From Candidatus Saccharimonadota bacterium (lineage in GTDB: Bacteria; Patescibacteriota; Gracilibacteria; BD1-5; UBA2023), in assembly GCA_042852035.1 (NCBI GenBank), contig BAAFHK010000001.1, forward strand, positions 240,001 through 272,000: a stretch of 32,000 nucleotides of DNA. Reading direction: 5' to 3'. The translations under genes were made by a program, and so were the position numbers. The notes below the pieces were generated by a model that was not told where the DNA came from, made no database searches, and saw only the letters and a list, made by a program, of their open reading frames with translations. Numbering within the stretch: the first letter of the stretch is position 1; the number at the start of each line of letters is the position of its first letter. Positions 1-32,000 of the stretch are shown here, one piece after another.

Positions 1-108
1 AACCCGAATTATTTTATCGCTTGCTGGTCATCATTGAGGCATTATAGTTCCATCCACATCAAATAAAACTGCTTTTACTGAAGCGTTTCCATTTCTTTGA
101 GAATTCAT
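1..108 (-). CDS. HAD-superfamily hydrolase, N-terminal fragment (gene runs off the left edge)
   Basis: The minus-strand ORF starts at ATG 108-106 and reads MNSQRNGNASVKAVLFDVDGTIMPQGGPASDKIIRV. It has the HAD motif I DxDGT. Two in-frame TGA codons are read as Gly. Confidence 0.5.
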
Positions 109-225
109 AGGAAGTGAGTGGTTATGAGTAAATAAATTATACTAAAATATTATATAGAGTCAATATATGATTTTTTCAAATCAGTATTCGATTTTTTTAA
201 AAATTTTACTAGAATATAACTACTT

Positions 226-1452
226 ATGTTACAAATTCGCAGAAAAACACATACTGTCATGGTCGGAAATATCCCAATAGGAAGTGGGCACCCTATAGTA
301 ATCCAGTCGATGACGAATACTCCGACGCGTGATATCGAGGCAACGCTGACTCAGATTATCGAACTTGCAGATACAGGATCTGAGCTCGTACGTATCACTA
401 TCAATGATGATGCCGCAGCAGTTGCAGTCCCTGAGATTGTAAGAAAACTCCGAGAAAAGTGATACCTCACCCCGATTGTTGGAGACTTTCATTACAATGG
501 GCATATTCTCCTCGAGAAATATCCAGAAATGGCGCGGTCTATTTCGAAATACCGAGTTAATCCAGGAAATGTCGGGAAATGAAACCGCCACGATGACAAC
601 TATAAAAAATTTATCGAATGTGCAATAAAGTATAATCTTCCTGTTCGTATTGGAGTCAATGGATGATCCCTCGATGACGAACTTCTCTCAGCCAATATGG
701 AAATGAATGCAAAGCGAGAGAATCCAAAATCCTGACAGGATGTATATATAGATACTATGGTAGAATCTGGTCTTATCTCTGCAAGAAAGGCAGTTGAATG
801 GGGACTACCTGAGGATAAAATCATTATTTCAGTGAAGATGAGTGACCTTCAGTCGATGATAGGTGCCTATGAGCGAATTGCCTCACAGTGTGAGTATCCT
901 CTCCATCTCTGACTTACAGAGGCTGGTGCGGGCACGAAGGGAATTGTCTCTTCTTCCGCAGCGCTTTCTCTATTGCTTGAGCAAGGAATAGGGGATACTA
1001 TAAGAGTTTCTCTTACTCCCGAACCTGGAGCTCCACGCACTCTCGAAGTGGAAGTTTGTAGGGATATTCTTCAGTCAATGTGATTTCGTGCTTTCGAGCC
1101 TCAGATTGTGAGTTGTCCCGGATGTGGACGAACGAGTTCTGATAAATTCCAGATTCTTGCAAAATATGTAAAAGAACGAATCAGAGAAAAAATGCCGGAA
1201 TGGAAGAAGAAATACTACAATTTTGAATCCACTCATATCGCTGTTATGTGATGTATTGTGAATGGTGTTGGGGAAGCAAAAAATGCAGATATTGGTATAT
1301 TTATCCCATGAGATGCTGAAGCTCCACAGCTTCAGATCTATGTAAAGTGAGAACACTATAAATCTCTTGAGTGAAAAGATATTCTCAGTGTTGGAAGAGA
1401 GTTTATAGGGGTAATTGAGGAATATTTTGATCAAGAATTTACTCAGAAATAA
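226..1452 (+). CDS. ispG: 4-hydroxy-3-methylbut-2-en-1-yl diphosphate synthase (IspG/GcpE)
   Basis: A single 408-aa frame once TGA=Gly. By my reading it has ten in-frame TGAs. Several fall on conserved Gly: GVNG-G-SLD (664-666), HL-G-LTEAGA (910-912) and M-G-CIVNG (1249-1251). The stop is TAA 1450-1452. Confidence 0.95.
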
Positions 1453-1639
1453 GTCAACTCAAATCTTCTCCTACTTTTTTTGCTACCTCAGTACTTACTG
1501 TAGCACCAGAAAGAAAGGCTTGAATTTTTCGAAGCTCAATAGCATATTCCTTGCTTCAATCTCATCACTTTGTTACGATGGCTTGATAATCCTTTCAAGC
1601 TTGTAGATATCTATCGTATGCTATTTGACTTAATTCCAT
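1439..1639 (-). CDS. Small hypothetical protein (66 aa), weakly supported
   Basis: Minus-strand frame MELSQIAYDRYLQAGKDYQAIVTKGGDGSKEYAIELRKIQAFLSGATVSTEVAKKVGEDLSGLISE, with four TGA=Gly. It overlaps the ispG 3' end by 14 nt. No promoter is visible between it and the upstream terminator. Confidence 0.25.
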
Positions 1640-1642
1640 AAT

Positions 1643-1677
1643 AAAAATACGTTATAATATTCTTATAACGTATTTTT
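1643..1677. terminator. Bidirectional intrinsic terminator
   Basis: Perfect 15-bp inverted repeat aaaaatacgttataa / ttataacgtattttt with a 5-nt loop. A/T runs flank both sides. It lies between convergent ispG and the DUF305 gene. Confidence 0.7.
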
Positions 1678-1691
1678 ATTATTTATCAAGT

Positions 1692-2255
1692 TTAATAGTA
1701 TTTTTCACATCATAGCATAGTTGGCATTTCGCGACAATGCTCTCGCATCATCTCATCTTGAGGATCTATGCTAGTTCCGCTCGATATAGTTCCACTATTT
1801 GTATAGCCCCATTCTCTGAGCCATTTCTCCATTTGATCGATTTCATTTGCTTGTGCTGCGATGATATCAGCACCAAGTTTTTTGAGTTCGTCGTGTTTTG
1901 CTCCAGTAAGATATTTTGCCATATCGATAGCTCATTGATGATGGGGAATCATCGCAATAAGAAAGGCCTTATCAAGATCATCTCAAGTTTTTCCTTCGAG
2001 CATCTTTACCATATCATTCATTGTCATAGAGTCATGATTCATGGCTTGATTGAAATATTTATTTTCGTATTGTTTCTGGAACTCACCCCTCATTGGTCTT
2101 CCATATTTTCCTTGAGTGTTTTGAGGGTTTGGGTAATATCGACTTCCATCGATGACTCACCAAGAATAGGCACCTACAAAAAGAAGAACTACGATAAGGA
2201 TGCGTATCCATGACCAGAAGTTGATTTTTTGGAACTCTTTTTTTATATCTTCCAT
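1692..2255 (-). CDS. DUF305 family protein (ferritin-like, copper-associated), membrane-anchored
   Basis: 187 aa with an N-terminal TM (WSWIRILIVVLLFVGAY). Motifs FLIAMIPHHQGAIDMA and IIAAQANEIDQMEKWL are typical of DUF305. The standard-code stop TGA 1710-1712 is read through for 5 codons to TAA 1692-1694. Confidence 0.85.
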
Positions 2256-2342
2256 AAAATAATAGGGTTAGAAGTTACATATCCATCATACTGTGATTTG
2301 TTTTTGTGTCGAGTGAATTCAAGGAATAAATTTCTTCATATT

Positions 2343-2618
2343 TTATTTGCGAGTAGCAACATCCCAGGTTCGTAGGAGTTCGTCGATGAATGCATCTACC
2401 ACTCTTGGGTCGTCGGATGAAAGTTTTTTCTTTCCGCAACAGAGGAGATGGTCTCTCATGAGTTCGCGATTCGCGGATTTGAGGAGTCCCATTGTCGCAT
2501 TAATTTGATGTGCTACATCAGCACAGTAGACATCATTTTCTGCCATTTCGATGACCTTTTCGAGAGTCCCTCTTGCTTTCTTGAGACTTGTAATAATAGC
2601 TTTTCGTTCGTGTTGCAT
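2343..2618 (-). CDS. csoR: CsoR/RcnR-family metal-sensing transcriptional repressor
   Basis: 91 aa, intact in the ORF track. It shows the DUF156 pattern, with a C...H...C ligand arrangement (VYCADV ... DHLLCCG) as in copper-type CsoR. Confidence 0.85.
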   Translation of the reverse strand: MQHERKAIITSLKKARGTLEKVIEMAENDVYCADVAHQINATMGLLKSANRELMRDHLLCCGKKKLSSDDPRVVDAFIDELLRTWDVATRK

Positions 2619-2627
2619 AGAGAGAGT

Positions 2628-2888
2628 TTAGAGTTTTCCGAGCGCGCAGGAAACATAGCTTTTTGCTTTCTTTATAAAATTCTCTGCCTCAGGACTTCCG
2701 ACTTCGGGGTACCCTAGTGAGGAGAGAAGGGAAGTTATATCTTCTTTTTTTGGCCCCTTAGTATACTGCAAGGTTCCAGTTTTTATATCGATATGAACAT
2801 CTTCTGCTCATACCTTTTCGAGTGCTTTGGTGATGGTGTTTGCACACCCGCAACACTTGATGTTCATGATTTGTATCGTCTGTTTCAT
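2628..2888 (-). CDS. copZ: Heavy-metal-associated (HMA) domain protein, CopZ-like chaperone
   Basis: 86 aa: MKQTIQIMNIKCCGCANTITKALEKVGAEDVHIDIKTGTLQY... The metal-binding CxxC is near the N-terminus of a ferredoxin-like HMA fold. It contains one TGA=Gly and sits immediately upstream of csoR. Confidence 0.75.
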
Positions 2889-2891
2889 ATA

Positions 2892-2939
2892 CCATACCAT
2901 AGGGTATGGTTATATTATTCTGGTAAGAAAAAGAGTCAA
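2892..2939 (-). promoter_or_regulatory. Sigma70-like promoter with a candidate CsoR operator
   Basis: On the minus strand the promoter reads TTGACT (2939-2934), a 16-nt spacer, then TAATAT (2917-2912). It is followed by the inverted repeat CCATACC-N4-GGTATGG (2892-2909), directly abutting the copZ ATG. The palindrome resembles the TACC-N-GGTA type described for CsoR sites. Confidence 0.5.
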
Positions 2940-3016
2940 ATAAAAATATGATATTTCTTTGGGGCTTCTCTAGATTTATGATATTATTTCCTTATCCTTT
3001 ACTGATTGATTCAAAT

Positions 3017-3733
3017 ATGAACAAGAAGAGTTCCTCAGAGTTTTCAGAGGCTATTAACCAGATAAACAATGCTATACTATCTACCTTTAATAAGTACTGA
3101 AGAAGTTGTTCGGCATTTTATCAAATAGGAGAAAAAGGACTTCTACCTGAAAGGAGCATATTGTTTGTTGGTATGAATCCTGCCTGATCTAGGAAATGAT
3201 TTCAAAAATGGAAATGAATGAAAAAGGATGAATATTTCAAAAAAAATGCAATGGATATTTCGTCCTATGATAGGTACTATAAAATCTATTCTGATAATTT
3301 TGGTCGCTCAAAAAAAAGAGATTGGAATATTATCGATTTGTTAGCTCAGAGAAGTTCTAATCAATCAAAAATAGCGAATTCTATAGATTTAATTATCAAT
3401 AGGAAAAGAAAATATAGAGCTGAAAAATTAATCAATGCTCAATACAAAATATTTCTTAAGCTTATATGAATTCTTAAACCCAAGGTAATAGTAGTAATGA
3501 ATGCAAAGGCATCTGAATATATAAAATTTAAGCAGTTCAGAAACCAAAAGAAACGAATATGAAAGCAATGATTCTGGGAAATGAGACTTTGAAAAAAACA
3601 AAATCTCACCATACCAATCTTATTTACATGCCCATTATCAACATGACGACCCATGGATATATGAACGAGAGAACAACTAAAGTGGAATATTAAACGTATA
3701 TTGAAAGAAATGCAAAACTCTCCCAATAAATAG
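3017..3733 (+). CDS. Hypothetical protein, possibly uracil-DNA-glycosylase-superfamily-like
   Basis: A 238-aa frame with about ten TGA=Gly and stop TAG 3731-3733. The motif ILFVGMNPAGS resembles UDG/MUG motif A (GxNP), but I could not confirm a second motif. The functional call is weak. Confidence 0.6.
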
Positions 3734-3744
3734 GAGAGTTTTTT
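3714..3744. terminator. Bidirectional intrinsic terminator
   Basis: 8-bp stem aactctcc / ggagagtt with a 9-nt loop, flanked by A and T runs. It lies between convergent genes. Confidence 0.7.
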
Positions 3745-3746
3745 CA

Positions 3747-5264
3747 TTATTTCTTTTTGTTCTTTCTGAAAATTTTCGATATTTTTGACTTTATTCGTAC
3801 CCCAAAAAAAGTGAAGCCCTGAGTGAGTCGATGGATCTTCTTTTCGAAAAATCCATGACTCTTTTTTTCCTCATTTCAGGACTTATTCTTCTTTTCTGAT
3901 CATTCTTTTTTCGTTGCCTTTTCAGGGCTTCCGAGATCTTCTTTGGTCCGGATGAGGGCATATTCTGTTGGTTTTTCTGGCACAGTGATATAGACATCGA
4001 CATGCCCACCATGAGCAGATTTCACCTCTTCACCCGAGAGTGAGTAGATTTTCTCGAGAGTAAAATCGACAGATTGTGTTGGGGAAATGAGTCTGAGCTT
4101 ATCTCCGACATCGATTCGATTTTTTACGATAATTCTTGCGATTTTTTCCTCCTTTGCGAGTGATGTAAGATTCTTTGGGACTTCATTGTCGGTTTGGATG
4201 ATTCCCGCCATTTCTTCCTCATGGAGTTCTTTATTTTTTTCGAAATAGATAGCTTTTTCTCCAGGGTTTCCGACCAGAAATCCTGGAGTATATCCACGAT
4301 TGGATATAGCAAATACTTCTTTCGAAAGTTTCATCGCATCGTACTCTATATTTTTCTCTACCGCATCGAGTGCTGGTCGATATGCGCGCCCGACTCAGGC
4401 GATATAATTCACCGTCTTACTTCGACCTTCTACCTTGAAGCTTACTACTCATGCATCAGCAAGTTCCTGCATATATGATAGGAGACAGATATCTCGTGAA
4501 TTCATGATGTAGGTTCCATATTCATCTTCATCGATTGGAAGCATTTCTCCTGGGCGTTCTTTTTCTTCGAGGTAAAATTCTCCCGTGAGTTCCTCATAGT
4601 CATCAGGTCGACCTGTCGAGTCATAGAGTTCCTCGGGTGAGGCGTCTTTTTTAAATACCTTATATTCCCAGCGACAACTATGGGAACAAGTTCATTGATT
4701 CGGATCACGGTGAGAGAAATAGTTCGAGAGGAGACATCGCCCAGAATACGCCATACATATTGCTCAATGGACAAAAAATTCAAGTTCGATATCTGGAACT
4801 TGCTCGTGGATTTCTTTCACTTCTTTGAGAGAGAGTTCACGAGAGAGTATTATGCGCTTCACTCCGAGGTCTCGCCAGAATTCTACTTGTGCCCAGTTAG
4901 TGTTGTTGGCTTGCACAGAGAGATGTATTTCTGCATTTGGGAAGTTTTTTCGCACGAGGTTGATGAGTCCAGGGTCGCTCATGATATAGGCATCAGGCTT
5001 CAGTGCTTCCATCTTCTCGAAGGCTTTCATAAAGGGTCCAATCTTCATATTGTGGGCGTAGATGTTTGCGGTGAAGTAGATTTTTTTCCCACGAGCATGA
5101 CAGTATTCGACCCCTTCCGCAAGAGTTTCCCAGGTGAATTGGTTTTCTCGAGCACGGAGAGAAAACATTGGCACTCAGGCGTATACAGCATCTGCTCCAT
5201 AGGCGATGGCGTATTTGAGCTTTTCGAGGTTACCAGCGGGCATGAGGAGTTCAAGTTTTTTCAT
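3747..5264 (-). CDS. Peptidase U32 family protein (YegQ/TrhP/RlhA-like)
   Basis: It starts MKKLELLMPAGNLEKLKYAIAYGADAVYAG and contains the family signature EFFVHGAICMAYSGRCLLSNYFSHRDPNQGTCSHSCRWEY. I checked every codon from 5264 to 3747. The former stop TGA 3900-3902 is followed by a 51-codon Lys-rich in-frame tail ending at TAA 3747-3749. Confidence 0.9.
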
Positions 5265-5584
5265 AAGTTGACAAATATAAAATAAAGGCTAAATTAATGG
5301 AACTTTTTTAAAATCACAATATATGTCATGAATTGAATGAGGAAGCCTTGGTGCAACACCAGATTCACAATTAAGGGATGTGCTTATTCAGGCATTTCCT
5401 CAAATGAGGGATATCGATAGCAAAGTACGGGATTTACCACAGGATGTAAGAGGTCGAATTCTTGATCTTATGTGTACTGGGCCTTTTCGGGAAGCTGATA
5501 TTTCTCTAACTGCAAGTGAAGAAGTTCTTAGTGCAGTTCGACAGGCCTATATGAATCACCTAAGAAGTCCAGCACATGGGCAAT

Positions 5585-5787
5585 AAAAAAATCGCACAGA
5601 ACTTTTGAAAGTAGAGTATCTGAAATCTTGAAATCGGAGCATGGATTGCTCGCCCCTCTCATGTGTCGCACCGCTTGGCGGATGCTCGCATTCGGGGGCA
5701 TGGATCGCACATAGTGCTTACACATCGTACCTCGCAATGACAGAATAGTGGGAACTTTCAAAGAGGGTTCTGCACGACTTCTCTTTT
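5585..5787 (-). ncRNA. Candidate ~200-nt rod-shaped ncRNA (6S-like architecture, class not assigned)
   Basis: A perfect -10 TATAAT (minus strand, 5799-5794) sits about 7 nt upstream of the predicted 5' end. The 5' arm (5783-5767) pairs with the 3' arm (5602-5586) over 17 bp, with 5 G-U pairs that would be A-C mismatches on the plus strand. A nested 9-bp helix (5762-5754 with 5612-5604) and a 6-bp helix (5747-5741 with 5622-5617) follow. The RNA ends in a U7 tract. The interior is GC-enriched and hairpin-rich, and I see no convincing ORF. Confidence 0.45.
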
Positions 5788-5924
5788 GGGCGAATTATAG
5801 AGAAAATTTTGTGAAATCAAGTTTTCTCTATTTTGCGTTTATAAACAAGAAACCCAAATCCCTAAAAGAAAAATTGCTATTATCTGGCGTCTAGTTATAG
5901 TAGTTTTGCTACTAAGTTACTACT

Positions 5925-6770
5925 ATGAAACGCAAATTTTCTTCATGGATTATTCTATTTATTGCTGTTGGTATTACTTTTTTTAGTATAGAAGAATTCT
6001 ATCAGACTCATGAGGAAAATACGCTTCCTTCACAAAAATTGGGAGTCTCTTCTGAATTAGTTCATCCTGAACCTCTTCCAAAAAGTGCATGACAACAAGA
6101 TTGTTCCATGAATGGAACATGGTTCCAAGAAAATGAACGTGAGGGATATCAGAGTTGACTTATTGATTGTGATCATGCTGTTTCATATAACCTACTTGAT
6201 GGAACTGTAGAGTCAATAACGGGAGCTTCAACTTTTGAAAAATGATATATTTCAGATGATAACGGGACATATTTTGCATTAAACGTAAAAAGCTGTTGAT
6301 GAGCTCCATGTGAATTTAGAAAGATATCTCCAAAAACCAGATTACAAATTATGAATAATTCATGAGTATTATTTGCGAGTGATGGAATCAATATCTTTTA
6401 TAATGGCATAATTCTGAAGTGAGCTACGAAAATATCAGATTTTATTGTGCTCAATGACACGGTTTGATGAGTGATATTTCGAAATTCTGATACGGTTTGG
6501 TTCGATGGGCAAGCTATAGAATGAGCTGATTCAAGAACATTTAAAATTATTTCAGGAAGTGAAGAGGGGAGCTCTTCGGTATTTGCATCGGATAAAAAGT
6601 ATTGCTATCATCTTTTATCGTATTGAGGTGATTCTGGCGTTATTCCAGAGTGTATTCCAGAGAATTTCCGTACCCTCTGAAAGGAATATTCCACTGATGG
6701 AAAAAGTGTATTCTTGCAAAATAGTAAAATCGAAGGGGCGAACCCACTTACTTTCAGGCTTCCACAATAA
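5925..6770 (+). CDS. DKNYY-repeat family protein, N-terminally membrane-anchored
   Basis: 281 aa with 14 in-frame TGA, all checked in frame. There is an N-terminal TM (WIILFIAVGITFF). Repeated units are of the type DKKYCYHL / GKSVFLQNSKIEGANPLTFRL / VWFDGQAIEGADSRTFKII. The stop is TAA 6768-6770. The standard-code ORF 6559-6774 is in another frame. Confidence 0.8.
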
Positions 6771-6772
6771 AT

Positions 6773-6805
6773 AAAAAATTCCCTCCAAATCGGAGGGAAT
6801 TTTTA
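6773..6805. terminator. Bidirectional intrinsic terminator
   Basis: 10-bp stem aattccctcc / ggagggaatt with a 5-nt loop, flanked by A6 and T5 runs. It lies between convergent genes and overlaps the stop of the MBL gene. Confidence 0.75.
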
Positions 6806-7501
6806 TTCGAGTCCAAGTTTTAGATTTGCTGGAAGAGCGACATCGAGGAATTTTGGTGGAGCGAGATGAAGTGCATTCATTGTTTCAGTGAATGCTTCGA
6901 GCGTGGTCTCAGTTCGAATACGAGTATTGTATTGTTTCTCTTCGCCAATTGTTGACATCATATGCCCTGCATAATCGTGTCCTGGATAGACCTTTGTATC
7001 ATCAGGGAGTGTGTACATTTTGTCTTTGATTGAGTGGTACATCTTCTCGGGAGATCCTTGTTGGAAGTCAGTACGTCCCGTCTTTCGGATGAAGAGCACA
7101 TCCCCAGAAAAAAGCATATCTCCGATAACAAATGAGGTGCATCCATCCGTATGACCTGGAGTTGAGAGGGCTTTTATTTCTATATTCCCGACCGTAAGGA
7201 CTTCTCCATCATGAAGGAGGATATCAGGTTTTGCGACTGCAGCACCTTCTCCAAGGGCAATCTTGGCTCCTGTTTTCTCCCGGAGTACCCCACTTCATGT
7301 GATGTGATCGGCGTGGATATGGGTATCGAGGATATAACTGAGAGTGAGTCCGAGTTCGGTGAGGAGCTTCATATCTCGTTCGACTTGTTCACGGACAGGA
7401 TCAATAATGACCGCTTCTTGGGTCTCGCTATCCGCGACGATGTAAGTGTAAGTCCAGGTCTTCTCATCGAAGAGTTGGCGGAAGATGATAGTGTTGTTCA
7501 T
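6803..7501 (-). CDS. MBL-fold hydrolase, ETHE1/Blh-type persulfide dioxygenase-like
   Basis: 232 aa with the motifs DTHIHADHITG, STPGHTDGC, FSGDVLFIRKTGRTDFQQGS and VYPGHDY. There is one TGA=Gly at 7295-7297. I checked every codon across the 7117-7295 gap. Confidence 0.85.
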
Positions 7502-7504
7502 AAT

Positions 7505-7532
7505 TTGACAGTTTAAATAATATTGTTATATT
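7505..7532 (+). promoter_or_regulatory. Sigma70-like promoter facing the plus strand
   Basis: TTGACA (7505-7510), a 16-nt spacer, then TATATT (7527-7532). It points into the spacer between tauE and the MBL gene, both of which are on the minus strand. Confidence 0.4.
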
Positions 7533-7539
7533 TAATTTA

Positions 7540-7715
7540 TCACATACTCGCGGAGGTTAGATGGTCGAATCGATTCTCATCTGTGCTTTCGCGGCATGGG
7601 TGCTCGAAAGAGTGGTTTTCACGGTGCCCTCGAAGATTCGATGGGCAATCGCAACGGTGTTCATGACCATCATCTGGCATGTGACGCTCTACATGAGGGG
7701 GTAACCCCTTTTTTT
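7540..7715 (+). ncRNA. Candidate ~175-nt sRNA antisense to the tauE-MBL spacer (class unknown)
   Basis: It begins just downstream of the 7505-7532 promoter. It ends in a GGGG-UAA-CCCC hairpin followed by T7 (7697-7715), which acts as a terminator only in the plus orientation. The interior is GC-enriched, with a GCUC-GAAA-GAGU hairpin and a CAUGU...ACAUG hairpin. The alternative reading is a minus-strand His/Cys-rich ORF (see noticed_but_rejected). Confidence 0.35.
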
Positions 7716-7785
7716 GTATTAATTTTTGAAGCAACTTTGCCAGAATCGAGTGGCACACCAGTGTCAGAAAGGTTTCATAGATAAA

Positions 7786-8553
7786 TTAGAAAAAAAGTTC
7801 TTTCGAAAGCATAACGACAGCTGCCGTCATCGTGAAGTAACCAAATCCCTGAGTCAGATGTTCACTCGCGAGATATTTCTGGAGAAAAAGTCCGATAGTG
7901 AGTCCACCGACAGCAATGAATACGAGCGTCGCGAGAAATGCCGTGTCAACCTCAGGAGGAATCCTTCATGCAGCTCCTATAAGCATATTGAGTGAGATAA
8001 TGCTCATGGAGGTCGCGATAGCCTTTTTCCCTTCGAGTCACTCGAAGAACATGAGTGCTGGTACGATGAGGAATCCAACTCCAGCTCAAACGAGCCCAGT
8101 GATAAATCCAACAACTCCTCCCCTGAGTCAGGTGCGTAAAATTTTTCCATGGGTTGAATACGTATTTTTCGCACTACTTAGAGATTTTTTCTTACAGATC
8201 ATCGAGCAGCCAGAGGCAAACATGATGAAGGTGAAGAGGATGAGGAGGTAGGTGGATTTTTCGAGGATCCAGAGATGTTCTGGAAGGGTCGGGAGGATAT
8301 ATCTGCGAGTCAGGACTGTGATGATGATCGAGGGGATGGCGAAATGAAATCCTGTCTTCCATGAGATACGGTTGTGTGCGAGAAATGTCCCGATGACTGA
8401 GGTTGATCCAACGATGATCATGCTATAAAACGTCGCGAGGAGAGGATCAATATGAAATCCATATACGAGCGTAGGAATCGCGAAAATCCCTCCGCCACCT
8501 CCGACGAGTCAGATAATAATCCCGACAAGGATAAAGAGAAGAAGGGAAAACAT
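7786..8553 (-). CDS. TauE/SafE (DUF81) family sulfite/anion exporter
   Basis: 255 aa, polytopic. It starts MFSLLLFILVGIIIGLVGGGGGIFAIPTLVY and has the second-half repeat GGVVGFITGLVGAGVGFLIVPALMFF. The start codon overlaps the trx stop (TAATG at 8551-8555). The stop is TAA 7786-7788. Confidence 0.9.
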
Positions 8554-8864
8554 TAGAGGTATTTTTCGATTAAGGTCTTGAGTTCATCGACATATTTCAC
8601 TCCGACGACCTTCTCGACGGGTTTCCCGTCTTGGAAGAGAATCATTGTCGGGATTGATCTGATTTGGAAGGCATTTGGCACATTGGGTTCATTATCGACA
8701 TTGTGCTTCATGACTCGCATTTTGCCGTCCATCACCTTCGCGAGTTCTTCGAGGATGGGTCCCATCATCTGACAGGGTCCGCACCATGGTGCCCAGAAAT
8801 CGACGAGGACGACACCTTTCTCGATATCACGAGCGAAATTATTATCCGTAGAAGTGTATGTCAT
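8553..8864 (-). CDS. trxA: Thioredoxin
   Basis: 103 aa from the internal ATG at 8864: MTYTSTDNNFARDIEKGVVLVDFWAPWCGPCQMMGPILEE... It has the canonical WCGPC motif. The longer upstream extension in the ORF track is hydrophobic junk that overlaps the promoter. Confidence 0.9.
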   Translation of the reverse strand: MTYTSTDNNFARDIEKGVVLVDFWAPWCGPCQMMGPILEELAKVMDGKMRVMKHNVDNEPNVPNAFQIRSIPTMILFQDGKPVEKVVGVKYVDELKTLIEKYL

Positions 8865-8890
8865 AGTATTTTTTATAGTGTTACATGAAT

Positions 8891-8944
8891 ATATTATGAA
8901 AATGTAATATAAAGTCAAAAGAAAATATTATGAAAATGTAATAT
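8891..8944 (-). promoter_or_regulatory. Two tandem copies of the palindromic operator ATATTATGAAAATGTAATAT; the proximal copy is embedded in the trx promoter
   Basis: Identical 20-mers at 8891-8910 and 8925-8944, 34 bp apart. On the minus strand the proximal copy lies inside TTGACT (8918-8913), a 16-nt spacer, then TAATAT (8896-8891), 27 nt upstream of the trx ATG. Each 20-mer is an inverted repeat, ATATTA-N8-TAATAT. Confidence 0.6.
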
Positions 8945-8961
8945 ATAGTGTTTTGAATTAT

Positions 8962-8989
8962 AAAAAAATCCACTAAGATTTGGATTTTT
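8962..8989 (-). terminator. Intrinsic terminator of the ATPase-Toprim gene
   Basis: 9-bp stem aaaaatcca / tggattttt with an 8-nt loop that overlaps the TAG stop. A T run follows on the minus strand. Confidence 0.7.
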
Positions 8990-10781
8990 CAGGAGGATTA
9001 CATATGAGTTTTATTTTGTCGAAAAGAGGACTAAAGTTTTTAAAGTATTCTATACCAAGAGTATCAATAATGATTCTACTAAAATGAGTTTTATCTCATT
9101 TAAATGTAATGATTTCTCATCATGGTGAGCATACTTTATTGTAGTGCAAATTATCAAAATCATCATTAATTCAATAAAACATCAGTTCAATAGGGAATAT
9201 TGTTTTGGATCAGAAATGTTGTCCAGAAGTCATATCAAAAAGTTGTCTGTTGATTTTTTGGGACTTATTTATTGGTAATAATAGAGCATAAAATCATGCA
9301 TCCTTTGCTTTATTTGATAAGCAAGTTTCAGGATTGGTATCGTGAGTTATGAAGTCAAGTCAGTTCCACTGATTATATCACTCTTCATCAAAATCAAATA
9401 AACCAATGACACAACTATTTTGAAAACAATTTGCTTTTTCGAGTGAGTATTTAACATCTTTTGCATTCTGTCATTTTGTTGGTTTTGGAATATAAAACGG
9501 CATCTTGACTCAAGGGTAAAGTTTACTCCAAGATTTTTCAAGTATTTCTTTATCAGTAAATCATTCAACAAATAATAATGGTTTTTCTTTATTGCTTAGT
9601 ATTTCCAATGTTTTATTATTCTCTTGTGTTAGTTCTCGTATTCTAATTTCCTGATTTCAAATTTTATCAAAAAATTCCTTATTGGCTATTCACAGTTCTT
9701 TATATTGTGTCTTTTGTACAGGAAGTATTCTTGGTTCATATCACTTTCGAAATACTTCATAGTAATTTGTTCATTCAGGGGCTAATGATATTGTAGTTGG
9801 TGAGTGAGTTACAACTATTACCATAATTCAATTATCTACAAAATATTGATTCAATACCTTGTAAAACATTTCAGTCAAAGATGGATTAAATGTCGCATCA
9901 AATTCATCTAGTAATAACAGCTTTATGTTATTTTTATCACGAGAATTGAGTGTTGAAAATATTAATGAAGTAATGACCTTTTCTCAATCAGATAAATCTG
10001 TTACTTCCATTCATTTTTTTTCATCAATAGTCCCATTGATAATTGGGTATATCCTTGGTTGTTCGATAATTCATGTAATTGATGTGTAGTTATCTTTAAA
10101 TCTATAGTCTATTTTAAGAAGTTTAAATAATTCATTAAGTTTCTTCCACGGGGGGAATCATAATTCATTTTGCAAGTCTGAGTCGCTTATAAGGACTCCT
10201 TGATCATATTTTTCCAATTTTAATTTAGTAAATTTATTTGCATATATAAGAAATGAATCTGCTACTATATTTGAAAAAATATCATCAGATTCCCAGATAA
10301 ACTCATCATCAATAGCTCATATTATCTCTTCTCTTTGGAGCAATCCTCCCATAAATCTACTCTCTCAAAATTTTTGAGTGAGTATCTCCTTTGCTTTTTT
10401 TGAAGATTTTTGGAAACTTTTTAATATCTGATGATTTTCATTAAGAAGGACTCAGTTTGTGTAGTGGCTCCAAACACTATTTTTATGATTTATGAAATTT
10501 TGTGGTTCCGCATTTCAGATATTGTTTATTTGCTGTATATTACTTTGAAGTGTTCGAAATTGTATATTTTTATAATTTATCGGTATGCCATCAATGTCTA
10601 TGCTTGTGGCAATATTTTTATTTGGGTCTTCGGGATATTGTCACTTAATTATTTGCATTAATTGTGATTTTCCACTTCCATTTACTCAAGAAATAATTAT
10701 TAAATTTCACTCTAAGCTTATCTCAAATCAACTTGGAAAGGATTTGTATTCTTCAAATAGTCTAATATTTAAAACTCCCAT
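8973..10781 (-). CDS. Fused ABC-type (AAA15/21-like) ATPase + Toprim/DUF4435-like nuclease; OLD-family or fused PARIS (AriA-AriB)-like defence candidate
   Basis: A 602-aa single frame of 1809 nt with many TGA=Gly. Motifs: Walker A IISGVNGSGKSQL, ABC signature-like LSDGEK, Walker B KLLLLDEFDATFNP, and H-loop VVTHSP. The C-terminal Toprim motifs are PLLFVEGFTDKEIL and GLFDFDEEG. It is the most AT-rich coding stretch in the window. Confidence 0.8.
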
Positions 10782-10852
10782 ATAAATCTTAATTAATATT
10801 TATACAAATTATATTTAAAGAGACTTCTCTTTCCAGCTTTTCCGATTTTAAA

Positions 10853-11479
10853 TTATTCTTTTACCTCACACACCCCACCCACACAATTCTGATTCTTGTG
10901 TTCTTTCATCCACTTCCGACGCACGAGCCAGCCATAGATCCGACAGCCGACACAGTATCAGGCGACAGATTCGAGCCACATAAAGGTGATACAGAGGATG
11001 CATGCAAAAAGGGTAGGATTCAGTGGTGTGACGATGAGTTCATGATTTCGGAGATTTTCAGCAGTTGTCATCCAGATTTTTCCAACGGTCTCGGCCTGTG
11101 GTCCAGCAGTAGGGGCCACATAGCCTCCGAGGATGAGTATGCAGTAGAGAGCAAATACTGAGAGGAAGAGTCCGATGCTCCATGCAAATCGTTTTTGTAC
11201 CGCACCAACCCAGATTTCTTTGCTCTTTTCGAGATTCATACGTACAAGAGATCCGAAGATGCTCCACTTTGGTCCGATGAATATCTTCATGATGAACTCG
11301 AGTATGACGATGCTCACGAGGACGAGGGGGATAGAGTATTCAGCCTTGAAGAGGACGAGGAAAAATGATGTCATCGTGAAGAGGAGCATGATGCCTGTTG
11401 AGATGCGGATTTCTCGTTCATCGACGAAACCATATTTATCGTGTTTTTCAGAGATGCCGTGAATGAAGTGTCAGTACAT
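10853..11479 (-). CDS. DUF4395 family membrane protein
   Basis: 208 aa: MYGHFIHGISEKHDKYGFVDEREIRISTGIMLLF..., with several TM segments. The C-terminal GYCVGCRIYGWL motif is reached only by reading TGA 10958-10960 as Gly. The stop is TAA 10853-10855. Confidence 0.8.
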
Positions 11480-11537
11480 AGAAGAAAATTAAAACACCTA
11501 TAAGTGTAGGTGTTTTTTACGCAGATTCAAGAAAGAA

Positions 11538-11921
11538 TTACTGAACTATCTTTACATTTTGTATACTATCCATACCGCCAACATCCCTTATATTCGTATA
11601 TCATGCATTTTTGAGAATGTTGTATGCAATAGCAGATCGTCGTCCACTACGACAATAGAGGTTCACAGGAGTGTTTTTCGGAATAATAGAAAAATTTCCT
11701 GCTTCAATATCTCCGAGTTTTACGTGCATGGCTCACTCGATGTGGCCAGCTGTCCATTCGCTATCTTCGCGGACATCGACATAGAGTACTGATTCCTTTC
11801 ACTGAGTCTCCGAAGAGACGGAAGCACTTGGGAGAGAGCTACTCGATCAAGCTGGGGGAGGGGAGTTGGTACAACTTGCGAGAGAAAGAAGGGCACCAAA
11901 GAGAAGAATATATTTGAGCAT
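11538..11921 (-). CDS. Rhodanese-domain lipoprotein (sulfurtransferase)
   Basis: 127 aa. The signal peptide has a lipobox (MLKYILLFGALLSLAS-C). Rhodanese motifs are VLYVDVREDSEWTAGHIEGA and the active-site loop YCRSGRRS. Confidence 0.85.
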
Positions 11922-11982
11922 AAAAAGAAATTATGGAGAGAACGGATGTTCCCGAAAACCCACCCAATTAGGGTTGGAAATA

Positions 11983-12768
11983 TTAGTGATTCATTTGTCC
12001 CATGCCATTTCCTTGTCCACCACCACGACGATTTCCTGATCCTGTAGGTCCACGACCATCACCATTTCCTCAGCCTTGGGCTCCAAAGGTTTGGAGATTA
12101 TTGGACTTGAGGAGATCAGTCATTTTGTATTTGAGGGGGCCAGTGCTGTTTAGTTCGCTGGCCGTCATATAGCGAGCATAGTCGGTCGTGACAATATAAT
12201 TATTTTCTACCGCGAGACGAAGAAATGCTCGAAGGTGATTGAAACTGCCACCACCGATATTTTCGAACACTCGGCGGACATCCGTATCTTCGACGGTTTT
12301 ATATTCAGAGAGGAGATGATCTATGTCTCCAACTTCTACCATAACTCAAGCTTCGATAGCTTCTGTGAGGCTTGTATCAATCATCTTTTTCAGGGTTTCA
12401 TAGGTACCAGAGTAGCTGCCATAGTCAGTCGGACGATCGATACTACGAGCATCGAGGAGGCGTCCAACCTGTTCTGAATGTTTTTCTTCCGAACTCACGA
12501 TATTCATCACTTCGGTGAACTCGGGATATTTTGCCACCATGAGGGTGTAGATGTCTTCTGCGAGACGTTCTTCGGAATAGGCATCCTTGAGAATGTTTTC
12601 GACTATTTTTGGATCAGTAGTTTGAGGGTCGGGGGCTTGTTTTTGATTGTTTGAAGCCACTGTTTGTGTTGGAGTTTGAGTCGAACTTGGTACTTTATTT
12701 TCTATACTAGAAAGAGTACAAGAGCTCAGAATGCAAGCAGAGAGTGGGAGAATTAAGAGGGCATTCAT
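11983..12768 (-). CDS. DUF2202 (ferritin-like) lipoprotein with a Gly-rich C-terminal tail
   Basis: 261 aa. The lipobox is LPLSA-C. Motifs are EERLAEDIYTLMVAKY, SSEEKHSEQV and the diagnostic GGGSFNHLRAFLR. Two TGA=Gly join ORFs 12346-12768 and 12070-12342 and add the tail GGNGDGRGPTGSGNRRGGGQGNGMGQMNH. Confidence 0.85.
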
Positions 12769-12786
12769 ATGAAAAATGGTTAATGT

Positions 12787-12806
12787 ATATTACAAAATTG
12801 TAATAT
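12787..12806 (-). promoter_or_regulatory. Third copy of the operator (perfect 9-2-9 palindrome)
   Basis: ATATTACAA-AA-TTGTAATAT, located 19 nt upstream of the DUF2202 ATG. It has the same ATATTA...TAATAT arms as the trx and arsR sites. Confidence 0.55.
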
Positions 12807-12847
12807 AATAACGAGTATAACATCTCAAAGTAAGAATTCGGAAAGAA

Positions 12848-13099
12848 TTATGCAATCCCCAGCTTTCCTACAAGTTCACCCTTTTCGTGCAGAGCATTGA
12901 TGCTATCGAATCCTCCGAGACACTCATCAGAGACAAATATCTGAGGAACGGTTCTCATGCCAGATTTTTTTGCTATAGCAATCATGGTATCCATGTCATG
13001 TGTGACATCTATTTCGTCATAGGTTGCACCAAGGGAGGAGAGGAGATTTTTTGCTTTGACACAATAGGGGCAATAATCTTTAGTATAGATGGTAATCAT
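12848..13099 (-). CDS. grxC: Glutaredoxin
   Basis: 83 aa, intact in the ORF track: MITIYTKDYCPYCVKAK ... TVPQIFV ... GGFD. It has the CPYC active site. Confidence 0.9.
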   Translation of the reverse strand: MITIYTKDYCPYCVKAKNLLSSLGATYDEIDVTHDMDTMIAIAKKSGMRTVPQIFVSDECLGGFDSINALHEKGELVGKLGIA

Positions 13100-13117
13100 A
13101 TCAGAGAGGTAAGAATA

Positions 13118-13462
13118 TTAAAAGAGACCAAAAAATCATTTTTTCTCACTTCGCACAACCTTATCTGCGAAATCATTTTCTATGGCATTCATGCCACCAG
13201 AAAGGTTGTATCCCTTGATGCCTTCACCTTCTGCAAACATTGTTGCTTGAGCAGATCTTCCGCCACTTCGGCAAATAAATACAACCTTTTTTGACTTATC
13301 GATTTCACTCATGCGAACGGGAAGGATGTGAAGGGGGATATTTTTTGCTTCTTTGAGGCGAGCTTCATCATATTCACCGGTTCCACGTACATCAATGAGT
13401 TCGATGGTCTCTGGTGCGGTTGTGAGTGATTCCATGAGTTCCTTGGCAGAGAGAGTATTCAT
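13118..13462 (-). CDS. Single-domain rhodanese (sulfurtransferase)
   Basis: 114 aa with the active-site loop FICRSGGRS. TGA 13136-13138 is read through for 5 codons (GFFGLF) to TAA 13118-13120. Confidence 0.9.
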
Positions 13463-13476
13463 AAATAGAGAGTATA

Positions 13477-13767
13477 TTAAAGGCTACAAAAGTTTTTTTC
13501 GAGGTCGTGGATGAGGTTTCGTACTCGTATATCTTTAAGTGAATAGAAGACGAACTGTCATTTTTTCTCACTTATGAGGAGTCATTCTTTCTCAAGTTTC
13601 CCGAGAAATTGTGAGAGTTGAGACTGAGAAATAGTACAATCTTTCTCTAGTTCCCCAACAGATTTTGGTCCACTTAGAAGACGACAACAGAGGAGGAGTC
13701 GTTTTGGGTGGGCAATAAGCTTCAAGATATGAGCAACTTCATCTGCTCGTTCCGAGAGATTTTTCAT
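13477..13767 (-). CDS. ArsR/SmtB-family repressor, SqrR/BigR-like (candidate persulfide sensor)
   Basis: 96 aa with a winged HTH (HPKRLLLCCRLLSGPKSVGELEKDCTISQSQLSQFLGKLEKEGLL). The Cys in helix 2 (C27/C28) and the Cys near the C-terminus (C94) are 66 residues apart (C28 to C94). Two TGA=Gly. The stop is TAA 13477-13479. Confidence 0.8.
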
Positions 13768-13793
13768 ATTCGAAAAAAGTAATATGTGTATTT

Positions 13794-13821
13794 ATATTAT
13801 AAAAATGTAATATAATGTCAA
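13794..13821 (-). promoter_or_regulatory. arsR promoter with embedded operator (fourth copy)
   Basis: The 20-mer ATATTATAAAAATGTAATAT is at 13794-13813. On the minus strand it reads TTGACA (13821-13816), a 16-nt spacer, then TAATAT (13799-13794), 27 nt upstream of the arsR ATG. That offset equals the one at trx. The 32-nt block differs from the trx proximal block at 2 positions by my alignment. Confidence 0.6.
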
Positions 13822-13826
13822 AAGAT

Positions 13827-14687
13827 TTATATGTATTTTTCCTGAAAGAGTGAATAGAGCTCGTGGAGATGATTTTTATCTGATGTACCAAAGATGATAC
13901 TTGATACGTGGGGTTCATGCATAAGAAATTCAAGTGCAAGTTCTTTTAGTGTTTTATTTTTTCTCTCAGCAATTATTTCATAGAGTTTACGATCTCGTAA
14001 AAACTGCTTGAGTCCCTGATTTCGAAAGAGCATATTCAGTGCATTTTCGTCTCGTTTTAATATTTCTGCCATACTTCTTTGTGTGAGTCACCCACGATAG
14101 AGCGGAGAATATGCCATAAATTCAATTGATTCATCGATATATGGGAAAATAGATTTTTCTACCCCTCGGTCGATAAGATTATAAAAATCTTGAATGACGG
14201 TAATGTTTTGTTCTTTGATTGAGAGAAATTGCTTGAGGAGATCTCATGAACAATTCGAGAGTCCATATTGGCGTATGAGTCATCTTTTGGTGAGCTCATT
14301 GAGGGTGTTGATAATTTGGTTGGGATTCTCAATTCTTTGTGGAATATGCAGGAGATAGGTGTCAATAAAGTCTGTCTTGAGTCGATTGAGGCTTTCGTTA
14401 AGTTGAGATTTTATGCCTTCTGAGCTCACATCATAGACGCTTCTTCCATTCACGATACTGAATCCGAACTTTGAGATGATTCGTATATCTTTGCGGACAG
14501 GGGAGAGGATTTCTCCGATAAAAGATTCACTCTTTCCATTCCCATAGATAGGGGCAGTATCATAGGATCGAATCCCAAGTGTAAAAGCTGTCTCAAGGAG
14601 TTCAGATACTTCCCCTTTGTTCATATCTCGAAAAGAAGGGAGTCCTCCGATTTGCCAACATCCGAGTATGAACTCCTTTTCTTTCAT
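13827..14687 (-). CDS. Aldo/keto reductase family oxidoreductase
   Basis: 286 aa joining ORFs 14280-14687 and 13827-14072 through three TGA=Gly. Sequence: MKEKEFILGCWQIGG ... SYDTAPIYGNGKSESFIGE ... IDTYLLH. Confidence 0.9.
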
Positions 14688-14698
14688 GCTAAGAGTCT

Positions 14699-14734
14699 AA
14701 AAAAATCCTCCCTTTTTACAAGGAGGATATTTTT
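14699..14734. terminator. Intrinsic terminator (bidirectional shape)
   Basis: 7-bp stem atcctcc / ggaggat with a 10-nt loop, flanked by A5 and T5 runs. It lies directly after the stop of the 517-aa gene. Confidence 0.75.
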
Positions 14735-16286
14735 ATTTTGCAGGTGGTTTTGGGATGTTCCCTTCAGGATACTTGTCCCTATAGGCAGCAACAGTTTTTT
14801 CTCAAATAATTCCATCAGCCTTTTGTTCTCATTTTCCGGGTTTTTTCTTGAATCAAAGTTCCTCTTGGAGTCGAATAACGGCATCAACTCATCAAATTTC
14901 ATTTCGAATCGTTCTTCATAGCGCAAGTATTTGATTTTTGTCTGTAAGATCCTTGAATCTTTCAAATTTATCTGCTAAAGGATGTCGTGTTGGTTTCTCT
15001 GGAGTTCTTTCTGCAGGGGCTGGCGGTTGTTGTTGAGGGTTCTGGTCGGTACTCGATTCGAGTTTTGCAAGTATCTTCTTGAGTCATTCTTCATTTAGGA
15101 TTTCAACTGCGGGACTTATTCAGAGTTTCGTACTAAATTCGCTCACGGCCTTTATGAGTTTTTGTGAGTAGGTATATTTACCATCTGGACCCTTATCAGG
15201 AAGTCATTCTCCAAATCATAATTTTCAGATATCTTCGAGAAACTTTTGTCATCCTTCACTGGCATAATTTATTGTTCCAGAGCTCAGATTGTATCGTCAA
15301 TTGGCTGGATTGAGCATATCTTTTAGAAGCGCTATTTTTTCCTTTTTATCGAGAGGTTTTTCCTTTCAGGTTTCGATTTTCTGTCAAAAATCTATTCCAA
15401 GAAGGGCTCAAAATATTTTGAGAATATCTCCAATTCCTTTAAAAATCTTTGAATCTGATTTAAGAAGATTATTTACGAATTCACCAAATTTTGCTCTATC
15501 GAAATTTGGAGGAAGTTGTTTTTTGAGTTGTTCTGCCCCTGCTTTTGGGTCGACGGTGTTAATTTTTGAAATATCAATCCCAGCTGTTGTAAGCTCTCCT
15601 TTTTCATTTGAAAGAGGGAGAATCTTCTCACCCTTGATGATATATTTCTTTCCATCCTTAAATGGATCGTCTCAGGCTCATTTTTTCCAGGCTGCAATAG
15701 CTGTTTTCGTTTTCTCAGATCCATTTTTTTCAAGAAATGCGATATCATCTTGAGTCTCCAGAGAAAAACCATTTTGTAGCATAGTTTCGATAAATGGTGT
15801 CACAACCTGCATGACTGTATTTTTTAAGAGCGAGTTATCGATTTTATCAAGACTTGTAAGAAGTTTTTTCACATCTGCCTTATTGAGCTTTCCGATTTTT
15901 TCACGTATTTGATCAGGGGATAAGTCTTTTATAGCATCGCTATCGAGAGTTCCGTCAGGTTTTATAATTCACTTTAGACTCTCTGATGGTGTATTCGTTG
16001 CTACAAGTGTTTTTTGTATGAGCTCAGCTGAAAATAGACGATTGTAGAGGTCAATTATTTTCTGCTCACGGGGAGTGAGTGGGCCTTTTTTTTGCGAGAG
16101 AGTTTCCCATGCCTTTCTTAAAGCCTCTTTTGTGGCATCACGTATTTCTTTAATTTTGTCAGGACTAGAAAGTTCCGTTGATATTTGATCGATATCTTCG
16201 GGCTTAATATCTGACTTACTGATCGCATCGAGAATTCTTTGGTTCTGCTGTTCGAGTCGAGATTGATCTATTCCTTCTGCTGCCAT
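14733..16286 (-). CDS. Hypothetical 517-aa protein with a C-terminal peptidoglycan-binding-like (PG_binding_1-type) motif
   Basis: I walked the frame codon by codon from 16286 to TAA 14733-14735. It carries more than 20 TGA=Gly and joins ORFs 15969-16286 and 15678-15872. The body is K/E/D-rich with a PQQQPPAPAERTPEKP linker. It ends VIRLQEELGFKKKPGKGEQKADGIIGEKTVAAYRDKY. No signal peptide is evident. Confidence 0.75.
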
Positions 16287-16300
16287 ACTAAGAAATTTAA

Positions 16301-16615
16301 TTATATAAAATTTTTGAGTACCATTTCTTCTGCCTGATTTCTCTCCTGGTTCATCTCCATGAGTTCACTCTGTCGTAATTCATGAATCTTATTTGCTCAT
16401 TCTGTGAGCTTCTTCTGTAAGCGCATGTCACCTGCAGATTTAATAGATTCTCGTAAGAGATTTTCGACTCCATCAATGGCTTCAAGTGTAACAAATTCAC
16501 TTCCTATAAGTGCTATTAGTCCATCGGCTAAATCCCAAGAACCTGAAAGACTTTCCAGAACTTCAAGCACCCCATTCCTCCGACGTAAATATGATTTTTT
16601 TTCTTCCTCAGTCAT
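16301..16615 (-). CDS. Hypothetical 104-aa protein
   Basis: MTEEEKKSYLRRRNGVLEVLESLSG..., continued through TGA 16397-16399 to TAA 16301-16303. It lies 15 nt upstream of the 517-aa gene and is probably co-transcribed with it. Confidence 0.6.
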
Positions 16616-16648
16616 GAAGTTATCCTATCATATGTTCTTTTTTGTGTC

Positions 16649-16677
16649 AAAAAACCTCCCTTTTTGAGAGGTTTTTT
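16649..16677. terminator. Intrinsic terminator
   Basis: 6-bp stem aacctc / gaggtt with a 9-nt loop, flanked by A and T runs. Confidence 0.6.
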
Positions 16678-16688
16678 GGACGGACGAA

Positions 16689-17207
16689 CTATTTCTCTGA
16701 AATCGTATCGTGTACGATAGACCGTATTCACCAAATGAATGCAAGTATCATGAGAATTATCCCAGTCCAGTGTACAATAAGAGCTAAAGAGTGATCATAT
16801 TCAAGTATATCAAGCATTGTGAGAAGATTTCCCCAGTCATGAGCATCTTCATTCATTCCACCGATGAGGGGAAGTGAGCGCGCACTTGCATCAGAGATAT
16901 AGAGTGCTACATCGGTCATATTTTGCCCCGTCCACCAGAGAGCAAATTGTGCACCGATGATGCTTCTTTCATCTTGGAAGAGAAAAACAAATACGAGTAT
17001 AGCTGGAAGAAGACACTGAAATAAGCTCCCACCGAGTATTGTCATAAATTCTCAAAATGGCATGAAAATCACGTGGCCAGCTTCATGAAAGATAAGATTT
17101 GCTCCATGAATAAATGCATTCATAACAGATTGATTTATCCCGAAGGTAAAAAACTGTATTGAATATAGCAGAAGAAGTCCGAGAAAGATGATTCTTGCGA
17201 AAATCAT
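16689..17207 (-). CDS. Membrane protein with an HExxH zinc-protease motif (M50/site-2-protease-like, tentative)
   Basis: 172 aa: MIFARIIFLGLLLLYSIQFF ... IFHEAGHVIFMPFGEFMTILGGSLFQ ..., with 4-5 TM segments. Two TGA=Gly. The stop is TAG 16689-16691. Confidence 0.7.
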
Positions 17208-17246
17208 ACGTTAATTTTGGGAAGATTTCATAAAAAGAATATTTTC

Positions 17247-18590
17247 TAGAGAGAATTTCTTTCCAGATATCCAAACATTGGGTGATTTTATGTCTTCCTC
17301 TCCCTCGAAAAAGCCAGTAACAGCTCCATTTTCGAGATCATTCACGAGCATCTTTTTTATTTTTTTGATTATTCCCATCTTTTCCATCACATCGTAGACA
17401 CGATTTACTCCATCGATATATCACATATTTGTCATTCGAACAATCTCTTCGATACGGTCACCGTGAACCTCAAAGTTATTATCATCGATACGAGTAAGGG
17501 TATAACGTTTTGCATCCCGTGAATCATCTCTGAGATCAAAAAAGCGCACACTTCTTTGATTATTTAATGATGATTCTCATTCAGATTCATTTCGTATTGT
17601 TTCTGGAATTGTTTGAAGGAGAAGATCTTTTAGCTCATCAACACGGATATAGGCTCAGGCAGAGATAGTCAGTGCTACTGTTTTTCCGGTTTTCTTTTCG
17701 AAATATTTTACGATCTCATTGAGATGATCAGGATCGACAAGTTCAGATTTAGAAAAGATTATAAGTTCCTGCTTTTTACTCATTTCTTCATTCCATTTTT
17801 CAAGCTCAGTTCGTATAATCTTATAATTTTCTATCATTTCATCCTCTCAGACAGTAGCGTCAATGAGATGAATAATAATTCGACATCGTTCAATGTGCTT
17901 GAGAAATTGAAATCCAAGCCCCTTTCCTTCGCTCGCTCCTTCTATAAGCCCTGGAACATCTTCTATAACGAGTGATCGTCATTTCCATTCCATAACCCCA
18001 AGGTTTGGTATGAGGGTTGTGAAAGCGTAATTTGCAATTTTTGGTTTTACATTGGTGATTGATTGGATAACTGTTGATTTTCCAGCATTTGGAAGTCCAA
18101 CGAGTCCAACATCAGCCACAAGCTTAAGTTCAAGCTTTACTTCACGCTCTTCTCAAGTATCGCCAAGTTCTGCAAAGTTGGGAGCCTGTCTTGTCGAGGA
18201 AGGGAAGTGGGCATTTCCGAACCCTCCTCTTCATCCCTGACAAAGTAAAAATTCTTGCCCCGGATGGGTAAGGTCAACAATTATTTCTCCATCTTCCATA
18301 TCAGTTATAACTGTTCCAACGGGAACTTCGAGTATGGTGTCTTCTGCGGTCTTTCCGTGCATTTCTTGAGTGGCTCATCGTTCACCTTCAGCGGCTTTTA
18401 TGATTTTTGCATGACGATATCTAATAAGGGTCGTTTCATGGGTAGTAGCTCTGAGGATGATGTTTCCTCCATTTCCCCCATCTCACCCATATGGACCTCC
18501 GTTTGGAATATATTTTTCCCTTCTCCAAGAGACAGATCCGTCTCCTCATTTTCCAGCTCGACAGGTCAGGAGCACTTCATCGATAAACAT
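17247..18590 (-). CDS. obg: GTPase Obg/CgtA with a C-terminal OCT-like domain
   Basis: 447 aa: [42 protein letters not shown]..., with the G1 motif GLPNAGKST and [12 protein letters not shown] falls on conserved Gly in GK-G-GDG, YG-G-DGG, ER-G- and QG-G-RGG. I walked every codon to TAG 17247-17249. Confidence 0.95.
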
Positions 18591-18739
18591 ACTTCAATTC
18601 TTAAAAAGTAGAACATTTTCGCTGAATATACCAAAAAAATCAAGAAAAGCAAAACTGAAACTTGCAAAATAAAAAAATTCTATATGATACGTGCATTCCT
18701 CAATTTTTGAGTAAACCATCATTATATAATATCTCTATT

Positions 18740-18910
18740 ATGGCAAAAGGTAAACGAACATATCAAGCAGGTCGCTCTGAGAGCGGTCTCCAACACTATG
18801 TATATGCTGTTCAAAAGAAGAATCTTCCCGCTTGAGAGAAGCTCACTCTTATGAAGTATGATAAAAAGCTTAGAAAACACGTTCTACATACATTTAAAGA
18901 TGTAAAGTAG
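18740..18910 (+). CDS. rpmG: 50S ribosomal protein L33
   Basis: 56 aa: MAKGKRTYQAGRSESGLQHYVYAVQKKNLPAGEKLTLMKYDKKLRKHVLHTFKDVK. There is one TGA=Gly. The stop is TAG. Confidence 0.9.
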
Positions 18911-18985
18911 TCCTTCCCCTCTCTTTATGGGAGAGAAATTAAGGCTATGTTTCTCTAAAACTCTAATATCTTAGGAACGAAAATA

Positions 18986-19011
18986 AAATCTCCAGTTTAA
19001 TTTGGAGATTT
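18986..19011. terminator. Bidirectional intrinsic terminator
   Basis: 9-bp stem aaatctcca / tggagattt with an 8-nt loop. It lies between convergent rpmG and the 19016-19300 gene. Confidence 0.7.
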
Positions 19012-19015
19012 ATTT

Positions 19016-19300
19016 CTATATTTTTGCTTTTTCAGTAGAAAATGCTGGAAGATTCTCGAGAAACTGTTCAATTTCACTTTTTTTTGTATTCTGGAGGTCA
19101 GTATAGTATTCTTCTAGAGAAATAAGCCTCGCATCGAGAAATGCTCGCTCAGAATGAGTAAGAATGACTCGAGTGATTTCCTCGAACTGCATATTATACT
19201 GGAGAAGTTTTTTCACGAGCTTTTTGCTTACTTCTCGATCGTCCGTAGTTCCGAAGAGTTCACGAAGACGAGGTGATTCTTTACGAGTGCGAGGAGGCAT
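19016..19300 (-). CDS. Hypothetical 94-aa protein
   Basis: The first in-frame ATG (19300) gives MPPRTRKESPRLRELFGTTDDREVSKKLVKKLLQYNMQFEEITRVILTHSERAFLD... The open frame extends to 19402 but only with a TTG start. I recognise no family. Confidence 0.5.
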   Translation of the reverse strand: MPPRTRKESPRLRELFGTTDDREVSKKLVKKLLQYNMQFEEITRVILTHSERAFLDARLISLEEYYTDLQNTKKSEIEQFLENLPAFSTEKAKI

Positions 19301-19659
19301 TGGTATTTTGTATTTATTTATATTTTTATAGTAGTGAGGGAAGGGGTTCTTTCCTCGCTCGAGGCATGAATATATCCTACTCGATTTATAATTTTCTCGC
19401 AAATAGTTGCTCTTGATTTTTTTAATTTCTGTTTAAAAAAAGAAATCTTTTCACTCGAGTTCCTCAATATATTCATTTTCTTAAAGAAAAAGTTCTTTTG
19501 AGATTTTCTAAAATCTCCTATTCGGGAGATGTGCTCGGTAAAAAATAATTTCTGCTTGCTTTCTTATAATGTTTTCCTATAATCCGCTCGCATTTTTGGT
19601 CAAAGTGCTTTTTATATCCTTCTTATCGCTTGCGGTAAGATATAACCCATAGGATTCAT

Positions 19660-19944
19660 ATGAGAAAATACGAACTTATGATGATCGTAGATCCTGCTCT
19701 TACGGTAGCTGACAGAGATGCTCTTGTTACTGTAATAAAGTCAGAGCTTACAGATCACGGTGCGAAAATTGTTTCGCAAGCTCATCCAGGTGAGCAAAAG
19801 CTTGCATACCGTATTCACGGAAGTCAAGTTGGCTATTATCTATTATATACTCTTGAGAAAGAGGGAAATTTTGTTGATGCTTCAAACGCATTTAACCTTA
19901 AAAAGGATATCTGGCGTTACATGTTTACCCGTGTAGAAGAATAA
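19660..19944 (+). CDS. rpsF: 30S ribosomal protein S6
   Basis: 94 aa, intact: MRKYELMMIVDP... It is first in the canonical rpsF-ssb-rpsR order. Confidence 0.95.
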   Translation: MRKYELMMIVDPALTVADRDALVTVIKSELTDHGAKIVSQAHPGEQKLAYRIHGSQVGYYLLYTLEKEGNFVDASNAFNLKKDIWRYMFTRVEE

Positions 19945-19966
19945 TTTTTTCATCATCATTTTTACT

Positions 19967-20386
19967 ATGAGAACTATTAACAAAGTTATCCTTATTGGAA
20001 ATATTACAAAAGACCCTTTCGTAAAAACAACAAGTGCTGGTCCAGATAAAAAGATTGCTACTTTTACAGTTGCAACAAATCGCTACTATAAATCTCCAAA
20101 TGGAGAGGCTCTCTCTGAGGCTGAATACACAAATTGTGTTGCATGGGGGCCACTTGCGGATCAGGTTGAGAAATTTCTTGTCAAAGGAAAACTTGTTTAT
20201 ATTGAGGGAAGACTAAAGACGAGAATTATCGATAAAGAAGATGGCACAAAGCTTCATAAGACTGAAGTGGTTGTCGGACAACTTATCTTCCTTTCTAAAC
20301 GAGAAGACTTTGCTGACAATTGAGCTGATTCTGGTCCAGTTTCTGATGATTTTGATGACTTCTCTGATCTTGATGATAAATTCTAA
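19967..20386 (+). CDS. ssb: Single-stranded DNA-binding protein
   Basis: OB-fold N-terminus MRTINKVILIGNITKDPF. Reading TGA 20321-20323 as Gly restores the expected acidic C-terminal tail ...DDFDDFSDLDDKF before TAA 20384-20386. Confidence 0.95.
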
Positions 20387-20421
20387 AACTTTTTGATTGA
20401 TAATTTTATAACTCAAATTAT

Positions 20422-20727
20422 ATGACTACGAAAAAGAAAAAAGTCTGTCCAATCGATGCTGCTGGAATAAAGCAGATTGATTATAAGGATACAACTCTTC
20501 TTAAGCAATATCTTACCAAGTTTAATCGTATCGTTCCACGTTACTATTCTTGAGTATCTCTTGCGAACCAAAAAAAGCTTGCACAAGCTATAAAAAGAGC
20601 TCGATATATGGCACTTCTTCCATATGTGCTTGAGGTAAATCGCCCAAGCGAGATTTCTCTTCCATCCGCTTCTGTAACTCAATCACCAACTCCTGAGACT
20701 CTTGATGAGACAGCAGTAGCCGTCTAA
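20422..20727 (+). CDS. rpsR: 30S ribosomal protein S18
   Basis: 101 aa: ...IDYKDTTLLKQYLTKFNRIVPRYYSGVSLANQKKLAQAIKRARYMALLPY... There is one TGA=Gly. The stop is TAA 20725-20727. Confidence 0.95.
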
Positions 20728-20750
20728 TTACTCAGATTTCATGATATAAG

Positions 20751-20774
20751 ATTCCCATTCCAGTTGGGAATTTT
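20751..20774 (+). terminator. Intrinsic terminator after rpsR
   Basis: 7-bp stem attccca / tgggaat with a 7-nt loop, followed by TTTT. Confidence 0.65.
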
Positions 20775-20851
20775 ATAATGTCAATTTTATTTTATAGATG
20801 CGATTAGTCGGGTATAAAACACGAAGGAAACTGCTTTTTTAGAAAATTATA

Positions 20852-20880
20852 TTGACTTTCTCTCTTAGGACTGCTATCAT
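20852..20880 (+). promoter_or_regulatory. Sigma70-like promoter of the pilin-like gene
   Basis: TTGACT (20852-20857), a 17-nt spacer, then TATCAT (20875-20880). Confidence 0.45.
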
Positions 20881-20913
20881 AGAGGGGTCCATTTATTTCT
20901 TATTTTTCTTTCT

Positions 20914-21273
20914 ATGTCACTTACAAAGTCACTTTATGCGACTATTGCAACTCTTTTTGTTGCTGAGAATGCTCTTGCTGCTGGAGCAGACACAATGTTT
21001 GGTCTTACAACTAAGGCTTCTGGAACAAATATTACTGGAGCAAATGGTACAGCGTGGGATGCTATTTCTAATATTATTAAGCAACTCCTTACTCTCGTTT
21101 CGATTATTGCCGTGCTCTATGTGCTTTGGGCAGGTTTTCAGATCATGACAGCAGGTGGTGATGAGGAGAAGGTGAAGAGCGGTCGAAAGACAATTATCTA
21201 CGTTATCGTTGGTATCGTTGTTATGTGGCTTTCATTCTGGCTCGTTTCCCTTGTTATCACTTCTCTTACATAG
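20914..21273 (+). CDS. Small two-TM secreted/membrane protein, TrbC/VirB2-type pilin-like
   Basis: 119 aa, intact. It has a signal-like N-terminus (ATIATLFVAENALAAGA). The first hydrophobic helix is followed by MTAGGDEEKVKSGRKT, then a second helix. This layout matches VirB2/TrbC-type pilins as I recall them from CPR genomes. Confidence 0.65.
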   Translation: MSLTKSLYATIATLFVAENALAAGADTMFGLTTKASGTNITGANGTAWDAISNIIKQLLTLVSIIAVLYVLWAGFQIMTAGGDEEKVKSGRKTIIYVIVGIVVMWLSFWLVSLVITSLT

Positions 21274-21287
21274 TAGAAAAAAATTTG

Positions 21288-21315
21288 AAATCCCTCGAAA
21301 GAGGGATTTTTTTAT
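21288..21315 (+). terminator. Intrinsic terminator
   Basis: 9-bp stem aaatccctc / gagggattt with a GAAA loop, followed by a T run. Confidence 0.8.
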
Positions 21316-21365
21316 TGTCTTTTTCCTGATTTTTCCTATTATAGAGTGCATCTAAATGCAATACT

Positions 21366-24062
21366 ATGGCTTACGATCACTTACGGATAGAAAAAAAATG
21401 GCAGAAATTTTGGGAAGAAAATACCACTTTTTCGACTCCTACTATTTCTGAAAAGCCAAAAAAATATATTCTCGATATGTTTCCATATCCATCGGGGGCT
21501 GGGCTTCACGTTGGTCATCCGAAATGATATACTGCAACAGATATTGTATCTCGTTACTATCATGCAAAGTGATATAACGTTCTTCATACCATGGGTTGGG
21601 ATGCTTTTGGATTGCCCGCTGAAAACTACGCCATAAAGACGGGTACACATCCTGCTATTACTACAGCACAAAATGTCACCACTTTTCGCTCCCAGATGAA
21701 GTCTCTCGGATTCTCATATGATTGGAGTCGTGAAATAGATACAACCGATCCAGAATATTATAAATGGACTCAATGGATTTTTCTTGAACTCTTCAAGCGA
21801 TGACTTGCTTACGAACAAGATCTTCCTATTAACTATTGTCCAAGTTGTAAAACTTGACTGGCAAATGAAGAGGTTCTCGCTGATAATACCTGTGATAGAT
21901 GTGGGACTCGCGTAGAACGTCGCCCAATACGACAATGGGTACTCAAAATCACTGAGTATGCAGATAGGCTTATAGAAGATCTCGAGAGTCTTGATTGGCC
22001 AGAAGGAATCAAAGAAATGCAGAGAAATTGGATAGGGAAAAGTGAGGGATGTGAGTTTGAGATGAAAAAATCTGACGATCAAACAAAAAGTATTCGCGTC
22101 TATACAACCCGTGTAGATACAGTCTTTGGGATGACGTATGCTGTACTTGCTCCAGATCATCCAAGAGTTAGAGAATTTATTACTGAAGAACAGAGACAAA
22201 TTTGTGAAAAATATATTGAATGAGTTAAGTGAAAATCTGATCTTGATCGAACAAATGAAGGTAAAAGTAAAACGGGGGTATTTACCGGATCTTATGTGAT
22301 AAATCCTTATAATGGTGAATCAGTTCCCCTTTGGATTGCTGATTTTGTTCTTGGTCATTATTGAACGGGTGCTCTTATGGCAGTTCCTGCTCACGATGAA
22401 CGAGATAGGGAATTTGCTCATTTATATTGACTTCCTATTGTTCAAAGCGTTCAAACTTCAGTTCCATTTGATGGTTGATCCTGGAAAAAGGAATATGGAG
22501 AAGATGGTATAAGCTTGGCTCTTAATCTTCCCTCAAGCGAGTCTCGAAAAGCTCTTACTGAAAAAGCAGAAAAAGAAGGCTTCTGAGAAAAAAAAGTCAA
22601 TTATAAACTTCGTGACTGGCTCTTTTCTCGTCAGAGATATTGGGGTGAGCCAATACCACTCATCCATATTGCATGAGATGATTTTGATGCACTTCCTCGT
22701 ATTGCTGACATTTCAGAGGCAAAAGACATGAATATTGCTTATATTCTTGATAAGCGAGGGACAGATAAGCGGTGTAAAAATTGTACTTGTGGTGATGTTG
22801 GTTGTGTAAAGCTTATTATCGGTGGAAAATCCTACTCAAGAGTTTATGACGGAATCTACTCAAAGATTCTTATCGATCCAAATCTTCCTGTTACGCTTCC
22901 AGAAGTTGAAAAATATGAGCCAGCAGGAGATGGTCAATCACCGCTTGCGAATGTTCCGGATTGGGTAAATATTAAACTTGCTGATAATCTCAGTGGAAAA
23001 AGAGAAACCAATACGATGCCACAGTGGTGAGGAAGTTGTTGGTACTACCTGCGATATATGGATCCGAGAAATAAAGAGGTTCTCGCAAATAAAGAGGCTC
23101 TTGATTATTGGGGAATTGTAGACGAGTATGTGGGTGGCGCTGAACATGCTGTTCTTCATCTTCTTTATGCTCGTTTCTGGCATAAGGTTCTCTTCGATGC
23201 TTGAGTTGTTCCGAAAAATGAACCATTCCAAAAGCTTACAAATGTCTGAATGATTCTTGCCTATGCTTATGAGCGAGAAGATGGAGGCCTCGTAGCGGTT
23301 GATCTTGTTATAGAGAAAGATGGAAAATTCTATGAAAAAGAAACACAAAAAGAGGTGAAGCAAGTGGTGGCAAAGATGAGTAAATCTCTCAAAAATGTAG
23401 TCAACCCAAATGATATCGTCAATGAATATGGAGCTGATACCCTTAGACTCTATGAGATGAGTATGGCTTGATTTACCGATACGGCTCCATGGAATCCTGA
23501 GGCGATTATCTGAGTTCGAAGATTTCTTGATCGAGTTTATGCGAGTTTCACAGAGTGAAAGAATCAGGCTCGTGATGATATGAAAGCGATGAAACTCCTT
23601 CATAAAACGGTGAAGAAGGTAGGAGAAGATATTGAGGGATATAAATTCAATACTGCAATTTCAGCACTCATGATCCTCCTCAATGAATGAATCCCTTCCG
23701 ATCTCGATTTTCGAAAGGAGTGGAGAGAAAAATTTCTCATACTTCTTCATCCATTTGCACCACATATTGCTGAAGAGCTTTGGATGTTTGATCATATGGG
23801 AGAGCGACCGATTTCTATTTCCACCTTTGCATGGCCAAATTTTGATGAATTTATGCTTGTGGATGATGAAGTGACTATTGCGGTTCAGGTGAATGGAAAA
23901 CTTCGAGGCACTCTTACTTGTTTTAATGGAGTAGCACAAGAAGAAGTCTCGGCACTCGCTCATGCAGATGAAAGTATAGCAAAGTGGCTTCTTGGAAAGA
24001 TTCTCGTCAAAGAAATTTTTATTCCAAATAAAATGCTCTCAATCGTTGTACGAGACGAGTAG
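21366..24062 (+). CDS. leuS: Leucine--tRNA ligase
   Basis: 898 aa in one frame (2697 nt) with many TGA=Gly. It has the HVGH (HIGH) motif, [10 protein letters not shown] (KMSKS), and the conserved blocks [17 protein letters not shown] and [11 protein letters not shown]. The stop is TAG 24060-24062. Confidence 0.97.
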
Positions 24063-24075
24063 GATGATTATCTTT

Positions 24076-24103
24076 TTGACAATTTATGTAAAAAGAATAG
24101 GAT
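24076..24103 (+). promoter_or_regulatory. Sigma70-like promoter of the RNA candidate
   Basis: TTGACA (24076-24081), a 16-nt spacer, then TAGGAT (24098-24103), directly after the leuS stop. Confidence 0.4.
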
Positions 24104-24109
24104 TCCCAA

Positions 24110-24436
24110 ATCCACGCAGTGCTCTGCTGTCGTGGATGAGGAGCTGAACCCTACCGTTCAGAGAAAAAGAGGTGTTTCTTGGCTACTACCGATACCCCCG
24201 ATACCCGAAAGGGTACTACCGCAACTCAACCTCAGCGTCGGCGTGTCCCCAAAGGTCATGCCGCACTCCAGCACGACCTGAATCCTTGTTCACGTCGTGA
24301 CTCGGACCAAACCCCGATCTTCTGGGTTCAGGCATTCCATCATCCGGGTGCATTACGGAGGGATTGATTCGCTACGGCGAGCATCGGCTTTCTCGGAAGC
24401 TTACCTTCATTCTTTTGGCCGCCTTCGGGCGGCTTT
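24110..24436 (+). ncRNA. Candidate ~330-nt structured ncRNA, class not assigned
   Basis: A GC-enriched, ORF-poor segment bracketed by a promoter and terminators. The hairpins I could draw are:
- 24111-24136 (tccacg/cgtgga)
- 24144-24161 (ctgaac/gttcag)
- 24202-24215 with a GAAA tetraloop
- 24272-24299 (cacgac..tgaa/ttca..gtcgtg)
- 24310-24328 (aaccc/gggtt)
- 24418-24433 (gccgcc-UUCG-ggcggc), followed by UUU. Confidence 0.5.
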
Positions 24437-24447
24437 AACATTTAAAC

Positions 24448-24476
24448 AAAAAAACCTTCAGTAGAGAAGGTTTTTT
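24448..24476 (+). terminator. Intrinsic terminator (second of a tandem pair)
   Basis: A7, then the stem aaccttc / gaaggtt with a 6-nt loop, then T6. Confidence 0.75.
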
Positions 24477-24600
24477 GATTACTTTATAAATTACTATTAT
24501 AAATTCGTTTTGAAGTGTCAACTTCCTCTTATAGTAAAGATATTACGATGACACCTTATATAGTTTCATGAACGCCAAGAGAAAAAATGGAGAAAAAGTT

Positions 24601-24628
24601 TTGACAAATGTTTCTAAATACATACATT
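24601..24628 (+). promoter_or_regulatory. Candidate promoter upstream of the high-GC ORF
   Basis: TTGACA (24601-24606), a 16-nt spacer, then TACATT (24623-24628). It lies in AT-rich sequence just outside the compositional boundary. Confidence 0.35.
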
Positions 24629-24734
24629 AAGAAAATCCAGTTTGATTCAGCTCAGGCTGATCCAACTGGTGTCACCGCTCGTAGGGTGAGAAACCCCGAG
24701 TATCAACTGTCCCAATGGTCAAGAGGAGAACCCA

Positions 24735-25184
24735 ATGACCCGTACCCGAATGAACCTGGCGGCTCTGGCCGCACTCGCATCCTGCGCCGGCAACGCGACC
24801 GCCCACGTGCGTACCAAGTTCGACGTCGACACCGATCCCAAGAAGGGCATCTGCGCCATCAGCGATGGCACCGACGGCGCGATCGGCGGCGGCACCGGCG
24901 TGGTCAGCACCGAAGGCGGCGAGAACAGCAATGGCACCGGCGTGGTGAACCAGGCTGGCACCGACGGCAGCGCGATCGACGGCAACCAGCAGCAGATGCA
25001 GCAGGCCGGCGCCGCGAGCACCCAGGAAGGCGATGGCCGCACGTACGACGCCAGCGCGCAGCAGCAGGCCGATGTGAGCCGCGAAGGCGATGGCAACCAG
25101 CAGCAGGCCGAGATCCCGGTGGACCGTTCCGACACCCAGCAGGGCTGATGTCGAGGTGAAGGCAGGAGTGTGGTGGAAAGATAA
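24735..25184 (+). CDS. Compositionally foreign lipoprotein, low-complexity G/T/D/Q-rich (standard-code end 25148; code 25 end 25184)
   Basis: GAGGAG lies 6 nt upstream of the ATG. The signal peptide plus lipobox is MTRTRMNLAALAALAS-C. Third codon positions are almost all G/C. Internal repeats are GTGVV x2, EGDG x2 and NQQQ x2. There is no internal TGA. The terminal TGA 25146-25148 would be read as Gly here, adding GCRGEGRSVVER before TAA 25182-25184. The overlapping ORFs in other frames and strands look like typical high-GC shadows. Confidence 0.6.
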
Positions 25185-25205
25185 GTTCACGATCCACCTC
25201 CTGCC
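25161..25205 (+). other. GC-rich hairpin downstream of the foreign ORF
   Basis: The arms ggcaggag(t)gtgg and ccacctcctgcc form 12 bp with one bulge and a 20-nt loop. No U tract follows. Confidence 0.5.
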
Positions 25206-25309
25206 CCCCCAATACCAAAATAAAGAAAATCGATACAAGTTGATGTAAGTTGATGCATTTCGAAAGAATCTTATCTTAGGATTTTTCCGAAATGGAGTCT
25301 CTTCACGAC

Positions 25310-25346
25310 AAAAAGAAAGGAGCGCCCCTTCCGGGAGCGCTCTTTC
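25310..25346 (-). terminator. Strong GC-rich intrinsic terminator for the minus-strand operon
   Basis: Stem ggagcgcccc-UUCC-ggg(a)gcgctc. On the minus strand it is followed by tttctttttg. Confidence 0.75.
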
Positions 25347-25358
25347 AAATTGTAATTT

Positions 25359-26099
25359 TTATAATGGTTTCAATTGAGCTTTTCTTATGCCAAGTTGCTC
25401 TGTGAAATTTCTTATCACTCCAGCATCAAGTGGTGTTTGAATGAGGGTGTTTCTGCTATCAGGTGAGGCATACCTCATGGCTGGTATTGCTCAGGAATAT
25501 GACGCAAGAATGGTAGGAAGTTCTCTCCTAAGTGCATCTCTATCCTTGAGGCTTCAATTTTTGATAGCCTCTTCGAGATGATTTGTGAGAGTAAGAAGTG
25601 CCACTCATTCAACATAGAGAATAATATGGGGAATTCTCATTTGCCGCCTTCATACGTATACCTCGTGCGACCATTTTCAATGATTTATTACCTTCTCATC
25701 GAGTCATCTTTCATTCATAGTGAAGTCAACTGATATATAGCGAACTCAGTTTCCGGTAGTTGCCTTAAGAATAGCGTCAGTATGGTTACGAACATCATCT
25801 ATAATACTACTCAGCCACATTTCATAAGAGACAATATTGTCAGATTTTGCTGCAATAAGCGCCCGAATTACTTGAATAGCTACCCACTCTGGAATTCGCT
25901 GATTTTTTATAATATAGGGTCAGCGCTTGTGTTTTATATCATCTAGTGCGTTATTTACTGCAAATGTTGCAAGTCCTTCTAGATCCATTGGTGAGACCCT
26001 TCTTTCCTGTCATCCTCATGCTGTGATTACTTTTCAGAGGTGTGGAAACATATCAACCCTTCATTGTTCCGCTCCAATTCATAGGAAGCGATTATCCAT
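25359..26099 (-). CDS. Hypothetical 246-aa protein (no family recognised)
   Basis: A single frame of 741 nt with about 14 TGA=Gly: MDNRFLGIGAEQGRVDMFPHLGKVITAGGGQERRVSPMDLEGLATFAVNNALDDIKHKRG... An in-frame TAA just upstream fixes the start. It lies 27 nt downstream of the cofD-like gene. Confidence 0.7.
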
Positions 26100-26125
26100 A
26101 CAAAGTTAGTTATCGAAATAAGTTC

Positions 26126-27124
26126 TTATTTTATCCAACCTTCTATAATATCTTCAATGACCTTGAAGAGTTTATCAGGGTCATGCCTGACATAGTCACC
26201 TGAGGTGCTCACAAGATCTCTTTCGATTAATTTATATCCTTTGTTCGCAAAAAGAGAAAGATCCTTTATTTTGAGAGGTTTCTTATTTTCCTCTGCCTTA
26301 TATTTTGCTACGATTTCATCAGGGATTTGCGTATTATTGGCGATAACATAGTCGAGTCTTCCTGGGTCAATATAACGTTCGATTGTGTTTACGAAATCTA
26401 TTACTTCCATGTTTGTTGTTTCTCCTCGTTTCGTCATAGCATTACAGACATAGATGATTTTTCCTGTAGTTTCATGGAGTGCTTCTCGCATTCCTTTTGA
26501 GAGAAGATTGGGCACAATGCTCGTATAGAGGTCTCATGGCCCGATGATAATATAATCTGCAGAAAGGATTGATTCACGAGCTCGAGGATTGAGATTTCCT
26601 TCAGCTCATTCAAGCCAGGCATCGATAATATTCTGATCGATATTATGAGTTCGTTCAAAATCATTTTTATCAGAAACATCGATATATTTCTCTCAGACTA
26701 CTACGGTCCCATCTTCGAATCTGGCAGCCAAGTGAACATCCTCGAGAGTGACAGGAATGACTCGGCCTCGTACGTCAAACATCTCACTCATAGTATCGAT
26801 GGCTCTTTCGTAGTTGCCATTGTGTATACCGACCAAGGCAGTAAGGAGAACATTTCCTATTTTATTTCCACCGATAACGCCATCTTCATCGAATTTATAT
26901 TCAAAAAGTTTCCGGACCATCTCGGTATTTTTTGCGAGCGCAGCGATAGCTCGACGCATATCACCAGGGGGGAGAATGCCGAATTTATCACGTATGAGTC
27001 AAGCGGTTCCACCGCTATCGGCCACGGCAATAACCGCAGAAATCTTATAATTTTCATGCTTCTTCAGTCAATAAAGGACGTTGAAGTTTCCAGCTCCACC
27101 TCAAATGGTTACAATATTTGGCAT
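26126..27124 (-). CDS. YvcK/CofD-family protein (UPF0052, gluconeogenesis-factor-like)
   Basis: 332 aa: MPNIVTIGGGAGNFNVLYGLKKHENYKISAVIAVADSGGTAGLIRDKFGILPPGDMRRA... ORFs 26126-26515 and 26693-26959 and the N-terminus are all in one frame. Confidence 0.9.
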
Positions 27125-27269
27125 AGAGTTTTTTTATAATACTTGAGATATTTTATTAAAATATAATTCTTTTTTCTCAATAGTTTCAGTCAAAAATCAG
27201 GAAACAAATTTTGCTTTTTTCTCGATAAATGGTAGGATTATAATGTTTTATTTATTAACGCAAGCCCAC

Positions 27270-28148
27270 ATGACTGGAGTAACACTTTTTTGGCTTCTTG
27301 TAGTCATCGCCGTAATGATCCCGATGTTTATCAGAAAGATAAATCAGGGTGAAGTATGACTTCGTGAATTTCTCGGTAAGTATACTGATACGGTAGGTCC
27401 GGGTATATTCTTTCTTATTCCAGGCATCCAATCAGTGAGAAAGGTTGATATTCGTGAACAAGTAGTGACTGTGCCAGAGCAGCAAATTATTACAAAGGAT
27501 AATGTAGGAATGGCGGTTGATGGAGTTATCTATGTTCAAATTACGGATCCATATCAGGCAACCTATGATATTAATAATGTTTTCATGGCTGTTGTGAATC
27601 TTGCACAGACGAATCTCCGAAGCGTACTTGGTACAATGACTTTGGATGAAACTCTCTCAAATCGTGAAATTATTAATGGAAAGCTTCTTGAGTCCCTTGA
27701 TCGTGAGACTGGAAAATGGGGAATAAAAGTACTTCGCGTTGAAATTAAGCGCCTCGATCCACCAGATGATATTCAGAACTCGATGAGTAAACAGATGAAA
27801 GCTGAGCGAGAAAAACGCGCTCAAATACTTGAAGCTGAAGGATATAAGCAATCTCTTATTACAAAAAGTGAATGAGATAAGCAATCGCAGATTCTCCAGG
27901 CAGAATGAGAAAAGGAAGCCCAACTTCTCCGTGCACAATGAGAGGCGAGCGCTATGGTAGCGGTTGCTGAGGCAAAGGCAAAATCTCTTGAACTCGAGGC
28001 GAATGCTGCCGTATCTTACTTTAAGTGAGCTGCTATAACAAAAGAACAGCTCAAAGTTATCGAAGGTGCTCTTGGTCAAAATACAAAATATATTCTTGAT
28101 AGTGATATTCTTGCTTGAGTCTCAAAGATTTTCTGAGCCGCAAAATAA
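27270..28148 (+). CDS. SPFH/band-7 (stomatin/HflK/C-like) protein
   Basis: 292 aa with an N-terminal TM, and ...VDIREQVVTVPEQQIITKDNVGMAVDGVIYVQI...RLDPPDDIQNSMSKQMKAEREKRAQILEAEG... It contains several TGA=Gly. The stop is TAA 28146-28148. Confidence 0.9.
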
Positions 28149-28164
28149 TTTTTAATTATCTTCT

Positions 28165-28578
28165 ATGGAACTCCTTTATTCCTGGTTTGCTATAGCTGCC
28201 CTTTTTCTTATTATTGAGCTTATAACATCGACATTTTACGGACTTTCGTTATCGTTTGCTGCTGGTGTAACGGCTCTTTATATACTTGTTTCGCATGAGT
28301 CTGCTTTTTCTCTGAATCAGGCCTGAATTTTTGTAGTAGCAAGTGCGATTTTTGCTTATATACTTCCAAGGATGCTTATATCTAAAGCTCCTGATGTTCC
28401 TCAAGGAACAGATAAATATGTTGGAGAGAAGCGAACAGTGAAAAAAGTTGGTTGAGACTTAAAAATTTCTCTTGATGGAGTTGATTATCTTGTCGAATCA
28501 GATGATGAAATCAATTCTTGAGATAAAGTCGAAGTACTCTGACATAAGGGTGCAAGCATGAAAGTTAAAAAGATCTAA
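28165..28578 (+). CDS. NfeD-family membrane protein
   Basis: 137 aa with two or three N-terminal TM segments and a C-terminal OB-like segment (GEKRTVKKVGGDLKISLDGVDYLVESDDEINSGDKVEVLG). This is the classical partner position after an SPFH gene. Confidence 0.8.
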
Positions 28579-29276
28579 TGAAAAAGATTCAAGAGAGGCA
28601 GATTCAAATCCTCAAGCACATTATCGAAGAATATATCAGAACTGGAGAAATAACTGGCTCAAAATCTCTTTTGGCAAAACATGATCTCCAGGTATCGAGT
28701 GCAACAGTCCGAAATGATATGGCCTCACTTGAAAAAATGGGGCTATTGTTTCAACCCTATAACAGTGCAGGGAGGCTCCCGACTACCCGAGGATTGAGAG
28801 TTTTTGTTGATTATCTTATAGAGGCTATGCCAGGGGTATTTATCGAAGCTGAAGAATACCATCGTCGACAAAGTGAAAATAATCGTATCGATGATACACT
28901 CTATGAACTTGTAGCTCGTCTTACTAAAACAACAGGAGAAATTACTTTTGCTTGCATTCCTTCGATTGGCACGTCGTACTATCTTGGTCTGTCGAATTAT
29001 CTCGAAAGGCATCGATGAATTCTTGGCGAAGAAATGTATCAGGTTATCAAATGCCTTGAAAATAAACATGAATTTATTTCTCTTCTTGAAGATCTTGATA
29101 TTACTTCGAGAGTTTCAGCGTTCATCGGAGAGGAAAATATTATCCCCGAGCTCGAAAGTTCGACAATGATAGTGAAAAAAATAGAAATTAATGGATACGA
29201 ATGATACCTTGGCATACTCGGATCAACCATGATGGATTACGCTTTTAATATAACAGCACTCAGGCAGATTTTATAA
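28578..29276 (+). CDS. hrcA: HrcA-like heat-inducible repressor (short form, 232 aa)
   Basis: MKKIQERQIQILKHIIEEYIRTGEITGSKSLLAKHDLQVSSATVRNDMASLEKMGLLFQPYNSAGRLPTTRGLRVF. The start overlaps the nfeD stop (TAATG). Two TGA=Gly. The stop is TAA 29274-29276. Confidence 0.8.
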
Positions 29277-29376
29277 TCTAAAATAAAAATTTGCATTTTG
29301 TAAATATTTATTATTATACATCTAATATATAAAAACACAACTTTACACATTGGTTGAGAGTTTTTAAGTCTATTAG

Positions 29377-30894
29377 ATGAAGATAACTTATCGAATTCTA
29401 TTTTTTGTTATAAGTAGCTTTTGTGCAATGCAATTTTGTATTGCTCATCCTCTTGATGTTTCGAATACGACACTTAGTATTTATGATGATTCTATTATTG
29501 GGGTAACCTATATTCATCCTGTTGAACTCGATAGGATACTGGTTGCTAGTTGAGGCATAGAGCCTGCAGAGATTTCTGTAGATATGTATTACACATTGAC
29601 GGGCGTTTTGACTGCGTATCTTGGTGAGTCACTTGAAGTAGAAGTATGAGGTATAAAATGTAGTATTGGCGAGTATAGTTTTCGAGAAAATCTCATGATT
29701 GATGAAATATATTCCTGATGATTTCCGATTTCGTATGTGTTTCGTTGCGGAAAAAAAGTACTCGATCCACGAATTACAATAAATTTTATGACTGAAGTTC
29801 CACTTCAGACGAATAAACTCTATATTTATCAAAAAAAGGGAACTGAGATGGTCCGTACAGACTATAAAGTTCTTAATGCTCAGAAAAAGAGCCACTCTCT
29901 CACTTTTGCTAGAGATTTGCAGAGTGAAAAAGTGTTTGATACGGATAATGATTGACTTACTGATGAAGATGAGCTTTTGTATCGAACGGATCCAAGTCGT
30001 TCAGATACTGATAATGACGGATATGCTGACGGACTTGAGATAGAAAAGTCCTGGAATCCGCTTTCCCAAGAACTCTCTCCGGGACAGTATCCTTATGAAA
30101 AAACAGAGGAACCAAGAGAAATTCCTCTCTCGTCTCAAGAGAGTTTTCATCCACAAAATAATAATCTTCTCCAAGATAGTGGTGTCTGGTGATCGGAATT
30201 ATTTCATGAAGTACTGAGAAAGATTCGAATCTATATTGATGATGGAGAGAGTCCAATTTCTATTTTCCTTCTCTTAGTTTCTGTTGTGATTCTTTGATTC
30301 TTTCATGCCCTTGGACCATGACATTCCAAATGAGTATTGGTATCGCAAATTATCAATGAAGATATGAGCTATATTCGTAGTATATTTTACTGTTGAGTTT
30401 TTACTTTTGTACACCTTTTGGATATCGTAATTGTCGTTATACTCTCAAAATTCCTTTTTTCTTATATTGATTCGAGTGTATACCTTTCATATATTGCTCG
30501 CTTGAGTACGGTACTTATTTTCTGAATTTCATTCTATTTGCTCTATCGTTCTGTCTCGAAATATTTTGTGAAAAATAGAAATTTATGAATAAATAACTCC
30601 ACCCACCAGAAGGGCTCTATATTTCTTGCTATAATTACTGGTCTCACTCCATGCGCTTTTTGATGGAGTATTTTTCTTATGCTCTTTGCTCTCAAAAAAA
30701 TTAATCTAGCACTCCCAATCCTTTCTGCTCTTGGTTTAGGTATTTTTCTCTGTCTCCTGAGTATTGCTACAGTAACCTGGTATTCGAGATCAAAAATATA
30801 TAGTTTCTCTCCAAAAATTTCTCAGATATCACCAATTATTTCTTCCGTATTTCTCTTATTCATTGGATCAGGCCTTTTACTACAAAATTTTTAA
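29377..30894 (+). CDS. NicO/RcnA-like (COG2215-type) metal transporter fused to an N-terminal extracytoplasmic domain with TSP3-like Ca-binding repeats
   Basis: 505 aa in one frame. It has a signal/TM N-terminus. The repeats are DTDNDGLTDEDELLYRTDPSRSDTDNDGYADGLE. A polytopic C-terminal half follows, carrying the motif GFFHALGPGHSKG. Confidence 0.75.
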
Positions 30895-30903
30895 TTTTTT
30901 TCT

Positions 30904-32000
30904 ATGAAAAAATTTCTCTCCCTTCTTCTTGTTCTCATTGTTTTAGTGTATAATACTTTTTTTATCACTTCGGCACTTCCGACAAACAATCTTTCATCAC
31001 CTTGGACGAGAGAAAAAGCAGAGCATCTTGCAAAGGCGGTCCTCTTTTCTGCAGATGCCAGGATGATAGATGATCTTTATAGTGCAGGAAGCGCAGCGCG
31101 TGCGGTCGATATTCTTTTCCCAAGTAGAGAGGGTCCTGATAGGACAGAATTTAAAAATTATCTCACTGCCTATACCTCTTCTGGATTTAATTGGGCGGAT
31201 GCAAACCACACAACAAGACTTTATCAGATTGTCTACGGAGCAGATCCCTATGAAGCGAAAAGAAAGCTTTTTTCACTATTCGAAGATATTTTTTCAGTGA
31301 ATAATGATAGCGGAAAAGATATAACTTTTAAAGATATTTCTGACTTACATACGCTCATATATGATAATATGTTTGGAGATTATCAGCTTCTAGTAAAAAA
31401 AGTTCTTTATAATAACTGATGAAGAGGGGATTACGCACTTTGAGCTTTTTTGGACCTTTTTAATCAAAATGACCCAGCCAAACCAAATGAGAACTACGCT
31501 CGTGAATTATTGCAGCTTTTTCTTATGGGGGAATATAAACCTCATGAATCAAAAGACAATGGTGATGTAAGGAATTACGAAGAATCTGATGTTCTGGCTC
31601 TTGCAAAGATACTTACTGGTCTCCGTTCTGTTCCTACAAGTCATGTTCTTTATTTTGATTCCACAAATCATTATGTTGCAAATCAGATTTCATTTTTAAC
31701 AGGTTCGATGTCTGAAACATTTCCATATTATAATACCTCTTCATGATTAATTGATCCAGTTAGTATTGTTGCTCCAGTAAATGCAAATAATTGACTTACA
31801 GATAATGTGATTGAGTATATTTTTGCTAAAAGATCAGATGCTATTGCTCTCTTTCTCGCTGATAGAATTGTACGATTTTATATTGAAGACAAGCCAAGCC
31901 GTGATAAGTTAGATTATGTGGCAGCGATTATTAAATCAAATAATTTTGATATCTATAATTCAGTAAAATCGATACTCACACTCGATATGATGTATTCAGA
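30904..32000 (+). CDS. DUF1800 family protein (3'-truncated by the window edge)
   Basis: It has a signal-like N-terminus, then ...NENYARELLQLFLMGEYKP... and DVLALAKILTGL, typical of DUF1800. ORFs 30904-31419 and 31450-31746 are joined by TGA=Gly. Confidence 0.85.

Follow-up and report, generated by a model that had tools for sequence, protein, structure and literature searches.

Introduction

The code in which UGA is read as glycine was first described by Campbell et al. and Rinke et al., both in 2013 (cited through PMC8629427), and was established for BD1-5 by proteomics (Hanke et al. 2014; PMC4032931). In the BD1-5 genomes then available prfB was absent from all and prfA was present (PMC6851277), and a tRNA-Gly(UCA) has been reported for the recoded clade (PMC8629427). 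The code is listed as NCBI table 25 (Candidate Division SR1 and Gracilibacteria code), with TAA and TAG as sole terminators and TGG as sole tryptophan codon. The sister lineage Absconditabacteria (SR1), likewise of moderately low GC, shares UGA = Gly, but in the Codetta screen of Shulgina and Eddy 2021 its CGA/CGG codons were assigned to tryptophan; some Gracilibacteria were also predicted to use CGG for tryptophan (PMC8629427). In table 4 (Mycoplasma/Spiroplasma and some endosymbionts) UGA has equally turned from a stop into a sense codon, and RF2 loss is the proposed route for both codes, but there UGA means tryptophan.

Here we analyse a stretch of 32,000 nt, called the window. An initial annotation had claimed that TGA is a sense codon for glycine throughout, as in a code 25 lineage of the Gracilibacteria type. 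This claim is supported, and the window shows no detectable difference from table 25 in its TGA, TAA/TAG and TGG usage or in its lineage.

Gene map and stop codons

Read with table 25, the window holds 34 genes (83% coding) with 191 in-frame TGAs. They are listed with coordinates, strand, product, number of in-frame TGAs, stop codon and Pfam match. L001 is the syntenic relative used for codon comparison (~77% DNA identity to the window) and L002 is Logan DRR350542, an independent assembly. The starts of obg and of the SPFH gene were placed by homology to L001.

226..1452, +, ispG (GcpE), 408 aa; 10 TGA; TAA; GcpE 1.9e-103 across all TGAs
1692..2255, -, DUF305 protein; 4 TGA; TAA; DUF305 9.1e-32
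2343..2618, -, CsoR-like metal-sensing repressor; 0 TGA; TAA; Trns_repr_metal 3.3e-16
2628..2900, -, HMA (CopZ-like) domain protein; 1 TGA; TAA; HMA 2.8e-06
2948..3733, +, ORF, no match in Pfam, PADLOC or NCBIfam; 10 TGA; TAG
3747..5264, -, U32-family protein (TrhP-like); 7 TGA; TAA; Peptidase_U32 1.3e-81
5925..6770, +, DKNYY-family protein; 12 TGA; TAA; DKNYY 9.7e-13
6803..7501, -, metallo-beta-lactamase-fold protein; 1 TGA; TAA; Lactamase_B 2.2e-19
7786..8553, -, TauE/SafE permease; 5 TGA; TAA; TauE 3e-27
8973..10781, -, ABC/OLD-like ATPase; 28 TGA, one of them for the first G of Walker A; TAG; SMC_N and AAA_21, both under gathering score; PADLOC AriAB 5.6e-14, ATPase-Toprim_I-B 3.9e-12
10853..11479, -, DUF4395 protein; 2 TGA, one just ahead of the C-terminal CxxC; TAA; DUF4395 3.7e-19
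11983..12768, -, DUF2202 protein; 2 TGA; TAA; DUF2202 2.2e-14
12848..13099, -, glutaredoxin; 0 TGA; TAA; Glutaredoxin 7.9e-21
13118..13462, -, rhodanese-domain protein; 1 TGA; TAA; Rhodanese 5.3e-15
13477..13767, -, ArsR-family regulator; 2 TGA; TAA; HTH_5 1.5e-05
13827..14687, -, aldo/keto reductase; 3 TGA; TAA; Aldo_ket_red 6.7e-48
14733..16286, -, lineage-specific ORF; 19 TGA; TAA; no Pfam match; L001 has a homologue of 45% identity in the syntenic position
16689..17207, -, membrane protein (ORF); 2 TGA; TAG; no Pfam match
17211..18590, -, obg, 459 aa; 10 TGA; TAA; GTP1_OBG 2.7e-53
18740..18910, +, rpmG (L33); 1 TGA; TAG; Ribosomal_L33 4.5e-08
19016..19300, -, ORF without family match, 94 aa; 0 TGA; TAG; called as the same 94-aa gene in the corresponding position of L002; L001 has a 94-aa gene in the syntenic position
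19660..19944, +, rpsF (S6); 0 TGA; TAA; Ribosomal_S6; protein identical to the L002 copy
19967..20386, +, ssb; 1 TGA (20321-20323); TAA; SSB 1.6e-27
20422..20727, +, rpsR (S18); 1 TGA; TAA; RYYSxVSLANQ in the window, RYYSGVSLANQ in L001
20914..21273, +, T4SS-pilin-like protein; 0 TGA; TAG; T4SS_pilin 2.2e-10
21366..24062, +, leuS, 898 aa; 18 TGA; TAG; identified by Pfam and alignments
24735..25184, +, GC-rich lipoprotein-like ORF; 1 TGA; TAA; signal/lipobox-like N-terminus in the translation
25359..26099, -, ORF, no match in Pfam, PADLOC or NCBIfam; 13 TGA; TAA
26126..27124, -, yvcK/CofD-family gene; 6 TGA; TAA; CofD 5.2e-74
27270..28148, +, SPFH/band-7 protein; 7 TGA; TAA; Band_7 2.2e-41
28165..28578, +, NfeD-like partner of SPFH; 4 TGA; TAA; NfeD 1.5e-04, under gathering score; 137-aa syntenic gene in L001
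28578..29276, +, hrcA; 2 TGA; TAA; HrcA 9e-14
29377..30894, +, membrane protein with TSP3-like repeat; 13 TGA; TAA; TSP3_bac 3.7e-05, under gathering score
30904..32000, +, DUF1800 protein, truncated at the window end; 5 TGA; DUF1800 1.8e-27

In the comparison of ORF lengths that had been proposed as a check, no ORF of at least 300 aa exists under table 11, 15 appear when TGA alone is made a sense codon, and none when TAA or TAG is. The in-frame TGAs are spread over 29 of the 34 genes, none of which contains an in-frame TAA or TAG. All 33 complete genes terminate at TAA (26) or TAG (7) and none at TGA, as the initial annotation had stated. Pfam domains remain intact across the TGAs; the GcpE match, for example, spans residues 10-390 of IspG with all 10 TGAs inside.

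TGA accounts for ~28% of the glycine codons of the window. The share is 72% in 8973..10781, 68% in 25359..26099 and 67% in 2948..3733; GC is 0.28 in 8973..10781 and 0.30 in 2948..3733.

Residues opposite TGA

IspG, Obg, LeuS, YvcK and the U32 protein were aligned to standard-code references, and the residue opposite each TGA was tabulated. Glycine was found at 32 of 46 positions and tryptophan at none; against an 8% glycine background the binomial probability of this is P = 6e-25 (about 1e-24). Glycine stands opposite 9 of 10 TGAs in IspG (Thermus IspG, PDB 4s38), 5 of 8 aligned in Obg (E. coli ObgE), 9 of 17 in LeuS (Thermus 1h3n), 5 of 6 in YvcK (B. halodurans 2hzb) and 4 of 5 aligned in the U32 protein (E. 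coli TrhP).

The individual motifs named beforehand were all recovered. In IspG, TGA occupies 664-666, 910-912 and 1249-1251 in the reading frame of the gene, opposite the glycines of GANW-G-SLD, HL-G-LTEAG and M-G-CVVNG of the Thermus protein. TGA is likewise opposite glycine in GK-x-GDG and YG-x-DGG of Obg, in FVH-x-A and NQ-x-TC of the U32 protein and in TI-x-GGAG of YvcK, in each case against the reference given above. Since the ATPase reads IIIS-x-VNGSGKS, its TGA takes the place of the first G of the Walker A motif GxxxxGKS. Two C-terminal features had been said to be reached only through TGA, and both lie downstream of one: the CxxC motif of the DUF4395 protein follows the TGA at 10958, and the acidic tail of SSB (...EDFDDFSDLDDKF) follows 20321-20323. 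This tail is kept in L001, whose ssb is TGA-free and carries GGN at the site of the window TGA.

Residues other than glycine (A, E, D, N, V, P, F, R) were opposite the remaining 14 of 46 TGAs. Three TGAs of leuS fall in columns whose residue is conserved among standard-code bacteria: V (91%), P (95%) and A (67%). In recoded relatives the V and A columns are mostly GGN or TGA and the P column is a mix of GGN, GCN and GAT. We read these as lineage-specific substitutions and not as a sign of another codon meaning. Against 66 standard-code LeuS, TGA fell on glycine in 7 of 11 conserved columns and on tryptophan in none, TGG on tryptophan in 19 of 19 and CGA on arginine in 5 of 5; a systematic deviation of any other codon was not found in this comparison.

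Comparison with relatives

Matches with names were Candidatus Gracilibacteria/Altimarinota and Patescibacteria-group MAGs with the same ORF signature, the nearest being MAGs of Candidatus Gracilibacteria (now Altimarinota), in agreement with the lineage proposed at the outset. The best database match of the window LeuS (86-88% identity) came from Logan assemblies. With the relative P0001 (86% identical) as the query, LeuS identity to any GTDB species-representative genome was at most 76%, so the window organism is none of these.

A translation-free test was made with L001. Of its codons opposite the window TGAs, 25 were TGA, 26 GGN and none TGG, and TGG was opposite TGG in 35 of 36 cases. Among 15 related genomes with the same recoding signature, 54% of the LeuS cells opposite a window TGA were GGN and 17% TGA, together 71%. 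Among these relatives TGA exchanges with GGN over evolution and never with TGG.

These data decide against code 4, the code of Mycoplasmatales/Entomoplasmatales and some insect endosymbionts, under which TGA would be tryptophan. In its favour, TGA clearly functions as a sense codon, the GC content is lowish (38.5%), and at least one automated pipeline rendered the LeuS of the closest relative, P0001, with W for TGA. However, with no tryptophan opposite TGA in the references or the conserved LeuS columns and no TGA-TGG pair in relatives, code 4 is refuted and its chance is minute. It would also raise tryptophan to 3.2% of residues, compared with 1.0% from TGG alone (glycine is 7.6% with TGA and 5.5% without it), and the relatives are Gracilibacteria, not Mollicutes.

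Under the standard code (table 11) the in-frame TGAs would be pseudogenes, sequencing or assembly errors, selenocysteine or programmed read-through. Nothing speaks for this beyond TGA being normally a stop. The distribution of the TGAs, the intact domains and the repetition of the signature in the 15 relatives refute it, as do two further findings: the TGAs occupy glycine sites, not Cys/Sec sites, and L002 matches the window at 100% identity over 3.5 kb, a stretch with the TGA-containing ssb, rpsR and leuS. We give this reading practically no credence.

A phage or mobile element with stop-codon recoding, instead of a cellular chromosome, would be another source of such DNA. Recoded phages exist, and the gene at 8973-10781 is defence-like and of atypical GC. 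The housekeeping genes obg, rpmG, rpsF-ssb-rpsR, leuS, yvcK, hrcA and ispG nevertheless stand in a conserved chromosomal order that recurs on contigs of relatives as long as 712 kb, and the window showed no genes for phage structure or replication. A phage origin has next to no likelihood; the window is almost certainly chromosomal DNA of an uncultivated bacterium from a Patescibacteria/CPR branch, the Gracilibacteria (BD1-5; renamed Candidatus Altimarinota).

CGA and CGG codons

It was further considered whether CGA and/or CGG had passed from arginine to tryptophan in addition to UGA = Gly, as in the Absconditabacteria. The sister relationship and the CGG predictions for some Gracilibacteria would allow this, and CGG is rare in the window (12 codons). 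In contrast, CGA is common, with 106 of 8,900 codons (~119 per 10,000, against < 37 per 10,000 in Absconditabacteria), and apart from the conserved LeuS arginines it is opposite CGT, CGC, AGA or CGA in L001. CGA thus behaves as an arginine codon and retains this meaning.

In one direction between the window and L001 the partners of CGG were CGA, CGT, AAA and AAT; in the reverse direction they were CGT, CGC, AGA, AGG and TGA, and TGG was absent from both. The contexts of CGG are Arg-like (for example LVR[R]KW and VL[R]EK), which is consistent with arginine, but 12 codons are too few to fix its meaning firmly. As CGA acts as arginine and CGG is opposite Arg/Lys codons, plain code 25 is indicated and not the Absconditabacteria variant, which we regard as very improbable here.

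Decoding machinery

Neither a tRNA gene nor, among the Pfam profile matches of its genes, a release-factor gene is present in the window, and the relatives' flanking sequence that was examined contained neither. The proposed tRNA-Gly(UCA) and the loss of RF2 consequently rest on the clade literature. Following it, UGA would be decoded by a tRNA-Gly of its own (anticodon UCA), prfB (release factor 2) would have been lost, and RF1 would serve both UAA and UAG.

Conclusion

The window is almost certainly chromosomal Gracilibacteria (BD1-5) DNA using NCBI genetic code 25, with UGA as an ordinary glycine codon and UAA and UAG as sole terminators. The code has been known since 2013 and nothing is new in the phenomenon. 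The main import lies in annotation: because TGA is read as glycine, the genes of the window need to be called with translation table 25.

TGA as a sense codon

The window has a GC content of 38.5% over 32 kb. When translated with table 11, the standard bacterial code, it does not contain a single open reading frame of at least 300 aa, whereas 15 such frames, the longest of 905 aa, appear when TGA alone is taken as a sense codon. No frame of this length appeared in the window when TAA or TAG took the place of TGA as the sense codon. Since the gain is seen with TGA only, the effect is TGA-specific, and it exceeds chance by far.

When only TAA and TAG were allowed as stops, 34 genes were mapped, covering 83% of the window and comprising 8,900 codons. 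These genes contain 191 in-frame TGA codons, and 29 of the 34 carry at least one. The 33 complete genes end with TAA (26) or TAG (7), never with TGA. Their C-termini agree with those of homologues: the alignments of LeuS and IspG with the Thermus proteins reach the final residues of the latter. Pfam domains are not broken by the TGA codons; the GcpE domain, for example, spans residues 10–390 including all 10 TGAs.

Genes mapped in the window, by type of assignment
Conserved housekeeping genes: ispG, obg, rpmG, rpsF-ssb-rpsR, leuS, hrcA
Above the Pfam gathering score: U32/TrhP-like, yvcK/CofD-family, SPFH/band-7, aldo/keto reductase, metallo-beta-lactamase-fold, TauE, DUF305, CsoR-like, HMA, glutaredoxin, rhodanese, ArsR, DKNYY, DUF4395, DUF2202, DUF1800, T4SS-pilin-like
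Sub-threshold Pfam matches only (n = 3): NfeD-like protein beside SPFH; membrane protein with a TSP3-like repeat; SMC_N/AAA_21 ATPase

The initial annotation had proposed, from the sequence alone, that TGA is a sense codon throughout and that genes end only at TAA or TAG. The open reading frame comparison, the continuity of the domains and the ends of all complete genes bear out both statements. The three IspG codons it singled out (664–666, 910–912 and 1249–1251) are each an in-frame TGA. It had also held that the acidic tail of SSB is reached only by reading through TGA; the tail indeed lies 3′ of a TGA and is kept in L001, a syntenic contig of a relative with about 77% DNA identity, whose ssb does not carry any TGA.

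The amino acid specified by TGA

TGA was translated as X in three independent tests, so that no meaning was presupposed. Firstly, five proteins were aligned pairwise with references from standard-code organisms. A sequence search of the PDB gave no match for the U32 protein, and E. coli TrhP from an annotated genome served as its reference.

TGA positions opposite glycine in pairwise alignments
IspG, against Thermus 4s38: 9 of 10
Obg, against E. coli ObgE: 5 of 8
LeuS, against Thermus 1h3n: 9 of 17
YvcK, against B. halodurans 2hzb: 5 of 6
U32, against E. coli TrhP: 4 of 5

Pooled over the references, 32 of 46 TGA positions are glycine and none is tryptophan (binomial P = 6e-25 at a glycine background of 8%). 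The glycine motifs which the initial annotation had cited for IspG, Obg, U32 and YvcK are confirmed, as TGA stands opposite glycine in the reference proteins, and the tabulation for IspG, Obg and LeuS likewise agrees with its reading; the Walker A glycine of the ATPase, which fits as well, was judged against the consensus GxxxxGK[ST] and not by a reference alignment.

Secondly, a Codetta-like table was compiled in which every leuS codon was compared with 66 LeuS sequences whose loci read intact with table 11, using columns with at least 60% consensus. Eleven such columns hold a TGA; seven of them are glycine, the others V, D, A and P, and none is tryptophan. TGG fell on tryptophan in 19 of 19 columns and CGA on arginine in 5 of 5, and no other codon deviated systematically. 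At the V- and A-conserved columns of standard-code bacteria the recoded relatives mostly have GGN or TGA, and at the P-conserved column a mixture of GGN, GCN and GAT. We read the TGAs in the V, A and P columns as lineage-specific substitutions and not as a sign of another meaning.

Thirdly, codons were compared without translation in ten genes shared by the window and L001. Opposite TGA of the window stands TGA in 25 cases, GGN in 26, another codon in 11 and TGG in none; in the reverse direction TGA of L001 faces GGN of the window 20 times. TGG faces TGG in 35 of 36 cases. Across 15 recoded relatives in a MAFFT alignment of LeuS, GGN accounts for 54% and TGA for 17% of the cells opposite the leuS TGAs.

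All three tests exclude code 4, in which TGA encodes tryptophan, with no tryptophan opposite TGA and no TGA–TGG pair. As to composition, glycine amounts to 7.6% of the residues if TGA encodes glycine and to 5.5% otherwise; tryptophan would reach 3.2% if it were encoded by TGA, compared with 1.0% from TGG alone. With the three tests in agreement, the sequence data show that UGA is decoded as glycine in the window and that termination occurs at UAA and UAG only.

Part of the window is also present in an independent assembly: L002, a Logan contig of 3.5 kb (run DRR350542), matches 18926–22499 with 100% identity, which rules out assembly artefacts. In-frame TGA codons could in principle stem from pseudogenes, sequencing errors, selenocysteine or read-through. 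These explanations are excluded: the TGAs are too many, lie at glycine residues and are conserved, and the independent assembly is identical. The housekeeping gene content likewise excludes a recoded phage as the source of the sequence, as does the conserved chromosomal synteny, which is seen in relatives on contigs as long as 712 kb.

CGA and CGG codons

Absconditabacteria are reported to read CGA and CGG as tryptophan, and some Gracilibacteria to read CGG as tryptophan (Shulgina and Eddy 2021, PMC8629427). CGA is frequent in the window (106 codons), lies on conserved arginine and interchanges with CGT, CGC and AGA of L001. The extended code of the Absconditabacteria with CGA as tryptophan was dismissed on this frequency, on the pairing with arginine codons and on the five conserved LeuS columns mentioned. 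CGG occurs only 12 times; the aligned codons face arginine or lysine codons and never TGG, and no strongly conserved column holds one of them. The window thus uses plain code 25, with the meaning of CGG weakly determined. It shares UGA as glycine with the Absconditabacteria but has neither the additional change of CGA to tryptophan nor a signal for that of CGG.

Decoding machinery

In the recoded clade a tRNA-Gly with the anticodon UCA has been reported (PMC8629427). The glycine identity elements set for tRNA(UCA) were G1:C72, C2:G71, G3:C70 and U73. ARAGORN detected no tRNA in the window, L001 or L002 and no tRNA(UCA) in the loci of 14 recoded relatives, where the sole tRNAs were tRNA-Cys and tRNA-Lys, both in one locus (L046). 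Pfam revealed no release factor gene in the 32-kb window, and none was seen in the fetched flanks of the relatives. All BD1-5 genomes available in 2019 lacked prfB and retained RF1 (prfA) (PMC6851277). In one BD1-5 bacterium proteomics confirmed glycine at UGA, yielding 97 peptides unique to the glycine translation, compared with three for tryptophan (PMC4032931). By analogy with this literature on the clade, UGA would be read by a tRNA-Gly with anticodon UCA, and prfB would have been lost and prfA kept.

Lineage and relatives

The best 120 LeuS matches are 55–88% identical; those with a name belong to Candidatus Gracilibacteria bacterium, Patescibacteria group bacterium, Candidatus Altimarinota bacterium (as NCBI now names taxid 363464) and Candidatus Absconditicoccus praedator. 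These matches place the window, as far as LeuS indicates, in the Gracilibacteria/Absconditabacteria. Among GTDB species representatives, searched with the 86% identical LeuS of the closest relative (P0001), the top identity was 76%, the matches being Gracilibacteria and Patescibacteria MAGs. The organism seems to be a relative, at the level of species or genus, that has so far gone unsampled. An open reading frame signature like that of the window was found in 16 fetched loci, namely 15 loci of relatives and L002, and not in the other 66.

In many relatives (P0002–P0090; L007, L010, L021, L024, L029) the LeuS gene calls or TGA-sense frames are 1,000–1,500 aa long, with additional NUDIX, Ser_hydrolase, Ham1p_like and acetyltransferase domains in Pfam. 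These may be true fusions or insertions, or frames extending into neighbouring genes.

Unequal use of TGA and a defence-like ATPase

The share of TGA among the glycine codons differs more than tenfold between genes, from 0.06 to 0.72. In conserved housekeeping genes it is 0.06–0.3, and in the following three lineage-specific genes 0.67–0.72; two of these have a GC content of 0.28 and 0.30.

8973–10781, minus strand: ABC-type ATPase of 602 aa; 28 TGAs, 72% of the glycine codons; GC 0.28 compared with 0.385 for the window
2948–3733, plus strand: open reading frame without family; TGA is the main glycine codon (67%); GC 0.30
25359–26099, minus strand: open reading frame without family; TGA is the main glycine codon (68%)

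In PADLOC the ATPase weakly matched AriAB (5.6e-14), ATPase-Toprim_I-B, AriA, AbiLi, GajA and PtuA, and in NCBIfam it matched restrict_AAA_1 far under the cutoff. It weakly resembles defence ATPases of the OLD, PARIS and Gabija types. It appears to be a defence gene of the OLD-family type, and it perhaps came from a code-25 donor of lower GC content. The two other frames had no match in Pfam, PADLOC or NCBIfam, and no homologue was identified in L001. Composition and the weak family matches raise the idea, which we consider rather unlikely, that the high-TGA genes belong to a pool of accessory and defence genes that circulates exclusively between hosts with code 25 and the mobile elements of these hosts, as TGA-rich genes would be untranslatable elsewhere. 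If this were true, TGA density could mark recent transfer inside the recoded clade.

Other loci in the window

Further loci were noted as follows.

1692–2900, minus strand: metal/redox cluster with DUF305, a CsoR-like repressor and an HMA (CopZ-like) protein
12848–13767, minus strand: metal/redox cluster with glutaredoxin, rhodanese and an ArsR-family regulator
20914–21273, plus strand: T4SS-pilin/TrbC-like gene of 119 aa between rpsR and leuS
about 24445–24510, downstream of leuS: terminator-like hairpin AAAAAACCUUC...GAAGGUUUUUUU, readable on both strands
24589–24740: stretch of 152 nt similar to L001
24735–25184: lipoprotein-like frame, GC about 47%

The pilin-like gene is found at the same site in L002, and L001 has an unrelated minus-strand frame instead. 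The 152-nt stretch lies directly 5′ of the lipoprotein-like frame and is 81% identical to 10389–10541 of L001, which is above the flanking coding DNA. In the window TAA and TAG stops and a change of frame interrupt it, so that a non-coding leader or a small RNA is probable. The stretch had no Rfam match at E ≤ 1 and was found in only one of 15 relatives. The whole window gave no Rfam match at gathering thresholds; a permissive search of 24000–25400 returned only sub-threshold matches (Phe_leader, RNAI, STnc370), coinciding with the terminator-like hairpin.

Consequences for annotation

The code of the window does not differ from NCBI table 25, which was defined for this very lineage; the code as such is already known and identical to that published since 2013. 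Public gene calls for the lineage are nevertheless inconsistent. Under code 11, ssb of L002 is truncated at 118 aa and leuS is in fragments, and the public translation of P0001, from Logan SRR27149815, used TGA as tryptophan. Both are examples of mis-annotation caused by code 25.

The consequence of the finding is practical, and no new biological question is raised. The default bacterial code fragments nearly every gene of the window, and table 25 is needed for annotation, homology search and structure prediction on this contig. With no signal for CGG as tryptophan, the window adds one data point for the Gracilibacteria-type code, in which UGA encodes glycine without a change of CGA to tryptophan.

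Follow-up and report, generated by a model that had tools for sequence, protein, structure and literature searches.

In the Gracilibacteria and Absconditabacteria, UGA is read as glycine (genetic code 25), a prediction based on genomes that proteomics confirmed (Hanke et al., 2014, as cited in PMC6851277), and the absence of prfB, which encodes release factor 2, has been reported for the Gracilibacteria (PMC6851277). Phages that target these bacteria are compatible with the standard code (code 11), their TGA stops being backed up by nearby alternative stops (PMC10746230). Here we analyze a 32,000-nucleotide stretch of a metagenome-assembled genome (MAG), termed the window, in which an earlier note had interpreted six TGAs near the 3′ ends of genes as ancestral or imported stops that were converted to sense by the code change. 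Five of the six, in the native DUF305, U32, rhodanese, HExxH and 104-aa genes, are ordinary sense codons in conserved C-terminal segments, neither fossil stops nor products of accidental read-through, and for these the idea of an ancestral stop fails. The imported half of the claim stands for the sixth gene only, an ORF in a high-GC island that is probably an import whose stop is now read through. We assign a probability of about 0.85 to this combined explanation, in which the native TGAs are ordinary Gly codons and the high-GC ORF is the probable import.

The source genome is that of a member of the Gracilibacteria ('Candidatus Altimarinota') and uses code 25, as had been assumed. Under code 11 the reading frames of the window collapse, stop-to-stop ORFs of at least 100 aa covering just 24.6 kb of the 32 kb, and conserved genes are full of in-frame TGAs (LeuRS, for instance, has 18 and IspG has 10). 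The 35 genes of the window have 8,970 codons, 193 of which are TGA; among the Gly codons TGA has a share of 28% and ranks second by use. These TGAs match Gly and not Trp at codons 52 and 160 of the HExxH protein and in the DUF305 protein, where relatives have GGA or GGC. Codon 52 of HExxH is particularly clear, with G in 19 of 20 aligned homologues, including all 14 from standard-code organisms, and TGA in the remaining one; among the code-25 relatives taken separately, the position is G in 5/6 and TGA in 1/6. No tRNA or tmRNA was found in the window by ARAGORN. A practical consequence is that such proteins come out truncated or mistranslated in public annotations that assume code 11 or code 4, as with SSB, which is called as 118 aa, or with W written for G.

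The coordinates and gene assignments of the six TGAs given by the earlier note were all correct, as were the extensions of +5 aa for DUF305 and rhodanese, +12 for the HExxH protein and +31 for the 104-aa protein, while those of the U32 gene and the high-GC ORF are +50 (not +51) and +11 (not +12). The statement that a recognisable domain ends at each TGA could not be upheld: the TGA of the U32 gene is codon 455, beyond the end of Pfam Peptidase_U32_C at aa 439; that of the rhodanese gene is codon 109, with Pfam Rhodanese ending at aa 96; that of the DUF305 gene is codon 182, and standard-code homologues, plasmid proteins among them, align only to about aa 150; for the HExxH, 104-aa and high-GC proteins, Pfam gives no domain. 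The term low-complexity suits the linker of the U32 extension and none of the other genes. Moreover, the list had left out the near-terminal TGAs of the SPFH gene (28116 and 28134) and of the NfeD gene (28540, inside the Pfam NfeD domain). With all 35 genes included, the numbers that have a TGA within 5, 12, 31 and 51 codons of the stop are 3, 6, 16 and 20, compared with 3.3, 6.7, 13.6 and 18.4 expected from uniform placement (P = 0.66, 0.70, 0.23 and 0.32, respectively), and shuffling TGA among the Gly codons of each gene gave a similar outcome. The frequency of near-terminal TGAs is no more than chance, such TGAs falling near 3′ ends because only one other Gly codon is used more often.

In the DUF305 gene (1692–2255, minus strand), the TGA (1710–1712) supplies the Gly in HCREMPxMxGCEKY, a motif conserved at the C-terminus. 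The same end is found in relatives L003 (...HCREMPDMIGCEKYR, then stop) and L039 (...HCREMPEMMGCEKYQ, then stop), where the motif Gly is GGA and GGC, respectively. The TGA (13136–13138) of the single-domain rhodanese (13118–13462, minus strand) precedes a conserved FGLF C-terminus, and the protein ends in RSEKKgFFGLF, where g denotes the TGA, versus HGEKKKLFGLF in L005, L006 and L009. The site of the TGA is occupied by Lys codons in these relatives (AAA in L005), and rhodaneses from the PDB and from Longimicrobiales do not have the FGLF tail. The possibility that this gene, which has a single TGA, was imported with that TGA as its stop was considered and rejected, given that its orthologues contain internal TGAs, have Lys at the site and share the same FGLF end.

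The 104-aa protein (16301–16615, minus strand) belongs to a family of about 105 aa, and its TGA (16397–16399) lies in a conserved C-terminal segment at a position that is mostly G, A or S. A search with the TGA-free N-terminal 72 residues recovered 14 full-length representatives (103–106 aa) that align without gaps through the tail. The TGA column contains G, A and S, a single V, and W where TGA was called under code 4, the site in code-25 relatives being TGA, Gly, Ala, Ser or Val, and the L009 orthologue has TGA at the identical site. No standard-code homologue was identifiable among the family matches. In the HExxH membrane protein (16689–17207, minus strand), the TGA (16728–16730, codon 160) corresponds to the mostly conserved Gly of a 'WG' motif in the last hydrophobic segment, which is probably membrane-spanning. 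Among 20 aligned homologues this column is G in 12, A in five, C in one and TGA in two, the window's own TGA being the third. All 14 standard-code homologues (from Cellvibrio, Nitrospiraceae, Gallionella and others) have Gly, Ala or Cys in this column and extend 9–30 aa past it, so that homology with standard-code proteins continues beyond the proposed fossil stop, the very outcome that the earlier note had named as refuting its idea.

The U32 gene (3747–5264, minus strand), whose product is annotated by NCBI as YegQ/TrhP-type and is 100% identical to a 505-aa protein of an NCBI 'Candidatus Altimarinota' MAG, has its TGA (3900–3902) in a variable Lys-rich linker together with a second one (3876–3878) that lies within the 50-aa tail. 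In P0002 and P0003, which are its nearest relatives, Ser takes the place of TGA codon 455. Beyond the linker is a basic C-terminal motif (3750–3851, minus strand; consensus FFEKKxHxxxQSxxFFGVRxKSKxxRxFxKKKK) that was found in 14 relatives with 76–90% identity; the tail of a fifteenth relative, P0013, diverges at its end. A search of the PDB with the C-terminal region gave no meaningful match. The tail is not common to the whole code-25 clade, as more distant code-25 U32 proteins do not have it and the tail-bearing clade is nested among them; tail-less forms are in turn nested within the tail-bearing clade three times, and in that of L039 the gene ends at a TAA with no remnant of the tail downstream. 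The 456-aa forms can be rejected as the ancestral state on account of this threefold nesting. The origin of the tail lies within the code-25 clade, at least three losses followed, and the tail must therefore be younger than the reassignment of TGA.

Some of these observations are in keeping with all six TGAs being ancestral or imported stops that the code change turned into sense codons, leaving accidental and unselected extensions: the DUF305, rhodanese and U32 tails are missing from standard-code homologues, and one group of U32 relatives ends at a TAA one codon past the position of the window's TGA. However, homology between these three proteins and their standard-code counterparts ends 9–30 aa before the TGA and not at it, the tails being lineage-specific additions, and the HExxH homologues read straight through the TGA position. 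In addition, the residues that follow the TGA (GCEKY, FGLF, the basic motif of U32 and the tails of the 104-aa and HExxH proteins) are conserved among code-25 relatives, a result that rests on 2–14 relatives per gene except for HExxH and U32 (about 30 proteins aligned), and those relatives have GGA or GGC (DUF305), Lys codons (rhodanese), Ser (U32), Ala or Val at the site. Together with the birth of the U32 tail within the code-25 clade, the derived nature of its tail-less forms and the lack of near-terminal enrichment, this makes fossil stops in all six genes highly improbable. A TGA near the end of a gene is uninformative about history in a code-25 genome unless relatives are compared, because it is among the commonest Gly codons, and short lineage-specific tails may resemble read-through products and yet be conserved.

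The sixth TGA is located in a 573-bp island (24638–25210, plus strand) that is evident in the composition profile, with about 68% GC in a window of 38.5% GC. It contains an apparently foreign ORF (24735–25148, plus strand) of 137 codons followed by a putative native TGA stop (25146–25148), with a GC3 of 0.83–0.88 versus 0.21–0.55 in the other 34 genes. A GAGGAG Shine-Dalgarno sequence is 6 nt upstream of the ATG, and the N-terminus has the features of a lipoprotein signal peptide, with an Arg-rich n-region, a hydrophobic core and the lipobox LASC. None of the 23 internal Gly codons is TGA and, with the terminal one included, the count is 1/24 (P = 0.004 for at most 1/24 given a usage of 28%). 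GC at the three codon positions up to the TGA is 0.68/0.53/0.88, and GC3 falls to 0.33 in the stretch made up of the TGA and the 11 extension codons, the coding periodicity ending at the TGA. Under code 25 the read-through extension (25149–25184, plus strand) comprises the 11 codons CRGEGRSVVER and a TAA stop, which lies in the loop of a GC-rich, terminator-like hairpin without a U tract (25161–25205, plus strand); the 86-nt stretch containing this hairpin (25140–25225) folds with −26.7 kcal/mol (z = −2.2 versus shuffles).

The island is flanked by an imperfect 21-nt direct repeat (24617–24637 and 25211–25231, plus strand) in which 17 of 21 bases match, a level reached in about 0.3% of shuffles and of control window pairs from real sequence (P about 0.003). 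The imperfection of the repeat makes it a poor fit to a target-site duplication of very recent date. A sigma-70-like promoter match, TTGACA-16-TACATT (24601–24628, plus strand), recognized by its consensus only, is present in the AT-rich host DNA immediately before the island. In the syntenic relatives L006 and L010 the spacers between LeuRS and CofD are 650–830 bp, are not GC-rich and have no similarity to the island. Sample DRR350542, one source of such reads, yields identical contigs, L001 and L002. A known RNA was considered for the GC-rich DNA at 24100–25200 and discarded, as this region has no Rfam family and no tRNA or tmRNA by ARAGORN; Rfam gave nothing over the whole window at gathering thresholds and terminator-like noise only over 23900–25400 at E up to 1. 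An exact 23-mer of the 24100–24430 block had no match in JGI metagenomes.

The island is, in our view, probably a recent import from a high-GC organism that uses the standard code, with a TGA stop that is read through for 11 codons in its present host; the horizontal acquisition itself, the native role of this TGA as a stop and any translation of the ORF are all inferred. Translation would have terminated at TGA 25146 in the donor; in this host, the ribosome would insert Gly there and continue for 11 further residues to TAA 25182, which would lie inside the donor's downstream hairpin. A more specific version, that a code-25 episymbiont very recently captured a standard-code gene, still unameliorated, perhaps from its high-GC host or prey, and expresses it behind a host-like promoter as a lipoprotein with an 11-residue tail, is put forward tentatively, as one possibility that is less probable than not.

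Two other origins have to be weighed against a captured gene. An assembly chimera or a contaminant in the MAG contig, not part of the organism's genome, would explain why the composition of the island is completely unameliorated and why neither a homologue nor a donor was found: no homologue of the ORF was present among 5.8 billion proteins, blastn gave no match to the island in plasmids or phages, a degenerate codon pattern of the ORF had no match in JGI metagenomes, and an exact-product look-up and PHROGs also gave no match. NCBI apparently has no protein call at the island, although neighbouring proteins of the same MAG are in the database, and the source is itself a metagenome-assembled genome. 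Nevertheless, the island is just 573 bp and host sequence resumes on both sides with the LeuRS to CofD gene order that relatives have, so that a chimera requires two joins that return to the same locus; this and the direct repeat at the flanks make such an artifact unlikely. The absence of homologues is also compatible with a real high-GC segment, such as a GC-rich or repetitive element, that is non-coding in any organism and in which the TGA would be meaningless as a stop. The island is indeed internally repetitive and of low complexity, and all six of its frames are nearly open, long ORFs arising easily in DNA of 68% GC. Such an element would not be expected to have a three-base periodicity as strong as that up to the TGA, with the ranking of positions usual for high-GC coding sequence and ending there, nor a Shine-Dalgarno sequence followed by a signal peptide and lipobox, and we judge it to be less probable still than a chimera.

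If the tentative version of a captured and expressed gene is true, it would be a natural case of a gene that crossed the 'genetic-code firewall' and survived, which it could do because its only TGA was its stop codon. With the island real and its ORF expressed, entry into a genome in which TGA is Gly would cost a standard-code gene that lacks internal TGAs no more than a short C-terminal tail. Such a capture would bear on how far the changed code isolates these bacteria from gene flow and could hint at the organism on which they live.

Compared with what is described for code 25 in the Gracilibacteria and Absconditabacteria, the native genes of the window show no difference: conserved genes have in-frame TGAs throughout, TGA aligns to conserved Gly of standard-code homologues, and the five native 'extensions' are normal coding sequence. 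The TGA = Gly account of these genes is the known code and no departure from it. The U32 protein resembles other enzymes with lineage-specific C-terminal tails in that a catalytic core and Peptidase_U32_C are followed by a clade-specific basic tail, present in 14 relatives, and it differs in the repeated changes between presence and absence of the tail within the clade. The island is like horizontally acquired genomic islets in having atypical GC3, in being missing from syntenic relatives and in having direct repeats at its flanks, but it lacks an integrase, a tRNA target and a mobility gene, and its recipient has another genetic code. With the code-11-compatible phages (PMC10746230), it shares the situation of standard-code DNA in a code-25 cell, where a TGA is read through only to a nearby TAA or TAG and the protein therefore gains a short tail, here of 11 aa. 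In contrast to those phages, the window has a 573-bp chromosomal island with one orphan lipoprotein-like ORF and no phage genome, phage genes or PHROG matches, and the backup TAA of the island is in a hairpin loop, with no sign of selection as a backup stop.

Alignment of homologous proteins shows that TGA is read as Gly in this organism: in the HExxH membrane protein, codon 52 is Gly in 19 of 20 aligned homologues, including all 14 standard-code ones, and is likewise TGA in the twentieth, from a code-25 relative. Under the bacterial code, ORFs of at least 100 aa (stop-to-stop) span just 24.6 kb of the 32-kb window; once TGA is sense, there are 35 well-packed genes, with 18 in-frame TGAs in LeuRS, 10 in IspG and 28 in a 602-aa protein. 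TGA accounts for 193 of the 8,970 codons in the window (2.15%) and for 28% of all Gly codons, ranking second after GGA. For U32, a YegQ-like protein, there is a 100% match to a 505-aa protein encoded on a 750-kb contig of the NCBI MAG 'Candidatus Altimarinota bacterium' (Gracilibacteria). That this group uses code 25 is established, with proteomic validation (Hanke et al., 2014, as cited in PMC6851277). Two Logan contigs (L001 and L002, DRR350542) are identical to window positions 6732-9042 and 18926-22499. The organism has been annotated inconsistently in public: the gene calls of L002 evidently follow code 11, with SSB cut at its TGA to 118 aa and LeuRS in fragments. Many relatives in the protein database show W in place of TGA-encoded Gly, a result of code-4 calling, and protein lengths from such databases are no reliable basis for comparison in this clade. 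Across the window (examples at 8973-10781, 2948-3733, 6803-7501 and 11983-12768), the TGA share of Gly codons differs widely among genes, from 72% in the AT-rich 602-aa gene (GC 0.28) and 67-68% in two further orphan genes to 0-8% in the MBL-fold, Trx, Grx, CsoR-like and orf262b genes, where GC3 is higher; the genes may differ in origin or age, or expression level may play a part.

An earlier note had taken near-terminal TGAs in six genes for fossil stops, ancestral or imported, now followed by short low-complexity read-through. All six lie where it placed them (DUF305, 1710-1712; U32, 3900-3902; rhodanese, 13136-13138; HExxH, 16728-16730; 104-aa protein, 16397-16399; high-GC ORF, 25146-25148), and four of the six extension lengths were right, those of U32 and the high-GC ORF being +50 and +11 aa rather than +51 and +12. 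The U32 tail holds a second TGA (3876-3878), and the list omitted the SPFH gene, with TGAs 3 and 9 codons from its end, and NfeD, with one 11 codons from its end and within the Pfam NfeD domain. Near-terminal TGAs are no more frequent than chance predicts. With TGA at 2.15% of codons, roughly a quarter of genes are expected to have one in their last 12 codons, and genes with a TGA within 5, 12, 31 and 51 codons of the stop number 3, 6, 16 and 20, against 3.3, 6.7, 13.6 and 18.4 expected under uniform placement (P = 0.66, 0.70, 0.23 and 0.32, respectively). A second null model, in which TGA was shuffled among the Gly codons of each gene, gave the same result, and relative positions along the window genes revealed no pile-up at 3' ends. 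The observation is thus confirmed in part: the codons are present, their frequency is at chance, and the description of each as the end of a recognisable domain is loose. The Pfam Peptidase_U32_C match ends at aa 439 (TGA at codon 455), the Pfam Rhodanese match at aa 96, with PDB rhodaneses aligning to aa 94 (TGA at codon 109), and the DUF305 alignment with standard-code plasmid proteins reaches only aa ∼150 (TGA at codon 182); the other three proteins match no Pfam domain.

Comparison with syntenic loci of code-25 relatives (L003-L012, L039), with standard-code HExxH homologues (L013-L038) and with family representatives of the 104-aa protein shows that the five native TGAs are ordinary code-25 coding sequence. 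The DUF305 protein ends in HCREMPTMLgCEKYY (g, TGA-encoded Gly) and its counterparts in two relatives end in HCREMPDMIGCEKYR (L003) and HCREMPEMMGCEKYQ (L039), where the Gly is encoded by GGA and GGC, respectively, so the TGA is a synonymous Gly codon, one that sits within a conserved Cys/His/Met-containing C-terminal motif. The DUF305 proteins of L006 and L009 are more distant paralogues with Met-rich tails instead. The rhodanese ends in RSEKKgFFGLF and those of L005, L006 and L009 all in HGEKKKLFGLF, such that the FGLF end is conserved and Lys (AAA in L005) occupies the TGA position; these orthologues have internal TGAs of their own. This tail is absent from standard-code rhodanese domains, including the C-terminal domains of Longimicrobiales MBL-rhodanese fusions, which have 7-16 residues after GGFDAW versus 19 after GGMNAI in the window protein.

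For the HExxH membrane protein (16689-17207), 12 of 20 aligned homologues have G in the TGA-160 column and a further two have TGA, five having A and one C. This codon encodes the G of 'WG', a motif lying in the final hydrophobic segment, which is probably membrane-spanning. All 14 standard-code homologues run 9-30 aa further, the kind of result that the earlier note had itself named as refuting a fossil stop. The protein matches no Pfam family but has clear homologues of 33-48% identity in Cellvibrio, Nitrospiraceae, Gallionella, Sideroxydans, Longimicrobiales and Acidobacteria, and represents a widespread uncharacterised family; in Longimicrobiales a homologue lies near an MBL-rhodanese fusion gene. 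The 104-aa protein has a full-length orthologue in L009 (50% identity) with TGA at the same position, and 14 full-length representatives of its family (103-106 aa) align gap-free through the tail, with G, W (a code-4 call of TGA), A, S and a single V in the TGA column. Two truncated database entries end at or beside this column, which is what code-11 gene calling would produce. The W of several members, opposite G in others, suggests code-25 genomes translated under code 4, and no clearly standard-code member was seen among the representatives.

Part of the window (1692-2900 and 6803-13767) is a probable metal and sulfur stress neighbourhood, comprising DUF305, a CsoR-like repressor and an HMA copper chaperone, then an MBL-fold protein, TauE exporter, thioredoxin, DUF4395, two rhodaneses, glutaredoxin and ArsR, where the CsoR-like, HMA, Grx, ArsR and DUF4395 labels were assigned by eye or taken from the earlier note and are not tool results. 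It is largely kept in L006 and L009, with rearrangements. Downstream of the S6-SSB-S18 genes, a 119-aa protein (20914-21273) with no TGA codon has precomputed Pfam matches to T4SS_pilin (PF18895) and, faintly, TrbC, and is conserved in L006, L009 and L010.

The 50-aa U32 tail consists of a variable Lys-rich linker holding both TGAs, the nearest relatives having Ser at the first, and a conserved basic distal motif, FFEKKxHxxxQSxxFFGVRxKSKxxRxFxKKKK (3750-3851), that is common to 14 relatives (76-90% identity) and is probably helical. P0013, the fifteenth relative with a tail, diverges at its end, and more distant code-25 U32 proteins end 3-10 aa past a conserved YAIIRK. In a tree of the core region only, tail-bearing proteins form one clade within the code-25 U32s, and tail-less forms (448-474 aa) are nested in it at three places; one of these, in L039, ends at TAA with no tail remnant downstream. 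On this tree the tail has a single origin within Gracilibacteria, later than the code change, followed by three or more losses. It is therefore no by-product of the reassignment.

The idea of a fossil left by the code change fails for these five genes; that of an imported stop finds support, as an import only, in the high-GC ORF. Starting at ATG 24735, it has a GC of 0.68 and a GC3 of 0.83-0.88, compared to a GC3 of 0.21-0.55 in the other 34 genes, and its codon-position GC (0.68/0.53/0.88) is in the classic order for coding sequence of a high-GC organism. This pattern stops at TGA 25146, GC3 being 0.33 over the TGA and 11 extension codons, and none of the 23 internal Gly codons is TGA, versus 28% in the host (P = 0.004). 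GAGGAG lies 6 nt upstream of the ATG, and the product begins MTRTRMNLAALAALASC, with an Arg-rich n-region, a hydrophobic core and the lipobox LASC. A hairpin lies 3' of the TGA, in an 86-nt stretch folding at −26.7 kcal/mol, and its loop holds the TAA that would be the code-25 stop. These sequence features are best read as those of a gene recently imported from a high-GC organism with the standard code, in which the TGA was the native stop; in the present host it would be decoded as Gly, appending CRGEGRSVVER.

On either side of the surrounding GC-rich island (∼24638 to 25210) stands one copy of an imperfect 21-nt direct repeat (17/21 matches, a level reached in ∼0.3% of shuffles and real-sequence controls), and host-type DNA immediately upstream has a sigma-70-like consensus match. 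In syntenic L006 and L010, the 650-830 bp between LeuRS and the CofD-family gene contain no GC-rich DNA and nothing similar to the island. No homologue or donor of the ORF was found in the protein database, plasmids, phages, JGI metagenomes or PHROGs, and it apparently has no public gene call; high-GC DNA, moreover, is open in most frames. That the island was joined to its flanks by a chimeric assembly is improbable, and import is preferred.

A second GC-rich block (24100-24430; 55-60% GC) starts directly 3' of the LeuRS stop; after it come a GC hairpin (∼24414-24430) and a bidirectional terminator (24449-24476). The block lacks codon periodicity, has stops in all six frames and, on either strand, folds more stably than shuffled sequence (z ∼ −3.2). 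Rfam gives no match to it up to E = 1, it is absent from L006 and L010, and an exact 23-mer is unmatched in JGI metagenomes; it is a candidate for either a structured RNA or a decayed foreign fragment. Adjoining the island, a 246-aa orphan ORF (25359-26099, minus strand) is clearly adapted to code 25, because it uses TGA for 13 of 19 Gly residues. Its sole database match is itself (NCBI HHAS10_02820), with no Pfam or PHROG match. At the corresponding position, L006 carries a TGA-rich ORF of 241 aa that is unrelated to it, and the spacer between LeuRS and CofD seems to be a variable spot.

What remains of interest is the island, together with the GC-rich block beside it. Liu et al. (PMC10746230) described code-11-compatible phages targeted by Gracilibacteria in which, where they stop at TGA, nearby alternative stops end translation. 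The island TGA follows the same logic, with a nearby backup stop, although unlike those phages the island is a chromosomal islet with one orphan ORF. By this analogy, it would be a new instance of a principle that is already known.

Follow-up and report, generated by a model that had tools for sequence, protein, structure and literature searches.

The window analysed here, a stretch of DNA of 32,000 nucleotides, encodes on its minus strand an RNA of ~203 nt (about 5787 to 5585) that is structured, conserved in related genomes, linked to a trhP-like gene and capable of two folds that exclude each other. On balance we read it as the 5' leader of this gene and as a member of an undescribed leader family of Gracilibacteria, most likely a transcription attenuator or riboswitch-like element, because an early hairpin (P0) and the terminator are mutually exclusive. 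Termination and read-through at this site, as well as the regulation of termination and its direction, we infer from the sequence.

The minus-strand RNA and its surroundings

With the standard genetic code no ORF of more than 240 codons is found in the 32 kb and nearly every gene is split into short ORFs. When TGA is read as a sense codon long genes appear, among them ispG (226-1452), leuS (21366-24062), obg (17211-18722), the U32 peptidase gene and others. We assign the window to Gracilibacteria and its genes to code 25 (TGA = Gly); the choice of code follows from the glycines of GHPxGY, which we take to be the conserved LeuRS motif and which fall on TGA. The RNA lies in a 630-nt gap, and the next gene on the same strand, which encodes the U32 protein, starts 320 nt downstream of it. 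This protein contains the Pfam domains PF01136 and PF16325 and matches the NCBIfam model NF011996 (TrhP) over its full length with 488.8 bits, which is under the cut-off of 534; we classify it as TrhP-like (prephenate-dependent tRNA U34 hydroxylase). NCBI has an identical protein under the name YegQ, in an entry for 'Candidatus Altimarinota' (Gracilibacteria). A small gene that is convergent with the RNA occupies part of the interval up to trhP, and its stop codon (5584-5586) falls in the U tract of the RNA. Its 87-aa product belongs to no Pfam or NCBIfam family and a large protein database returned only the protein itself. Still, the ORF is probably real, because an orthologous 78-aa ORF that is conserved at the protein level occupies the same place in the closest relative, L117 (232-468, minus strand). 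The coordinates of the RNA and its genes are collected in Table 1.

Table 1. Positions in the window of the RNA elements and of the two genes downstream
Feature	Position	Strand	Description
Promoter	5794..5821	-	CTTGAT, 16-nt spacer, TATAAT (-10 box 5799-5794)
Closing helix P1	5783-5767 with 5586-5602	-	17 contiguous pairs
P1 5' arm	5767..5783	-	GAGAAGUCGUGCAGAAC; shares nucleotides with the P0 stem and loop
P1 3' arm	5585..5602	-	GUUCUGUGCGAUUUUUU; enters the U7 tract (5591-5585)
P0 hairpin	5760..5786	-	AAAGAG (5786-5781) with CUCUUU (5765-5760)
P2 5' strand	5754..5762	-	UUUGAAAGU; perfect 9-bp inverted repeat
P2 3' strand	5604..5612	-	ACUUUCAAA; pairs with 5762-5754
Interior motif 1	5730..5741	-	GUCAUUGCGAGG; from comparison with relatives
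Interior motif 2	5635..5650	-	AGCAAUCCAUGCUCCG; from comparison with relatives
Window-specific insert	5651..5724	-	74 nt, 61% GC, apical part
trhP-like U32 gene	3747..5264	-	505 aa (code 25); next same-strand gene
Small gene	5323..5586	+	87 aa (code 25); between leader and trhP, convergent with the RNA

An earlier, sequence-only reading of this DNA had proposed a rod-shaped RNA of about 200 nt on the minus strand, and reading and folding both strands of 5585-5799 bears this out: the minus strand folds at -74.6 kcal/mol (z = -5.77, with none of 200 shuffled sequences as good), against z = -1.96 for the plus strand. The TATAAT box that had been noticed upstream is present and has CTTGAT 16 nt further upstream. 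Transcription would start near A5787, about 7 nt past the box, and the sequence supports a sigma-70-type promoter that belongs to the RNA itself as well as an end at the U tract. Read base for base, the outer helix P1 has the 17 contiguous pairs that had been claimed for it. Five of them are G-U (5783/5586, 5781/5588, 5778/5591, 5774/5595 and 5773/5596), and each of these would be an A-C mismatch on the plus strand. The 3' arm does run into seven U's, as described, with the adjustment that six of the seven already fall within the helix, where they pair with the purine-rich 5' end. Together, the two arms of P1 would form an end that resembles an intrinsic terminator. The nested 9-bp helix P2 is perfect, and an asymmetric internal loop, CCCUC (5767-5763), lies immediately 5' of its 5' strand. 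The 6-bp helix placed inside P2 was approximate only, since the minimum-energy fold has 4+3+5 pairs with small loops at this point, followed by a branched GC-rich core. This core is rich in hairpins, as had been stated, and is formed by the 74-nt insert.

Several other features of the window were noted. A 13-nt inverted repeat, ATAGAGAAAAYTT / AARTTTTCTCTAT, at 5797-5831 encloses the -35 element of the RNA promoter and overlaps the -10 box; read on the plus strand it gives a hairpin followed by TTTTGCGTTT. Repeats of differing sequence also surround the -35 element in L112/L103, L117 and L004, and the repeat in the window may serve as an operator or as an upstream terminator. The gene neighbourhood has a sulfur- or redox-like character (2343-2618, 6803-8864, 11538-11921, 13118-13462), with a CsoR/CstR-like repressor, DUF305, a persulfide dioxygenase-like MBL-fold protein, a TauE exporter and thioredoxin. 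The ORFs at 11538-11921 and 13118-13462 are putative rhodaneses by eye, and the trhP neighbours of relatives include genes for AhpC, glutaredoxin and rubredoxin reductase. Directly after leuS, about 355 nt of non-coding DNA (24090-24445, ~55% GC) has a GGCCGCCTTCGGGCGGC hairpin at its end. It folds better than shuffled sequences on both strands (z = -2.9 and -3.6), has no Rfam match and may be a structured RNA of a new kind or foreign DNA. Lastly, a plus-strand ORF of 137 aa (24735-25148) encodes a lipoprotein-like signal peptide and is by eye roughly two-thirds GC in a genome of ~38% GC. It stops at TGA, like a gene of the standard code, and its features point to a recent transfer or an assembly chimera.

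Relatives and the two forms of the leader

Contigs encoding close U32 homologues were fetched, and every one of them has matching 5' and 3' arms shortly upstream of the gene and on its strand. A covariance model (R1) of the form found in the window, which we call type A, was run over 80 Gracilibacteria U32 loci with one genome per species. All matches (L013-L016, L018-L021, L023, L024 and L045) lie upstream of the gene and are co-oriented with it, with none elsewhere in these loci. Independently of the U32 gene, metagenomes were scanned with a degenerate 19-base pattern, GAAGTCGTGCAGWACCCTC. This gave 19 stretches, of which 15 are real copies of the RNA and four are chance matches in GC-rich coding sequence. 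A U32 gene follows downstream in all 13 real matches with sufficient contig, the contigs of L093 and L102 ending too early. When a second form, type B, is counted as well, 28 of the 80 loci have a leader, always upstream of the gene. Homologues are thus found in many Gracilibacteria, 17-500 nt upstream of trhP and co-oriented with it in every lineage found, and the neighbours upstream of the RNA vary between lineages.

The closest relatives (TrhP 88-94% identical) carry type A RNA too. The family comprises about 17 sequence types with lengths of 60-136 nt, compared with about 203 nt in the window. All type A folds are rods, and the 14 homologues from other genomes have z values from -2.4 to -9.0. 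Conservation of the helices in related genomes had been set beforehand as the test of the proposed structure, and relatives do keep the closing helix, as they keep the promoter and the U tract. The 21-nt 5' segment AGAGAAGUCGUGCAG(A/U)ACCCUC is invariant apart from the A/U site, and the 5' arm of P1 is likewise identical across 22 aligned homologues bar one A/U site. Changes occur in the 3' arm and mostly keep the pairs: U-G to U-A in four sequences, G-U to G-C in five and G-C to G-U in two. In the P1 alignment 94% of the cells are paired; the mismatches are U-U in L014, L023, L024 and L045, C-A in L016 and C-C in L117. P2 keeps its position with other sequences (UUUUAGAAAAU/AUUUUCUAAAA, UUGGAAGU/ACUUCCAA and UUGGAUG/CAUCCAA). 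Interior motif 1 is common to L004, L009, L010, L014, L015, L021, L023, L024, L045 and L112 and absent in L003, L115 and L005. A promoter of the form CTTG..N..TATAAT/TATATT stands 10-12 nt before AAAGAG in 13 relatives (L003, L009, L010, L014, L015, L021, L023, L024, L045, L103, L112, L115 and L117). In L014 the interval from the RNA to the U32 gene contains a reversed partial copy of the interior motif (CUGUCACUCGCGAAGAAUGAAGCAAUCCAG; 2259-2344, minus strand), which suggests that the interior module can duplicate or move.

The type B leader was found among the U32 loci that R1 did not match. It stands upstream of trhP in more distant Gracilibacteria (L017, L022, L025, L027-30, L032-34, L036-37, L040-41, L044, L046 and L047) and consists of a TTGACT..TACAAT promoter, the P0 hairpin, one or two more hairpins and a compact separate terminator directly before the ATG. 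It has no Rfam match at gathering score or at E <= 10. Its P0 loop, UAAUAGUGCACAC, also written (U)AAUAGUGCACAC, has a conserved GUGCA. In type A the loop has 15 nt, AAGUCGUGCAGAACC (5780-5766 in the window), and is invariant bar one A/U site (CAGAAC or CAGUAC). The two forms share the position of the promoter and the P0 hairpin. That they are one element is shown by the flanks, which are nearly identical in L022 (type B, AAAGAG-UAAUAGUGCACACA-CUCUUUGGAU) and L004 (type A, AAAGAG-AAGUCGUGCAGAACC-CUCUUUGGAU).

The P0 stem varies with compensation (AUUCAAAG/UUUUGAAU, AUUCAAGG/UCUUGAAU, CGGGU/ACCCG, GAGGU/GCCUC, GAGC/GCUC and UCGAAGU/ACUUCGG), and its closing pair is G-U in 11 leaders. A model of P0 (R2) was used to align 31 distinct leaders of both forms. 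In this alignment, which is fitted to the model and whose sequences represent two related clades, the share of paired cells is 88.7% (shuffles: 70.4 +/- 2.0), both sides change in seven of the eight pairs, and the covariation is 0.536 against 0.249 in shuffles, with none of 500 shuffles reaching the observed score. P0 registers that were slid along the sequence all scored lower. Comparison of own with swapped flanks gave a modest effect (5.95 vs 4.31), because many of the stems are biased in purines and pyrimidines, and the model-based pair count is the better measure of P0.

Every P0 loop of type B has a complementary partner downstream, in a register that varies by lineage. Some of the changes between loop and partner are compensatory (GCACACUCU:GG-UAGUGUGC, GGGUAGUGC:GCACUCCC, GAUAGUGC:GCACUAUU and UGCACAUA:UAUGUGCA). 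In type A the partner of the loop is the 3' arm of P1, with the U's immediately after it; therefore, the loop pairing itself creates the terminator. A constant loop with a changeable downstream partner is the pattern that would be expected of a sensor joined to an expression platform.

A possible attenuation mechanism

Folded alone, the first 34 nt of the RNA adopt P0 as their minimum-energy structure (-6.1 kcal/mol), and P0 has about -6 kcal/mol in both forms. In the full window RNA the rod has -72.6 kcal/mol, compared with -55.9 kcal/mol when P0 is forced, and it is favoured by about 17 kcal/mol. According to these computed folds P0 and P1 exclude each other in type A, as P1 uses the AAAGAG strand and the loop of P0. 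An attenuator could work with these parts as follows. Once transcription has begun past the TATAAT box, the first ~30 nt would fold as the weak P0, the candidate sensor or anti-terminator, whose 15-nt loop bears the invariant GUGCA core. The distal strand GUUCUGUGCGAUUUUUUU, once made, could invade P0 by pairing both to its loop and to the purine-rich 5' end, giving the 17-bp P1 on top of the rod, followed by the U's. P1 would then act as an intrinsic terminator and release the ~203-nt RNA. An effector that holds P0 closed or occupies its loop would prevent P1, and the polymerase would read on toward trhP. Alternatively, a factor that stabilises the helix between loop and partner would favour termination. 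Candidate effectors are TrhP itself, its tRNA substrate and a small molecule. The sensor consists of a hairpin loop only, which is small for a metabolite aptamer.

A more specific version, which we advance as a rather unlikely one, is that the P0 loop senses the substrate cycle of the enzyme. It could mimic a U34 anticodon loop and be bound by TrhP, in which case the enzyme would regulate itself, or it could kiss the anticodon loop of a U34 tRNA. The loop core GUGCA, which holds both UGC and GCA, is complementary to what we take to be U34-G35-C36-A37-C38 of a tRNA-Ala(UGC)-type loop. No tRNA-Ala gene is present in the fetched loci. If the kissing version were true, expression of the hydroxylase would respond to the state of its tRNA substrate.

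The attenuator reading places the RNA beside the terminator/anti-terminator leaders such as the T-box, the PyrR site and the L10 leader. As in those, the element would lie in the 5' untranslated region of a single gene family, with a conserved sensor hairpin, a variable expression platform that ends in a hairpin and U's, early and late structures that are mutually exclusive, and early termination that yields a discrete short RNA. Unlike those, neither form has an Rfam family, the sensor loop of the window form is the 5' arm of a rod terminator of 100-200 nt and not of a compact local one, and the element is separated from its gene in some genomes. The preQ1 riboswitches are also small hairpin or pseudoknot sensors for genes of tRNA position 34 modification, and type B is predicted to be able to form an H-type pseudoknot between the P0 loop and a downstream strand. 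However, there is no sequence or model match to preQ1 riboswitches, and the gene here belongs to the xo5U34 hydroxylation and not to the queuosine pathway.

Spacing to trhP and other explanations

The gap between the U tract and the ATG of trhP falls into several ranges: 17-23 nt (L003, L004, L024, L115 and L016), 49-57 nt (L103, L112 and L045), 74-84 nt (an oral lineage, see below) and 305-498 nt (L009/L010, L015, L117, the window, L023, L021 and L014). A simple hexamer scan for promoters in the spacers of the eight short-gap loci (17-57 nt) gave no match in four and weak -10-like hexamers in the rest. Since a gap of 17-57 nt leaves little or no room for a promoter, trhP is most likely reached at these loci by read-through of the terminator of the RNA. 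Seven lineages, the window among them, have 300-500 nt between RNA and trhP, and often an unrelated small gene lies there. These spacers contain genes for a membrane protein of 58-63 aa (L009 and L015), a GIY-YIG protein (L021) or the 87-aa protein (the window and, as an orthologue, L117); in L009, L015, L023, L117 and the window the spacer gene runs on the opposite strand. A TATAAT- or TATATT-like box usually adjoins trhP in the long gaps. Since the RNA is nonetheless fully conserved in these lineages, an independent function would suit them no less well.

The main rival reading, possible if doubtful, is a small RNA gene in its own right, possibly derived from a leader and simply syntenic with trhP, whose functional product would be the ~203-nt transcript itself, acting in trans or binding a protein. 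Such a gene would have its own consensus promoter and terminator, as the RNA does in nearly every lineage, and would be kept in the seven long-gap lineages despite the intervening gene and the separate TATAAT-like box; the invariant 5' segment with a rest that turns over is what a seed or a protein-binding site would leave, and the rod shape survives a complete change of the interior sequence. What an independent gene does not explain is that one and the same gene is adjacent and co-oriented across about 17 sequence types whose other neighbours differ, that it starts 17-57 nt past the U tract in eight lineages without a convincing promoter between, and that type B has the classical layout of a leader with its separate terminator. 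By analogy to the leader-derived small RNAs SreA/SreB and EutX/Rli55 (the former of Listeria), a prematurely terminated leader could persist and act alone, a likeness that fits the lineages in which the RNA is separated from trhP. Unlike for those RNAs, about 0.5 Mb of related loci revealed no complementarity to a trans target, nor was a second copy found there.

We give a low probability to an unregulated structural element, that is a long-hairpin terminator or insulator, perhaps bidirectional and without sensing, which in the window would end both a short RNA and the convergent 87-aa gene. Such an element is suggested by the oral and human-associated lineage (L005, L018 and L095-L111), where a tRNA-Lys(UUU) gene is followed after about 65 nt by the RNA in the form of a bare 60-nt hairpin with U's; this form lacks a promoter of its own, and a TATATT box stands between it and trhP. 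Such an element would also account for the stop codon of the convergent gene inside the U/A tract, and bidirectional terminators typically have an A-rich 5' end that pairs with the U tract. A mere terminator would, however, not be expected to keep an invariant 21-nt arm, a promoter of its own 10 nt upstream and an alternative hairpin that covaries among loci with TrhP 66-100% identical, and the plus-strand helix has five A-C mismatches and folds at z = -2.0.

It is very unlikely that the feature acts at the level of DNA, as an operator palindrome around GTGCAC or as a mobile element of the miniature inverted-repeat type whose terminal repeats would be the 17-bp arms. The arms are indeed inverted repeats, type B leaders contain the GTGCAC palindrome and the interval between RNA and trhP has repeatedly received small genes. 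However, the G-U pairs, five in P1 and the closing pair of P0 in 11 leaders, are strand-specific, the arms covary and are not conserved half-sites, and the spacing between them ranges from about 20 to 164 nt. The element is also single-copy and syntenic, with one copy in the window, one per locus and the real GAAGTCGTGCAGWACCCTC matches at the same site.

The sequence-only reading had likened the RNA to 6S RNA (Rfam RF00013), which regulates transcription globally by binding RNA polymerase holoenzyme as a mimic of an open promoter; the window copy resembles it in length (about 200 nt), long closing stem, internal loops and rod-like shape, but the identity is exceedingly improbable, as Rfam 15 gave no match at gathering score in the whole window and none relevant to 6S or any other family even at E <= 10 (5450-5950, both strands), small internal loops and a branched GC core replace the large two-sided central bubble, the homologues are unbranched rods of 60-136 nt, conservation lies in the 5' hairpin and closing helix and not in an open-promoter mimic, and the element is strictly linked to a single gene, trhP.

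Other identities were tried and rejected. ARAGORN finds no tRNA or tmRNA in the window. The motifs that we assume for SRP RNA (GGAA tetraloop/AGCA), RNase P RNA (GGAAAGUCC) and Y RNA (Ro-binding stem) are absent by eye, and Rfam is silent on all three. A phage origin found no blastn match in a phage collection and no pattern match in viral contigs. An 86-aa code-25 ORF spans the RNA on the minus strand, but the open frame is not the same one in the relatives, and the conserved arms are spaced at distances whose differences are not multiples of three. A type I toxin-antitoxin system, considered for the small hydrophobic convergent ORF in L009/L015, was rejected as most lineages have no gene in this interval and those that occur are not related from one lineage to the next. 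An integron attC site or MITE was rejected because the element does not fit the core-site consensus and is a single-copy, syntenic feature. The 5' arm presumably resembles helix 93 of 23S rRNA, and CCUC the C2501 region, likenesses too short to weigh.

The window copy itself is an expanded, partly uncoupled variant of the leader. Its 74-nt insert is absent in L112, L115 and L116 (TrhP 88-91% identical), and L117 has only a short GCCCGUUAGGGG GC hairpin at this site. The insert has no second copy within the window; by its sequence it may have arisen when the interior motifs GUCAUUGCGAGG and AGCAAUCCAUGCUCCG were duplicated internally and then diverged. Only L117 shares the 320-nt spacer and its convergent small gene, and in the window this spacer also has a TATATT box near the ATG of trhP, so that read-through to trhP is doubtful here. 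Because of the insert and of this spacer with its convergent gene, we are less sure that the window copy controls trhP than we are for the whole family.

To our knowledge very few regulatory RNAs have been described in Gracilibacteria or in the rest of the ultrasmall bacteria of the candidate phyla, and we know of no leader RNA described for the tRNA xo5U34 hydroxylation pathway. If the P0 loop does sense the substrate cycle of the enzyme, this would be the first known leader that controls a tRNA wobble-uridine hydroxylase, and a new class of regulatory RNA from the candidate phyla radiation. The family also offers an example of how leaders drift, since inserts were gained and the element became separated from its gene while remaining intact. 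With two forms that differ in platform and keep a constant sensor loop, it is a candidate orphan riboswitch or attenuator, and its effector would reveal what Gracilibacteria monitor to set the modification of their wobble uridines.

What the first reader, a model, noticed from the sequence alone, without database searches (positions are those of the whole stretch)
6803..13767. SqrR/BigR-type persulfide-stress gene set in a reduced code-25 genome
The ArsR-family protein has a Cys in helix 2 (C27/C28) and a Cys near the C-terminus (C94). C28 and C94 are 66 residues apart. As I recall, that equals the spacing of the sensing pair in SqrR (C41/C107) and BigR (C42/C108).

The genes carrying its putative operator are those expected for reactive sulfur handling:
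- an ETHE1/Blh-like MBL dioxygenase
- a TauE/SafE exporter
- thioredoxin and glutaredoxin
- two rhodaneses, one of them a lipoprotein
- DUF4395 and a DUF2202 lipoprotein

Blh together with a TauE-like permease is also the core of the described BigR operon. Such a complete module is notable in a small, symbiont-type genome, and it suggests life in sulfidic niches or on sulfur-metabolising hosts.
Basis: partly seen in the sequence, partly recalled or inferred. Interest (0 to 1): 0.6.

Follow-up and report, generated by a model that had tools for sequence, protein, structure and literature searches.

The report
Persulfide-sensor regulon in a CPR episymbiont
A tiny host-dependent bacterium that reads UGA as glycine carries a BigR/SqrR-type sulfur-stress repressor, and its conserved binding sites sit on three promoters of sulfur-handling genes; it is a well-known kind of system found in a lineage where it had not been described.

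Summary
The window uses UGA as glycine and comes from MAG HHAS10 (BD1-5/JAEDAM01 'Gracilibacteria', activated sludge).

- The 96-aa ArsR-family protein matches BigR and SqrR best, by sequence and by fold. The match is ungapped.
- C28 and C94 fall on the two sensing cysteines and are kept in all 27 related code-25 loci. The alpha-5 metal site is absent.
- The MBL protein is an ETHE1-type persulfide dioxygenase (E = 3e-69 to the Myxococcus PDO).

A 22-bp palindrome, TATATTAC-N6-(G/A)TAATATA, occurs four times and only at three promoters: arsR-rhodanese-grx, DUF2202-rhodanese-DUF4395 and trx-tauE. Its core, ATTA-N8-TAAT, has the geometry of SqrR's ATTC-N8-GAAT. It overlaps the -10 hexamer. It also lies upstream of arsR in 27 of 27 related loci.

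Corrections:
- The dioxygenase and DUF4395 have no operator of their own.
- A PARIS-like ATPase gene and a small antisense gene interrupt the module.
- CstR belongs to a different fold family.
- The 'sulfidic niche' inference is not supported. The host is Zoogloea in aerated sludge, and relatives come from glacier streams.

Verdict: a new member of a known kind, moderately interesting.

The parts
13477..13767 (-). arsR-family repressor, 96 aa, BigR/SqrR type (C28 in helix 2, C94 after helix 5; also C27 and C44)
   Evidence: NCBIfam best hit is BigR NF040642, 73.4 bits over the full length. PDB matches: BigR 2e-17, SqrR 1.7e-16. AF2 pLDDT 91.5. Foldseek TM 0.91-0.94 to BigR/SqrR.
13793..13814 (-). 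Operator O1 (TATATTACATTTTTATAATATA), inside the arsR promoter (TTGACA-16-TAATAT, 13821-13794)
   Evidence: A homologous site lies within 170 nt upstream of arsR in 27 of 27 related loci.
13118..13462 (-). Cytoplasmic single-domain rhodanese, 114 aa, active-site loop CRSGGRS (C64)
   Evidence: PF00581, 5.3e-15. Motif position. Found next to arsR in 21 of 22 related loci.
12848..13099 (-). Glutaredoxin, 83 aa (CPYC)
   Evidence: PF00462, 7.9e-21; TIGR02181 GRX_bact, 88.3 bits. Present in 16 of 22 related loci.
12786..12807 (-). Operator O2 (TATATTACAATTTTGTAATATA), upstream of the DUF2202 gene
   Evidence: Same position in L001, L004, L006, L011, L012 and L014.
11983..12768 (-). DUF2202 ferritin-like lipoprotein, 261 aa
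   Evidence: PF09968, 3.7e-15. PDB match MJ0754 (3q4n), 8e-12. Lipobox read from the sequence.
11538..11921 (-). Rhodanese lipoprotein, 127 aa, PspE-like, active-site loop CRSGRRS (C90), lipobox LASC
   Evidence: PF00581, 3.4e-15; NCBIfam PspE, 51.7 bits. Motif position.
11491..11516 (-). Terminator-like hairpin between the rhodanese lipoprotein gene and the DUF4395 gene
10853..11479 (-). DUF4395 membrane protein, 208 aa, with C-terminal CxxC and CxxxxC motifs
   Evidence: PF14340, 3.3e-20. Cysteine positions. Directly follows rhodanese or trx in L001 and L016.
8973..10781 (-). Inserted ABC-ATPase/Toprim-type defence-like gene, 602 aa. Not part of the regulon. It has its own promoter at 10835-10808.
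   Evidence: AAA_21. PADLOC AriAB, 5.6e-14, and ATPase-Toprim. GC 0.30. Absent from all 80 related loci.
8890..8945 (-). Operators O3 (8924-8945) and O4 (8890-8911). O4 lies inside the trx promoter (TTGACT-16-TAATAT, 8918-8891).
   Evidence: The same double site lies before trx in L006.
8553..8864 (-). Thioredoxin, 103 aa (WCGPC). The true start is the ATG at 8864.
   Evidence: TIGR01068, 116.4 bits, above its cutoff. Sequence.
7786..8553 (-). TauE/SafE-family anion exporter, 255 aa. Its start overlaps the trx stop (TAATG).
   Evidence: PF01925, 6.6e-30. Junction.
7561..7704 (+). Unannotated 47-aa, predicted two-helix membrane protein gene, antisense within the tauE-PDO spacer. Promoter 7505-7532, GGAGG, terminator 7695-7711.
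   Evidence: Homologues in the same place in L006 and near PDO/grx in L034. Not in the deposited annotation.
6803..7501 (-). Type I (ETHE1-like) persulfide dioxygenase, 232 aa. Motifs HIHADH (61), TPGHT (114), FSGD (131), YPGHDY (172).
   Evidence: PDB matches: 4ysb 3.4e-69, BpPRF 1.3e-67, AtETHE1 2e-63, human ETHE1 1.4e-61. Motif positions.
6774..6804 (-). Terminator hairpin (14-bp stem followed by a T-run) that ends the module

Best explanation
The 96-aa ArsR-family protein is a dithiol repressor of the BigR/SqrR/YgaV class that senses reactive sulfur species.

Proposed mechanism (all steps inferred):
- In the reduced state, a dimer binds a 22-bp palindrome whose right half-site is the -10 hexamer of three promoters. 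This blocks RNA polymerase.
- When persulfides or polysulfides accumulate, C94 and then C28 are modified. They close into an intraprotomer di- or tetrasulfide, and the repressor leaves the DNA.
- Three units are then expressed.

The three units:
1. arsR-rhodanese-glutaredoxin.
2. DUF2202 lipoprotein-rhodanese lipoprotein, with DUF4395 by read-through of a hairpin.
3. Thioredoxin-TauE, with the ETHE1-type persulfide dioxygenase most likely by read-through across a small antisense gene.

Proposed roles of the products (all inferred):
- The rhodaneses move sulfane sulfur onto or off thiols.
- Trx and Grx reduce protein and low-molecular-weight persulfides.
- The dioxygenase oxidises thiol persulfide to sulfite, using O2.
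- TauE exports the sulfite.

Shown here: the gene identities; the alignment and conservation of the cysteine pair; the absence of the alpha-5 metal site; the operator copies, their promoter overlap and their conservation; and the synteny.

Inferred: the inducer, the crosslink chemistry, the read-through, and the flux through the enzymes.
For: Regulator:
- The best NCBIfam hit is BigR over its full length.
- The best PDB hits are BigR (2e-17), SqrR (1.7e-16), YgaV and HlyU. The BigR, SqrR and HlyU alignments are ungapped.
- The AF2 model (pLDDT 91.5) superposes on BigR and SqrR at TM 0.91-0.94, and on reduced SqrR at rmsd 0.9-1.1 A.
- In reduced SqrR the two S-gamma atoms are 7.0 A apart.
- C28 and C94 align with BigR C42/C108, SqrR C41/C107 and YgaV C31/C98.
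- C28 is present in 27 of 27 code-25 relatives and C94 in 26 of 26.
- The CzrA alpha-5 ligands D84/H86/H97/H100 correspond to D79/R81/N92/S95, so that site is absent.

Operator:
- There are 4 copies in the window against 0.00 expected.
- They overlap TTGACA/TTGACT-16-TAATAT promoters.
- In 27 related loci (366 kb) there are 60 sites against 2.65 in local shuffles. All 27 loci have a site within 170 nt upstream of arsR.
- The operator recurs before DUF2202, trx, an RND pump and a PDO operon in relatives.
- The ATTA-N8-TAAT core has the same 4-8-4 geometry as SqrR's ATTC-N8-GAAT in a 22-bp minimal site.
- BigR also binds at the -10 region, and YgaV binds the RNA polymerase recognition site.

Regulon:
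- The PDO matches characterised persulfide dioxygenases at 1e-61 to 3e-69.
- Within 6 kb of arsR in related loci: rhodanese 21/22, Grx 16/22, PDO 12/22.
- In L014 the PDO lies inside the operator-controlled DUF2202 operon. In L011 an operator precedes a 119-aa gene followed by the PDO.
- The described BigR operon likewise holds an ETHE1-domain enzyme and a TauE-like transporter.
Against: - No experiment has been done. The inducer is inferred only by homology.
- The NCBIfam BigR model is an equivalog model with a cutoff of 155 bits. This protein scores 73.4, so it is not a BigR orthologue in the strict sense.
- The PDO has no operator and no recognisable minus-strand promoter. It is separated from tauE by 284 bp containing a strong plus-strand promoter, a small gene and a plus-strand terminator. 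Its co-regulation in this genome is therefore an inference.
- DUF4395 lies behind a terminator-like hairpin.
- No sulfide:quinone oxidoreductase is in the window, so the source of persulfide is unknown.
- A third cysteine, C44, is invariant in the lineage and unexplained.
- About 19 non-CPR relatives lack C28 yet remain linked to sulfur genes. The canonical pair is therefore not the only workable arrangement in this clade.
Confidence: 0.78

Rival explanations
1. The architecture is the same, but the physiological signal is general thiol-oxidative stress (H2O2, disulfide or electrophile stress in an aerated habitat) rather than persulfide. On this reading the regulon is a Trx/Grx-centred redox-repair set.
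For: - The regulon includes thioredoxin, glutaredoxin and a ferritin/rubrerythrin-like DUF2202 protein.
- BigR was first described as a redox switch that forms a plain disulfide, and its cysteines can be sulfenylated and glutathionylated.
- The organism lives in aerated activated sludge.
- No SQR is present in the window.
Against: - The most conserved partners of the regulator are rhodaneses (21/22) and a persulfide dioxygenase (12/22). YeeE/YedE-like and TauE transporters occur in relatives. These are sulfur-specific, not general antioxidant genes.
- SqrR's dithiol pocket reacts with persulfides but poorly with disulfide oxidants.
- No catalase, peroxiredoxin or superoxide dismutase gene is under the operator.
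Confidence: 0.12
2. The sensor is the same, but the module serves sulfur acquisition or assimilation rather than detoxification. Surface rhodanese, DUF2202 and DUF4395 would capture sulfane sulfur or thiosulfate from the host or surroundings. The cytoplasmic rhodanese, Grx, Trx and PDO would then process it for a cell with almost no biosynthesis.
For: - Two of the products are lipoproteins, hence extracytoplasmic. One is PspE-like (thiosulfate sulfurtransferase).
- The second-best structural relative of the PDO is BpPRF. A paper cited titles that protein as functioning in sulfur assimilation.
- HHAS10 has negligible central metabolism and depends on a host.
- Relatives carry YeeE/YedE-like transporters in the same cluster.
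Against: - A repressor released by persulfide induces the genes when sulfane sulfur is high. That is the logic of detoxification, not of scavenging.
- TauE points to export of an oxidised product.
- Distant DUF4395 homologues show no sulfur context.
Confidence: 0.15
3. The regulator is a metal- or metalloid-sensing ArsR/SmtB protein, and the neighbouring genes are unrelated to it.
For: The generic NCBIfam 'metalloregulator ArsR/SmtB' model is passed (68.4 bits against a cutoff of 55). This is also the name given in the deposited annotation.
Against: - Only 1 of 4 alpha-5 ligands is kept.
- There is no Cys at the alpha-3 CVC positions (V37-G38-E39, by inspection and recalled motif).
- Metal sensors such as CzrA, SmtB and NmtR score far lower than BigR and SqrR.
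- No metal transporter is under the operator in this window.
Confidence: 0.02

Closest known systems
BigR and the bigR operon of Xylella fastidiosa and Agrobacterium tumefaciens
   Same: - ArsR-fold repressor with a Cys in helix 2 and a C-terminal Cys at identical aligned positions (C42/C108).
- Binds an operator at the -10 region.
- The operon contains an ETHE1-type dioxygenase, a sulfurtransferase function and a TauE-like exporter.
   Different: - About 40% identity, and below the NCBIfam BigR equivalog cutoff.
- Here the dioxygenase and the rhodaneses are separate proteins, not the DUF442-ETHE1 fusion Blh.
- The regulon is split over three promoters. It adds Trx, Grx, two lipoproteins and DUF4395.
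SqrR of Rhodobacter capsulatus
   Same: - Same Cys spacing (C41/C107).
- Model rmsd of 0.9-1.1 A to reduced SqrR.
- Operator of the same 4-8-4 geometry within a 22-bp dyad: ATTA-N8-TAAT against ATTC-N8-GAAT.
   Different: - The inner base of the half-site differs.
- SqrR is a master regulator that includes sqr and photosynthesis-related genes. No sqr is seen here.
- This lineage has an extra invariant Cys (C44). SqrR's third Cys (C9) is in the N-terminal tail.
YgaV (E. coli ygaVP) and Acinetobacter baumannii BigR (PDO2 plus YeeE/YedE)
   Same: - Autoregulated ArsR-type sensor adjacent to a rhodanese (YgaP), or to a PDO plus sulfur transporters.
- A tetra- or pentasulfide forms between the same two Cys positions.
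- Clade-2 relatives of this locus also carry a YeeE/YedE-like gene.
   Different: - YgaV has one extra residue between the cysteines (31/98).
- It also controls anaerobic respiration genes, which are absent from a CPR genome.
CstR and the cst operon of Staphylococcus aureus
   Same: Functional analogue: a persulfide-sensing dithiol repressor that controls a PDO (CstB), a rhodanese (CstA), SQR and a TauE-like gene.
   Different: - Unrelated fold (CsoR family, interprotomer crosslink), so the regulator here cannot be aligned with it.
- The window's own CsoR-family gene (2343-2618) has the Cu-type C-H-C pattern and sits next to an HMA-domain gene.
PDO-rhodanese gene pairs reported in CPR bacteria (Valentin-Alvarado et al. 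2024, PMC10811913)
   Same: Adjacent persulfide dioxygenase and sulfurtransferase genes in CPR genomes, including Gracilibacteria.
   Different: That report describes neither a regulator nor an operator, and it interprets the genes as energy-yielding thiosulfate oxidation in sulfidic sites. Here the genes belong to a repressor-controlled stress-type regulon in a non-sulfidic habitat.

Membership tests
BigR/SqrR/YgaV-type RSS-sensing ArsR repressors | ArsR/SmtB winged-helix fold (a1-a2-a3-a4-b1-b2-a5) | tested here: met
   The AF2 model has these elements in this order, pLDDT 91.5. TM 0.91-0.94 to BigR/SqrR. PF01022.
BigR/SqrR/YgaV-type RSS-sensing ArsR repressors | Cys in helix 2 at the position of SqrR C41 / BigR C42 | tested here: met
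   C28 aligns without gaps. Present in 27 of 27 code-25 relatives.
BigR/SqrR/YgaV-type RSS-sensing ArsR repressors | Cys at the C-terminal end of helix 5 at the position of SqrR C107 / BigR C108 | tested here: met
   C94 aligns. Present in 26 of 26 code-25 relatives and 51 of 53 others.
BigR/SqrR/YgaV-type RSS-sensing ArsR repressors | The two thiols are within bridging distance in one protomer | tested here: inconclusive
   Model coordinates cannot be read, so no distance was measured. The distance is inferred from rmsd 0.9-1.1 A to reduced SqrR, where S-gamma to S-gamma is 7.0 A.
BigR/SqrR/YgaV-type RSS-sensing ArsR repressors | No intact metal-binding site | tested here: met
   The CzrA ligands D84/H86/H97/H100 align with D79/R81/N92/S95. 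The alpha-3 positions are V-G-E; the alpha-3 motif is taken from memory.
BigR/SqrR/YgaV-type RSS-sensing ArsR repressors | Palindromic operator that overlaps its own promoter (autorepression) | tested here: met
   O1 lies inside TTGACA-16-TAATAT. A site lies upstream of arsR in 27 of 27 related loci. Binding itself was not tested.
BigR/SqrR/YgaV-type RSS-sensing ArsR repressors | Genomic linkage to sulfane-sulfur enzymes or transporters (PDO, rhodanese, TauE, YeeE) | tested here: met
BigR/SqrR/YgaV-type RSS-sensing ArsR repressors | Persulfide-induced di- or tetrasulfide crosslink that releases the DNA | not testable with these tools
   Needs purified protein, mass spectrometry and DNA-binding assays.
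BigR sensu stricto (NCBIfam NF040642 equivalog) | Score at or above the curated cutoff (155 bits) | tested here: not met
   73.4 bits. It should be filed as BigR/SqrR-like, not as BigR.
Type I (ETHE1-like) persulfide dioxygenase | MBL fold with HxHxDH, a downstream His and Asp metal ligands, and close similarity to characterised PDOs | tested here: met
   Motifs HIHADH-61, TPGHT-114, FSGD-131, YPGHDY-172. PDB matches: 4ysb 3.4e-69, human ETHE1 1.4e-61. Glyoxalase II scores only about 1e-22.
Type I (ETHE1-like) persulfide dioxygenase | Fe(II)- and O2-dependent conversion of GSSH to sulfite | not testable with these tools
   Needs an enzyme assay. The thiol cofactor of this organism is unknown.
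CstR (CsoR-family persulfide sensor) | CsoR/RcnR all-helical fold (PF02583) | tested here: not met
   The regulator matches PF01022/ArsR only. PF02583 is matched by a different gene, at 2343-2618.
Metal-sensing ArsR/SmtB (alpha-5 type) | Asp/His/His/His(Glu) ligand set on helix 5 | tested here: not met
   Only 1 of 4 ligands is retained.

The most novel reading that the evidence does not exclude
In BD1-5/JAEDAM01 episymbionts the persulfide sensor controls a previously undescribed cell-surface sulfur pathway. A ferritin-like DUF2202 lipoprotein, a PspE-like rhodanese lipoprotein and the Cys-rich membrane protein DUF4395 would together take sulfane sulfur from the host or environment across the membrane, or neutralise it there. 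In relatives an operator-controlled RND pump would also take part. This would give a first function to two DUF families. It would also point to reactive sulfur as a currency or weapon at the symbiont-host interface. The invariant third cysteine C44 might add a lineage-specific twist to sensing.
Probability: 0.15. Interest if true: 0.6.

Novelty: new member of a known kind. Interest (0 to 1): 0.35.

Why it matters
CPR/Patescibacteria have very few recognisable regulons, and their physiology is mostly guessed from gene lists. This locus is different in several ways:
- It pairs a sensor with a sharply defined operator: 4 sites in this window and 60 in 27 related loci. That gives a concrete, testable regulon for a host-dependent bacterium of about 1,175 genes.
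- Reactive-sulfur homeostasis is evidently retained despite extreme genome reduction, and in habitats that are not sulfidic.
- This argues against reading PDO-rhodanese genes in CPR as markers of sulfur-based energy metabolism or of sulfidic niches.
- It places two uncharacterised families (DUF2202 and DUF4395) and a small unannotated membrane protein under a sulfur-responsive promoter in this lineage.
- The operator gives a second natural half-site (ATTA) for the SqrR-type 4-8-4 architecture. That is useful for work on ArsR-family DNA specificity and for biosensor design.

Tried and rejected
- **Table-11 ORF tools.** They are useless here, so ORFs were recomputed under table 25.
- **Rfam and tRNA scans of the window.** They found nothing. 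The GC-rich tauE-PDO spacer is therefore not a known RNA.
- **A His/Cys-rich minus-strand reading frame in that spacer.** It was considered and rejected. The conserved frame is the plus-strand 47-aa ORF, which has its own promoter, GGAGG and terminator.
- **An operator in front of the PDO.** None was found at up to 3 mismatches. The local palindrome TTAAATA-N9-TATTTAA is unrelated to the operator.
- **A supposed third operator copy before trx.** This was my own mis-assembly of two printouts. Re-reading the sequence removed it.
- **Exact look-up of the regulator's contig.** It failed. The source was identified instead through cluster members and the HHAS10 locus tag.
- **The BigR box paper (PMC1951920).** It is not held, so the operator was compared only with SqrR's.
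- **DUF4395 as a general sulfur-linked family.** Rejected: three distant homologues sit in unrelated contexts.
- **C44 as an ArsR/CadC alpha-3 metal ligand.** Rejected: it aligns with a hydrophobic I/L position seven residues after the CVC site.
- **The Cys-Cys distance.** It could not be computed, because the structure tool returns no coordinates.

Full report
**Genetic code and source**

The 32-kb window (38.5% GC) only makes sense if UGA is read as an amino acid. ORFs of at least 80 aa sum to 23,376 aa when UGA is sense, against 7,793 aa under table 11. Nearly every long ORF carries in-frame UGA.

UGA = Gly fits curated models better than UGA = Trp: IspG 419.8 vs 393.1 bits, LeuRS 1025.3 vs 979.9 bits. 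Inside the regulator itself, codon 62 is UGA and aligns with a Gly in BigR, SqrR, YgaV and HlyU.

Exact-sequence look-ups place the proteins in an NCBI MAG with locus tags HHAS10_ (GAB0174379-388), on a 750-kb contig of 'Candidatus Altimarinota'. Two papers describe HHAS10:
- It is a 1.30-Mb, 97.7%-complete genome of about 1,175 genes.
- It belongs to GTDB class JAEDAM01, order BD1-5.
- It comes from aerated activated sludge.
- FISH shows it attached to Zoogloea.
- It has almost no central metabolism.

Neither paper mentions this locus.

**What is in the interval**

All genes are on the minus strand. Pfam, NCBIfam and PDB searches give:

| Gene | Coordinates | Notes |
|---|---|---|
| ArsR-family regulator | 13477-13767 | |
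| Single-domain rhodanese | 13118-13462 | active-site loop CRSGGRS |
| Glutaredoxin | 12848-13099 | |
| DUF2202 lipoprotein | 11983-12768 | homologous to the ferritin-like MJ0754, 8e-12 |
| PspE-like rhodanese lipoprotein | 11538-11921 | |
| DUF4395 membrane protein | 10853-11479 | C-terminal CxxC motifs |
| ABC-ATPase-type protein, 602 aa | 8973-10781 | |
| Thioredoxin | 8553-8864 | true start is ATG 8864 |
| TauE/SafE exporter | 7786-8553 | start overlaps the trx stop |
| MBL-fold protein | 6803-7501 | |

The MBL-fold protein is an ETHE1-type persulfide dioxygenase. Its PDB matches are Myxococcus PDO 3.4e-69, BpPRF 1.3e-67, Arabidopsis ETHE1 2e-63 and human ETHE1 1.4e-61. Glyoxalase II scores only about 1e-22. 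All of the MBL metal motifs are present.

It omits two things:
- **The 602-aa gene.** It is AT-rich (GC 0.30). It has 28 UGA codons and its own promoter. It resembles PARIS AriAB/ATPase-Toprim defence proteins. It is absent from all 80 related loci, so it is an insertion into the module.
- **A small plus-strand gene** in the tauE-PDO spacer (described under "Limits" below).

**The regulator**

- Its best NCBIfam model is BigR, matched end to end (73.4 bits). This is below the 155-bit equivalog cutoff, so it is BigR-like and not BigR proper.
- Its best PDB matches are BigR (2e-17), SqrR (1.7e-16), YgaV and HlyU. The BigR, SqrR and HlyU alignments are ungapped. Metal sensors score far lower.
- An AlphaFold2 model built on 45 homologues has pLDDT 91.5 and the canonical a1-a2-a3-a4-b1-b2-a5 order.
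- Foldseek ranks BigR and SqrR first, at TM 0.91-0.94 and with rmsd 0.9-1.1 A to reduced SqrR.
- In a joint alignment, C28 falls on BigR C42, SqrR C41 and YgaV C31. C94 falls on C108, C107 and C98.
- The four alpha-5 zinc ligands of CzrA correspond to D79/R81/N92/S95, so that metal site is gone.
- The literature confirms the residue numbers and the intraprotomer crosslink. In reduced SqrR the two sulfur atoms are 7.0 A apart.

I could not read the model's coordinates, so the C28-C94 distance is inferred from the superposition and was not measured.

Across 27 related code-25 loci, C28 is present in 27 of 27 and C94 in 26 of 26. C27 is Leu in all 27, so it is a recent substitution.

C44 is also invariant in these loci. 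It aligns with an I/L/T position at the end of helix 3 in the characterised proteins, so it may simply be buried.

**The operator**

The intergenic regions share the sequence TATATTAC-N6-(G/A)TAATATA. A pattern search finds four copies: 13793-13814, 12786-12807, 8924-8945 and 8890-8911. No other copy occurs in the 32 kb, and 0.00 are expected by chance.

The copies lie in front of arsR, DUF2202 and trx. At arsR and trx they sit inside TTGACA/TTGACT-16-TAATAT promoters, so the right half-site is itself the -10 hexamer. This is the classic position for a repressor. BigR likewise binds at the -10 region, and YgaV binds the RNA polymerase recognition site.

The core, ATTA-N8-TAAT, has the same 4-8-4 geometry and 22-bp extent as SqrR's ATTC-N8-GAAT.

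**Comparative evidence**

A scan of one genome per species returned 80 loci. Of these, 27 are code-25 BD1-5-type genomes. Most of the rest are Bdellovibrionota.

In the 27 code-25 loci (366 kb) there are 60 operator matches at up to 2 mismatches, against a mean of 2.65 in local shuffles. All 27 loci have a match within 170 nt upstream of arsR. Further copies lie:
- before DUF2202 (at least six loci);
- before trx (L006);
- before a 119-aa gene followed by the PDO (L011);
- as a double site before an RND pump just upstream of arsR (L004, L009, L016, L040).

A weaker version of the palindrome also precedes arsR in many Bdellovibrionota loci and a few other non-CPR loci.

Synteny within 6 kb of arsR, among 22 code-25 loci with enough flank:

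| Gene | Loci |
|---|---|
| Rhodanese | 21 |
| Grx | 16 |
| PDO | 12 |
| DUF2202 | 9 |
| DUF4395 | 5 |
| Trx | 4 |
| TauE | 3 |

A second clade carries a YeeE/YedE-like gene between arsR and the rhodanese, and L006 carries a YgaP-like DUF2892 protein. The conserved core is therefore arsR-rhodanese-grx, with a variable shell of sulfur enzymes and transporters.

**Limits of the regulon in this window**

The PDO has no operator at up to 3 mismatches and no recognisable minus-strand promoter. The 284-bp spacer before it holds:
- the best sigma-70-like match of the whole region, on the plus strand (TTGACA-16-TATATT, 7505-7532);
- a GGAGG;
- a 47-aa, predicted two-helix membrane ORF (7561-7704);
- a plus-strand terminator (7695-7711).

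This small gene is conserved at the same place in L006, and near PDO/grx in L034. It is not in the deposited annotation.

The PDO is thus most likely reached by read-through from trx-tauE, antisense to this small gene. That step is an inference. It is supported only by relatives in which the PDO lies inside operator-controlled operons (L014, L011).

DUF4395 follows a terminator-like hairpin (11516-11491). Distant DUF4395 homologues show no sulfur context, so its link to the regulon is specific to this lineage.

**Mechanism**

The best-supported reading is as follows.
1. The reduced dimer occupies the palindromes and occludes the -10 hexamers.
2. Persulfide or polysulfide modifies C94 and C28, which close into a di- or tetrasulfide.
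3. DNA affinity drops and the three units are transcribed.
4. The rhodaneses shuttle sulfane sulfur, and Trx and Grx reduce persulfides.
5. The dioxygenase makes sulfite with O2, and TauE exports it.

Shown here: the anatomy, the conservation and the homology. Inferred: the inducer, the crosslink chemistry and the fluxes.

The main rivals keep the same architecture but change the signal or the purpose:
- general thiol-oxidative stress;
- sulfur acquisition through the two lipoproteins and DUF4395.

A metal-sensing role is effectively excluded.

**Comparison with what is known, and novelty**

This is a BigR/SqrR/YgaV-type system. It differs from the described ones in five ways:
- separate rather than fused PDO and rhodanese;
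- a three-promoter layout;
- direct control of Trx and Grx;
- two extracytoplasmic lipoproteins;
- no sqr in view.

PDO-rhodanese pairs in CPR, including Gracilibacteria, were already reported. They were read as sulfur-oxidation capacity in sulfidic sites (PMC10811913). In the searched library, none of the twelve best-ranked papers that mention SqrR or BigR also mentions Patescibacteria or CPR.

The source is aerated sludge on Zoogloea. The same module occurs in relatives whose record titles carry isolate labels such as GFS_ and GL. I read these as glacier-fed-stream and glacier samples, an interpretation that was not checked.

I rate the finding a new member of a known kind. It is solid and moderately interesting.

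Noticed in passing
window 7505-7711 (+): Unannotated small gene antisense to the module: promoter TTGACA-16-TATATT, GGAGG, a 47-aa predicted two-helix membrane ORF (MVESILICAFAAW...) and a terminator. Homologues lie at the same place in L006 and next to PDO/grx in L034. It has no Pfam match and its function is unknown.
   Followed up: partly
window 8973-10781 (-): A 602-aa ABC-ATPase/Toprim-like protein (PADLOC AriAB, ATPase-Toprim, GajA/PtuA-like) is inserted between DUF4395 and the trx operators. GC is 0.30, it has 28 in-frame UGA codons and its own promoter, and it is absent from all 80 related loci. It is probably a defence gene that landed inside the regulon.
   Followed up: partly
window 2343-2900 (-): A CsoR/RcnR-family repressor (91 aa) with the Cu-type C32...H57...C61 spacing sits next to an HMA-domain (CopZ-like, CxxC) protein. 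This is a copper module, not a CstR-type persulfide sensor.
   Followed up: partly
regulator residue 44 (window about 13636-13638) and loci L001-L080: A third cysteine, C44, is invariant in 27 of 27 code-25 loci and present in 44 of 53 other relatives. BigR, SqrR, HlyU and CzrA have I/L at this position and YgaV has T. About 19 non-CPR relatives have Gly instead of C28. They keep a helix-1 Cys (position 8), C44 and C94, and still sit next to PDO, TauE, rhodanese or Trx.
   Followed up: partly
L004 4755-9926; L009, L011, L016, L040; L032 and L037 4873-10011: In several relatives, two tandem operators precede an RND-type pump (about 1,110-1,160 aa) plus a 570-aa lipoprotein directly upstream of arsR. 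In Bdellovibrionota, arsR is the last gene of a rhodanese-OMF-RND operon with the palindrome in front. No such pump is in this window.
   Followed up: no
loci L017-L080: The closest non-CPR relatives of the regulator (41-52% identity) are overwhelmingly from Bdellovibrionota (Bacteriovoracaceae, Halobacteriovorax, Bdellovibrio), which are other bacteria that attack bacteria. This may reflect gene transfer or shared ecology. No phylogeny was made.
   Followed up: no
L039 1158-1652; L006 12251-13150: Other BD1-5 loci place a YeeE/YedE-like membrane protein between arsR and the rhodanese. L006 has a 299-aa protein with a YgaP-like 'GYCPLY' (DUF2892-type) N-terminus after the rhodanese lipoprotein. 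The transporter shell of the regulon is variable.
   Followed up: no
window 6001-9000 and 11001-13000 vs 9001-11000: The module is richer in GC (0.41-0.44) than its flanks (0.35-0.38). The inserted ATPase gene is much poorer (0.30).
   Followed up: no
window 5925-6770 (+): A DKNYY-family secreted or membrane-anchored protein (281 aa, 12 UGA codons) lies immediately downstream of the PDO terminator, in convergent orientation.
   Followed up: no

What the first reader, a model, noticed from the sequence alone, without database searches (positions are those of the whole stretch)
7505..7758. Plus-strand promoter + terminator unit inside the 285-nt spacer of the minus-strand trx-tauE-MBL operon
The spacer between tauE (which ends at 7786) and the MBL gene (which starts at 7501) is unusually long and GC-enriched. 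On the plus strand it has TTGACA-16-TATATT. About 175 nt later it has a GGGG-UAA-CCCC hairpin followed by T7.

This reads as a complete small transcription unit antisense to the operon mRNA. That would be a cis-antisense sRNA over a junction in a stress operon.

The competing reading is a minus-strand GTG-initiated 73-aa His/Cys-rich ORF (7537-7758) with the terminator-like hairpin inside it. I cannot resolve the two from sequence alone.
Basis: seen in the sequence. Interest (0 to 1): 0.5.

Follow-up and report, generated by a model that had tools for sequence, protein, structure and literature searches.

The report
Antisense small membrane-protein gene in operon
The promoter and terminator in this spacer are real, but they frame a conserved, unannotated gene for a 47-residue two-helix hydrophobic peptide, not a non-coding RNA, and the gene lies antisense between sulfur-stress genes of an uncultured bacterium that reads TGA as glycine.

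Summary
The plus strand has TTGACA-16-TATATT at 7505-7532 and a GAGGGG/CCCCTT hairpin with T7 at 7695-7715. Its TAA stop codon is the terminator loop.

The window uses genetic code 25 (TGA = Gly), as in Gracilibacteria. I found the same unit in five further lineages, always head-to-head with the MBL (sulfur-dioxygenase-like) gene. The -35 box, the GGAGG-NNAG-ATG spacing, the 47/48-codon length and the stop-in-terminator layout are all conserved.

dN/dS in this frame is 0.14-0.17. It is about 1 in the other five frames, including the minus-strand His/Cys ORF. A 5' hairpin that pairs the SD and AUG with codons 6-13 is kept in six lineages, with compensatory changes. AlphaFold2 predicts a helical hairpin. 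No Pfam, NCBIfam, PADLOC or Rfam family matches.

So the unit is a small-protein gene, not an sRNA and not the minus-strand ORF. Its function is unproven. I favour a type-I-toxin-like peptide silenced by mRNA folding and by operon read-through RNA (about 0.35-0.4). An accessory membrane subunit of the sulfur module is about as likely (about 0.3-0.35). Interest is moderate.

The parts
7505..7532 (+). Sigma-70-type promoter of the small gene. It consists of -35 TTGACA (7505-7510), a 16-nt spacer and -10 TATATT (7527-7532) with a TG extended -10. The predicted transcription start is near 7539. The -35 box lies 3 nt from the MBL start codon on the other strand.
   Evidence: 11/12 match. TTGACAG is invariant, and TAnnnT sits at 16-nt spacing, in all six lineages.
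7541..7600 (+). 5' mRNA hairpin. The 5' UTR, the SD (GGAGG) and the AUG pair with codons 6-13 (CUC AUC UGU GCU UUC GCG GCA UGG).
   Evidence: It is in the MFE fold of the window and of L082, L090 and L091. RNAalifold finds a 20-pair consensus. 94.9% of cells are paired against 44-62% in slid controls, and 4 pairs have changes on both sides.
7552..7556 (+). Shine-Dalgarno GGAGG, 4 nt (TTAG) upstream of the ATG.
   Evidence: Read directly. GG(A/G)GG-NNAG-ATG is conserved in six lineages. Most other genes in the window have no SD.
7561..7704 (+). Small protein gene of 47 codons plus TAA: MVESILICAFAAWVLERVVFTVPSKIRWAIATVFMTIIWHVTLYMRG. It is a predicted two-helix hydrophobic hairpin with a conserved loop, F-x-x-P-S-(K/N)-I-R-W.
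   Evidence: ORF list. Homologues P0001 and P0002 and tblastn hits in L090, L091, L094 and L092/93. dN/dS 0.14-0.17. AlphaFold2 gives helix 2-21, a turn and helix 24-46 at pLDDT 74. GRAVY is 0.83-1.18.
7695..7715 (+). Intrinsic terminator. The stem is GAGGGG/CCCCTT, the loop GTAA holds the first three bases of... rather, overlaps the TAA stop codon (7702-7704), and a T7 run follows. The last two codons (AGG GGG) form the 5' arm of the stem.
   Evidence: The same stop-in-loop layout is found in L082, L090, L091 and L094. L094 has GGGGC-TAA-GCCCC, which is a paired change.
7540..7758 (-). I judge it to be a non-coding antisense shadow of the real gene.
   Evidence: Listed. pN/pS in this codon-aligned antisense frame is 0.8-1.8. 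Its composition and start codon are not conserved.
7719..7778 (-). Candidate 19-codon mini-ORF starting 7 nt after the TauE stop: MKPFGHWCATRFWQSCFKN, with codon 5 = TGA (Gly in code 25). It travels with TauE, not with the small gene.
   Evidence: Homologous mini-ORFs occur in L003 (MKPLGHSCATIWWPQ) and L087 (MKPLGYWCATTWWPK). They show synonymous changes at the K, L, H, A and T codons.
6803..7501 (-). MBL-fold (sulfur/persulfide-dioxygenase-like) gene, 232 aa under code 25. It is divergent from the small gene and is followed by a strong minus-strand terminator at 6804-6774.
   Evidence: Pfam Lactamase_B 1.5e-20. Some homologues are named 'sulfur dioxygenase' by JGI. Terminator.
7786..8553 (-). 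TauE/SafE-family membrane protein, 255 aa under code 25. It is convergent with the small gene. Its ATG overlaps the trx stop (TAATG).
   Evidence: Pfam TauE 6.6e-30. The block 7721-8557 (TauE plus mini-ORF) is absent from L090 and L091.
8553..8864 (-). Thioredoxin gene, 103 aa. In L090, L091 and L094 it is the direct convergent neighbour of the small gene.
   Evidence: Pfam Thioredoxin 2e-28; blastn synteny.

Best explanation
Core claim (the confidence figure refers to this). The plus-strand unit 7505-7715 is a self-contained, conserved protein-coding gene for a 47-residue, two-helix hydrophobic (membrane) peptide. It is not a non-coding sRNA and it is not the minus-strand His/Cys ORF.

Shown by the data:
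- A near-consensus promoter whose -35 box is invariant across six lineages.
- A GGAGG SD at fixed spacing, in a genome where most genes have none.
- A 47/48-codon ORF under purifying selection.
- A stop codon inside the terminator loop.

Supported by prediction and covariation: the first ~60 nt of the mRNA fold into a hairpin that buries the SD and the AUG against codons 6-13. Translation is therefore off by default and needs unfolding or processing.

Inferred from geometry:
- The unit lies antisense between trx/TauE and MBL.
- No minus-strand terminator occurs before the one after MBL.
- The -35 box is 3 nt from the MBL start codon.
- So any trx-to-MBL read-through RNA is a perfect antisense to the small mRNA, and the two transcription directions should interfere with each other.

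Functional reading I favour (about 0.35-0.4, inferred only). This is a type-I-toxin-like module. It would encode a membrane-active peptide made from a strongly transcribed but translationally locked mRNA. The host operon's own read-through transcript would serve as the antisense partner, rather than a dedicated antitoxin sRNA.
For: Genetic code 25. Reading TGA as sense restores HADHITGSG in MBL and GGGGG in TauE, and roughly triples the summed length of long ORFs.

Promoter, SD, ORF and terminator are all present in the window.

Homologues:
- P0001, 98% identity.
- P0002, 54% identity over residues 1-35, E = 3.3e-4 against 1.84 billion proteins.
- Further copies found by tblastn in L090, L091, L094 and L092/93.
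- All are head-to-head with the MBL gene on code-25 contigs.

Conserved architecture: CAT, 2-3 nt, TTGACAG, then TAnnnT at 16-nt spacing, ~20 nt, GG(A/G)GG-NNAG-ATG, 47/48 codons, and a Gly codon plus TAA inside a G/C hairpin with T6-8.

Coding signal:
- 9 of the 19 identical residues between the window and L082 use different codons, including CGA/AGA.
- Nei-Gojobori dN/dS is 0.14-0.17 for the three closer pairs, against 0.8-3.7 in four of the other five frames; one antisense frame gave 0.35 for a single pair and 0.69-1.08 for the rest.

Hairpin:
- 94.9% of cells paired, against 44-62% in slid controls.
- 4 pairs changed on both sides.
- Covariation score reached by 1 of 500 shuffles.
- L094 keeps the pairing to the SD even though the encoded residues differ.

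Other support:
- Sense mRNAs fold with z = -2.5 to -4.25 in all five lineages.
- AlphaFold2 predicts a helix-turn-helix hairpin at pLDDT 74, and GRAVY is about +1.
- Most genes in the window lack an SD.
- Between trx and MBL the scan found no convincing minus-strand terminator, only a weak terminator-like hit inside TauE (7910-7892). A strong one lies after MBL at 6804-6774.
- Distribution is patchy. Carriers sit in one MBL clade (83-92% aa identity) with the non-carrier L088 nested inside it, and the L089, L003 and L087 sites are empty.
Against: - There is no RNA or protein expression data of any kind. The promoter, transcription start, terminator and hairpin are predictions.
- Only six lineages are known, one of them partial. 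The hairpin structure was derived from the same sequences it was scored on, and half of it lies in coding sequence, which limits free covariation.
- dS is saturated for the distant pairs, where dN/dS rises to 0.4-0.6.
- AlphaFold2 used a 3-sequence alignment.

Against the toxin-like reading specifically:
- No conserved minus-strand promoter for a dedicated antisense RNA lies inside the unit.
- The gene keeps strict synteny with MBL while the other neighbour changes.
- The conserved PS(K/N)IRW loop, and a Cys8 present in 5 of 6 lineages, suggest a specific partner rather than generic membrane damage.
- Most described type I toxins have one transmembrane helix, not two (my own knowledge).
- A weak, position-conserved minus-strand -10 at alignment column ~19 could give MBL its own near-leaderless promoter. 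In that case read-through antisense RNA may be minor.
Confidence: 0.8

Rival explanations
1. The peptide is a benign accessory or regulatory small membrane protein of the sulfur (persulfide dioxygenase / TauE / thioredoxin) module. It might act as an anchor, chaperone or modulator. It would be co-regulated with MBL from an overlapping divergent promoter region, with the 5' hairpin simply tuning its translation.
For: It lies next to the MBL gene in all six lineages, while the convergent neighbour varies between trx, TauE plus mini-ORF, and an unrelated AT-rich flank. The loop motif and Cys8 (5 of 6 lineages) are conserved. Purifying selection is clear. A possible MBL promoter overlaps the small gene's promoter. 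PDO/TauE/rhodanese clusters are established sulfide-stress operons (PMC7315123 and PMC5480029, found).
Against: Relatives with about 70-87% identical MBL lack it (L088, L085, L087, L002, L003), as does L089 (partial MBL sequence), so MBL does not need it. No related protein occurs in any of the other MBL loci fetched. No known family matches. A consensus promoter and a strong SD combined with a sequestering hairpin is an unusual set-up for a stoichiometric partner.
Confidence: 0.32
2. One reading: the unit makes a non-coding cis-antisense sRNA that regulates the operon mRNA, and the ORF is incidental.
For: The promoter and terminator are conserved. The RNA is highly structured, z = -2.5 to -4.25. 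The geometry is antisense to the trx/TauE-to-MBL path.
Against: The ORF has a conserved SD, start codon, length and frame. dN/dS is 0.14-0.17, and synonymous changes occur at 9 of the 19 identical residues. Amino-acid similarity is detectable by HMMER across 1.84 billion proteins. No Rfam family matches. A dual-function mRNA that both codes and acts as antisense is not excluded and is part of my best explanation.
Confidence: 0.05
3. One reading: a minus-strand GTG-initiated 72/73-aa His/Cys-rich protein (7537/7540-7758).
For: The frame is open in the window and also in the other lineages.
Against: pN/pS in this frame is 0.8-1.8. There is no conserved start codon. His content drops from 8 residues in the window to 2-4 in the other lineages. 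The frame is open because the sense ORF has no TTA or CTA codons. It would also contain the terminator hairpin and an A7 run.
Confidence: 0.01
4. The small ORF is a leader peptide whose translation controls termination. A ribosome reaching the stop codon in the terminator loop would melt the stem. RNA polymerase would then read on, antisense into TauE/trx. The peptide itself would have no role.
For: The stop codon lies in the terminator loop and the last two codons form the 5' arm of the stem, in every lineage. SD sequestration would make this step conditional.
Against: Purifying selection acts along the whole peptide, and the hydrophobic two-helix design is conserved. Leader peptides are usually constrained at only a few codons (my own knowledge). 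At 47 codons it is long for a leader.
Confidence: 0.07

Closest known systems
Type I toxin-antitoxin toxins with translationally locked mRNAs (H. pylori AapA1/IsoA1, PMC5416894 and PMC6733600; E. coli ZorO/OrzO, PMC5397157; Hok/Sok from my own knowledge)
   Same: Small (<60 aa) hydrophobic peptide. Own promoter and intrinsic terminator. Highly structured mRNA in which the SD is sequestered. Located where a fully complementary RNA can be made. Narrow and patchy taxonomic distribution. No detectable protein family.
   Different: No dedicated antitoxin sRNA gene was found. The only candidate antisense is the operon's read-through RNA. The peptide has two helices with a conserved loop rather than one transmembrane helix. 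It keeps fixed synteny with one metabolic gene. Toxicity is untested.
GhoT (type V toxin, 57 aa, two transmembrane helices; from my own knowledge)
   Same: Similar size and a predicted two-helix membrane hairpin.
   Different: No sequence similarity was found, and no GhoS-like RNase gene lies adjacent. The comparison is one of topology only.
Stress-induced bacterial small membrane proteins (for example AcrZ, MgtS and CydX classes; from my own knowledge)
   Same: A hydrophobic protein under 50 aa, missed by annotation and encoded next to the system it might modulate.
   Different: Those are usually single-helix and co-directional or independently placed. None matches by sequence. Here the gene is antisense-embedded and has an SD-sequestering leader.
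YgaP-like transmembrane domain / DUF2892 (PF11127), a two-helix small membrane protein often encoded in rhodanese and sulfur-dioxygenase clusters (from my own knowledge)
   Same: A two-helix small membrane protein in a sulfur-detoxification neighbourhood.
   Different: hmmscan against Pfam at E <= 10 gave no PF11127 hit. The length (47 against about 60-66 aa) and the motifs differ.
Cis-antisense RNAs and 'excludon'-type overlapping transcription units (from my own knowledge)
   Same: A transcription unit on the opposite strand inside an operon's path, with expected mutual interference.
   Different: Here the antisense transcript is primarily an mRNA for a conserved peptide.

Membership tests
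Type I toxin-antitoxin system | Toxin is a small (<60 aa) hydrophobic, membrane-directed peptide | tested here: met
   47/48 aa, GRAVY 0.83-1.18; AlphaFold2 two-helix hairpin.
Type I toxin-antitoxin system | Toxin mRNA folds so that the SD and start codon are sequestered | tested here: met
   Predicted hairpin conserved in six lineages, 94.9% paired, 4 pairs changed on both sides. This is prediction only, with no probing data.
Type I toxin-antitoxin system | An antisense RNA antitoxin, usually with its own promoter, pairs with the toxin mRNA | tested here: inconclusive
   No conserved minus-strand promoter for a separate sRNA lies inside the unit. Read-through from trx/TauE would give a perfect antisense, because the scan found no convincing minus-strand terminator before 6804-6774, only a weak hit inside TauE. 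No RNA data exist.
Type I toxin-antitoxin system | Overexpressing the peptide arrests growth or kills the cell | not testable with these tools
   Needs expression experiments.
Non-coding cis-antisense sRNA | Own promoter and terminator on the strand opposite a gene or operon | tested here: met
Non-coding cis-antisense sRNA | No conserved translated ORF (substitutions not patterned by codons) | tested here: not met
   dN/dS 0.14-0.17 in the sense frame only. The SD, ATG and ORF length are conserved.
   pN/pS 0.8-1.8. Start codon and His/Cys content are not conserved.
Any Rfam RNA family | Covariance-model score at or above the gathering threshold | tested here: not met
   No hits at gathering threshold for the whole window. 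Only chance-level hits in 7400-7900 (E > 4).
Any Pfam / NCBIfam / PADLOC protein family (including PF11127 YgaP-like TM) | HMM score at or above the curated cut-off | tested here: not met
   Best hits are Vma12 at E = 2.1 and LIC_13387 at E = 0.007, both below cut-off. PADLOC gave none.

The most novel reading that the evidence does not exclude
An operon-embedded type I toxin-like module in a code-25 CPR bacterium. A translationally locked mRNA for a two-helix membrane peptide sits antisense between thioredoxin/TauE and the persulfide-dioxygenase-like gene. The host operon's own read-through transcript would be its antitoxin. Transcribing the sulfur-stress operon would silence the peptide, and shutting the operon off would release it. 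As far as my searches show (one search found no paper), this would be the first type I-like system described in Gracilibacteria or the candidate phyla radiation. It would also be an unusual design with no dedicated antitoxin gene.
Probability: 0.3. Interest if true: 0.65.

Novelty: new member of a known kind. Interest (0 to 1): 0.42.

Why it matters
- It adds a conserved, unannotated small-protein family to a lineage with tiny genomes and a recoded stop codon. Small ORFs are systematically missed there. Only three copies had ever been called, all without a name or Pfam domain on record.
- Sequence conservation alone was enough to decide between sRNA, sense peptide and antisense ORF.
- The conserved combination is a consensus promoter, a rare strong SD, an SD-sequestering hairpin and a stop codon in the terminator, all antisense inside a sulfur-stress gene cluster. 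This gives a concrete, testable case of RNA-level gating in CPR bacteria.
- If the peptide is toxic, it would extend type I-like systems to this group.

Tried and rejected
Searches that gave nothing:
- Rfam at gathering threshold for the whole window, and at permissive E-value for 7400-7900.
- Pfam, NCBIfam and PADLOC with the peptides.
- An exact-sequence look-up of the window peptide.
- Peptide-pattern scans of genome contigs, of metagenome contigs (twice) and of viral contigs. All returned pattern hits, but no relative was confirmed by tblastn.
- A profile search of the 5.8-billion-protein set with the 3-sequence alignment added nothing beyond P0001 and P0002.
- tblastn of the peptide against plasmid and phage records.
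- Foldseek of the AlphaFold2 model against PDB. The best hit was the CrgA transmembrane hairpin at E = 5, which is not significant.
- tblastn of the peptides against all 80 MBL loci from genome contigs, including Bdellovibrio and Pelagibacter, gave no homologue.
- A literature search for type I toxin-antitoxin systems in the candidate phyla radiation returned 0 papers.

Ideas rejected:
- A mobile-element (MITE-like) reading of the unit. I saw no terminal repeats when reading the ends by eye, the position is the same in every carrier, and no second copy occurs in the window.
- A dedicated antisense sRNA promoter inside the unit. The only recurring hit (alignment column 65, TATCAT) is the reverse complement of ATG-ATA/ATT. 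It is absent from the window, L090 and L091.
- A palindromic operator reading of the mini-ORF region. The dyad symmetry seen by eye in the window is not kept in L003 or L087.

Full report
**1. The observation**

- The plus strand has TTGACA (7505-7510), a 16-nt spacer and TATATT (7527-7532). This is 11 of 12 consensus positions with a TG extended -10.
- A hairpin GAGGGG/CCCCTT (7695-7710) has the loop GTAA and is followed by seven T (7709-7715).
- The spacer between the MBL start (7501) and the TauE stop (7786-7788) is 284 nt. It peaks at 53% GC, against 38.5% for the window, although the flanking genes are themselves 45-50% GC.
- The minus-strand GTG ORF 7540-7758 (72 aa) exists.

A single 11/12 promoter match is not rare. 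The window has two, against 1.3 expected from a first-order Markov model. The case therefore rests on conservation.

**2. Genetic code**

Under the standard code the MBL and TauE genes look broken. With only TAA and TAG as stops, the summed length of long ORFs roughly triples. Reading TGA as Gly restores HADHITGSG in the MBL protein and GGGGG / GAGVG in TauE. The window therefore uses code 25, as described for Gracilibacteria and Absconditabacteria (PMC9297842, read). The closest MBL loci in GTDB genomes are 'Candidatus Gracilibacteria' MAGs.

With code 25 the neighbours, all on the minus strand, are as follows.
- Thioredoxin, 8553-8864.
- TauE, 7786-8553. Its ATG overlaps the trx stop.
- An MBL-fold protein, 6803-7501. 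Some homologues are named sulfur dioxygenase (Pfam; names).

Such PDO/TauE clusters are known sulfide-stress operons in other bacteria (PMC7315123 and PMC5480029, found).

**3.

Between the promoter and the terminator lie GGAGG (7552-7556), four bases, and an ATG that opens a 47-codon plus-strand ORF (7561-7704). It encodes MVESILICAFAAWVLERVVFTVPSKIRWAIATVFMTIIWHVTLYMRG. Its TAA stop lies in the terminator loop, and its last two codons form the 5' arm of the stem. Most other genes in the window have no SD, so the GGAGG stands out.

**4. Relatives**

- The peptide hit one 98%-identical protein (P0001) from a 1.1-kb Logan contig of a sister strain. The only change in the ORF there is V19I.
- A full HMMER pass over 1.84 billion representatives added P0002, at 54% identity over residues 1-35 and E = 3.3e-4.
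- P0002 lies on code-25 contigs, again head-to-head with an MBL gene. It has TTGACA-16-TAAAGT, GGAGG-CCAG-ATG, and a GGGGG-TAATA-CCCCC-T8 terminator around its stop codon.
- I then searched with the N-terminal MBL fragment, as a code-11 gene caller would truncate it, and fetched contigs.
- tblastn found the small ORF in L090, L091 and L094, and truncated at a contig end in L092/L093.

That makes six lineages in all. Amino-acid identity to the window is 78, 76, 43 and 34% for the complete ones. Every copy has the same layout:
- the MBL start codon, 2-3 nt, then invariant TTGACAG;
- TAnnnT at 16-nt spacing;
- about 20 nt, then GG(A/G)GG-NNAG-ATG;
- 47 or 48 codons;
- a final Gly codon plus TAA inside a G/C hairpin, followed by 6-8 T.

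L094 has GGGGC-TAA-GCCCC, which is a paired change in the stem.

**5. Coding or not**

- Between the window and L082, 19 of the first 35 residues are identical, and 9 of those 19 use different codons, including CGA/AGA for Arg.
- Nei-Gojobori dN/dS in this frame is 0.14-0.17 for the three closer pairs, with pS of 0.20-0.58.
- The same calculation gives 0.8-3.7 in four of the other five frames. One antisense frame gave 0.35 for a single pair and 0.69-1.08 for the rest.
- That antisense frame is open in all lineages only because the sense ORF has no TTA or CTA codons. It has no conserved start codon, and its His/Cys richness is peculiar to the window.

The plus-strand ORF is therefore the constrained reading.

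**6. The peptide**

- AlphaFold2, restricted to a 3-sequence alignment, predicts helix 2-21, a turn at P23-S24 and helix 24-46, with mean pLDDT 74.
- GRAVY is 0.83-1.18.
- The invariant residues are M1, F20, P23, S24, I26, R27, W28 and the terminal G. In other words, the basic, aromatic loop between two hydrophobic helices is what is conserved.
- Cys8 is present in five of six lineages.
- No Pfam, NCBIfam or PADLOC family matches, and no PDB fold matches significantly.
- There are no hits in plasmids, phages or viral contigs.

**7. The mRNA**

- From the predicted start (about 7539) to the T-run, the sense RNA folds better than dinucleotide shuffles in all five complete lineages, with z from -2.5 to -4.25.
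- In four of five MFE structures the first ~60 nt form one hairpin. In it the 5' UTR, the SD and the AUG pair with codons 6-13.
- RNAalifold on six sequences returns this 20-pair helix.
- Counted on that alignment, 94.9% of cells are standard pairs, against 44-62% when the 3' partners are slid by 1-3 columns. Four pairs change on both sides. Only 1 of 500 shuffles reaches the observed covariation score.
- L094 encodes different residues in this stretch (V-F-V-F-F instead of I-C-A-F-A), yet it keeps complementarity to GGAGG.

Caveats: the structure was derived from these same sequences, there are few of them, and the 3' arm is coding.

**8. Context and history**

- blastn shows that L090 and L091 have trx, then the unit, then MBL, directly adjacent. 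Relative to them the window carries an extra block, 7721-8557 (TauE plus a mini-ORF), between the trx stop and the unit's terminator.
- L094 is also trx | unit | MBL. In L082 the unit's other flank is an unrelated AT-rich region.
- Sites without the unit exist. L089 shares an AT-rich stretch with the L082 flank, including a TTGACT promoter-like box, but has no unit (by-eye comparison; blastn did not report this stretch). L003 and L087 have TauE, the mini-ORF, then MBL with a spacer of about 95 nt.
- In an MBL tree the carriers fall in one clade (83-92% aa identity), with the non-carrier L088 nested inside it. The sister clade (L085, L087, L002, L003) lacks the unit.

The unit is thus lineage-restricted, fixed in position next to MBL, and gained or lost as a discrete block.

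**9. How it most likely works**

Shown: a conserved gene with promoter, SD, ORF and terminator.

Supported by prediction and covariation: translation is locked by the 5' hairpin.

Inferred from geometry:
- On the minus strand the scan found no convincing terminator between trx and the strong one after MBL at 6804-6774. There is only a weak hit inside TauE (7910-7892).
- On that strand the shared hairpin is preceded by A7 and is not followed by a U-run.
- So trx/TauE transcripts probably read through the unit into MBL. That RNA would be perfectly complementary to the small mRNA.
- The small gene's -35 box is 3 nt from the MBL ATG.
- A weak, position-conserved minus-strand -10 inside the small gene's promoter spacer could be a near-leaderless MBL promoter.
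- Either way, the two directions should exclude each other.

A strongly transcribed, translationally locked mRNA for a small hydrophobic peptide, with a complementary RNA available, is the design of type I toxin loci. Examples are AapA1/IsoA1 (PMC5416894, PMC6733600) and ZorO (PMC5397157).

I favour that reading at about 0.35-0.4. Three things argue for the near-equal rival, an accessory membrane subunit of the sulfur module (about 0.3-0.35): the missing dedicated antitoxin promoter, the two-helix design with a conserved loop, and the strict MBL synteny. A leader-peptide or termination-control reading is possible but fits the whole-length purifying selection poorly.

**10. Novelty and verdict**

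- It is wrong on the key point: the product is an mRNA for a conserved peptide, neither an sRNA nor the minus-strand ORF.
- The peptide family is unannotated. Only three copies had been called by any pipeline, and none has a name or Pfam domain on record. It matches no known family. The kind of thing it is, a small hydrophobic protein gene with an SD-sequestering leader, is well known.
- Interest is moderate at 0.42. It would be higher if toxicity and operon-as-antitoxin control were demonstrated.

Noticed in passing
window 1-32000: The whole window uses genetic code 25 (TGA = Gly). Conserved motifs are restored by reading TGA as Gly, for example HADHITGSG in MBL and GGGGG in TauE, and long ORFs appear only when TGA is not a stop. 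The nearest MBL relatives are Candidatus Gracilibacteria MAGs.
   Followed up: yes
window 7719-7778 (-); L003 about 2820-2867 (+); L087 upstream of 3001: A 15-19-codon mini-ORF starts 7 nt after the TauE stop. It reads MKPFGHWCATRFWQSCFKN in the window, MKPLGHSCATIWWPQ in L003 and MKPLGYWCATTWWPK in L087. Codon 5 is always TGA (Gly). Synonymous differences occur at the K, L, H, A and T codons. It travels with TauE, not with the small gene. It could be a micro-protein or a leader for MBL. There are only three independent copies.
   Followed up: partly
window 7721-8557: The TauE gene plus mini-ORF is an 837-nt block present in the window but absent from L090 and L091, where trx directly abuts the small gene's terminator. 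This is an indel of a whole gene inside the cluster.
   Followed up: partly
window 8973-10781 (-): A 602-aa protein has an N-terminal ABC/SMC-type ATPase (AAA_21, AAA_15). Its best PADLOC hit is AriAB (PARIS-like ATPase-Toprim fusion, E = 5.6e-14), with weaker hits to GajA and PtuA. It is a likely anti-phage defence gene immediately upstream of trx.
   Followed up: partly
window, upstream of most long ORFs: Nearly all long genes in the window lack any Shine-Dalgarno motif in the 25 nt before the start codon. This makes the conserved GGAGG of the small gene exceptional, and it hints that short-leader or leaderless initiation is common here.
   Followed up: partly
window 7511-7526 (-) and aligned positions in L082, L090, L094, L093: A weak minus-strand -10-like hexamer (TATTAT, TATTTT, AATAAT or TATATT) sits at the same alignment column inside the small gene's promoter spacer in 5 of 6 lineages. 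It lies about 17 nt before the MBL ATG. It could be a near-leaderless MBL promoter that overlaps the small gene's promoter.
   Followed up: partly
window 5925-6770 (+): A 281-aa protein with a signal or anchor-like N-terminus and a DKNYY-family domain (Pfam 5.8e-13).
   Followed up: no
window about 163 (-): The only other 11/12 sigma-70 consensus match in the window: TTGACT-16-TATAAT.
   Followed up: no
L085 927-3258: In a more distant Gracilibacteria relative the MBL gene ends a same-strand cluster of HTH_5 (ArsR-type) regulator, rhodanese, glutaredoxin, DUF2202, rhodanese and MBL. This resembles BigR/CstR-type sulfide-response operons. No such regulator was noticed in the ORFs next to the cluster in the window (not systematically searched).
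   Followed up: no

What the first reader, a model, noticed from the sequence alone, without database searches (positions are those of the whole stretch)
8891..13821. One palindromic operator (ATATTA-N8-TAATAT) built into the -10/spacer of three promoters defines a small regulon
There are four copies:
- 8891-8910 and 8925-8944: identical, 34 bp apart, upstream of trx-tauE-MBL
- 12787-12806: a perfect 9-2-9 palindrome, upstream of DUF2202-rhodanese-DUF4395
- 13794-13813: upstream of arsR-rhodanese-grx

At trx and arsR the site lies at the same offset, 27 nt from the ATG. In both cases it sits inside TTGAC(T/A)-16-TAATAT, so a bound repressor would occlude RNA polymerase. The 32-nt blocks at trx and arsR differ at only two positions by my alignment. 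The only regulator gene in the cluster is the ArsR-family protein, and its own promoter carries the site. That implies autoregulation.
Basis: partly seen in the sequence, partly recalled or inferred. Interest (0 to 1): 0.65.

Follow-up and report, generated by a model that had tools for sequence, protein, structure and literature searches.

The report
Sulfide-stress repressor operator in Gracilibacteria
The repeated palindrome is very probably the DNA site where a BigR/SqrR-type sulfur-stress repressor switches off its own gene and two neighbouring sulfur-detoxification operons in a tiny uncultured bacterium; this control system is already known from other bacteria and is here seen in a new lineage with a slightly altered site.

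Summary
Four exact ATATTA-N8-TAATAT sites lie at the stated coordinates, where about 0.02 are expected by composition. A fifth, weaker site (13766-13785) overlaps the arsR start codon.

The window uses genetic code 25 (TGA = Gly) and comes from a Gracilibacteria-type Patescibacteria MAG. All cluster genes are on the minus strand and are complete only under that code.

The regulator is a BigR/SqrR-type ArsR protein:
- Best solved-structure matches are BigR and SqrR.
- The modelled fold has TM 0.91 to BigR.
- Both sensing cysteines are conserved.

The site has the same 4-N8-4 geometry as the published SqrR box. It reads ATTA-N8-TAAT where SqrR has ATTC-N8-GAAT.

I retrieved 86 loci by protein similarity alone. 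After removing redundancy, 21 of 36 regulator clusters have an exact site within 150 nt upstream of arsR. Only 8 other exact sites occur in 224 kb, all at the heads of operons of the same regulon. All 11 TGA-recoded relatives keep the layout TTGAC(A/T)-2 nt-operator, with the proximal half-site serving as the -10.

This is a new member of a known kind and moderately interesting. The inducer and actual binding remain untested.

The parts
13794..13813 (.). arsR operator O1. It overlaps the spacer and supplies the -10 (TAATAT, 13794-13799 on the minus strand).
   Evidence: Exact site. Scores 28.8 bits with the matrix built from foreign sites. The 33-nt promoter/operator block is 32/33 identical to that of L001, whose regulator is only 57% identical.
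13816..13821 (-). -35 hexamer TTGACA of the arsR promoter, 2 nt upstream of O1.
   Evidence: Promoter scan gives TTGACA-16-TAATAT, 10 of 12. TTGAC(A/T)-2 nt-operator is conserved in all TGA-recoded relatives.
13766..13785 (.). arsR operator O2, a weaker site with one mismatch. It overlaps the 5' UTR and the start codon, 28 bp from O1.
   Evidence: 14.0 bits. A second operator 24-28 bp downstream of O1 and reaching the ATG is present in L007, L012-15, L021, L039, L050 and L057.
13477..13767 (-). arsR: a 96-aa BigR/SqrR-type ArsR-family repressor with two in-frame TGA = Gly codons.
   Evidence: Pfam HTH_5. Solved-structure matches BigR 2e-17 and SqrR 1.7e-16, with both Cys aligned. AF2 pLDDT 89.9, Foldseek BigR TM 0.91.
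13118..13462 (-). Single-domain rhodanese (sulfurtransferase), second gene of the arsR operon.
   Evidence: Pfam Rhodanese 5e-15. arsR-rhodanese-grx order recurs in L009, L010, L021 and L039.
12848..13099 (-). Glutaredoxin, third gene of the arsR operon.
   Evidence: Pfam Glutaredoxin 8e-21.
12787..12806 (.). Operator at the DUF2202 operon: a perfect 9-2-9 palindrome, 18 nt before the ATG, with no good -35.
   Evidence: 28.7 bits. An exact site occupies the same position between grx and DUF2202 in L010 and after grx in L009.
11983..12768 (-). DUF2202 ferritin-like protein with a lipoprotein-type signal peptide.
   Evidence: Pfam DUF2202 4e-15 and Rubrerythrin 5e-4. Sits in the regulon in L001, L010 and L012-15.
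11538..11921 (-). Rhodanese with a lipoprotein-type signal peptide (LASC).
   Evidence: Pfam Rhodanese 3e-15; sequence.
10853..11479 (-). DUF4395 membrane protein with a Cys-rich C-terminus. It is preceded by a hairpin at 11491-11516.
   Evidence: Pfam DUF4395 3e-20. Hairpin. Sits in the regulon in L010 and L039.
8925..8944 (.). Distal trx operator, 34 bp upstream of the proximal one and upstream of the -35.
   Evidence: Exact site, identical to the proximal site. 26.4 bits.
8891..8910 (.). Proximal trx operator. It overlaps the spacer and supplies the -10 (8891-8896); the -35 TTGACT is at 8913-8918.
   Evidence: TTGACT-16-TAATAT. 28.4 bits.
8553..8864 (-). Thioredoxin (WCGPC).
   Evidence: Pfam Thioredoxin 2e-28.
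7786..8553 (-). TauE/SafE-type sulfite exporter.
   Evidence: Pfam TauE 7e-30.
6803..7501 (-). ETHE1-type persulfide dioxygenase, followed by a strong terminator at 6774-6804. Co-transcription with trx-tauE is inferred, not certain.
   Evidence: Solved-structure matches 4ysb 3e-69, 5ve3 1e-67, human ETHE1 4chl 1e-61. Terminator. trx-tauE-PDO are contiguous in L012, L014 and L015.

Best explanation
The 20-bp palindrome ATATTA(Y)-N6-(R)TAATAT is the operator of the 96-aa ArsR-family repressor encoded at 13477-13767. That protein belongs to the BigR/SqrR/YgaV group of thiol-based sensors of reactive sulfur species.

Proposed mechanism:
- In the reduced state, a repressor dimer binds the two ATTA/TAAT half-sites, which are 12 bp centre to centre, as in SqrR.
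- At arsR and trx, the promoter-proximal half-site is itself the -10 hexamer and the other half fills the spacer 2 nt after the -35. Binding therefore excludes RNA polymerase.
- Auxiliary operators would tighten repression. One overlaps the arsR 5' UTR and start codon; the other lies 34 bp upstream at trx.
- When sulfide-derived persulfide or polysulfide accumulates, Cys28 and Cys94 are cross-linked (di- to tetrasulfide) and the protein leaves the DNA.

Three transcription units are then derepressed:
- arsR-rhodanese-glutaredoxin
- DUF2202-rhodanese-DUF4395, a probable extracytoplasmic/membrane module
- thioredoxin-TauE sulfite exporter, probably with the persulfide dioxygenase

Together these would transfer, oxidise, reduce and export sulfane sulfur.

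What is shown: the sites, their promoter geometry, their conservation and specificity, the regulator's family, and the gene functions by homology.

What is inferred: binding, repression, the inducer, and co-transcription of the dioxygenase.
For: - Sites are real and far above chance. A matrix built from foreign sites finds only these in the 32 kb.
- The regulator's best solved-structure matches are BigR and SqrR, with Cys28 and Cys94 aligned to BigR C42/C108 and SqrR C41/C107.
- Across 36 clade members, C94 is invariant, C28 is at least 90% conserved and the recognition helix is invariant.
- The AF2 model matches BigR and SqrR at TM 0.90-0.91.
- The published SqrR operator core is ATTC-N8-GAAT, with contacts from R60, Q61 and Q66. 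YgaV binds a similar box over its own promoter.
- In loci found by protein alone, 21 of 36 non-redundant clusters have an exact site within 150 nt upstream of arsR. Only 8 further exact sites occur in 223,741 nt, all at the heads of operons that contain arsR or encode sulfur or RND genes.
- The site persists in contigs of 51-64% GC.
- All 11 TGA-recoded clusters keep TTGAC(A/T)-2 nt-operator.
- L001 puts arsR-DUF2202-trx-rhodanese-grx behind one operator.
- Distant Arg-helix homologs carry ATATTC-N8-GAATAT at the same place.
- The regulon genes match known BigR/PigS/CstR regulons: persulfide dioxygenase, rhodanese, TauE, YeeE/YedE.
Against: - No binding or expression data exist for this protein or any member of its clade.
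- The DUF2202 site lacks a recognisable -35, so it may act as a roadblock or on a weak promoter rather than by polymerase exclusion.
- The dioxygenase gene has no site of its own. It is separated from tauE by a gap containing an oppositely oriented promoter, small ORF and terminator.
- Thioredoxin and glutaredoxin in the regulon would also fit a general disulfide-stress signal.
- 15 of 36 clusters lack an exact site immediately upstream of arsR. In five of them an exact or one-mismatch site lies further upstream at the operon head (L010 also has a one-mismatch site directly upstream of arsR); the other ten are unresolved because contigs are short or the operon head was not located.
- The rest of the genome (a 750-kb contig) could not be scanned.
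Confidence: 0.85

Rival explanations
1. The same repressor and operator are at work, but the physiological signal is general thiol oxidation (disulfide or peroxide stress) or sulfite, rather than persulfide or polysulfide. The regulon would then be mainly a thiol-redox repair set.
For: - Thioredoxin and glutaredoxin are regulon members here and in relatives.
- BigR was first described as switched by a Cys42-Cys108 disulfide, and NCBI names it 'sulfite-sensing'.
- A third, clade-invariant cysteine (C44) next to the recognition helix is absent from BigR and SqrR, so the chemistry could differ.
Against: - The regulon is dominated by sulfane-sulfur enzymes and transporters: persulfide dioxygenase, three rhodaneses here, TauE, and YeeE/YedE in relatives.
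- No peroxidase, catalase or thioredoxin reductase is included.
- BigR and SqrR respond to sulfide or polysulfide in vivo.
Confidence: 0.1
2. The palindrome is a promoter-architecture element, for example a -10-like hexamer plus an AT-rich spacer or UP-like repeat, or it is the site of another, unlinked regulator. The ArsR protein would not bind it.
For: - The downstream half-site is a plausible -10.
- The genome is AT-rich.
- The generic promoter scan is not enriched over shuffles (27 found against 22 expected), so promoter-like strings are common.
Against: - The upstream half-site is conserved as the exact reverse complement, which a polymerase element would not need.
- The site stays intact in 51-64% GC contigs.
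- It tracks the arsR gene in 21 of 36 independent clusters and is otherwise nearly absent.
- arsR is the only regulator common to these loci.
- The half-site spacing equals that of the SqrR operator.
- The inner base changes together with the regulator's recognition helix.
- Second copies lie downstream of the -10, over the start codon, where a promoter element makes no sense.
Confidence: 0.04

Closest known systems
SqrR of Rhodobacter capsulatus (ArsR-family persulfide sensor; PDB 6o8k-6o8o)
   Same: - Fold (TM 0.90) and 39% identity.
- Both sensing cysteines.
- Q61 and Q66 equivalents in the recognition helix.
- Operator with two 4-bp half-sites separated by 8 bp.
- A repressor of sulfide-responsive genes.
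   Different: - Half-site is ATTA/TAAT instead of ATTC/GAAT.
- Ser replaces the base-contacting Arg60.
- An extra invariant Cys44.
- The regulon has no sulfide:quinone reductase in the window and adds thioredoxin, glutaredoxin, DUF2202 and DUF4395.
- The host is a code-25 Patescibacterium.
BigR of Xylella fastidiosa / Agrobacterium / Rhizobium (blh-bigR operon; PDB 3pqj)
   Same: - Best sequence and fold match (2e-17, TM 0.91).
- The Cys pair.
- Autoregulated operon with persulfide dioxygenase, sulfurtransferase and TauE (YeeE/YedE also, in relatives).
- AT-rich box at the core promoter.
   Different: - In BigR operons the regulator is the second gene of one operon and the dioxygenase is fused to a DUF442 sulfurtransferase. 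Here there are three separate operator-bearing promoters and stand-alone rhodaneses.
- The recognition helix differs (VHQPHLSQHL or IGQPTLSQQL against ISQSQLSQFL).
- I found no clean N8 palindrome in three Rhizobiaceae blh promoters.
- The original BigR-box paper could not be read.
YgaV of Escherichia coli (ygaVP operon) and PigS of Serratia
   Same: - Same subfamily (E 2.6e-14).
- An autoregulated repressor bound over its own promoter, controlling a rhodanese (ygaP) or yeeE/yedE/pdo genes.
- A YgaP-like rhodanese heads the operon in L034.
   Different: - Different operator sequence.
- YgaV also binds haem and controls respiratory genes.
- There is no evidence for either property here.
CstR of Staphylococcus aureus (CsoR-family persulfide sensor; cst operon)
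   Same: It works alike: a dithiol repressor released by persulfide, controlling tauE, rhodanese-type sulfurtransferases and a persulfide dioxygenase (abstract listed; family knowledge).
   Different: It has an unrelated protein fold (a CsoR four-helix bundle, not a winged helix) and an unrelated operator, so it is an analogue rather than a relative.

Membership tests
BigR/SqrR/YgaV subfamily of ArsR/SmtB repressors (reactive-sulfur sensors) | ArsR/SmtB winged-helix fold (alpha1-5 with a beta hairpin) | tested here: met
   Pfam HTH_5. AF2 pLDDT 89.9 with H-H-H-H-E-E-H topology. Foldseek top hits are BigR at TM 0.91 and SqrR at TM 0.90.
BigR/SqrR/YgaV subfamily of ArsR/SmtB repressors (reactive-sulfur sensors) | Closer to BigR/SqrR/YgaV/HlyU than to metal- or arsenic-sensing ArsR proteins | tested here: met
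   BigR 2e-17, SqrR 1.7e-16, YgaV 2.6e-14 and HlyU 1e-13, against NmtR 1e-8 and SmtB/CzrA 1e-5.
BigR/SqrR/YgaV subfamily of ArsR/SmtB repressors (reactive-sulfur sensors) | Conserved sensing cysteine pair: alpha2 Cys (BigR C42 / SqrR C41) and C-terminal alpha5 Cys (C108 / C107) | tested here: met
   C28 and C94 align to these residues. In 36 clade members C94 is invariant and C28 is at least 90% conserved.
BigR/SqrR/YgaV subfamily of ArsR/SmtB repressors (reactive-sulfur sensors) | Operator is an inverted repeat of two 4-bp half-sites 8 bp apart (SqrR: ATTC-N8-GAAT) | tested here: inconclusive
   The geometry is met (ATTA-N8-TAAT inside ATATTA-N8-TAATAT). The inner base differs (A/T for C/G). 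Arg-helix homologs in this data set carry ATATTC-N8-GAATAT. Binding was not tested.
BigR/SqrR/YgaV subfamily of ArsR/SmtB repressors (reactive-sulfur sensors) | Operator overlaps the core promoter of the regulator's own operon (autorepression) | tested here: met
   Met by sequence only. O1 spans the spacer and the -10, and O2 spans the 5' UTR and the ATG, at arsR. The layout is conserved in 11 of 11 TGA-recoded clusters.
BigR/SqrR/YgaV subfamily of ArsR/SmtB repressors (reactive-sulfur sensors) | Regulon encodes sulfide/persulfide detoxification (persulfide dioxygenase, sulfurtransferase, TauE or YeeE/YedE transporters) | tested here: met
   ETHE1-type dioxygenase, three rhodaneses and TauE. 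YeeE/YedE pairs in relatives. Compare the annotated blh-bigR-yeeE-yedE-tauE operon.
BigR/SqrR/YgaV subfamily of ArsR/SmtB repressors (reactive-sulfur sensors) | DNA binding abolished by persulfide/polysulfide through a di- to tetrasulfide link between the two cysteines | not testable with these tools
   This needs purified protein, EMSA or anisotropy with and without GSSH or polysulfide, and mass spectrometry.
Metal- or metalloid-sensing ArsR/SmtB (ArsR, SmtB, CzrA, CadC, NmtR) | Alpha3 CXC(D) arsenite site, or alpha3N / alpha5 metal-ligand sets | tested here: not met
   - There is no CXC in alpha3. The single C44 lies at the end of alpha3, in ELEKDC.
- The alpha5 sequence DIRVRNLIHDLEKNFCSL lacks the DxHx10HxxE/H ligand pattern, judged by inspection against family knowledge.
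- Sequence scores to SmtB and CzrA are about 12 orders of magnitude weaker than to BigR.

The most novel reading that the evidence does not exclude
The clade with the invariant recognition helix C-x-I-S-Q-S-Q-L-S-Q-F-L may be a distinct specificity class within the persulfide-sensing ArsR proteins.

- Replacing the base-contacting Arg (SqrR R60) with Ser would have re-targeted the protein from ATTC-N8-GAAT to ATTA-N8-TAAT.
- A clade-invariant third cysteine (C44), placed directly before the recognition helix, may give a sensing chemistry not seen in BigR or SqrR, for example direct persulfidation at the DNA-binding surface.
- If so, this would be the first transcriptional regulon defined for a code-25 CPR bacterium.
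- It would also link DUF2202, DUF4395 and, in relatives, RND exporters to reactive-sulfur stress.
Probability: 0.2. Interest if true: 0.6.

Novelty: new member of a known kind. Interest (0 to 1): 0.4.

Why it matters
Transcriptional regulation in Candidate Phyla Radiation bacteria is almost unexplored, because none of these organisms is genetically tractable. Here a regulator, its operator, the promoter layout and its roughly ten-gene regulon can be read directly from sequence and checked across many metagenomes.

This has three uses:
- It gives a concrete, testable handle on how a reduced-genome, probably host-dependent bacterium copes with sulfide. That matters because persulfide dioxygenase and rhodanese genes in CPR were only recently noticed and were interpreted as energy metabolism (PMC10811913). 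Control by a BigR/SqrR-type stress sensor argues for detoxification instead.
- It offers a natural operator-specificity pair (Arg with TTC/GAA, Ser with TTA/TAA) for the current work on how ArsR proteins diversify DNA recognition.
- It assigns a sulfur-stress context to two domains of unknown function, DUF2202 and DUF4395.

It does not reveal a new kind of mechanism.

Tried and rejected
- Table-11 ORF calls gave fragmented genes. I replaced them with table 25.
- The original BigR-box paper (J Bacteriol 2007) is not held by DOI or by the PMC id I guessed. A full-text search for 'BigR box' found nothing. The A. baumannii BigR paper gives no operator sequence, and the Cupriavidus SoxR paper gives none in its text.
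- To get BigR-proper operators I fetched Rhizobium and Sinorhizobium blh-bigR loci. Three of the four promoters share an AT-rich ATA(T/C)ATTATATT plus TATAAT, but I could not resolve a clean N8 palindrome. The Arg-to-Ser specificity idea therefore rests only on the two clades sampled here. For L090 the blh start was guessed and the region retrieved was uninformative.
- Rfam and tRNA scans of the window found nothing.
- The 47-aa ORF in the tauE/PDO gap has no homolog in the 86 loci then held.
- The one-mismatch or weak hits at 134-166 precede ispG and score below 10 bits, so I treat them as chance. The hit at 10780-10799 did not rank among the matrix's top 20 window hits (below 0 bits), and I treat it as chance too.
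- The generic promoter scan is not enriched over shuffles, so it serves only to show that the arsR and trx promoters are among the better matches.
- The genome contigs and metagenome-contig scans were each spent on the protein search, so no collection-wide DNA-pattern scan was possible.

Full report
**1. The observation**

Allowing one mismatch gives 7 hits, against 0.35 expected from dinucleotide-preserving shuffles. Base composition alone predicts 0.02 exact sites in the 32 kb.

The finer claims also hold.
- The two trx sites are identical and 34 bp apart.
- 12787-12806 is a perfect 9-2-9 palindrome.
- At trx and arsR the site ends 26 nt before the ATG and lies inside TTGACT-16-TAATAT and TTGACA-16-TAATAT. 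The generic promoter scan finds both independently.
- The trx and arsR promoter blocks differ at two positions.

**2. Genetic code and source**

Standard-code ORF calling breaks nearly every gene of the cluster. The ArsR ORF, for example, stops at residue 61 in mid-domain. Reading TGA as a sense codon restores full-length genes, each with a clean Pfam domain.

The TGA codons fall on conserved glycines, for example the G of the dioxygenase HADHITG motif and G62/G70 of the regulator, which align to Gly in SqrR and BigR. In several database homologs the same positions appear as W, which fits a code-4 translation of TGA.

The exact regulator sequence is on record from a 'Candidatus Altimarinota' MAG, a phylum NCBI places in the Patescibacteria group, on a 750-kb contig. 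The closest genome hit is a Candidatus Gracilibacteria MAG. So the window uses genetic code 25.

All cluster genes lie on the minus strand:
- arsR (13477-13767), rhodanese (13118-13462), glutaredoxin (12848-13099)
- DUF2202 (11983-12768), lipoprotein rhodanese (11538-11921), DUF4395 (10853-11479)
- thioredoxin (8553-8864), TauE (7786-8553), MBL-fold protein (6803-7501)

The MBL-fold protein is an ETHE1-type persulfide dioxygenase, with E values of 1e-61 to 3e-69 against solved dioxygenases.

**3. The regulator**

Among solved structures it matches BigR (2e-17), SqrR (1.7e-16), YgaV and HlyU far better than the metal sensors. Cys28 and Cys94 align with the sensing pairs BigR C42/C108 and SqrR C41/C107. 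An AlphaFold model (pLDDT 89.9) superposes on BigR and SqrR at TM 0.90-0.91.

In 36 clade members the recognition helix C-x-ISQSQLSQFL is invariant. C94 is invariant and C28 nearly so. A third cysteine, C44, is also invariant.

**4. The site compared with known operators**

The SqrR operator core is ATTC-N8-GAAT. A dimer reads it through R60, Q61 and Q66 (bioRxiv 10.64898/2026.05.15.721447). YgaV protects a similar box over its own promoter (PMC9774250).

The window's site contains ATTA-N8-TAAT, which has the same geometry and differs at the inner base. Q61 and Q66 are conserved here as Q48 and Q53. R60 is replaced by S47.

**5. Comparative test**

I retrieved loci by protein similarity only: 6 from genomes and 80 from metagenomes. 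I then asked whether the window's motif is present in them.

- In L001 the regulator is 57% identical. Its 33-nt promoter/operator block is 32/33 identical to the window's while the flanks are unrelated. One operator there precedes a single operon, arsR-DUF2202-trx-rhodanese-grx.
- After collapsing to 36 regulator clusters at 90% identity, 21 have an exact site within 150 nt upstream of arsR. This includes contigs of 51-64% GC, where such a sequence is very improbable by chance.
- In the remaining 223,741 nt there are only 8 exact sites. Each sits at the head of an operon that contains arsR further down (L018, L023, L034, L043) or that encodes DUF2202-DUF4395 or an RND transporter (L009, L010).
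- Seventeen loci (11 clusters) read TGA as sense, like the window. All 11 carry the site upstream of arsR, 10 exact and 1 with one mismatch, in the same layout: cTTTTGAC(A/T), 2 nt, then the operator, with TAATAT serving as the -10.
- Most of them have a second operator 24-28 bp downstream that reaches the start codon. The window has this too, at 13766-13785, with one mismatch and a score of 14.0 bits.
- A weight matrix built only from foreign sites scores the four window sites at 26-29 bits and nothing else in the 32 kb above 14. The null maximum averages 5.3, with a largest value of 18.6.

It is not met.

**6. Covariation**

Homologs at 33-39% identity from GC-rich contigs have Arg at the R60 position (helix R-E-A-A-V-S-Q-Q-L). 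They carry ATATTC-N8-GAATAT at the corresponding promoter position. The Ser-helix clade always has TTA/TAA.

This segregation is clean, but it reflects two clades and therefore possibly a single evolutionary event. BigR-proper promoters from Rhizobiaceae plasmids (helix VHQPHLSQHL) have a different AT-rich element that I could not resolve into an N8 palindrome. The Arg-to-Ser explanation is an inference.

**7. Mechanism**

The best-supported reading is classical promoter occlusion by a thiol-switch repressor, with autoregulation, as in BigR, SqrR and YgaV.

The regulon matches known reactive-sulfur regulons: persulfide dioxygenase, three rhodaneses, a TauE sulfite exporter, and YeeE/YedE pairs and RND exporters in relatives. 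For comparison, see the annotated blh-bigR-yeeE-yedE-tauE operon and the BigR regulon in A. baumannii.

Thioredoxin, glutaredoxin, DUF2202 and DUF4395 are less usual members. I found no literature linking the two DUFs to sulfur.

Three uncertainties remain.
- The DUF2202 site lacks a -35. The same is true in L009 and only weakly otherwise in L010.
- The dioxygenase has no site of its own. It lies beyond a 284-nt gap that contains a plus-strand promoter, a 47-codon ORF and a terminator.
- The inducer is inferred from homology.

**8. Novelty and verdict**

Regulator family, operator geometry, autorepression and regulon type are all established. New here are:
- the lineage, a code-25 Patescibacterium. 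Persulfide dioxygenase and rhodanese in CPR were reported only in 2024, without any regulatory analysis (PMC10811913).
- the A/T variant of the half-site, paired with a distinct invariant helix
- the extra invariant cysteine
- the added regulon members

I rate the finding a new member of a known kind, with moderate interest.

Noticed in passing
whole window (e.g. 7295-7297, 13582-13584, 13558-13560): The window uses genetic code 25. In-frame TGA codons fall at conserved glycines, and standard-code ORF calls are fragmented. The source is a Candidatus Altimarinota / Gracilibacteria-type MAG.
   Followed up: yes
window 8973-10781 (minus strand): A 602-aa ATPase-Toprim protein resembling AriA/AriB (PARIS), GajA and OLD-type defence proteins (PADLOC AriAB 5.6e-14). 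It sits on a low-GC (28-31%) island that separates the trx operon from the DUF4395 operon, so it is probably a horizontally acquired insertion.
   Followed up: partly
window 7505-7711 (plus strand): A near-consensus promoter (TTGACA-16-TATATT with TG), a GGAGG ribosome-binding site, a 47-codon hydrophobic ORF (7562-7705) and a terminator (7695-7711). They lie antisense in the gap between tauE and the persulfide dioxygenase. The ORF has no homolog in the 86 related loci.
   Followed up: partly
window 13766-13785: A fifth operator-like site with one mismatch (ATATTCGAAAAAAGTAATAT) overlaps the arsR start codon, 28 bp from the main arsR site. The same second operator is present in most TGA-recoded relatives.
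   Followed up: yes
window 13636-13638 (codon for Cys44 of the regulator); alignment A2: A third cysteine, directly before the recognition helix, is invariant in all 36 clade members. BigR and SqrR have Gly or Leu at that position.
   Followed up: partly
window 8964-8989 and 11491-11516: A hairpin with a T-run ends the defence-type gene about 20 bp upstream of the distal trx operator, which insulates the trx promoter. A second hairpin lies between the lipoprotein rhodanese and DUF4395 and may attenuate that operon.
   Followed up: no
L010 672-4093; L043 826-5751; L034 890-6218: In relatives the same operator, often as a tandem pair, heads operons for RND/MMPL-type transporters. In L034 and L043 these come with TolC- or porin-like outer-membrane proteins. 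This suggests efflux is part of the regulon in some lineages.
   Followed up: partly
L012 6291-7142; L057 6296-7125; L016 562-1388; L022 1279-2115; L026 1165-2018: Paired YeeE/YedE-type half-transporters (GCTSGHG(V/I)CGISR motif) lie between arsR and rhodanese or dioxygenase in relatives. The window's cluster has none.
   Followed up: partly
window 134-166, upstream of ispG (226-1452): Two overlapping weak motif matches (9.9 and 6.7 bits) lie about 60 nt upstream of the Fe-S enzyme gene ispG. They sit above the average null maximum (5.3) but well within its range (largest 18.6), so they are probably chance.
   Followed up: partly

Follow-up and report, generated by a model that had tools for sequence, protein, structure and literature searches.

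We identified, within the 32,000-nucleotide stretch of DNA analyzed here (the window), a complete gene whose product joins an N-terminal ABC-type ATPase to a C-terminal Toprim domain, with the catalytic residues of both halves conserved. Its composition is foreign to the surrounding DNA, it occupies a variable slot between a DUF4395 gene and a thioredoxin (trx) operon, and it is written in a genetic code in which UGA specifies Gly. OLD (overcoming lysogenization defect) proteins are ATPase-coupled Toprim nucleases, and we consider it probable (about 0.72) that the protein is a divergent, one-gene ("Class 1"-style) member of this family, its gene having been acquired horizontally from a lower-GC UGA = Gly host.

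Reading frame and genetic code

The frame extends from an ATG at 10779-10781 to a TAG at 8973-8975 and, when translated with code 25, contains 28 in-frame TGA codons, no TAA, and no other TAG. Translation of the same interval with table 11 yields only fragments of ≤76 aa. The proposal of an initial annotation that the gene is usable solely where UGA is read as Gly is supported. The identical NCBI protein, encoded on a 750-kb contig, is recorded as 'hypothetical protein HHAS10_02610 [Candidatus Altimarinota bacterium]'. All of the motifs quoted in the initial annotation (GVNGSGKS, LSDGEK, LLLLDEFD, THSP, FVEG, and FDFDEEG) were located in the translation (Table 1), and its claim that TGA = Gly codons lie inside the Walker A and Toprim motifs was borne out, homologs having Gly at the same sites. 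More specifically, in an alignment with 39 homologs, from which two visibly recoded ones were left out, TGA sites 25, 32, and 266 stand opposite Gly in 39/39 sequences and site 318 does so in 35/39. The 28 TGA sites together gave 280 Gly and two Trp, and the TGG codons of the gene aligned with Trp. As judged from this alignment, UGA in the gene is Gly (i.e., genetic code 25), and code 4 (UGA = Trp) was rejected on the same counts.

Table 1. Positions of the gene, its protein domains and motifs, and nearby signals in the window
Feature	Coordinates	Strand	Details
Complete CDS	8973..10781	-	602 aa under code 25, 28 TGA = Gly, ATG start, TAG stop
Variable "cargo" segment	8967..10843	.	blastn vs L005, L007, L008; GC 0.285
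Sigma-70-like promoter match TGGAAA-16-TATAAT	10808..10835	-	10/12, best of the region; consensus match only
AT-rich hairpin over stop codon, then U-run; candidate intrinsic terminator	8963..8990	-	-8.6 kcal/mol, z = -2.2
Operator-like 20-mer ATATTACATTTTCATAATAT, two copies upstream of trx	8891..8944	-	context, outside gene
ABC/SMC-type ATPase domain, N-terminal, aa 1 to about 355	9717..10781	-	Pfam, Foldseek, AF2 model
Walker A GVNGSGKS, first G = TGA	10665..10688	-	S31, N34, G37, K38 invariant in 42 homologs
ABC signature LSDGEK, G = TGA	9978..9995	-	L263, S264, D265, E267, K268 invariant in 42 homologs
Walker B / D-loop LLLLDEFD	9897..9920	-	L291, D292, E293, D295 invariant in 42 homologs
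H-loop THSP	9798..9809	-	T325, H326, S327 invariant in 42 homologs
Two-helix linker, aa 357-395, ATPase to Toprim	9597..9713	-	DSSP helices 357-375, 377-395
Toprim nuclease domain and helical tail, C-terminal, aa 398-602	8976..9590	-	profiles, hhalign, isolated-domain model
Toprim motif I FVEG, G = TGA, E406 invariant	9561..9572	-	alignment
D410	9552-9554	-	aligned with Eco2 D378
FDFDEEG motif	9378-9398	-	contains DxD, last G = TGA
Toprim DxD, D463-F-D465, invariant	9387..9395	-	opposite Eco2 D460/D462 and P2 Old DCD
E532 (IELMF), invariant	9186..9188	-	opposite Eco2 second-metal glutamate E515
K564, candidate catalytic lysine	9090..9092	-	invariant in 36 diverse carriers of this Toprim type

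An atypical gene in a variable slot

The gene had been described as the most AT-rich in the window, and its GC content (0.285) and GC3 (0.21) are indeed the lowest among the window ORFs of ≥150 aa; the GC content of the remaining window DNA is 0.391. TGA accounts for 72% of its Gly codons vs 27% elsewhere (p about 1e-8). Blastn comparison with L005, L007, and L008 placed the gene in a segment at whose borders flank homology to these related genomes stops (10844-10853) and resumes (8947-8966). It is the sole gene of that segment, flanked by DUF4395 and thioredoxin genes, in keeping with its description as stand-alone. The slot that separates the DUF4395 gene from the trx operon has a different occupant in each of six genomes: the gene is replaced by unrelated genes in four of the five relatives examined, and the occupant in the fifth (L007) is a member of the same family that is 28% identical, next to DUF4395 proteins that are 79% identical. 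Thus, the gene is not conserved at this locus. The initial annotation had asked whether relatives have the trx and DUF4395 operons side by side in its absence; every relative examined has an occupied slot, and no empty one was encountered. The idea of an inserted cargo between two regulon units is well supported by the foreign GC content, the TGA usage, the homology break at the gene borders, and the other occupants of the slot in relatives. The exact-protein match of the thioredoxin came from the same strain alone, with DNA 100% identical including the 3' end of the gene, and is thus uninformative on whether relatives have the gene. A scan of genome contigs with the DUF4395 neighbour found no relative; the DUF4395 protein was followed by homolog search.

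The flanking units themselves appear to be controlled through the operator-like 20-mer, further copies of which lie at 12787-12806 and 13794-13813. In the window, four sites occur at ≤3 mismatches vs 0.03 expected (a pair precedes trx, and single sites precede the DUF2202-rhodanese-DUF4395 genes and the ArsR-family gene), and the motif is conserved in relatives, which supports the placement of the gene between two operator-controlled operons. The promoter match lies 26 nt upstream of the ATG, in DNA that shares 70% identity with the corresponding region ahead of the L007 allele. As for the terminator attributed to the gene, a hairpin with a U-run is present at its 3' end, but it is absent from the calls of a stricter terminator scan.

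Att-like direct repeats and transposon ends were sought around the gene, and the only candidate was a 24-nt AT-rich inverted pair (8958-8981 / 10784-10807) that is 75% complementary and probably due to chance. The variable segment contains no integrase or transposase.

Family distribution, recoding, and homolog neighbourhoods

The family is sparse: of 1.84 billion representatives, 2,892 clusters belong to it. At 50% identity, the Toprim type of the window protein is thus carried by about 2,900 clusters. No family carrier was found by tblastn in the phages of the INPHARED collection, and plasmids gave six partial matches only (25-29% identity). Homologs are located at unrelated loci, and because most of their neighbourhoods consist of housekeeping genes (e.g., beside ftsZ, thrC, or era/rnc), guilt-by-association lends modest support to a role in defence. 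An Azambacteria homolog lies in a defence neighbourhood with AbiE and an Eco57I-type restriction-modification (RM) gene, a homolog on a Gracilibacteria contig lies beside an Mrr-STAND gene and a resolvase, and the Toprim module is also found fused to LRR-Roc-COR and retron RT sensor modules.

These neighbourhoods bear on two other accounts of the gene. According to the first, the protein would be an accessory of an RM or other multi-gene system (TIGR04435-like, AbiL-like, or MADS-like) and would need partners. The Azambacteria homolog is indeed flanked by an Eco57I-type methyltransferase and a 464-aa gene of unknown function at gaps of 4 and 3 nt, PADLOC mad3 and AbiLi profiles match the ATPase, and the top NCBIfam match of the window protein is TIGR04435, 'restriction system-associated AAA ATPase' (4.9e-11, aa 255-398). 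That match, however, scores 42 bits vs a cutoff of 300, the variable segment holds no methyltransferase, helicase, RT, or second nuclease beside its thioredoxin and DUF4395 neighbours, and no partner gene recurs across loci P0002, P0006, P0009, P0074, P0118, and the L007 allele. We give this account a slim chance.

An equally slim one attaches to a housekeeping ATPase-nuclease of DNA repair or chromosome maintenance, either RecF/RecN/SbcC-like or resembling the archaeal OLD-class Cran1. The best structural matches are SMC, Rad50, and RecF heads, many homologs sit near the housekeeping genes named above, and an OLD class of archaea acts in the cell cycle rather than in defence (PMC12796447). 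A housekeeping function is nevertheless hard to reconcile with the replacement of the gene by unrelated ones in most close relatives, its foreign composition, two slot alleles that are far more divergent than their flanks (28% vs about 79% identity), the sparseness of the family, and a Toprim module shared with retron and Roc-COR defence-type architectures.

Most family members belong to code-11 bacteria. The nearest relatives of the window gene are themselves recoded, and other recoded members branch elsewhere; the statement that the gene must have evolved within code-25 hosts consequently holds for its own clade but not for the family. Since recoded members branch in separate parts of the family, the tree suggests that the code barrier was crossed several times. 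A bolder and, on balance, doubtful extension is that the family represents an unrecognized OLD class (an ABC-ATPase sensor with an Eco2-type tRNA-cutting Toprim), the divergent alleles of which are exchanged at a lineage-specific DUF4395/trx hotspot in recoded Gracilibacteria after at least three entries into UGA = Gly hosts, each followed by UGA rewriting even in catalytic motifs. If so, defence genes would repeatedly cross the code barrier and would afterwards be trapped in the recoded gene pool.

The ATPase half

Pfam assigned the full protein to AAA_21 (9.8e-10), as well as SMC_N and ABC_tran, with ATPase profile matches covering aa 10-334; a helical insertion lies between the Walker A and signature motifs at roughly aa 90-240. 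The full-length AF2 model (pLDDT 86.5) is least confident in the linker (aa 357-395, pLDDT 58-75), and its best Foldseek matches were SMC, Rad50, PtuA, and RecF heads, with E values as low as 1.8e-09. Generic ATPase matches were all that Pfam, NCBIfam, and PHROGs returned for the full protein, none of the three recognizing the C-terminal domain, and a PDB sequence-profile search with it retrieved ATPase heads only. Since the PADLOC mad3, retron I-B ATPase-Toprim, AbiLi, GajA, and PtuA profiles match about equally well, this half is, by its profile matches, a generic OLD/AAA_21-type head.

The Toprim half

The C-terminal half yielded more specific matches at the level of the family. Its family profile (A2), when compared with PDB sequences, retrieved residues 366-576 of retron Ec67/Eco2 (E 1.1e-08) and the Toprim protein 1t6t (E 0.022). 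The alignment pairs E406 with E374 of Eco2, D410 with D378, D463/D465 with D460/D462, and E532 with E515 (residue roles in Eco2 according to PMC12405507). The E...DxD...E...K set is invariant in 24 family members and in 36 diverse carriers. PADLOC RT-Toprim_I-C matched 11 of the 24 family C-terminal domains (best 3e-39) and the window protein at 0.0011, and Pfam OLD-like_TOPRIM (PF20469) matched four of the 24 (best 0.001), the window protein not being among them. With Pfam, aa 362-602 of the window protein matched no family at E ≤10 and reached no curated Toprim/OLD threshold.

The fold-level evidence for Toprim is only suggestive. Although the isolated C-terminal domain was modeled confidently (pLDDT 89), Foldseek gave no significant match (best E 0.04 in PDB and 0.055 in BFVD); the top matches were generic Rossmann-like folds, with weaker Toprim matches to BpOLD (TM 0.40) and to DnaG and RloB-like proteins (probability 0.4-0.6). 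The 'catalytic lysine K562' of Eco2 is named in PMC12405507, yet position 562 of the 9i2f chain is Asp in the printed alignment, and K564 of the family lies opposite Eco2 K546. Because K562 cannot be mapped onto that chain, a catalytic role for K564 is one that we infer only. Judged from the profile evidence, the C-terminal domain is a Toprim and, among characterized domains, lies nearest to the tRNA-cutting one of retron Eco2 (Ec67).

The initial annotation had regarded this domain as DUF4435-type and had raised the prospect of a single-chain PARIS. In such a fused AriA-AriB, the ATPase scaffold would sense phage anti-restriction proteins and free or activate a DUF4435-type Toprim that cuts tRNA-Lys. 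The fused 'AriAB' profile is in fact the best PADLOC defence model for the full protein (5.6e-14; AriA profiles, 1e-11), the domain order is the same, and tRNA cleavage is also the output that we favour for an OLD-type nuclease. That profile (PDLC02981), however, aligns only aa 180-451 to positions 237-482 of its 694, reaching from the ATPase C-lobe through the linker to the first Toprim strand; against the C-terminal fragment alone it drops to E 0.015 and to the first Toprim strand only. PADLOC AriB profiles match none of the 24 family C-terminal domains at E ≤0.01, Pfam DUF4435 misses the window protein at E ≤10 and all 24 domains at E ≤1, AriB chains are absent from the PDB profile search at E ≤10, and the ATPase is about equally near the other systems listed above. 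The DUF4435/AriB assignment is therefore replaced by the retron I-C Toprim match, and a fused PARIS becomes a shade less probable than either account considered earlier. Least probable of all is a decaying relic of a horizontally acquired gene, as might be suspected from the strongly atypical composition, the solitary position between two regulated units, and a promoter recognizable at consensus level only: the 602-codon frame is intact without frameshift, the family-invariant ATPase and Toprim residues are all kept, TGA codons fall on conserved Gly positions, and both AF2 models are confident.

Placement in the OLD family

The OLD-family architecture that had been noted, an ABC-type ATPase fused to a Toprim, is borne out by motifs and profiles. 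In hhalign, the family profile (A1) matched P2 Old with a probability of 84.6% (E 6.8e-06) over 248 collinear columns that span the signature motif through to the Toprim E and DxD; the C-terminal profile alone matched it weakly (probability 13%). OLD classes are assigned by genetic context, and Class 1 OLDs are single genes, often located away from defence islands (PMC10568477). Adjacent to the window gene there is no UvrD-like helicase, retron RT/ncRNA, or split ATPase/Toprim pair, which is the context of Class 1. A UvrD/PcrA-like helicase (GajB), as in Gabija, was sought in the flanks without success, and, with an ABC ATPase at the N-terminus and no family returned by an Rfam scan of the window, the pairing of a fused RT with an ncRNA that characterizes retron I-C is not present.

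Proposed mechanism

PARIS AriB cuts tRNA, and Vibrio Class 1 OLD and GajA nick or degrade DNA. In the mechanism that we propose for the OLD-type nuclease, the N-terminal ABC-type head would bind and hydrolyze ATP, its Walker A, signature, Walker B, and H-loop motifs being intact, and, to judge by the analogous heads of OLD, AriA, and SMC proteins, would probably dimerize via this head and the helical insertion. An infection or foreign-DNA signal may then alter the ATPase state and thereby license the putative two-metal Toprim (E406, D410, D463, D465, E532, and K564) to cut nucleic acid, which would stop the propagation of phages or mobile elements. The most likely output would be tRNA cleavage with translational arrest, because the nearest Toprim (Eco2), P2 Old, and PARIS AriB all cut tRNA; the alternative would be DNA nicking or degradation of the kind performed by Vibrio Class 1 OLD and GajA. 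ATP hydrolysis activates P2 Old, which cleaves the anticodon stems of tRNAs (PMC12445682), and the RNase activity of the Eco2 Toprim is likewise directed at tRNAs (PMC12916289, PMC12405507).

Significance

The gene represents an intact candidate for a one-gene OLD-type nuclease, the catalytic motifs of which are spelled with UGA-Gly and which can be expressed only in a UGA = Gly gene pool. Anti-phage immunity in ultra-small, recoded Patescibacteria (CPR) lineages is, to our knowledge, very poorly understood. Combined with its recoded clade and the separate recoded branches of the family, the composition signal provides a data set on code crossings by defence genes and on the speed of recoding, and the DUF4395/trx slot, with its six occupants, could be mined for further cargo. 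For the OLD field, the family adds a sizeable uncharacterized subfamily whose Toprim is nearest to the tRNA-cutting domain of Eco2, and which bears on the question of tRNA vs DNA as the general target of single-gene OLDs.

Comparison with known systems

The window protein resembles PARIS in combining ABC-type ATPase and Toprim nuclease modules, and tRNA targeting is plausible in both; unlike in PARIS, its nuclease domain matches neither AriB or DUF4435 profiles nor AriB structures by sequence, and the AriAB match is partial.

The resemblance to retron Eco2 (Ec67, a type I-C RT-Toprim fusion) concerns the Toprim, which matches over about 200 residues with one-to-one counterparts of E374, D378, D460, D462, and E515. 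In contrast, the N-terminal module is an ABC ATPase in the window protein and a reverse transcriptase in Eco2, and because the window gene has no ncRNA or msDNA locus, activation by msDNA uncaging is ruled out for it.

Gabija GajA (a Class 2 OLD) and the retron Eco8 effector (a Class 3 OLD) have the same two-domain architecture, and the PADLOC ATPase-Toprim_I-B and GajA profiles match the window ATPase. The full-length model aligns over most of its length with retron Eco8 OLD, GajA, and Thermus OLD in Foldseek, with alignments across both domains for the first two (8u7i_A, 8x5i_B, and 9lpa_B). Unlike these systems, the gene has no GajB-type helicase and no RT/ncRNA neighbour, and whereas Class 2 OLD Toprims carry an extra helical insert (PMC10568477), the window protein is of about Class 1 size.

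It differs from the Class 1 OLDs (P2 Old, Thermus scotoductus OLD, and Vibrio cholerae OLD) in its marginal sequence similarity, in a Toprim subtype that resembles retron Eco2 more than it does the canonical OLD Toprims, and in its code-25 Gracilibacteria-type host with 28 UGA-Gly codons in the gene. Like them, however, it is a single polypeptide of about 580-600 aa in which an N-terminal ABC ATPase carrying a helical insertion precedes a C-terminal Toprim that has the catalytic residues E / DxD / E / K, its full-length model aligns to TsOLD (6p74), and it is encoded by a lone gene of the kind that has no fixed partners and often lies outside defence islands.

An ATPase-Toprim gene in code 25

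The best-supported reading of the 602-aa ATPase-Toprim open reading frame of the window (the window gene) is that of a single-gene OLD-type nuclease. Under the standard bacterial code (table 11), this part of the minus strand falls into pieces of at most 76 aa; under code 25, in which UGA encodes Gly, it forms one 602-codon frame with 28 in-frame TGA codons and no TAA. All motifs quoted from the sequence in the initial annotation were found in the gene at checked coordinates, and in four of them TGA encodes Gly: the first one in Walker A (GVNGSGKS), the one in the ABC signature (LSDGEK), the one in FVEG, and the last one in FDFDEEG. More specifically, comparison with 39 homologs, leaving aside the two visibly recoded ones, placed Gly opposite TGA sites 25, 32, and 266 in all 39 and opposite site 318 in 35; over all 28 sites, the aligned homologs carry 280 Gly versus 2 Trp, and Trp or aromatic residues stand opposite the five TGG codons. 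These alignments support reading TGA in this gene as Gly, not Trp. Since the standard code would end translation at codon 18 and code 4 (UGA = Trp) would put Trp into the P-loop, only hosts that read UGA as Gly would make an active protein from it, and the code dependence proposed initially therefore stands. An identical protein (P0001) is deposited as a hypothetical protein from a 750-kb contig of a Candidatus Altimarinota (Gracilibacteria-type) MAG.

The window gene is a compositional outlier, with GC of 0.285 and GC3 of 0.21 versus GC of 0.391 in the rest of the window, and with 72% of its Gly codons spelled TGA versus 27% in other ORFs (binomial p of about 1e-8). The region's best sigma-70-like consensus match, a candidate promoter, lies just upstream of its start, and an AT-rich hairpin with a U-run overlaps its stop codon. 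The gene is exactly bracketed by an imperfect, AT-rich inverted repeat (24 nt, 75% complementary), which may be due to chance; no recombinase gene was found nearby.

Elsewhere in the window, two ORFs in which TGA makes up 67% and 68% of Gly codons (27% overall), the first also very AT-rich (GC 0.30), may be further horizontal gains from low-GC code-25 donors. For a GC-rich block (0.50-0.57 inside a 39% GC window), foreign origin, a chimeric assembly, and an unknown RNA are all conceivable; searching it against Rfam yielded nothing at gathering level and chance-level matches only at E<=1, and no tRNA was found in it.

Coordinates of features in the window and in compared loci
Sequence	Position	Strand	Feature
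Window	8973-10781	-	Window gene; ATG 10779-10781, TAG 8973-8975
Window	8891-8910, 8925-8944		ATATTACATTTTCATAATAT sites upstream of trx
Window	12787-12806		ATATTACATTTTCATAATAT site upstream of DUF2202-rhodanese-DUF4395 genes
Window	13794-13813		ATATTACATTTTCATAATAT site upstream of ArsR-family gene
Window	13477-13767	-	ArsR-family gene
Window	8947-8966, 10844-10853		Homology with related contigs returns, stops
Window	8958-8981, 10784-10807		Inverted repeat
Window	2948-3733	+	First TGA-rich ORF
Window	25359-26099	-	Second TGA-rich ORF
Window	24064-25360		GC-rich block
Window	24080-24440		Block 5' part, without convincing ORF
Window	about 24790-25279	+	Block 3' part, high-GC ORF with lipoprotein-like signal peptide and Gly/Gln-rich tail
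L005	7722-9314	opposite	Slot: Na/Pi cotransporter; DUF4395 80% identical
L008	7643-8707		Slot: 354-aa HTH/PRTase-like gene; DUF4395 73% identical
L015	3196-4059		Slot: DUF2806 gene; DUF4395 83% identical
L016	6567-7379		Slot: 270-aa unknown gene; DUF4395 66% identical
L007	7813-9711	+	Slot: 632-aa full-length ATPase-Toprim family member; DUF4395 79% identical
L013/L014	6886-12125		Azambacteria P0013 locus

The ATPase head and the Toprim domain

Residues 10-334 of the window protein match ABC/SMC-type ATPase families (Pfam AAA_21, 9.8e-10; SMC_N; ABC_tran), and the residues of its Walker A, signature, Walker B, and H-loop motifs do not vary among 42 homologs of full length (570-640 aa, 31-59% identity). 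An AlphaFold model from this alignment was confident (pLDDT 86.5); its top Foldseek matches in the PDB were SMC, Rad50, and retron PtuA heads, and both domains aligned with the OLD-family retron Eco8 effector, GajA, and Thermus OLD.

The C-terminal 200 residues had no match in Pfam, NCBIfam, or PHROGs, even at E<=10. Searching the PDB with a profile built from 24 C-terminal domains of the family gave the Toprim of the retron Ec67/Eco2 RT-Toprim protein as best match (residues 366-576, E 1.1e-08); the next scores were those of the Aquifex Toprim protein 1t6t (0.022) and of the T7 primase Toprim (0.32). Family residues E406, D410, D463/D465, and E532 align with Eco2 E374, D378, D460/D462, and E515, which have been assigned to two catalytic metals (PMC12405507). 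The PADLOC "RT-Toprim" profiles of retron type I-C matched 11 of the 24 domains (best 3e-39; window protein, 0.0011), and Pfam OLD-like_TOPRIM touched four. The affinity to DUF4435 and PARIS initially proposed for the nuclease domain is wrong, given that neither Pfam DUF4435 (E<=1) nor the PADLOC AriB profiles (E<=0.01) matched any of the 24 and that the Eco2 Toprim did. A full-family profile aligned with phage P2 Old (hhalign probability 85%, E 6.8e-06) collinearly through the signature motif, Walker B, H-loop, and linker to the Toprim glutamate and DxD. The ATPase profiles, the Eco2 match, and this alignment support the annotated OLD-type fusion of ATPase and Toprim. The topology in a model of the isolated C-terminal domain (pLDDT 89) is beta-alpha, as expected for a Toprim; E406 follows strand 1 and DxD strand 3. 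Fold-only comparison of this model with Foldseek gave no match better than E 0.04, and Toprim proteins came up only among the weak matches: the BpOLD C-terminal region (TM 0.40) and DnaG-type and RloB-like proteins (probability 0.4-0.6).

The Toprim-domain profile retrieved 2,892 clusters from 1.84 billion representative proteins (1,633 at E<=1e-10); among the best 150 of these, most are 570-700 aa with a C-terminal Toprim. Among 36 carriers sampled from P0241-P0383 (alignment A3), AAA_21 heads occur in 20 and LRR-Roc-COR (ROCO-type GTPase) modules in two, and E, DxD, P, E, and K are invariant. Such varied heads on the same Toprim argue that the domain is a shuffled effector module with the ABC-ATPase fusion as its main host architecture. 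One 1043-aa carrier (P0283) has 830 N-terminal residues without any Pfam match.

A variable slot between DUF4395 and trx

The window gene is flanked on the same strand by genes for an ArsR-family regulator, DUF2202 (ferritin-like), rhodanese, and DUF4395 on one side, and for thioredoxin (trx), a TauE sulfite-exporter-like protein, and an MBL-fold hydrolase on the other. Four copies of the operator-like 20-mer ATATTACATTTTCATAATAT lie in the window versus 0.03 expected, upstream of the trx, DUF2202, and ArsR genes, and the motif is kept in related contigs, making two operator-controlled units around the window gene a reasonable description. The ArsR-type repressor probably binds this motif, whose sites would then delimit a small sulfur/redox regulon.

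Five relatives were reached via homologs of the DUF4395 protein. In three related contigs, DNA homology to the window breaks off on both sides of the window gene, bracketing it exactly. Together with its foreign composition and with slot contents that differ per relative, these breaks strongly support reading the gene as inserted cargo. No empty slot was seen among the five. In one relative (L007), the slot holds a second family member with just 28% identity to the window protein (E 3e-46), likewise AT-rich (0.29 versus 0.40), with 24 in-frame TGA and the same two operator repeats downstream; its JGI record lists no Pfam family. The slot is of interest as one holding two deeply diverged alleles of one family.

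Family members also occupy unrelated loci: between cysS and a photolyase gene, after ftsZ, beside thrC, and beside an Era-type GTPase gene and rnc. Two neighbourhoods are defence-type, namely that of a member with an Mrr-STAND gene and a resolvase close by on a Gracilibacteria contig, and that of Azambacteria P0013, located between genes for a 703-aa HSDR_N_2/N6_Mtase/Eco57I-type methyltransferase and an unannotated 464-aa protein (gaps of 4 and 3 nt). The P0013 cluster adjoins AbiEi/AbiEii and may represent a version of the system with several genes. No phage record carried the family, and plasmids gave partial matches only.

Recoded relatives

In homologs P0002 (59% identity to the window protein; 18 in-frame TGA in its DNA) and P0003 (about 50%), Trp occupies many of the TGA positions of the window gene, the mark of recoded genes mistranslated with code 4. 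The database entries of P0002, P0003, P0004, P0046, and P0054 contain 3-6% Trp, at positions of conserved Gly in homologs; all five are code-25 genes translated with code 4 by source pipelines, and motif or profile searches that draw on entries of this kind will be misled. A rough neighbour-joining tree was built from 118 members, without support values and with the code checked on DNA for few. It unites P0001-P0004, P0046, and P0009 in one clade; P0054, also recoded, and the L007 allele lie in other parts of it, among homologs not flagged as recoded; the nearest neighbours of the L007 allele include P0006, whose DNA lacks in-frame TGA. This separation suggests, as a lead, that the family entered recoded hosts at least three times. 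The closest relatives of the window gene are indeed recoded, but the initial statement that it must have evolved within code-25 hosts is too strong, as other recoded members branch elsewhere. The window gene is of interest for its recoded CPR host, and its family for what it can tell about gene flow across a genetic-code boundary.

Comparison with known OLD systems

We infer a defence role from family precedent, Toprim reuse in retron and Roc-COR architectures, hotspot behaviour, and foreign composition; this role is not guaranteed, because an archaeal OLD class has a cell-cycle function (PMC12796447). OLD classes are set by genetic context, and Class 1 comprises single genes often away from defence islands (PMC10568477), which fits the window gene. 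It is best read as a divergent member of the OLD-family ATPase-Toprim nucleases, in which an ATP-driven ABC head would gate a two-metal Toprim nuclease. Related Toprims differ in output. GajA cuts DNA. A Vibrio Class 1 OLD nicks DNA (PMC12392090), P2 Old, once activated by ATP hydrolysis, cleaves the anticodon stems of tRNAs (PMC12445682), and AriB cuts tRNA-Lys (PMC11464382, PMC12409363). Because its Toprim is closest to that of Eco2, which cuts tRNAs (PMC12916289), we favour, with low confidence, RNA/tRNA cleavage as the output of the window protein.

Follow-up and report, generated by a model that had tools for sequence, protein, structure and literature searches.

A probable lineage-specific small protein gene within a GC-rich, well-folding transcription unit downstream of leuS in a code-25 Gracilibacteria genome

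The dual-function small RNAs SgrS/SgrT, RNAIII/hld, and SR1/SR1P combine structured UTRs with an embedded small ORF, and 5'-terminal stem-loops are described as stabilisers of mRNA in the 5' UTR of E. coli ompA and in the Bacillus aprE and ermC leaders. The unit of this study lies downstream of leuS at 24076–24476 (+ strand) of the window, by which we mean the whole 32-kb stretch of DNA that was analysed. It is like the dual-function small RNAs in size (~330–370 nt) and in layout, but it has no known pairing region or target and no Rfam match, and from a likeness of layout only we claim no membership of that class. RNase P, tmRNA, SRP, and 6S RNAs share with it a similar length and a GC enrichment in an AT-rich genome; unlike such housekeeping RNAs, it is missing on the contigs of the close relatives L081, L082, L084, and L085, and therefore no essential housekeeping RNA is located here. 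With the genes of small proteins (below ~70 aa) that have their own promoter and terminator, it shares a monocistronic layout, a Shine-Dalgarno sequence, and a short conserved ORF under purifying selection. In contrast to those, however, its predicted product, termed C1, belongs to an orphan family known from three members, all at one locus of one Gracilibacteria sub-lineage, lacks the hydrophobic segment of many small membrane proteins and type I toxins, and is encoded in a frame ending at a codon that is sense in the host. Based on the comparison of homologous loci, we consider 24076–24476 to be most likely a monocistronic gene for this lineage-specific small basic protein of 62 aa.

The genetic code is of importance for everything that follows. 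ORFs of at least 150 aa numbered 63 in the window under table 25 or 4 and only 18 under table 11, and leuS (21363–24062) contains 18 in-frame TGA codons, at whose positions six standard-code orthologues have Gly 48 times out of 106 and Trp not once. Since the long ORFs need TGA as a sense codon and the TGA codons of leuS align mostly to Gly, the genome (~38% GC) was assigned to code 25, with TGA as sense and mostly aligned to Gly. This is in line with the clade having no RF2 and reading UGA as Gly (PMC6851277, PMC8080830).

A LeuS search placed the nearest relatives among Candidatus Gracilibacteria MAGs, and from a large protein collection searched with LeuS we obtained relatives with 75–89% identity, whose contigs were compared between leuS and cofD. 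All in all, the gene order S6-SSB-S18-pilin-leuS-[gap]-cofD-Band7-HrcA is conserved while the gap between leuS and cofD is variable: it is empty in L084 and L085, holds an orphan gene and a GC-rich cassette in L081 and L168, and both GC-rich cassettes in L083, whereas in L082 only a remnant of the C1 promoter is kept and the body is lost (2595–2660; TTGACA...AAAAAGAATATGAT). The C1 unit occurs in three related loci (window, L083, and L087) and is missing in L081, L082, L084, L085, and L168. Judged from this distribution, the unit is itself a part of the variable leuS-cofD island, standing beside a second cassette, C2, so that the comparison with islands that insert next to stable RNA genes, made in an earlier sequence-only reading of this DNA, has to be given up.

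Two further orphan genes belong to the island, one of ~235–245 aa with a hydrophobic C-terminal tail and with TGA used as a sense codon, the other of ~250 aa on the opposite strand (L083 5150–5887, L081 8792–9496, L087 546 onward; window 25359–26105, - strand); neither gave anything significant in Pfam, PHROGs, NCBIfam, PADLOC, or the PDB sequences. Directly upstream of leuS, a small T4SS-pilin-like gene of the TrbC type (20914–21273) is kept in most of the related loci fetched, including some without cassettes, according to precomputed Pfam marks.

No homologue of the C1 unit or of the adjoining high-GC segment was found at 80 leuS loci of GTDB species representatives (nhmmer and tblastn), and among 167 leuS loci searched by tblastn, homologues of the one or the other were present only in L083, L087, and L081. 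Scanning metagenome contigs with the C-terminal tail of LeuS yielded 80 loci, none with a cassette. For the C1 family, we used a degenerate pattern for the codons of GHAA..D.NPCSR; it matches the window, L083, and L087 but had no match in the JGI metagenome contigs, and therefore that collection does not contain this lineage. Distant-mode blastn against phages matched the 22-nt GC hairpin only and against plasmids nothing, a pattern scan of viral contigs for the 5' hairpin gave no match, and a repeat search of the window revealed neither a CRISPR array nor further copies of the C1 unit.

Some other elements of the window were recorded on this occasion. A 27–33-nt AT-rich intergenic motif (ATATTATGAAAATGTAATATAA) with a palindromic core recurs at 8890–8956, 12783–12809, and 13790–13825, including a tandem pair, and looks like an operator site. 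At 1638–1682, there is a perfect 20-nt inverted repeat with a 5-nt spacer (ATAATAAAAATACGTTATAA / TTATAACGTATTTTTATTAT), and a patch of ~52% GC without Rfam match is located at 5590–5800 between the ORFs 3747–5288 (- strand) and 5916–6770 (+ strand).

L001, the closest GTDB representative (LeuS 71% identical), carries an unrelated GC-rich cassette, reaching from promoter to hairpin, ~700 nt downstream of leuS (11886–12520, 59% GC). Its TTGACT and TAGAAT have a (CTT)n run between them, perhaps a phase-variable promoter spacer, and the cassette also displays a 5' hairpin, a strong Shine-Dalgarno sequence, an ORF of 152 codons ending in TGA, and a hairpin after the ORF.

The C1 unit opens with a sigma-70-type promoter at 24076–24103 (+ strand), composed of TTGACA (24076–24081), a 16-nt spacer, and TAGGAT (24098–24103) and identified by scan and by conservation. 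In our three-way alignment A3, the -35 hexamer is invariant in L083 and L087, and their -10 hexamers read TATCAT and TAAGAT. Six promoter-like matches were found in the scan against 3.3 expected, so that a match alone is not significant; the support for the promoter at 24076–24103 comes from its being conserved. Transcription would start near A24108–A24110. The body (24105–24440) has a GC content of 55% compared with 38.5% for the window, being one of only two such outliers in 32 kb. Both features, the TTGACA-16-TAGGAT promoter and the GC enrichment, had already been recognised in the sequence-only reading and were borne out here. Positions 4634–5062 of L083 are a clear homologue of the unit, with promoter, 5' stem-loop, and GC hairpin kept and the GC-rich body diverged, and on contig L087 the leuS 3' end is likewise followed by promoter, 5' stem-loop, Shine-Dalgarno sequence and ATG, ORF, GC hairpin, and terminator.

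At the 3' end, the scan identified an intrinsic terminator at 24449–24476 (+ strand) with an 11-bp stem and a T-run; a hairpin with a T-run, though of different sequence, is found at the same position in L083 and L087. Because an A-run precedes the stem, this terminator can act in both directions. The GC hairpin upstream of it (24417–24434, + strand; GGCCGCC-UUCG-GGCGGC) is of another kind. Its six G-C/C-G stem pairs do not differ among the three homologues, with G-U or G-C as the outermost pair. It is missing from the list of the terminator scan; its tail reads UUUAACAUUU in the window, and no U-tail follows it in L083 or L087 (CCCAACTCG and TCAATCTCG). Of the 3' end proposed earlier, a hairpin ending in U's followed by a second, canonical terminator, both elements do exist, but the former is no canonical terminator; its likely role is 3'-end protection or the binding of a protein. 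Between the stop codon of leuS and the C1 promoter (24063–24075), no terminator is present; in relatives without C1, a terminator hairpin stands directly after leuS. With no terminator in between, transcription from leuS probably continues through C1.

Within the unit, an ORF of 62 codons with a TTG start, (M)ATTDTPDTRKGTTATQPQRRRVPKGHAALQHDLNPCSRRDSDQTPIFWVQAFHHPGALRRD, extends from 24179 to 24367 (+ strand), its conserved frame ending with TGA at 24365–24367. It is contained in the mechanical ORF list. The earlier statement that there was no credible ORF on either strand is contradicted by the homologues, as the same ORF is conserved as coding in both of them. It is preceded by a Shine-Dalgarno sequence GAGG (24169–24172, + strand) 6 nt before the start, the homologues having AAGGA before ATG; across the three, the distance of GAGG or AAGGA from the start codon amounts to 6–10 nt. 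The homologous ORFs, L083 4736–4918 and L087 215–400, are both situated directly downstream of leuS, and the ORFs of the family comprise 60–62 codons. In L083, the frame after AAGGA-N6-ATG reads MPTEDETRKGTPTTSIQQQARRRPRGHAAVMYDRNPCSRGEQGPLFKFRVSHQGGPQRRD and aligns with the ORF of the window.

In alignment A3, the start codons TTG, ATG, and ATG share one column, as do the TGA codons. Gaps inside the ORF are all of 3 or 6 nt, those outside of 1, 2, 3, 5, 8, 9, and 19 nt. Translation in the coding frame gives 26 invariant residues out of 56, the other frames only 15/54 and 13/54, and at half of the invariant residues (13/26) different codons are used. Variable columns are distributed over the three codon positions as 25/19/35 and pairwise differences as 19/16/32. 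With n = 3 sequences (window, L083, and L087) for all selection statistics, Nei-Gojobori dN/dS was 0.23, 0.26, and 0.47 for the three pairs at a dS of 0.65–1.6. We therefore regard C1 as probably coding, because of the aligned starts and Shine-Dalgarno sequences, the multiple-of-3 gaps, the synonymous differences, the excess at third positions, and the dN/dS of 0.23–0.47.

An independently called protein agrees with this. In a HMMER search of 1.84 billion representative proteins, P0121 (61 aa, contig L087) was the only convincing match to the C1 peptide of the window (E = 3.8e-17, 64% identity), three weak ones being unrelated long proteins, and it was also the only match in 5.8 billion clusters. 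Gene callers mostly missed C1, which is uncalled in L083 and was called only on the ENA contig.

The C1 copy of the window is basic (8 Arg and 2 Lys versus 6 Asp) and hydrophilic, without signal peptide or membrane segment. Among the invariant residues are TRKG, RR.P.GHAA, D.NPCSR, P.F, H54, and the C-terminal RRD, as well as His27 and Cys37. Pfam, NCBIfam, PHROGs, PADLOC, and the PDB sequences gave nothing significant, and a relation to ribosomal protein L32, considered for the by-eye likeness RRR.P.GHAAL, was dropped for want of support from Pfam. AlphaFold2, run on a two-sequence alignment, returned a pLDDT of 56, no secondary structure, and no confident fold. The product is hydrophilic, probably disordered, and positively charged; as a working guess from its sequence, it would most likely act by binding a partner, either nucleic acid or a metal or protein ligand. 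C1 probably serves a host-interaction role of the leuS-cofD island, which also carries the predicted secreted protein C2. Its codons have a GC content of 0.66, 0.56, and 0.48 at the first, second, and third position, the last being moderately raised, and the GC enrichment of the unit would result largely from a protein rich in Arg, Pro, Gly, Ala, and Thr, together with this GC3 and the hairpins of the UTRs.

The transcript as a whole is nevertheless conspicuously structured. None of 100 dinucleotide shuffles folds as well as the + strand (z = -3.97; - strand z = -2.2), and the homologous transcripts reach z = -3.59 and -3.75. A 5'-terminal stem-loop (24110–24137, + strand; AUCCACG...CGUGGAU) is predicted in all three homologues, with the outer 7 bp near-invariant and one inner pair changed from U-A to C-G. 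The second hairpin of the 5' UTR (24144–24161, + strand) pairs CUGAAC with GUUCAG in the window, CCGAGC with GCUCGG in L087, and CCGAG with CUCGG in L083, i.e., it covaries, both arms having changed with the pairing kept. Compensatory changes are found mainly in such UTR hairpins (n = 3 sequences). Between ORF and GC hairpin, the 3' UTR (24368–24416, + strand) is variable; it has a local hairpin at ~24387–24400, is poorly conserved, and shows indels that are not multiples of 3. Inside the ORF, the TRKG codons double as a conserved GNRA-type hairpin (window, ACCCGAAAGGGU; L083, ACCCGCAAGGGU). When, however, the coding sequences were shuffled among synonymous codons in such a way that the protein, the codon set, and the UTRs stayed the same, the z-scores of the three homologues were only -0.9, -0.7, and -2.1 (the last for L087), giving weak or no support for the coding sequence being selected for RNA structure. 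As the excess folding mostly vanishes under these shuffles, the structure lies in the UTRs and in sequence dictated by the protein.

Taken together, the transcript is probably an mRNA that starts from the conserved promoter, has a 5' UTR of ~70 nt with the stem-loop and the covarying hairpin, and is translated from a Shine-Dalgarno sequence and a start codon whose alignment column is shared by three genomes. Its ends may be protected from exonucleolytic or 5'-end-dependent decay by the 5' stem-loop and the 3' GC hairpin. Transcripts would end at the hairpin and T-run of 24449–24476, and read-through from leuS would presumably reach the unit as well. Compared with the stabilisers of the ompA, aprE, and ermC type, the stem-loop of C1 stands 0–3 nt from the putative transcription start and is kept in all homologues, and the cassettes of C2 and L001 also have a 5' stem-loop like those leaders; for C1, a stabilising effect, like the transcription start itself, can be proposed by analogy.

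A second function at the RNA level is possible for the C1 transcript. It might be both the mRNA of C1 and a regulatory RNA acting through the 3' GC hairpin or the UTRs, as SgrS/SgrT or RNAIII/hld do. The ORF takes up ~57% of the transcript and leaves ~43% to the UTRs, the coding sequence is less conserved than the GC hairpin with its U-rich 5' flank, the L087 copy has some excess of structure against its synonymous-codon shuffles (z = -2.1), and RNAalifold pairs the Shine-Dalgarno region with a CCU-rich stretch of the 3' UTR in all three homologues (columns 96–99 with 362–365). On the other hand, neither a target nor a seed region was identified, three sequences have almost no power for covariation, and stabilisation of the mRNA ends explains the conserved hairpins equally well. 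We therefore rate a dual function as an outside chance, the simple mRNA being preferred.

Still less likely is a non-coding structured RNA, in which the ORF would be incidental to GC-rich sequence in a genome with two stop codons. The folding energies of all three homologues, the 5' hairpins that are conserved or covarying, the unchanged stem of the GC hairpin, and the double use of the TRKG codons as a hairpin would all suit such an RNA, and an open frame as such means little, code 25 leaving all three + frames open. Yet the coding signatures are specific to one frame, with dN/dS below 0.5, the start codons and Shine-Dalgarno sequences are aligned, and in two of the three homologues the structure of the coding sequence is no better than that of synonymous-codon shuffles, which led us to reject a generic structured non-coding RNA. 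Known families do not come into question either. At the gathering threshold, Rfam had no match in the whole window; with E ≤ 10 and permissive filters, 13 matches were obtained in 23950–24750, all of them chance or terminator-like, with RNase P (RF00010/RF00011, without covariance-model match at either threshold), tmRNA, SRP, and 6S RNA not among them, and ARAGORN found neither tRNA nor tmRNA. The sequence-only reading had failed to place the unit in any of these four families, rightly so, but the resemblance to CR-I/CR-V of RNase P that it noted is without Rfam support even at E ≤ 10. Of its structured RNA candidate, there remain the discrete unit from promoter to terminator and the conserved UTR hairpins; a stable non-coding RNA it is not, with ~57% of it taken up by a conserved ORF.

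Finally, a recent foreign import or a decaying pseudogene from a GC-rich standard-code donor, non-functional here, is hardly credible: GC content above the genome average, a frame that ends with TGA and has no internal TGA like a standard-code gene, and a position in an island variable among relatives would fit it, but no homologue was found outside this lineage's locus (in 1.84 or 5.8 billion proteins or in phage and plasmid collections), the ORF has stayed intact, with purifying selection evident between copies as far apart as a dS of 0.65–1.6, and promoter, Shine-Dalgarno sequence, and terminator are conserved.

The same question arises for the adjoining high-GC segment, cassette C2 (24601–25205, + strand), which starts ~125 nt downstream of the C1 terminator and consists of a promoter (24601–24628, + strand; TTGACA-16-TACATT), a structured leader, a Shine-Dalgarno sequence, an ORF (24735–25148, + strand), and a hairpin (25161–25205). 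The ORF encodes 137 aa with a lipoprotein-type signal peptide and ends with TGA; the leader of ~100 nt is 81% identical to that of L081. Its GC3 of 0.88 is far above that of leuS (0.28) and of the native genes (0.21–0.50). A profile search revealed a family of ~10 clusters, in which every member with fetched DNA is located in the leuS-cofD gap of related Gracilibacteria and no member belongs to a GC-rich organism with the standard code. Pfam, NCBIfam, PHROGs, PADLOC, and the PDB sequences held nothing significant. The copies differ by 20–75% at the protein level, with divergence down to 25–40% identity and a dN/dS of ~1, GC3 staying at 0.85–0.91. Judged from these copies, C2 is a lineage-specific, fast-evolving gene for a secreted protein, and its aberrant composition is actively maintained. 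The segment had been taken as foreign at first sight, but with no homologue outside the same Gracilibacteria locus, a recent import is not demonstrated.

A peculiarity that C1 and C2 have in common is the end of their frames. In all ten cassette ORFs with DNA (three of C1 and seven of C2), the conserved frame ends with TGA and has no internal TGA; the cassette ORF of L001, which belongs to no aligned family, also ends with TGA. Among ~109 Gly codons in eight cassette ORFs, TGA does not occur at all, compared with 35% of the Gly-position codons (GGN and TGA) in seven native ORFs of the window. At the conserved end of C1, no valid code-25 stop codon is present, the codon being TGA in all three homologues. 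With UGA as stop, C1 ends in ...HHPGALRRD; with UGA as Gly, it continues as ...RRDGFATASIGF.... For C2, the corresponding readings are ...DTQQG and ...DTQQGGCR.... The tails that code 25 adds to C1 are 25 (window), 5 (L083), and 60 (L087) residues long and are not conserved. For the cassettes, the next TAA or TAG follows 5 to more than 200 codons after TGA, and the tails are conserved in neither length nor frame; after the TGA, indels between the window and L087 break the frame, and in L087 the extended C1 frame runs past the terminator.

Code-11-compatible phages that are targeted by CRISPR spacers of Gracilibacteria/Absconditabacteria have been described to carry clustered different stop codons at the ends of their genes, by which both codes are served (PMC10746230). 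The cassettes resemble those phage genes in being tied to code-25 bacteria and free of in-frame TGA; in contrast to them (PMC10746230), they have no nearby back-up stops, are chromosomal, and are without phage genes or PHROG matches. In the literature searched, we found no description of such cassettes. The TGA ends may represent tolerated read-through with junk tails, context-dependent UGA termination, or decoding in a standard-code GC-rich partner. That C1 and C2 are "standard-code" cassettes, either decoded in a GC-rich host or prey after transfer of epibiont DNA or RNA or ended by context-dependent UGA termination, is speculative and appears rather unlikely to us.

Independently of that, the C1 gene as proposed here contributes an orphan family of small proteins that mostly goes unnoticed in standard gene calling, and corrects a plausible call of a non-coding RNA; what looks like a GC-rich, well-folding intergenic island in an AT-rich recoded genome can be a small gene. 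The cassettes also present chromosomal genes of a UGA = Gly bacterium whose conserved frames end at UGA and are internally free of it, with C2 keeping its extreme GC3 despite saturating divergence. Should decoding in another cell or context-dependent termination turn out to be true, this would bear on the manipulation of hosts by CPR episymbionts and on the strictness of codon reassignment.
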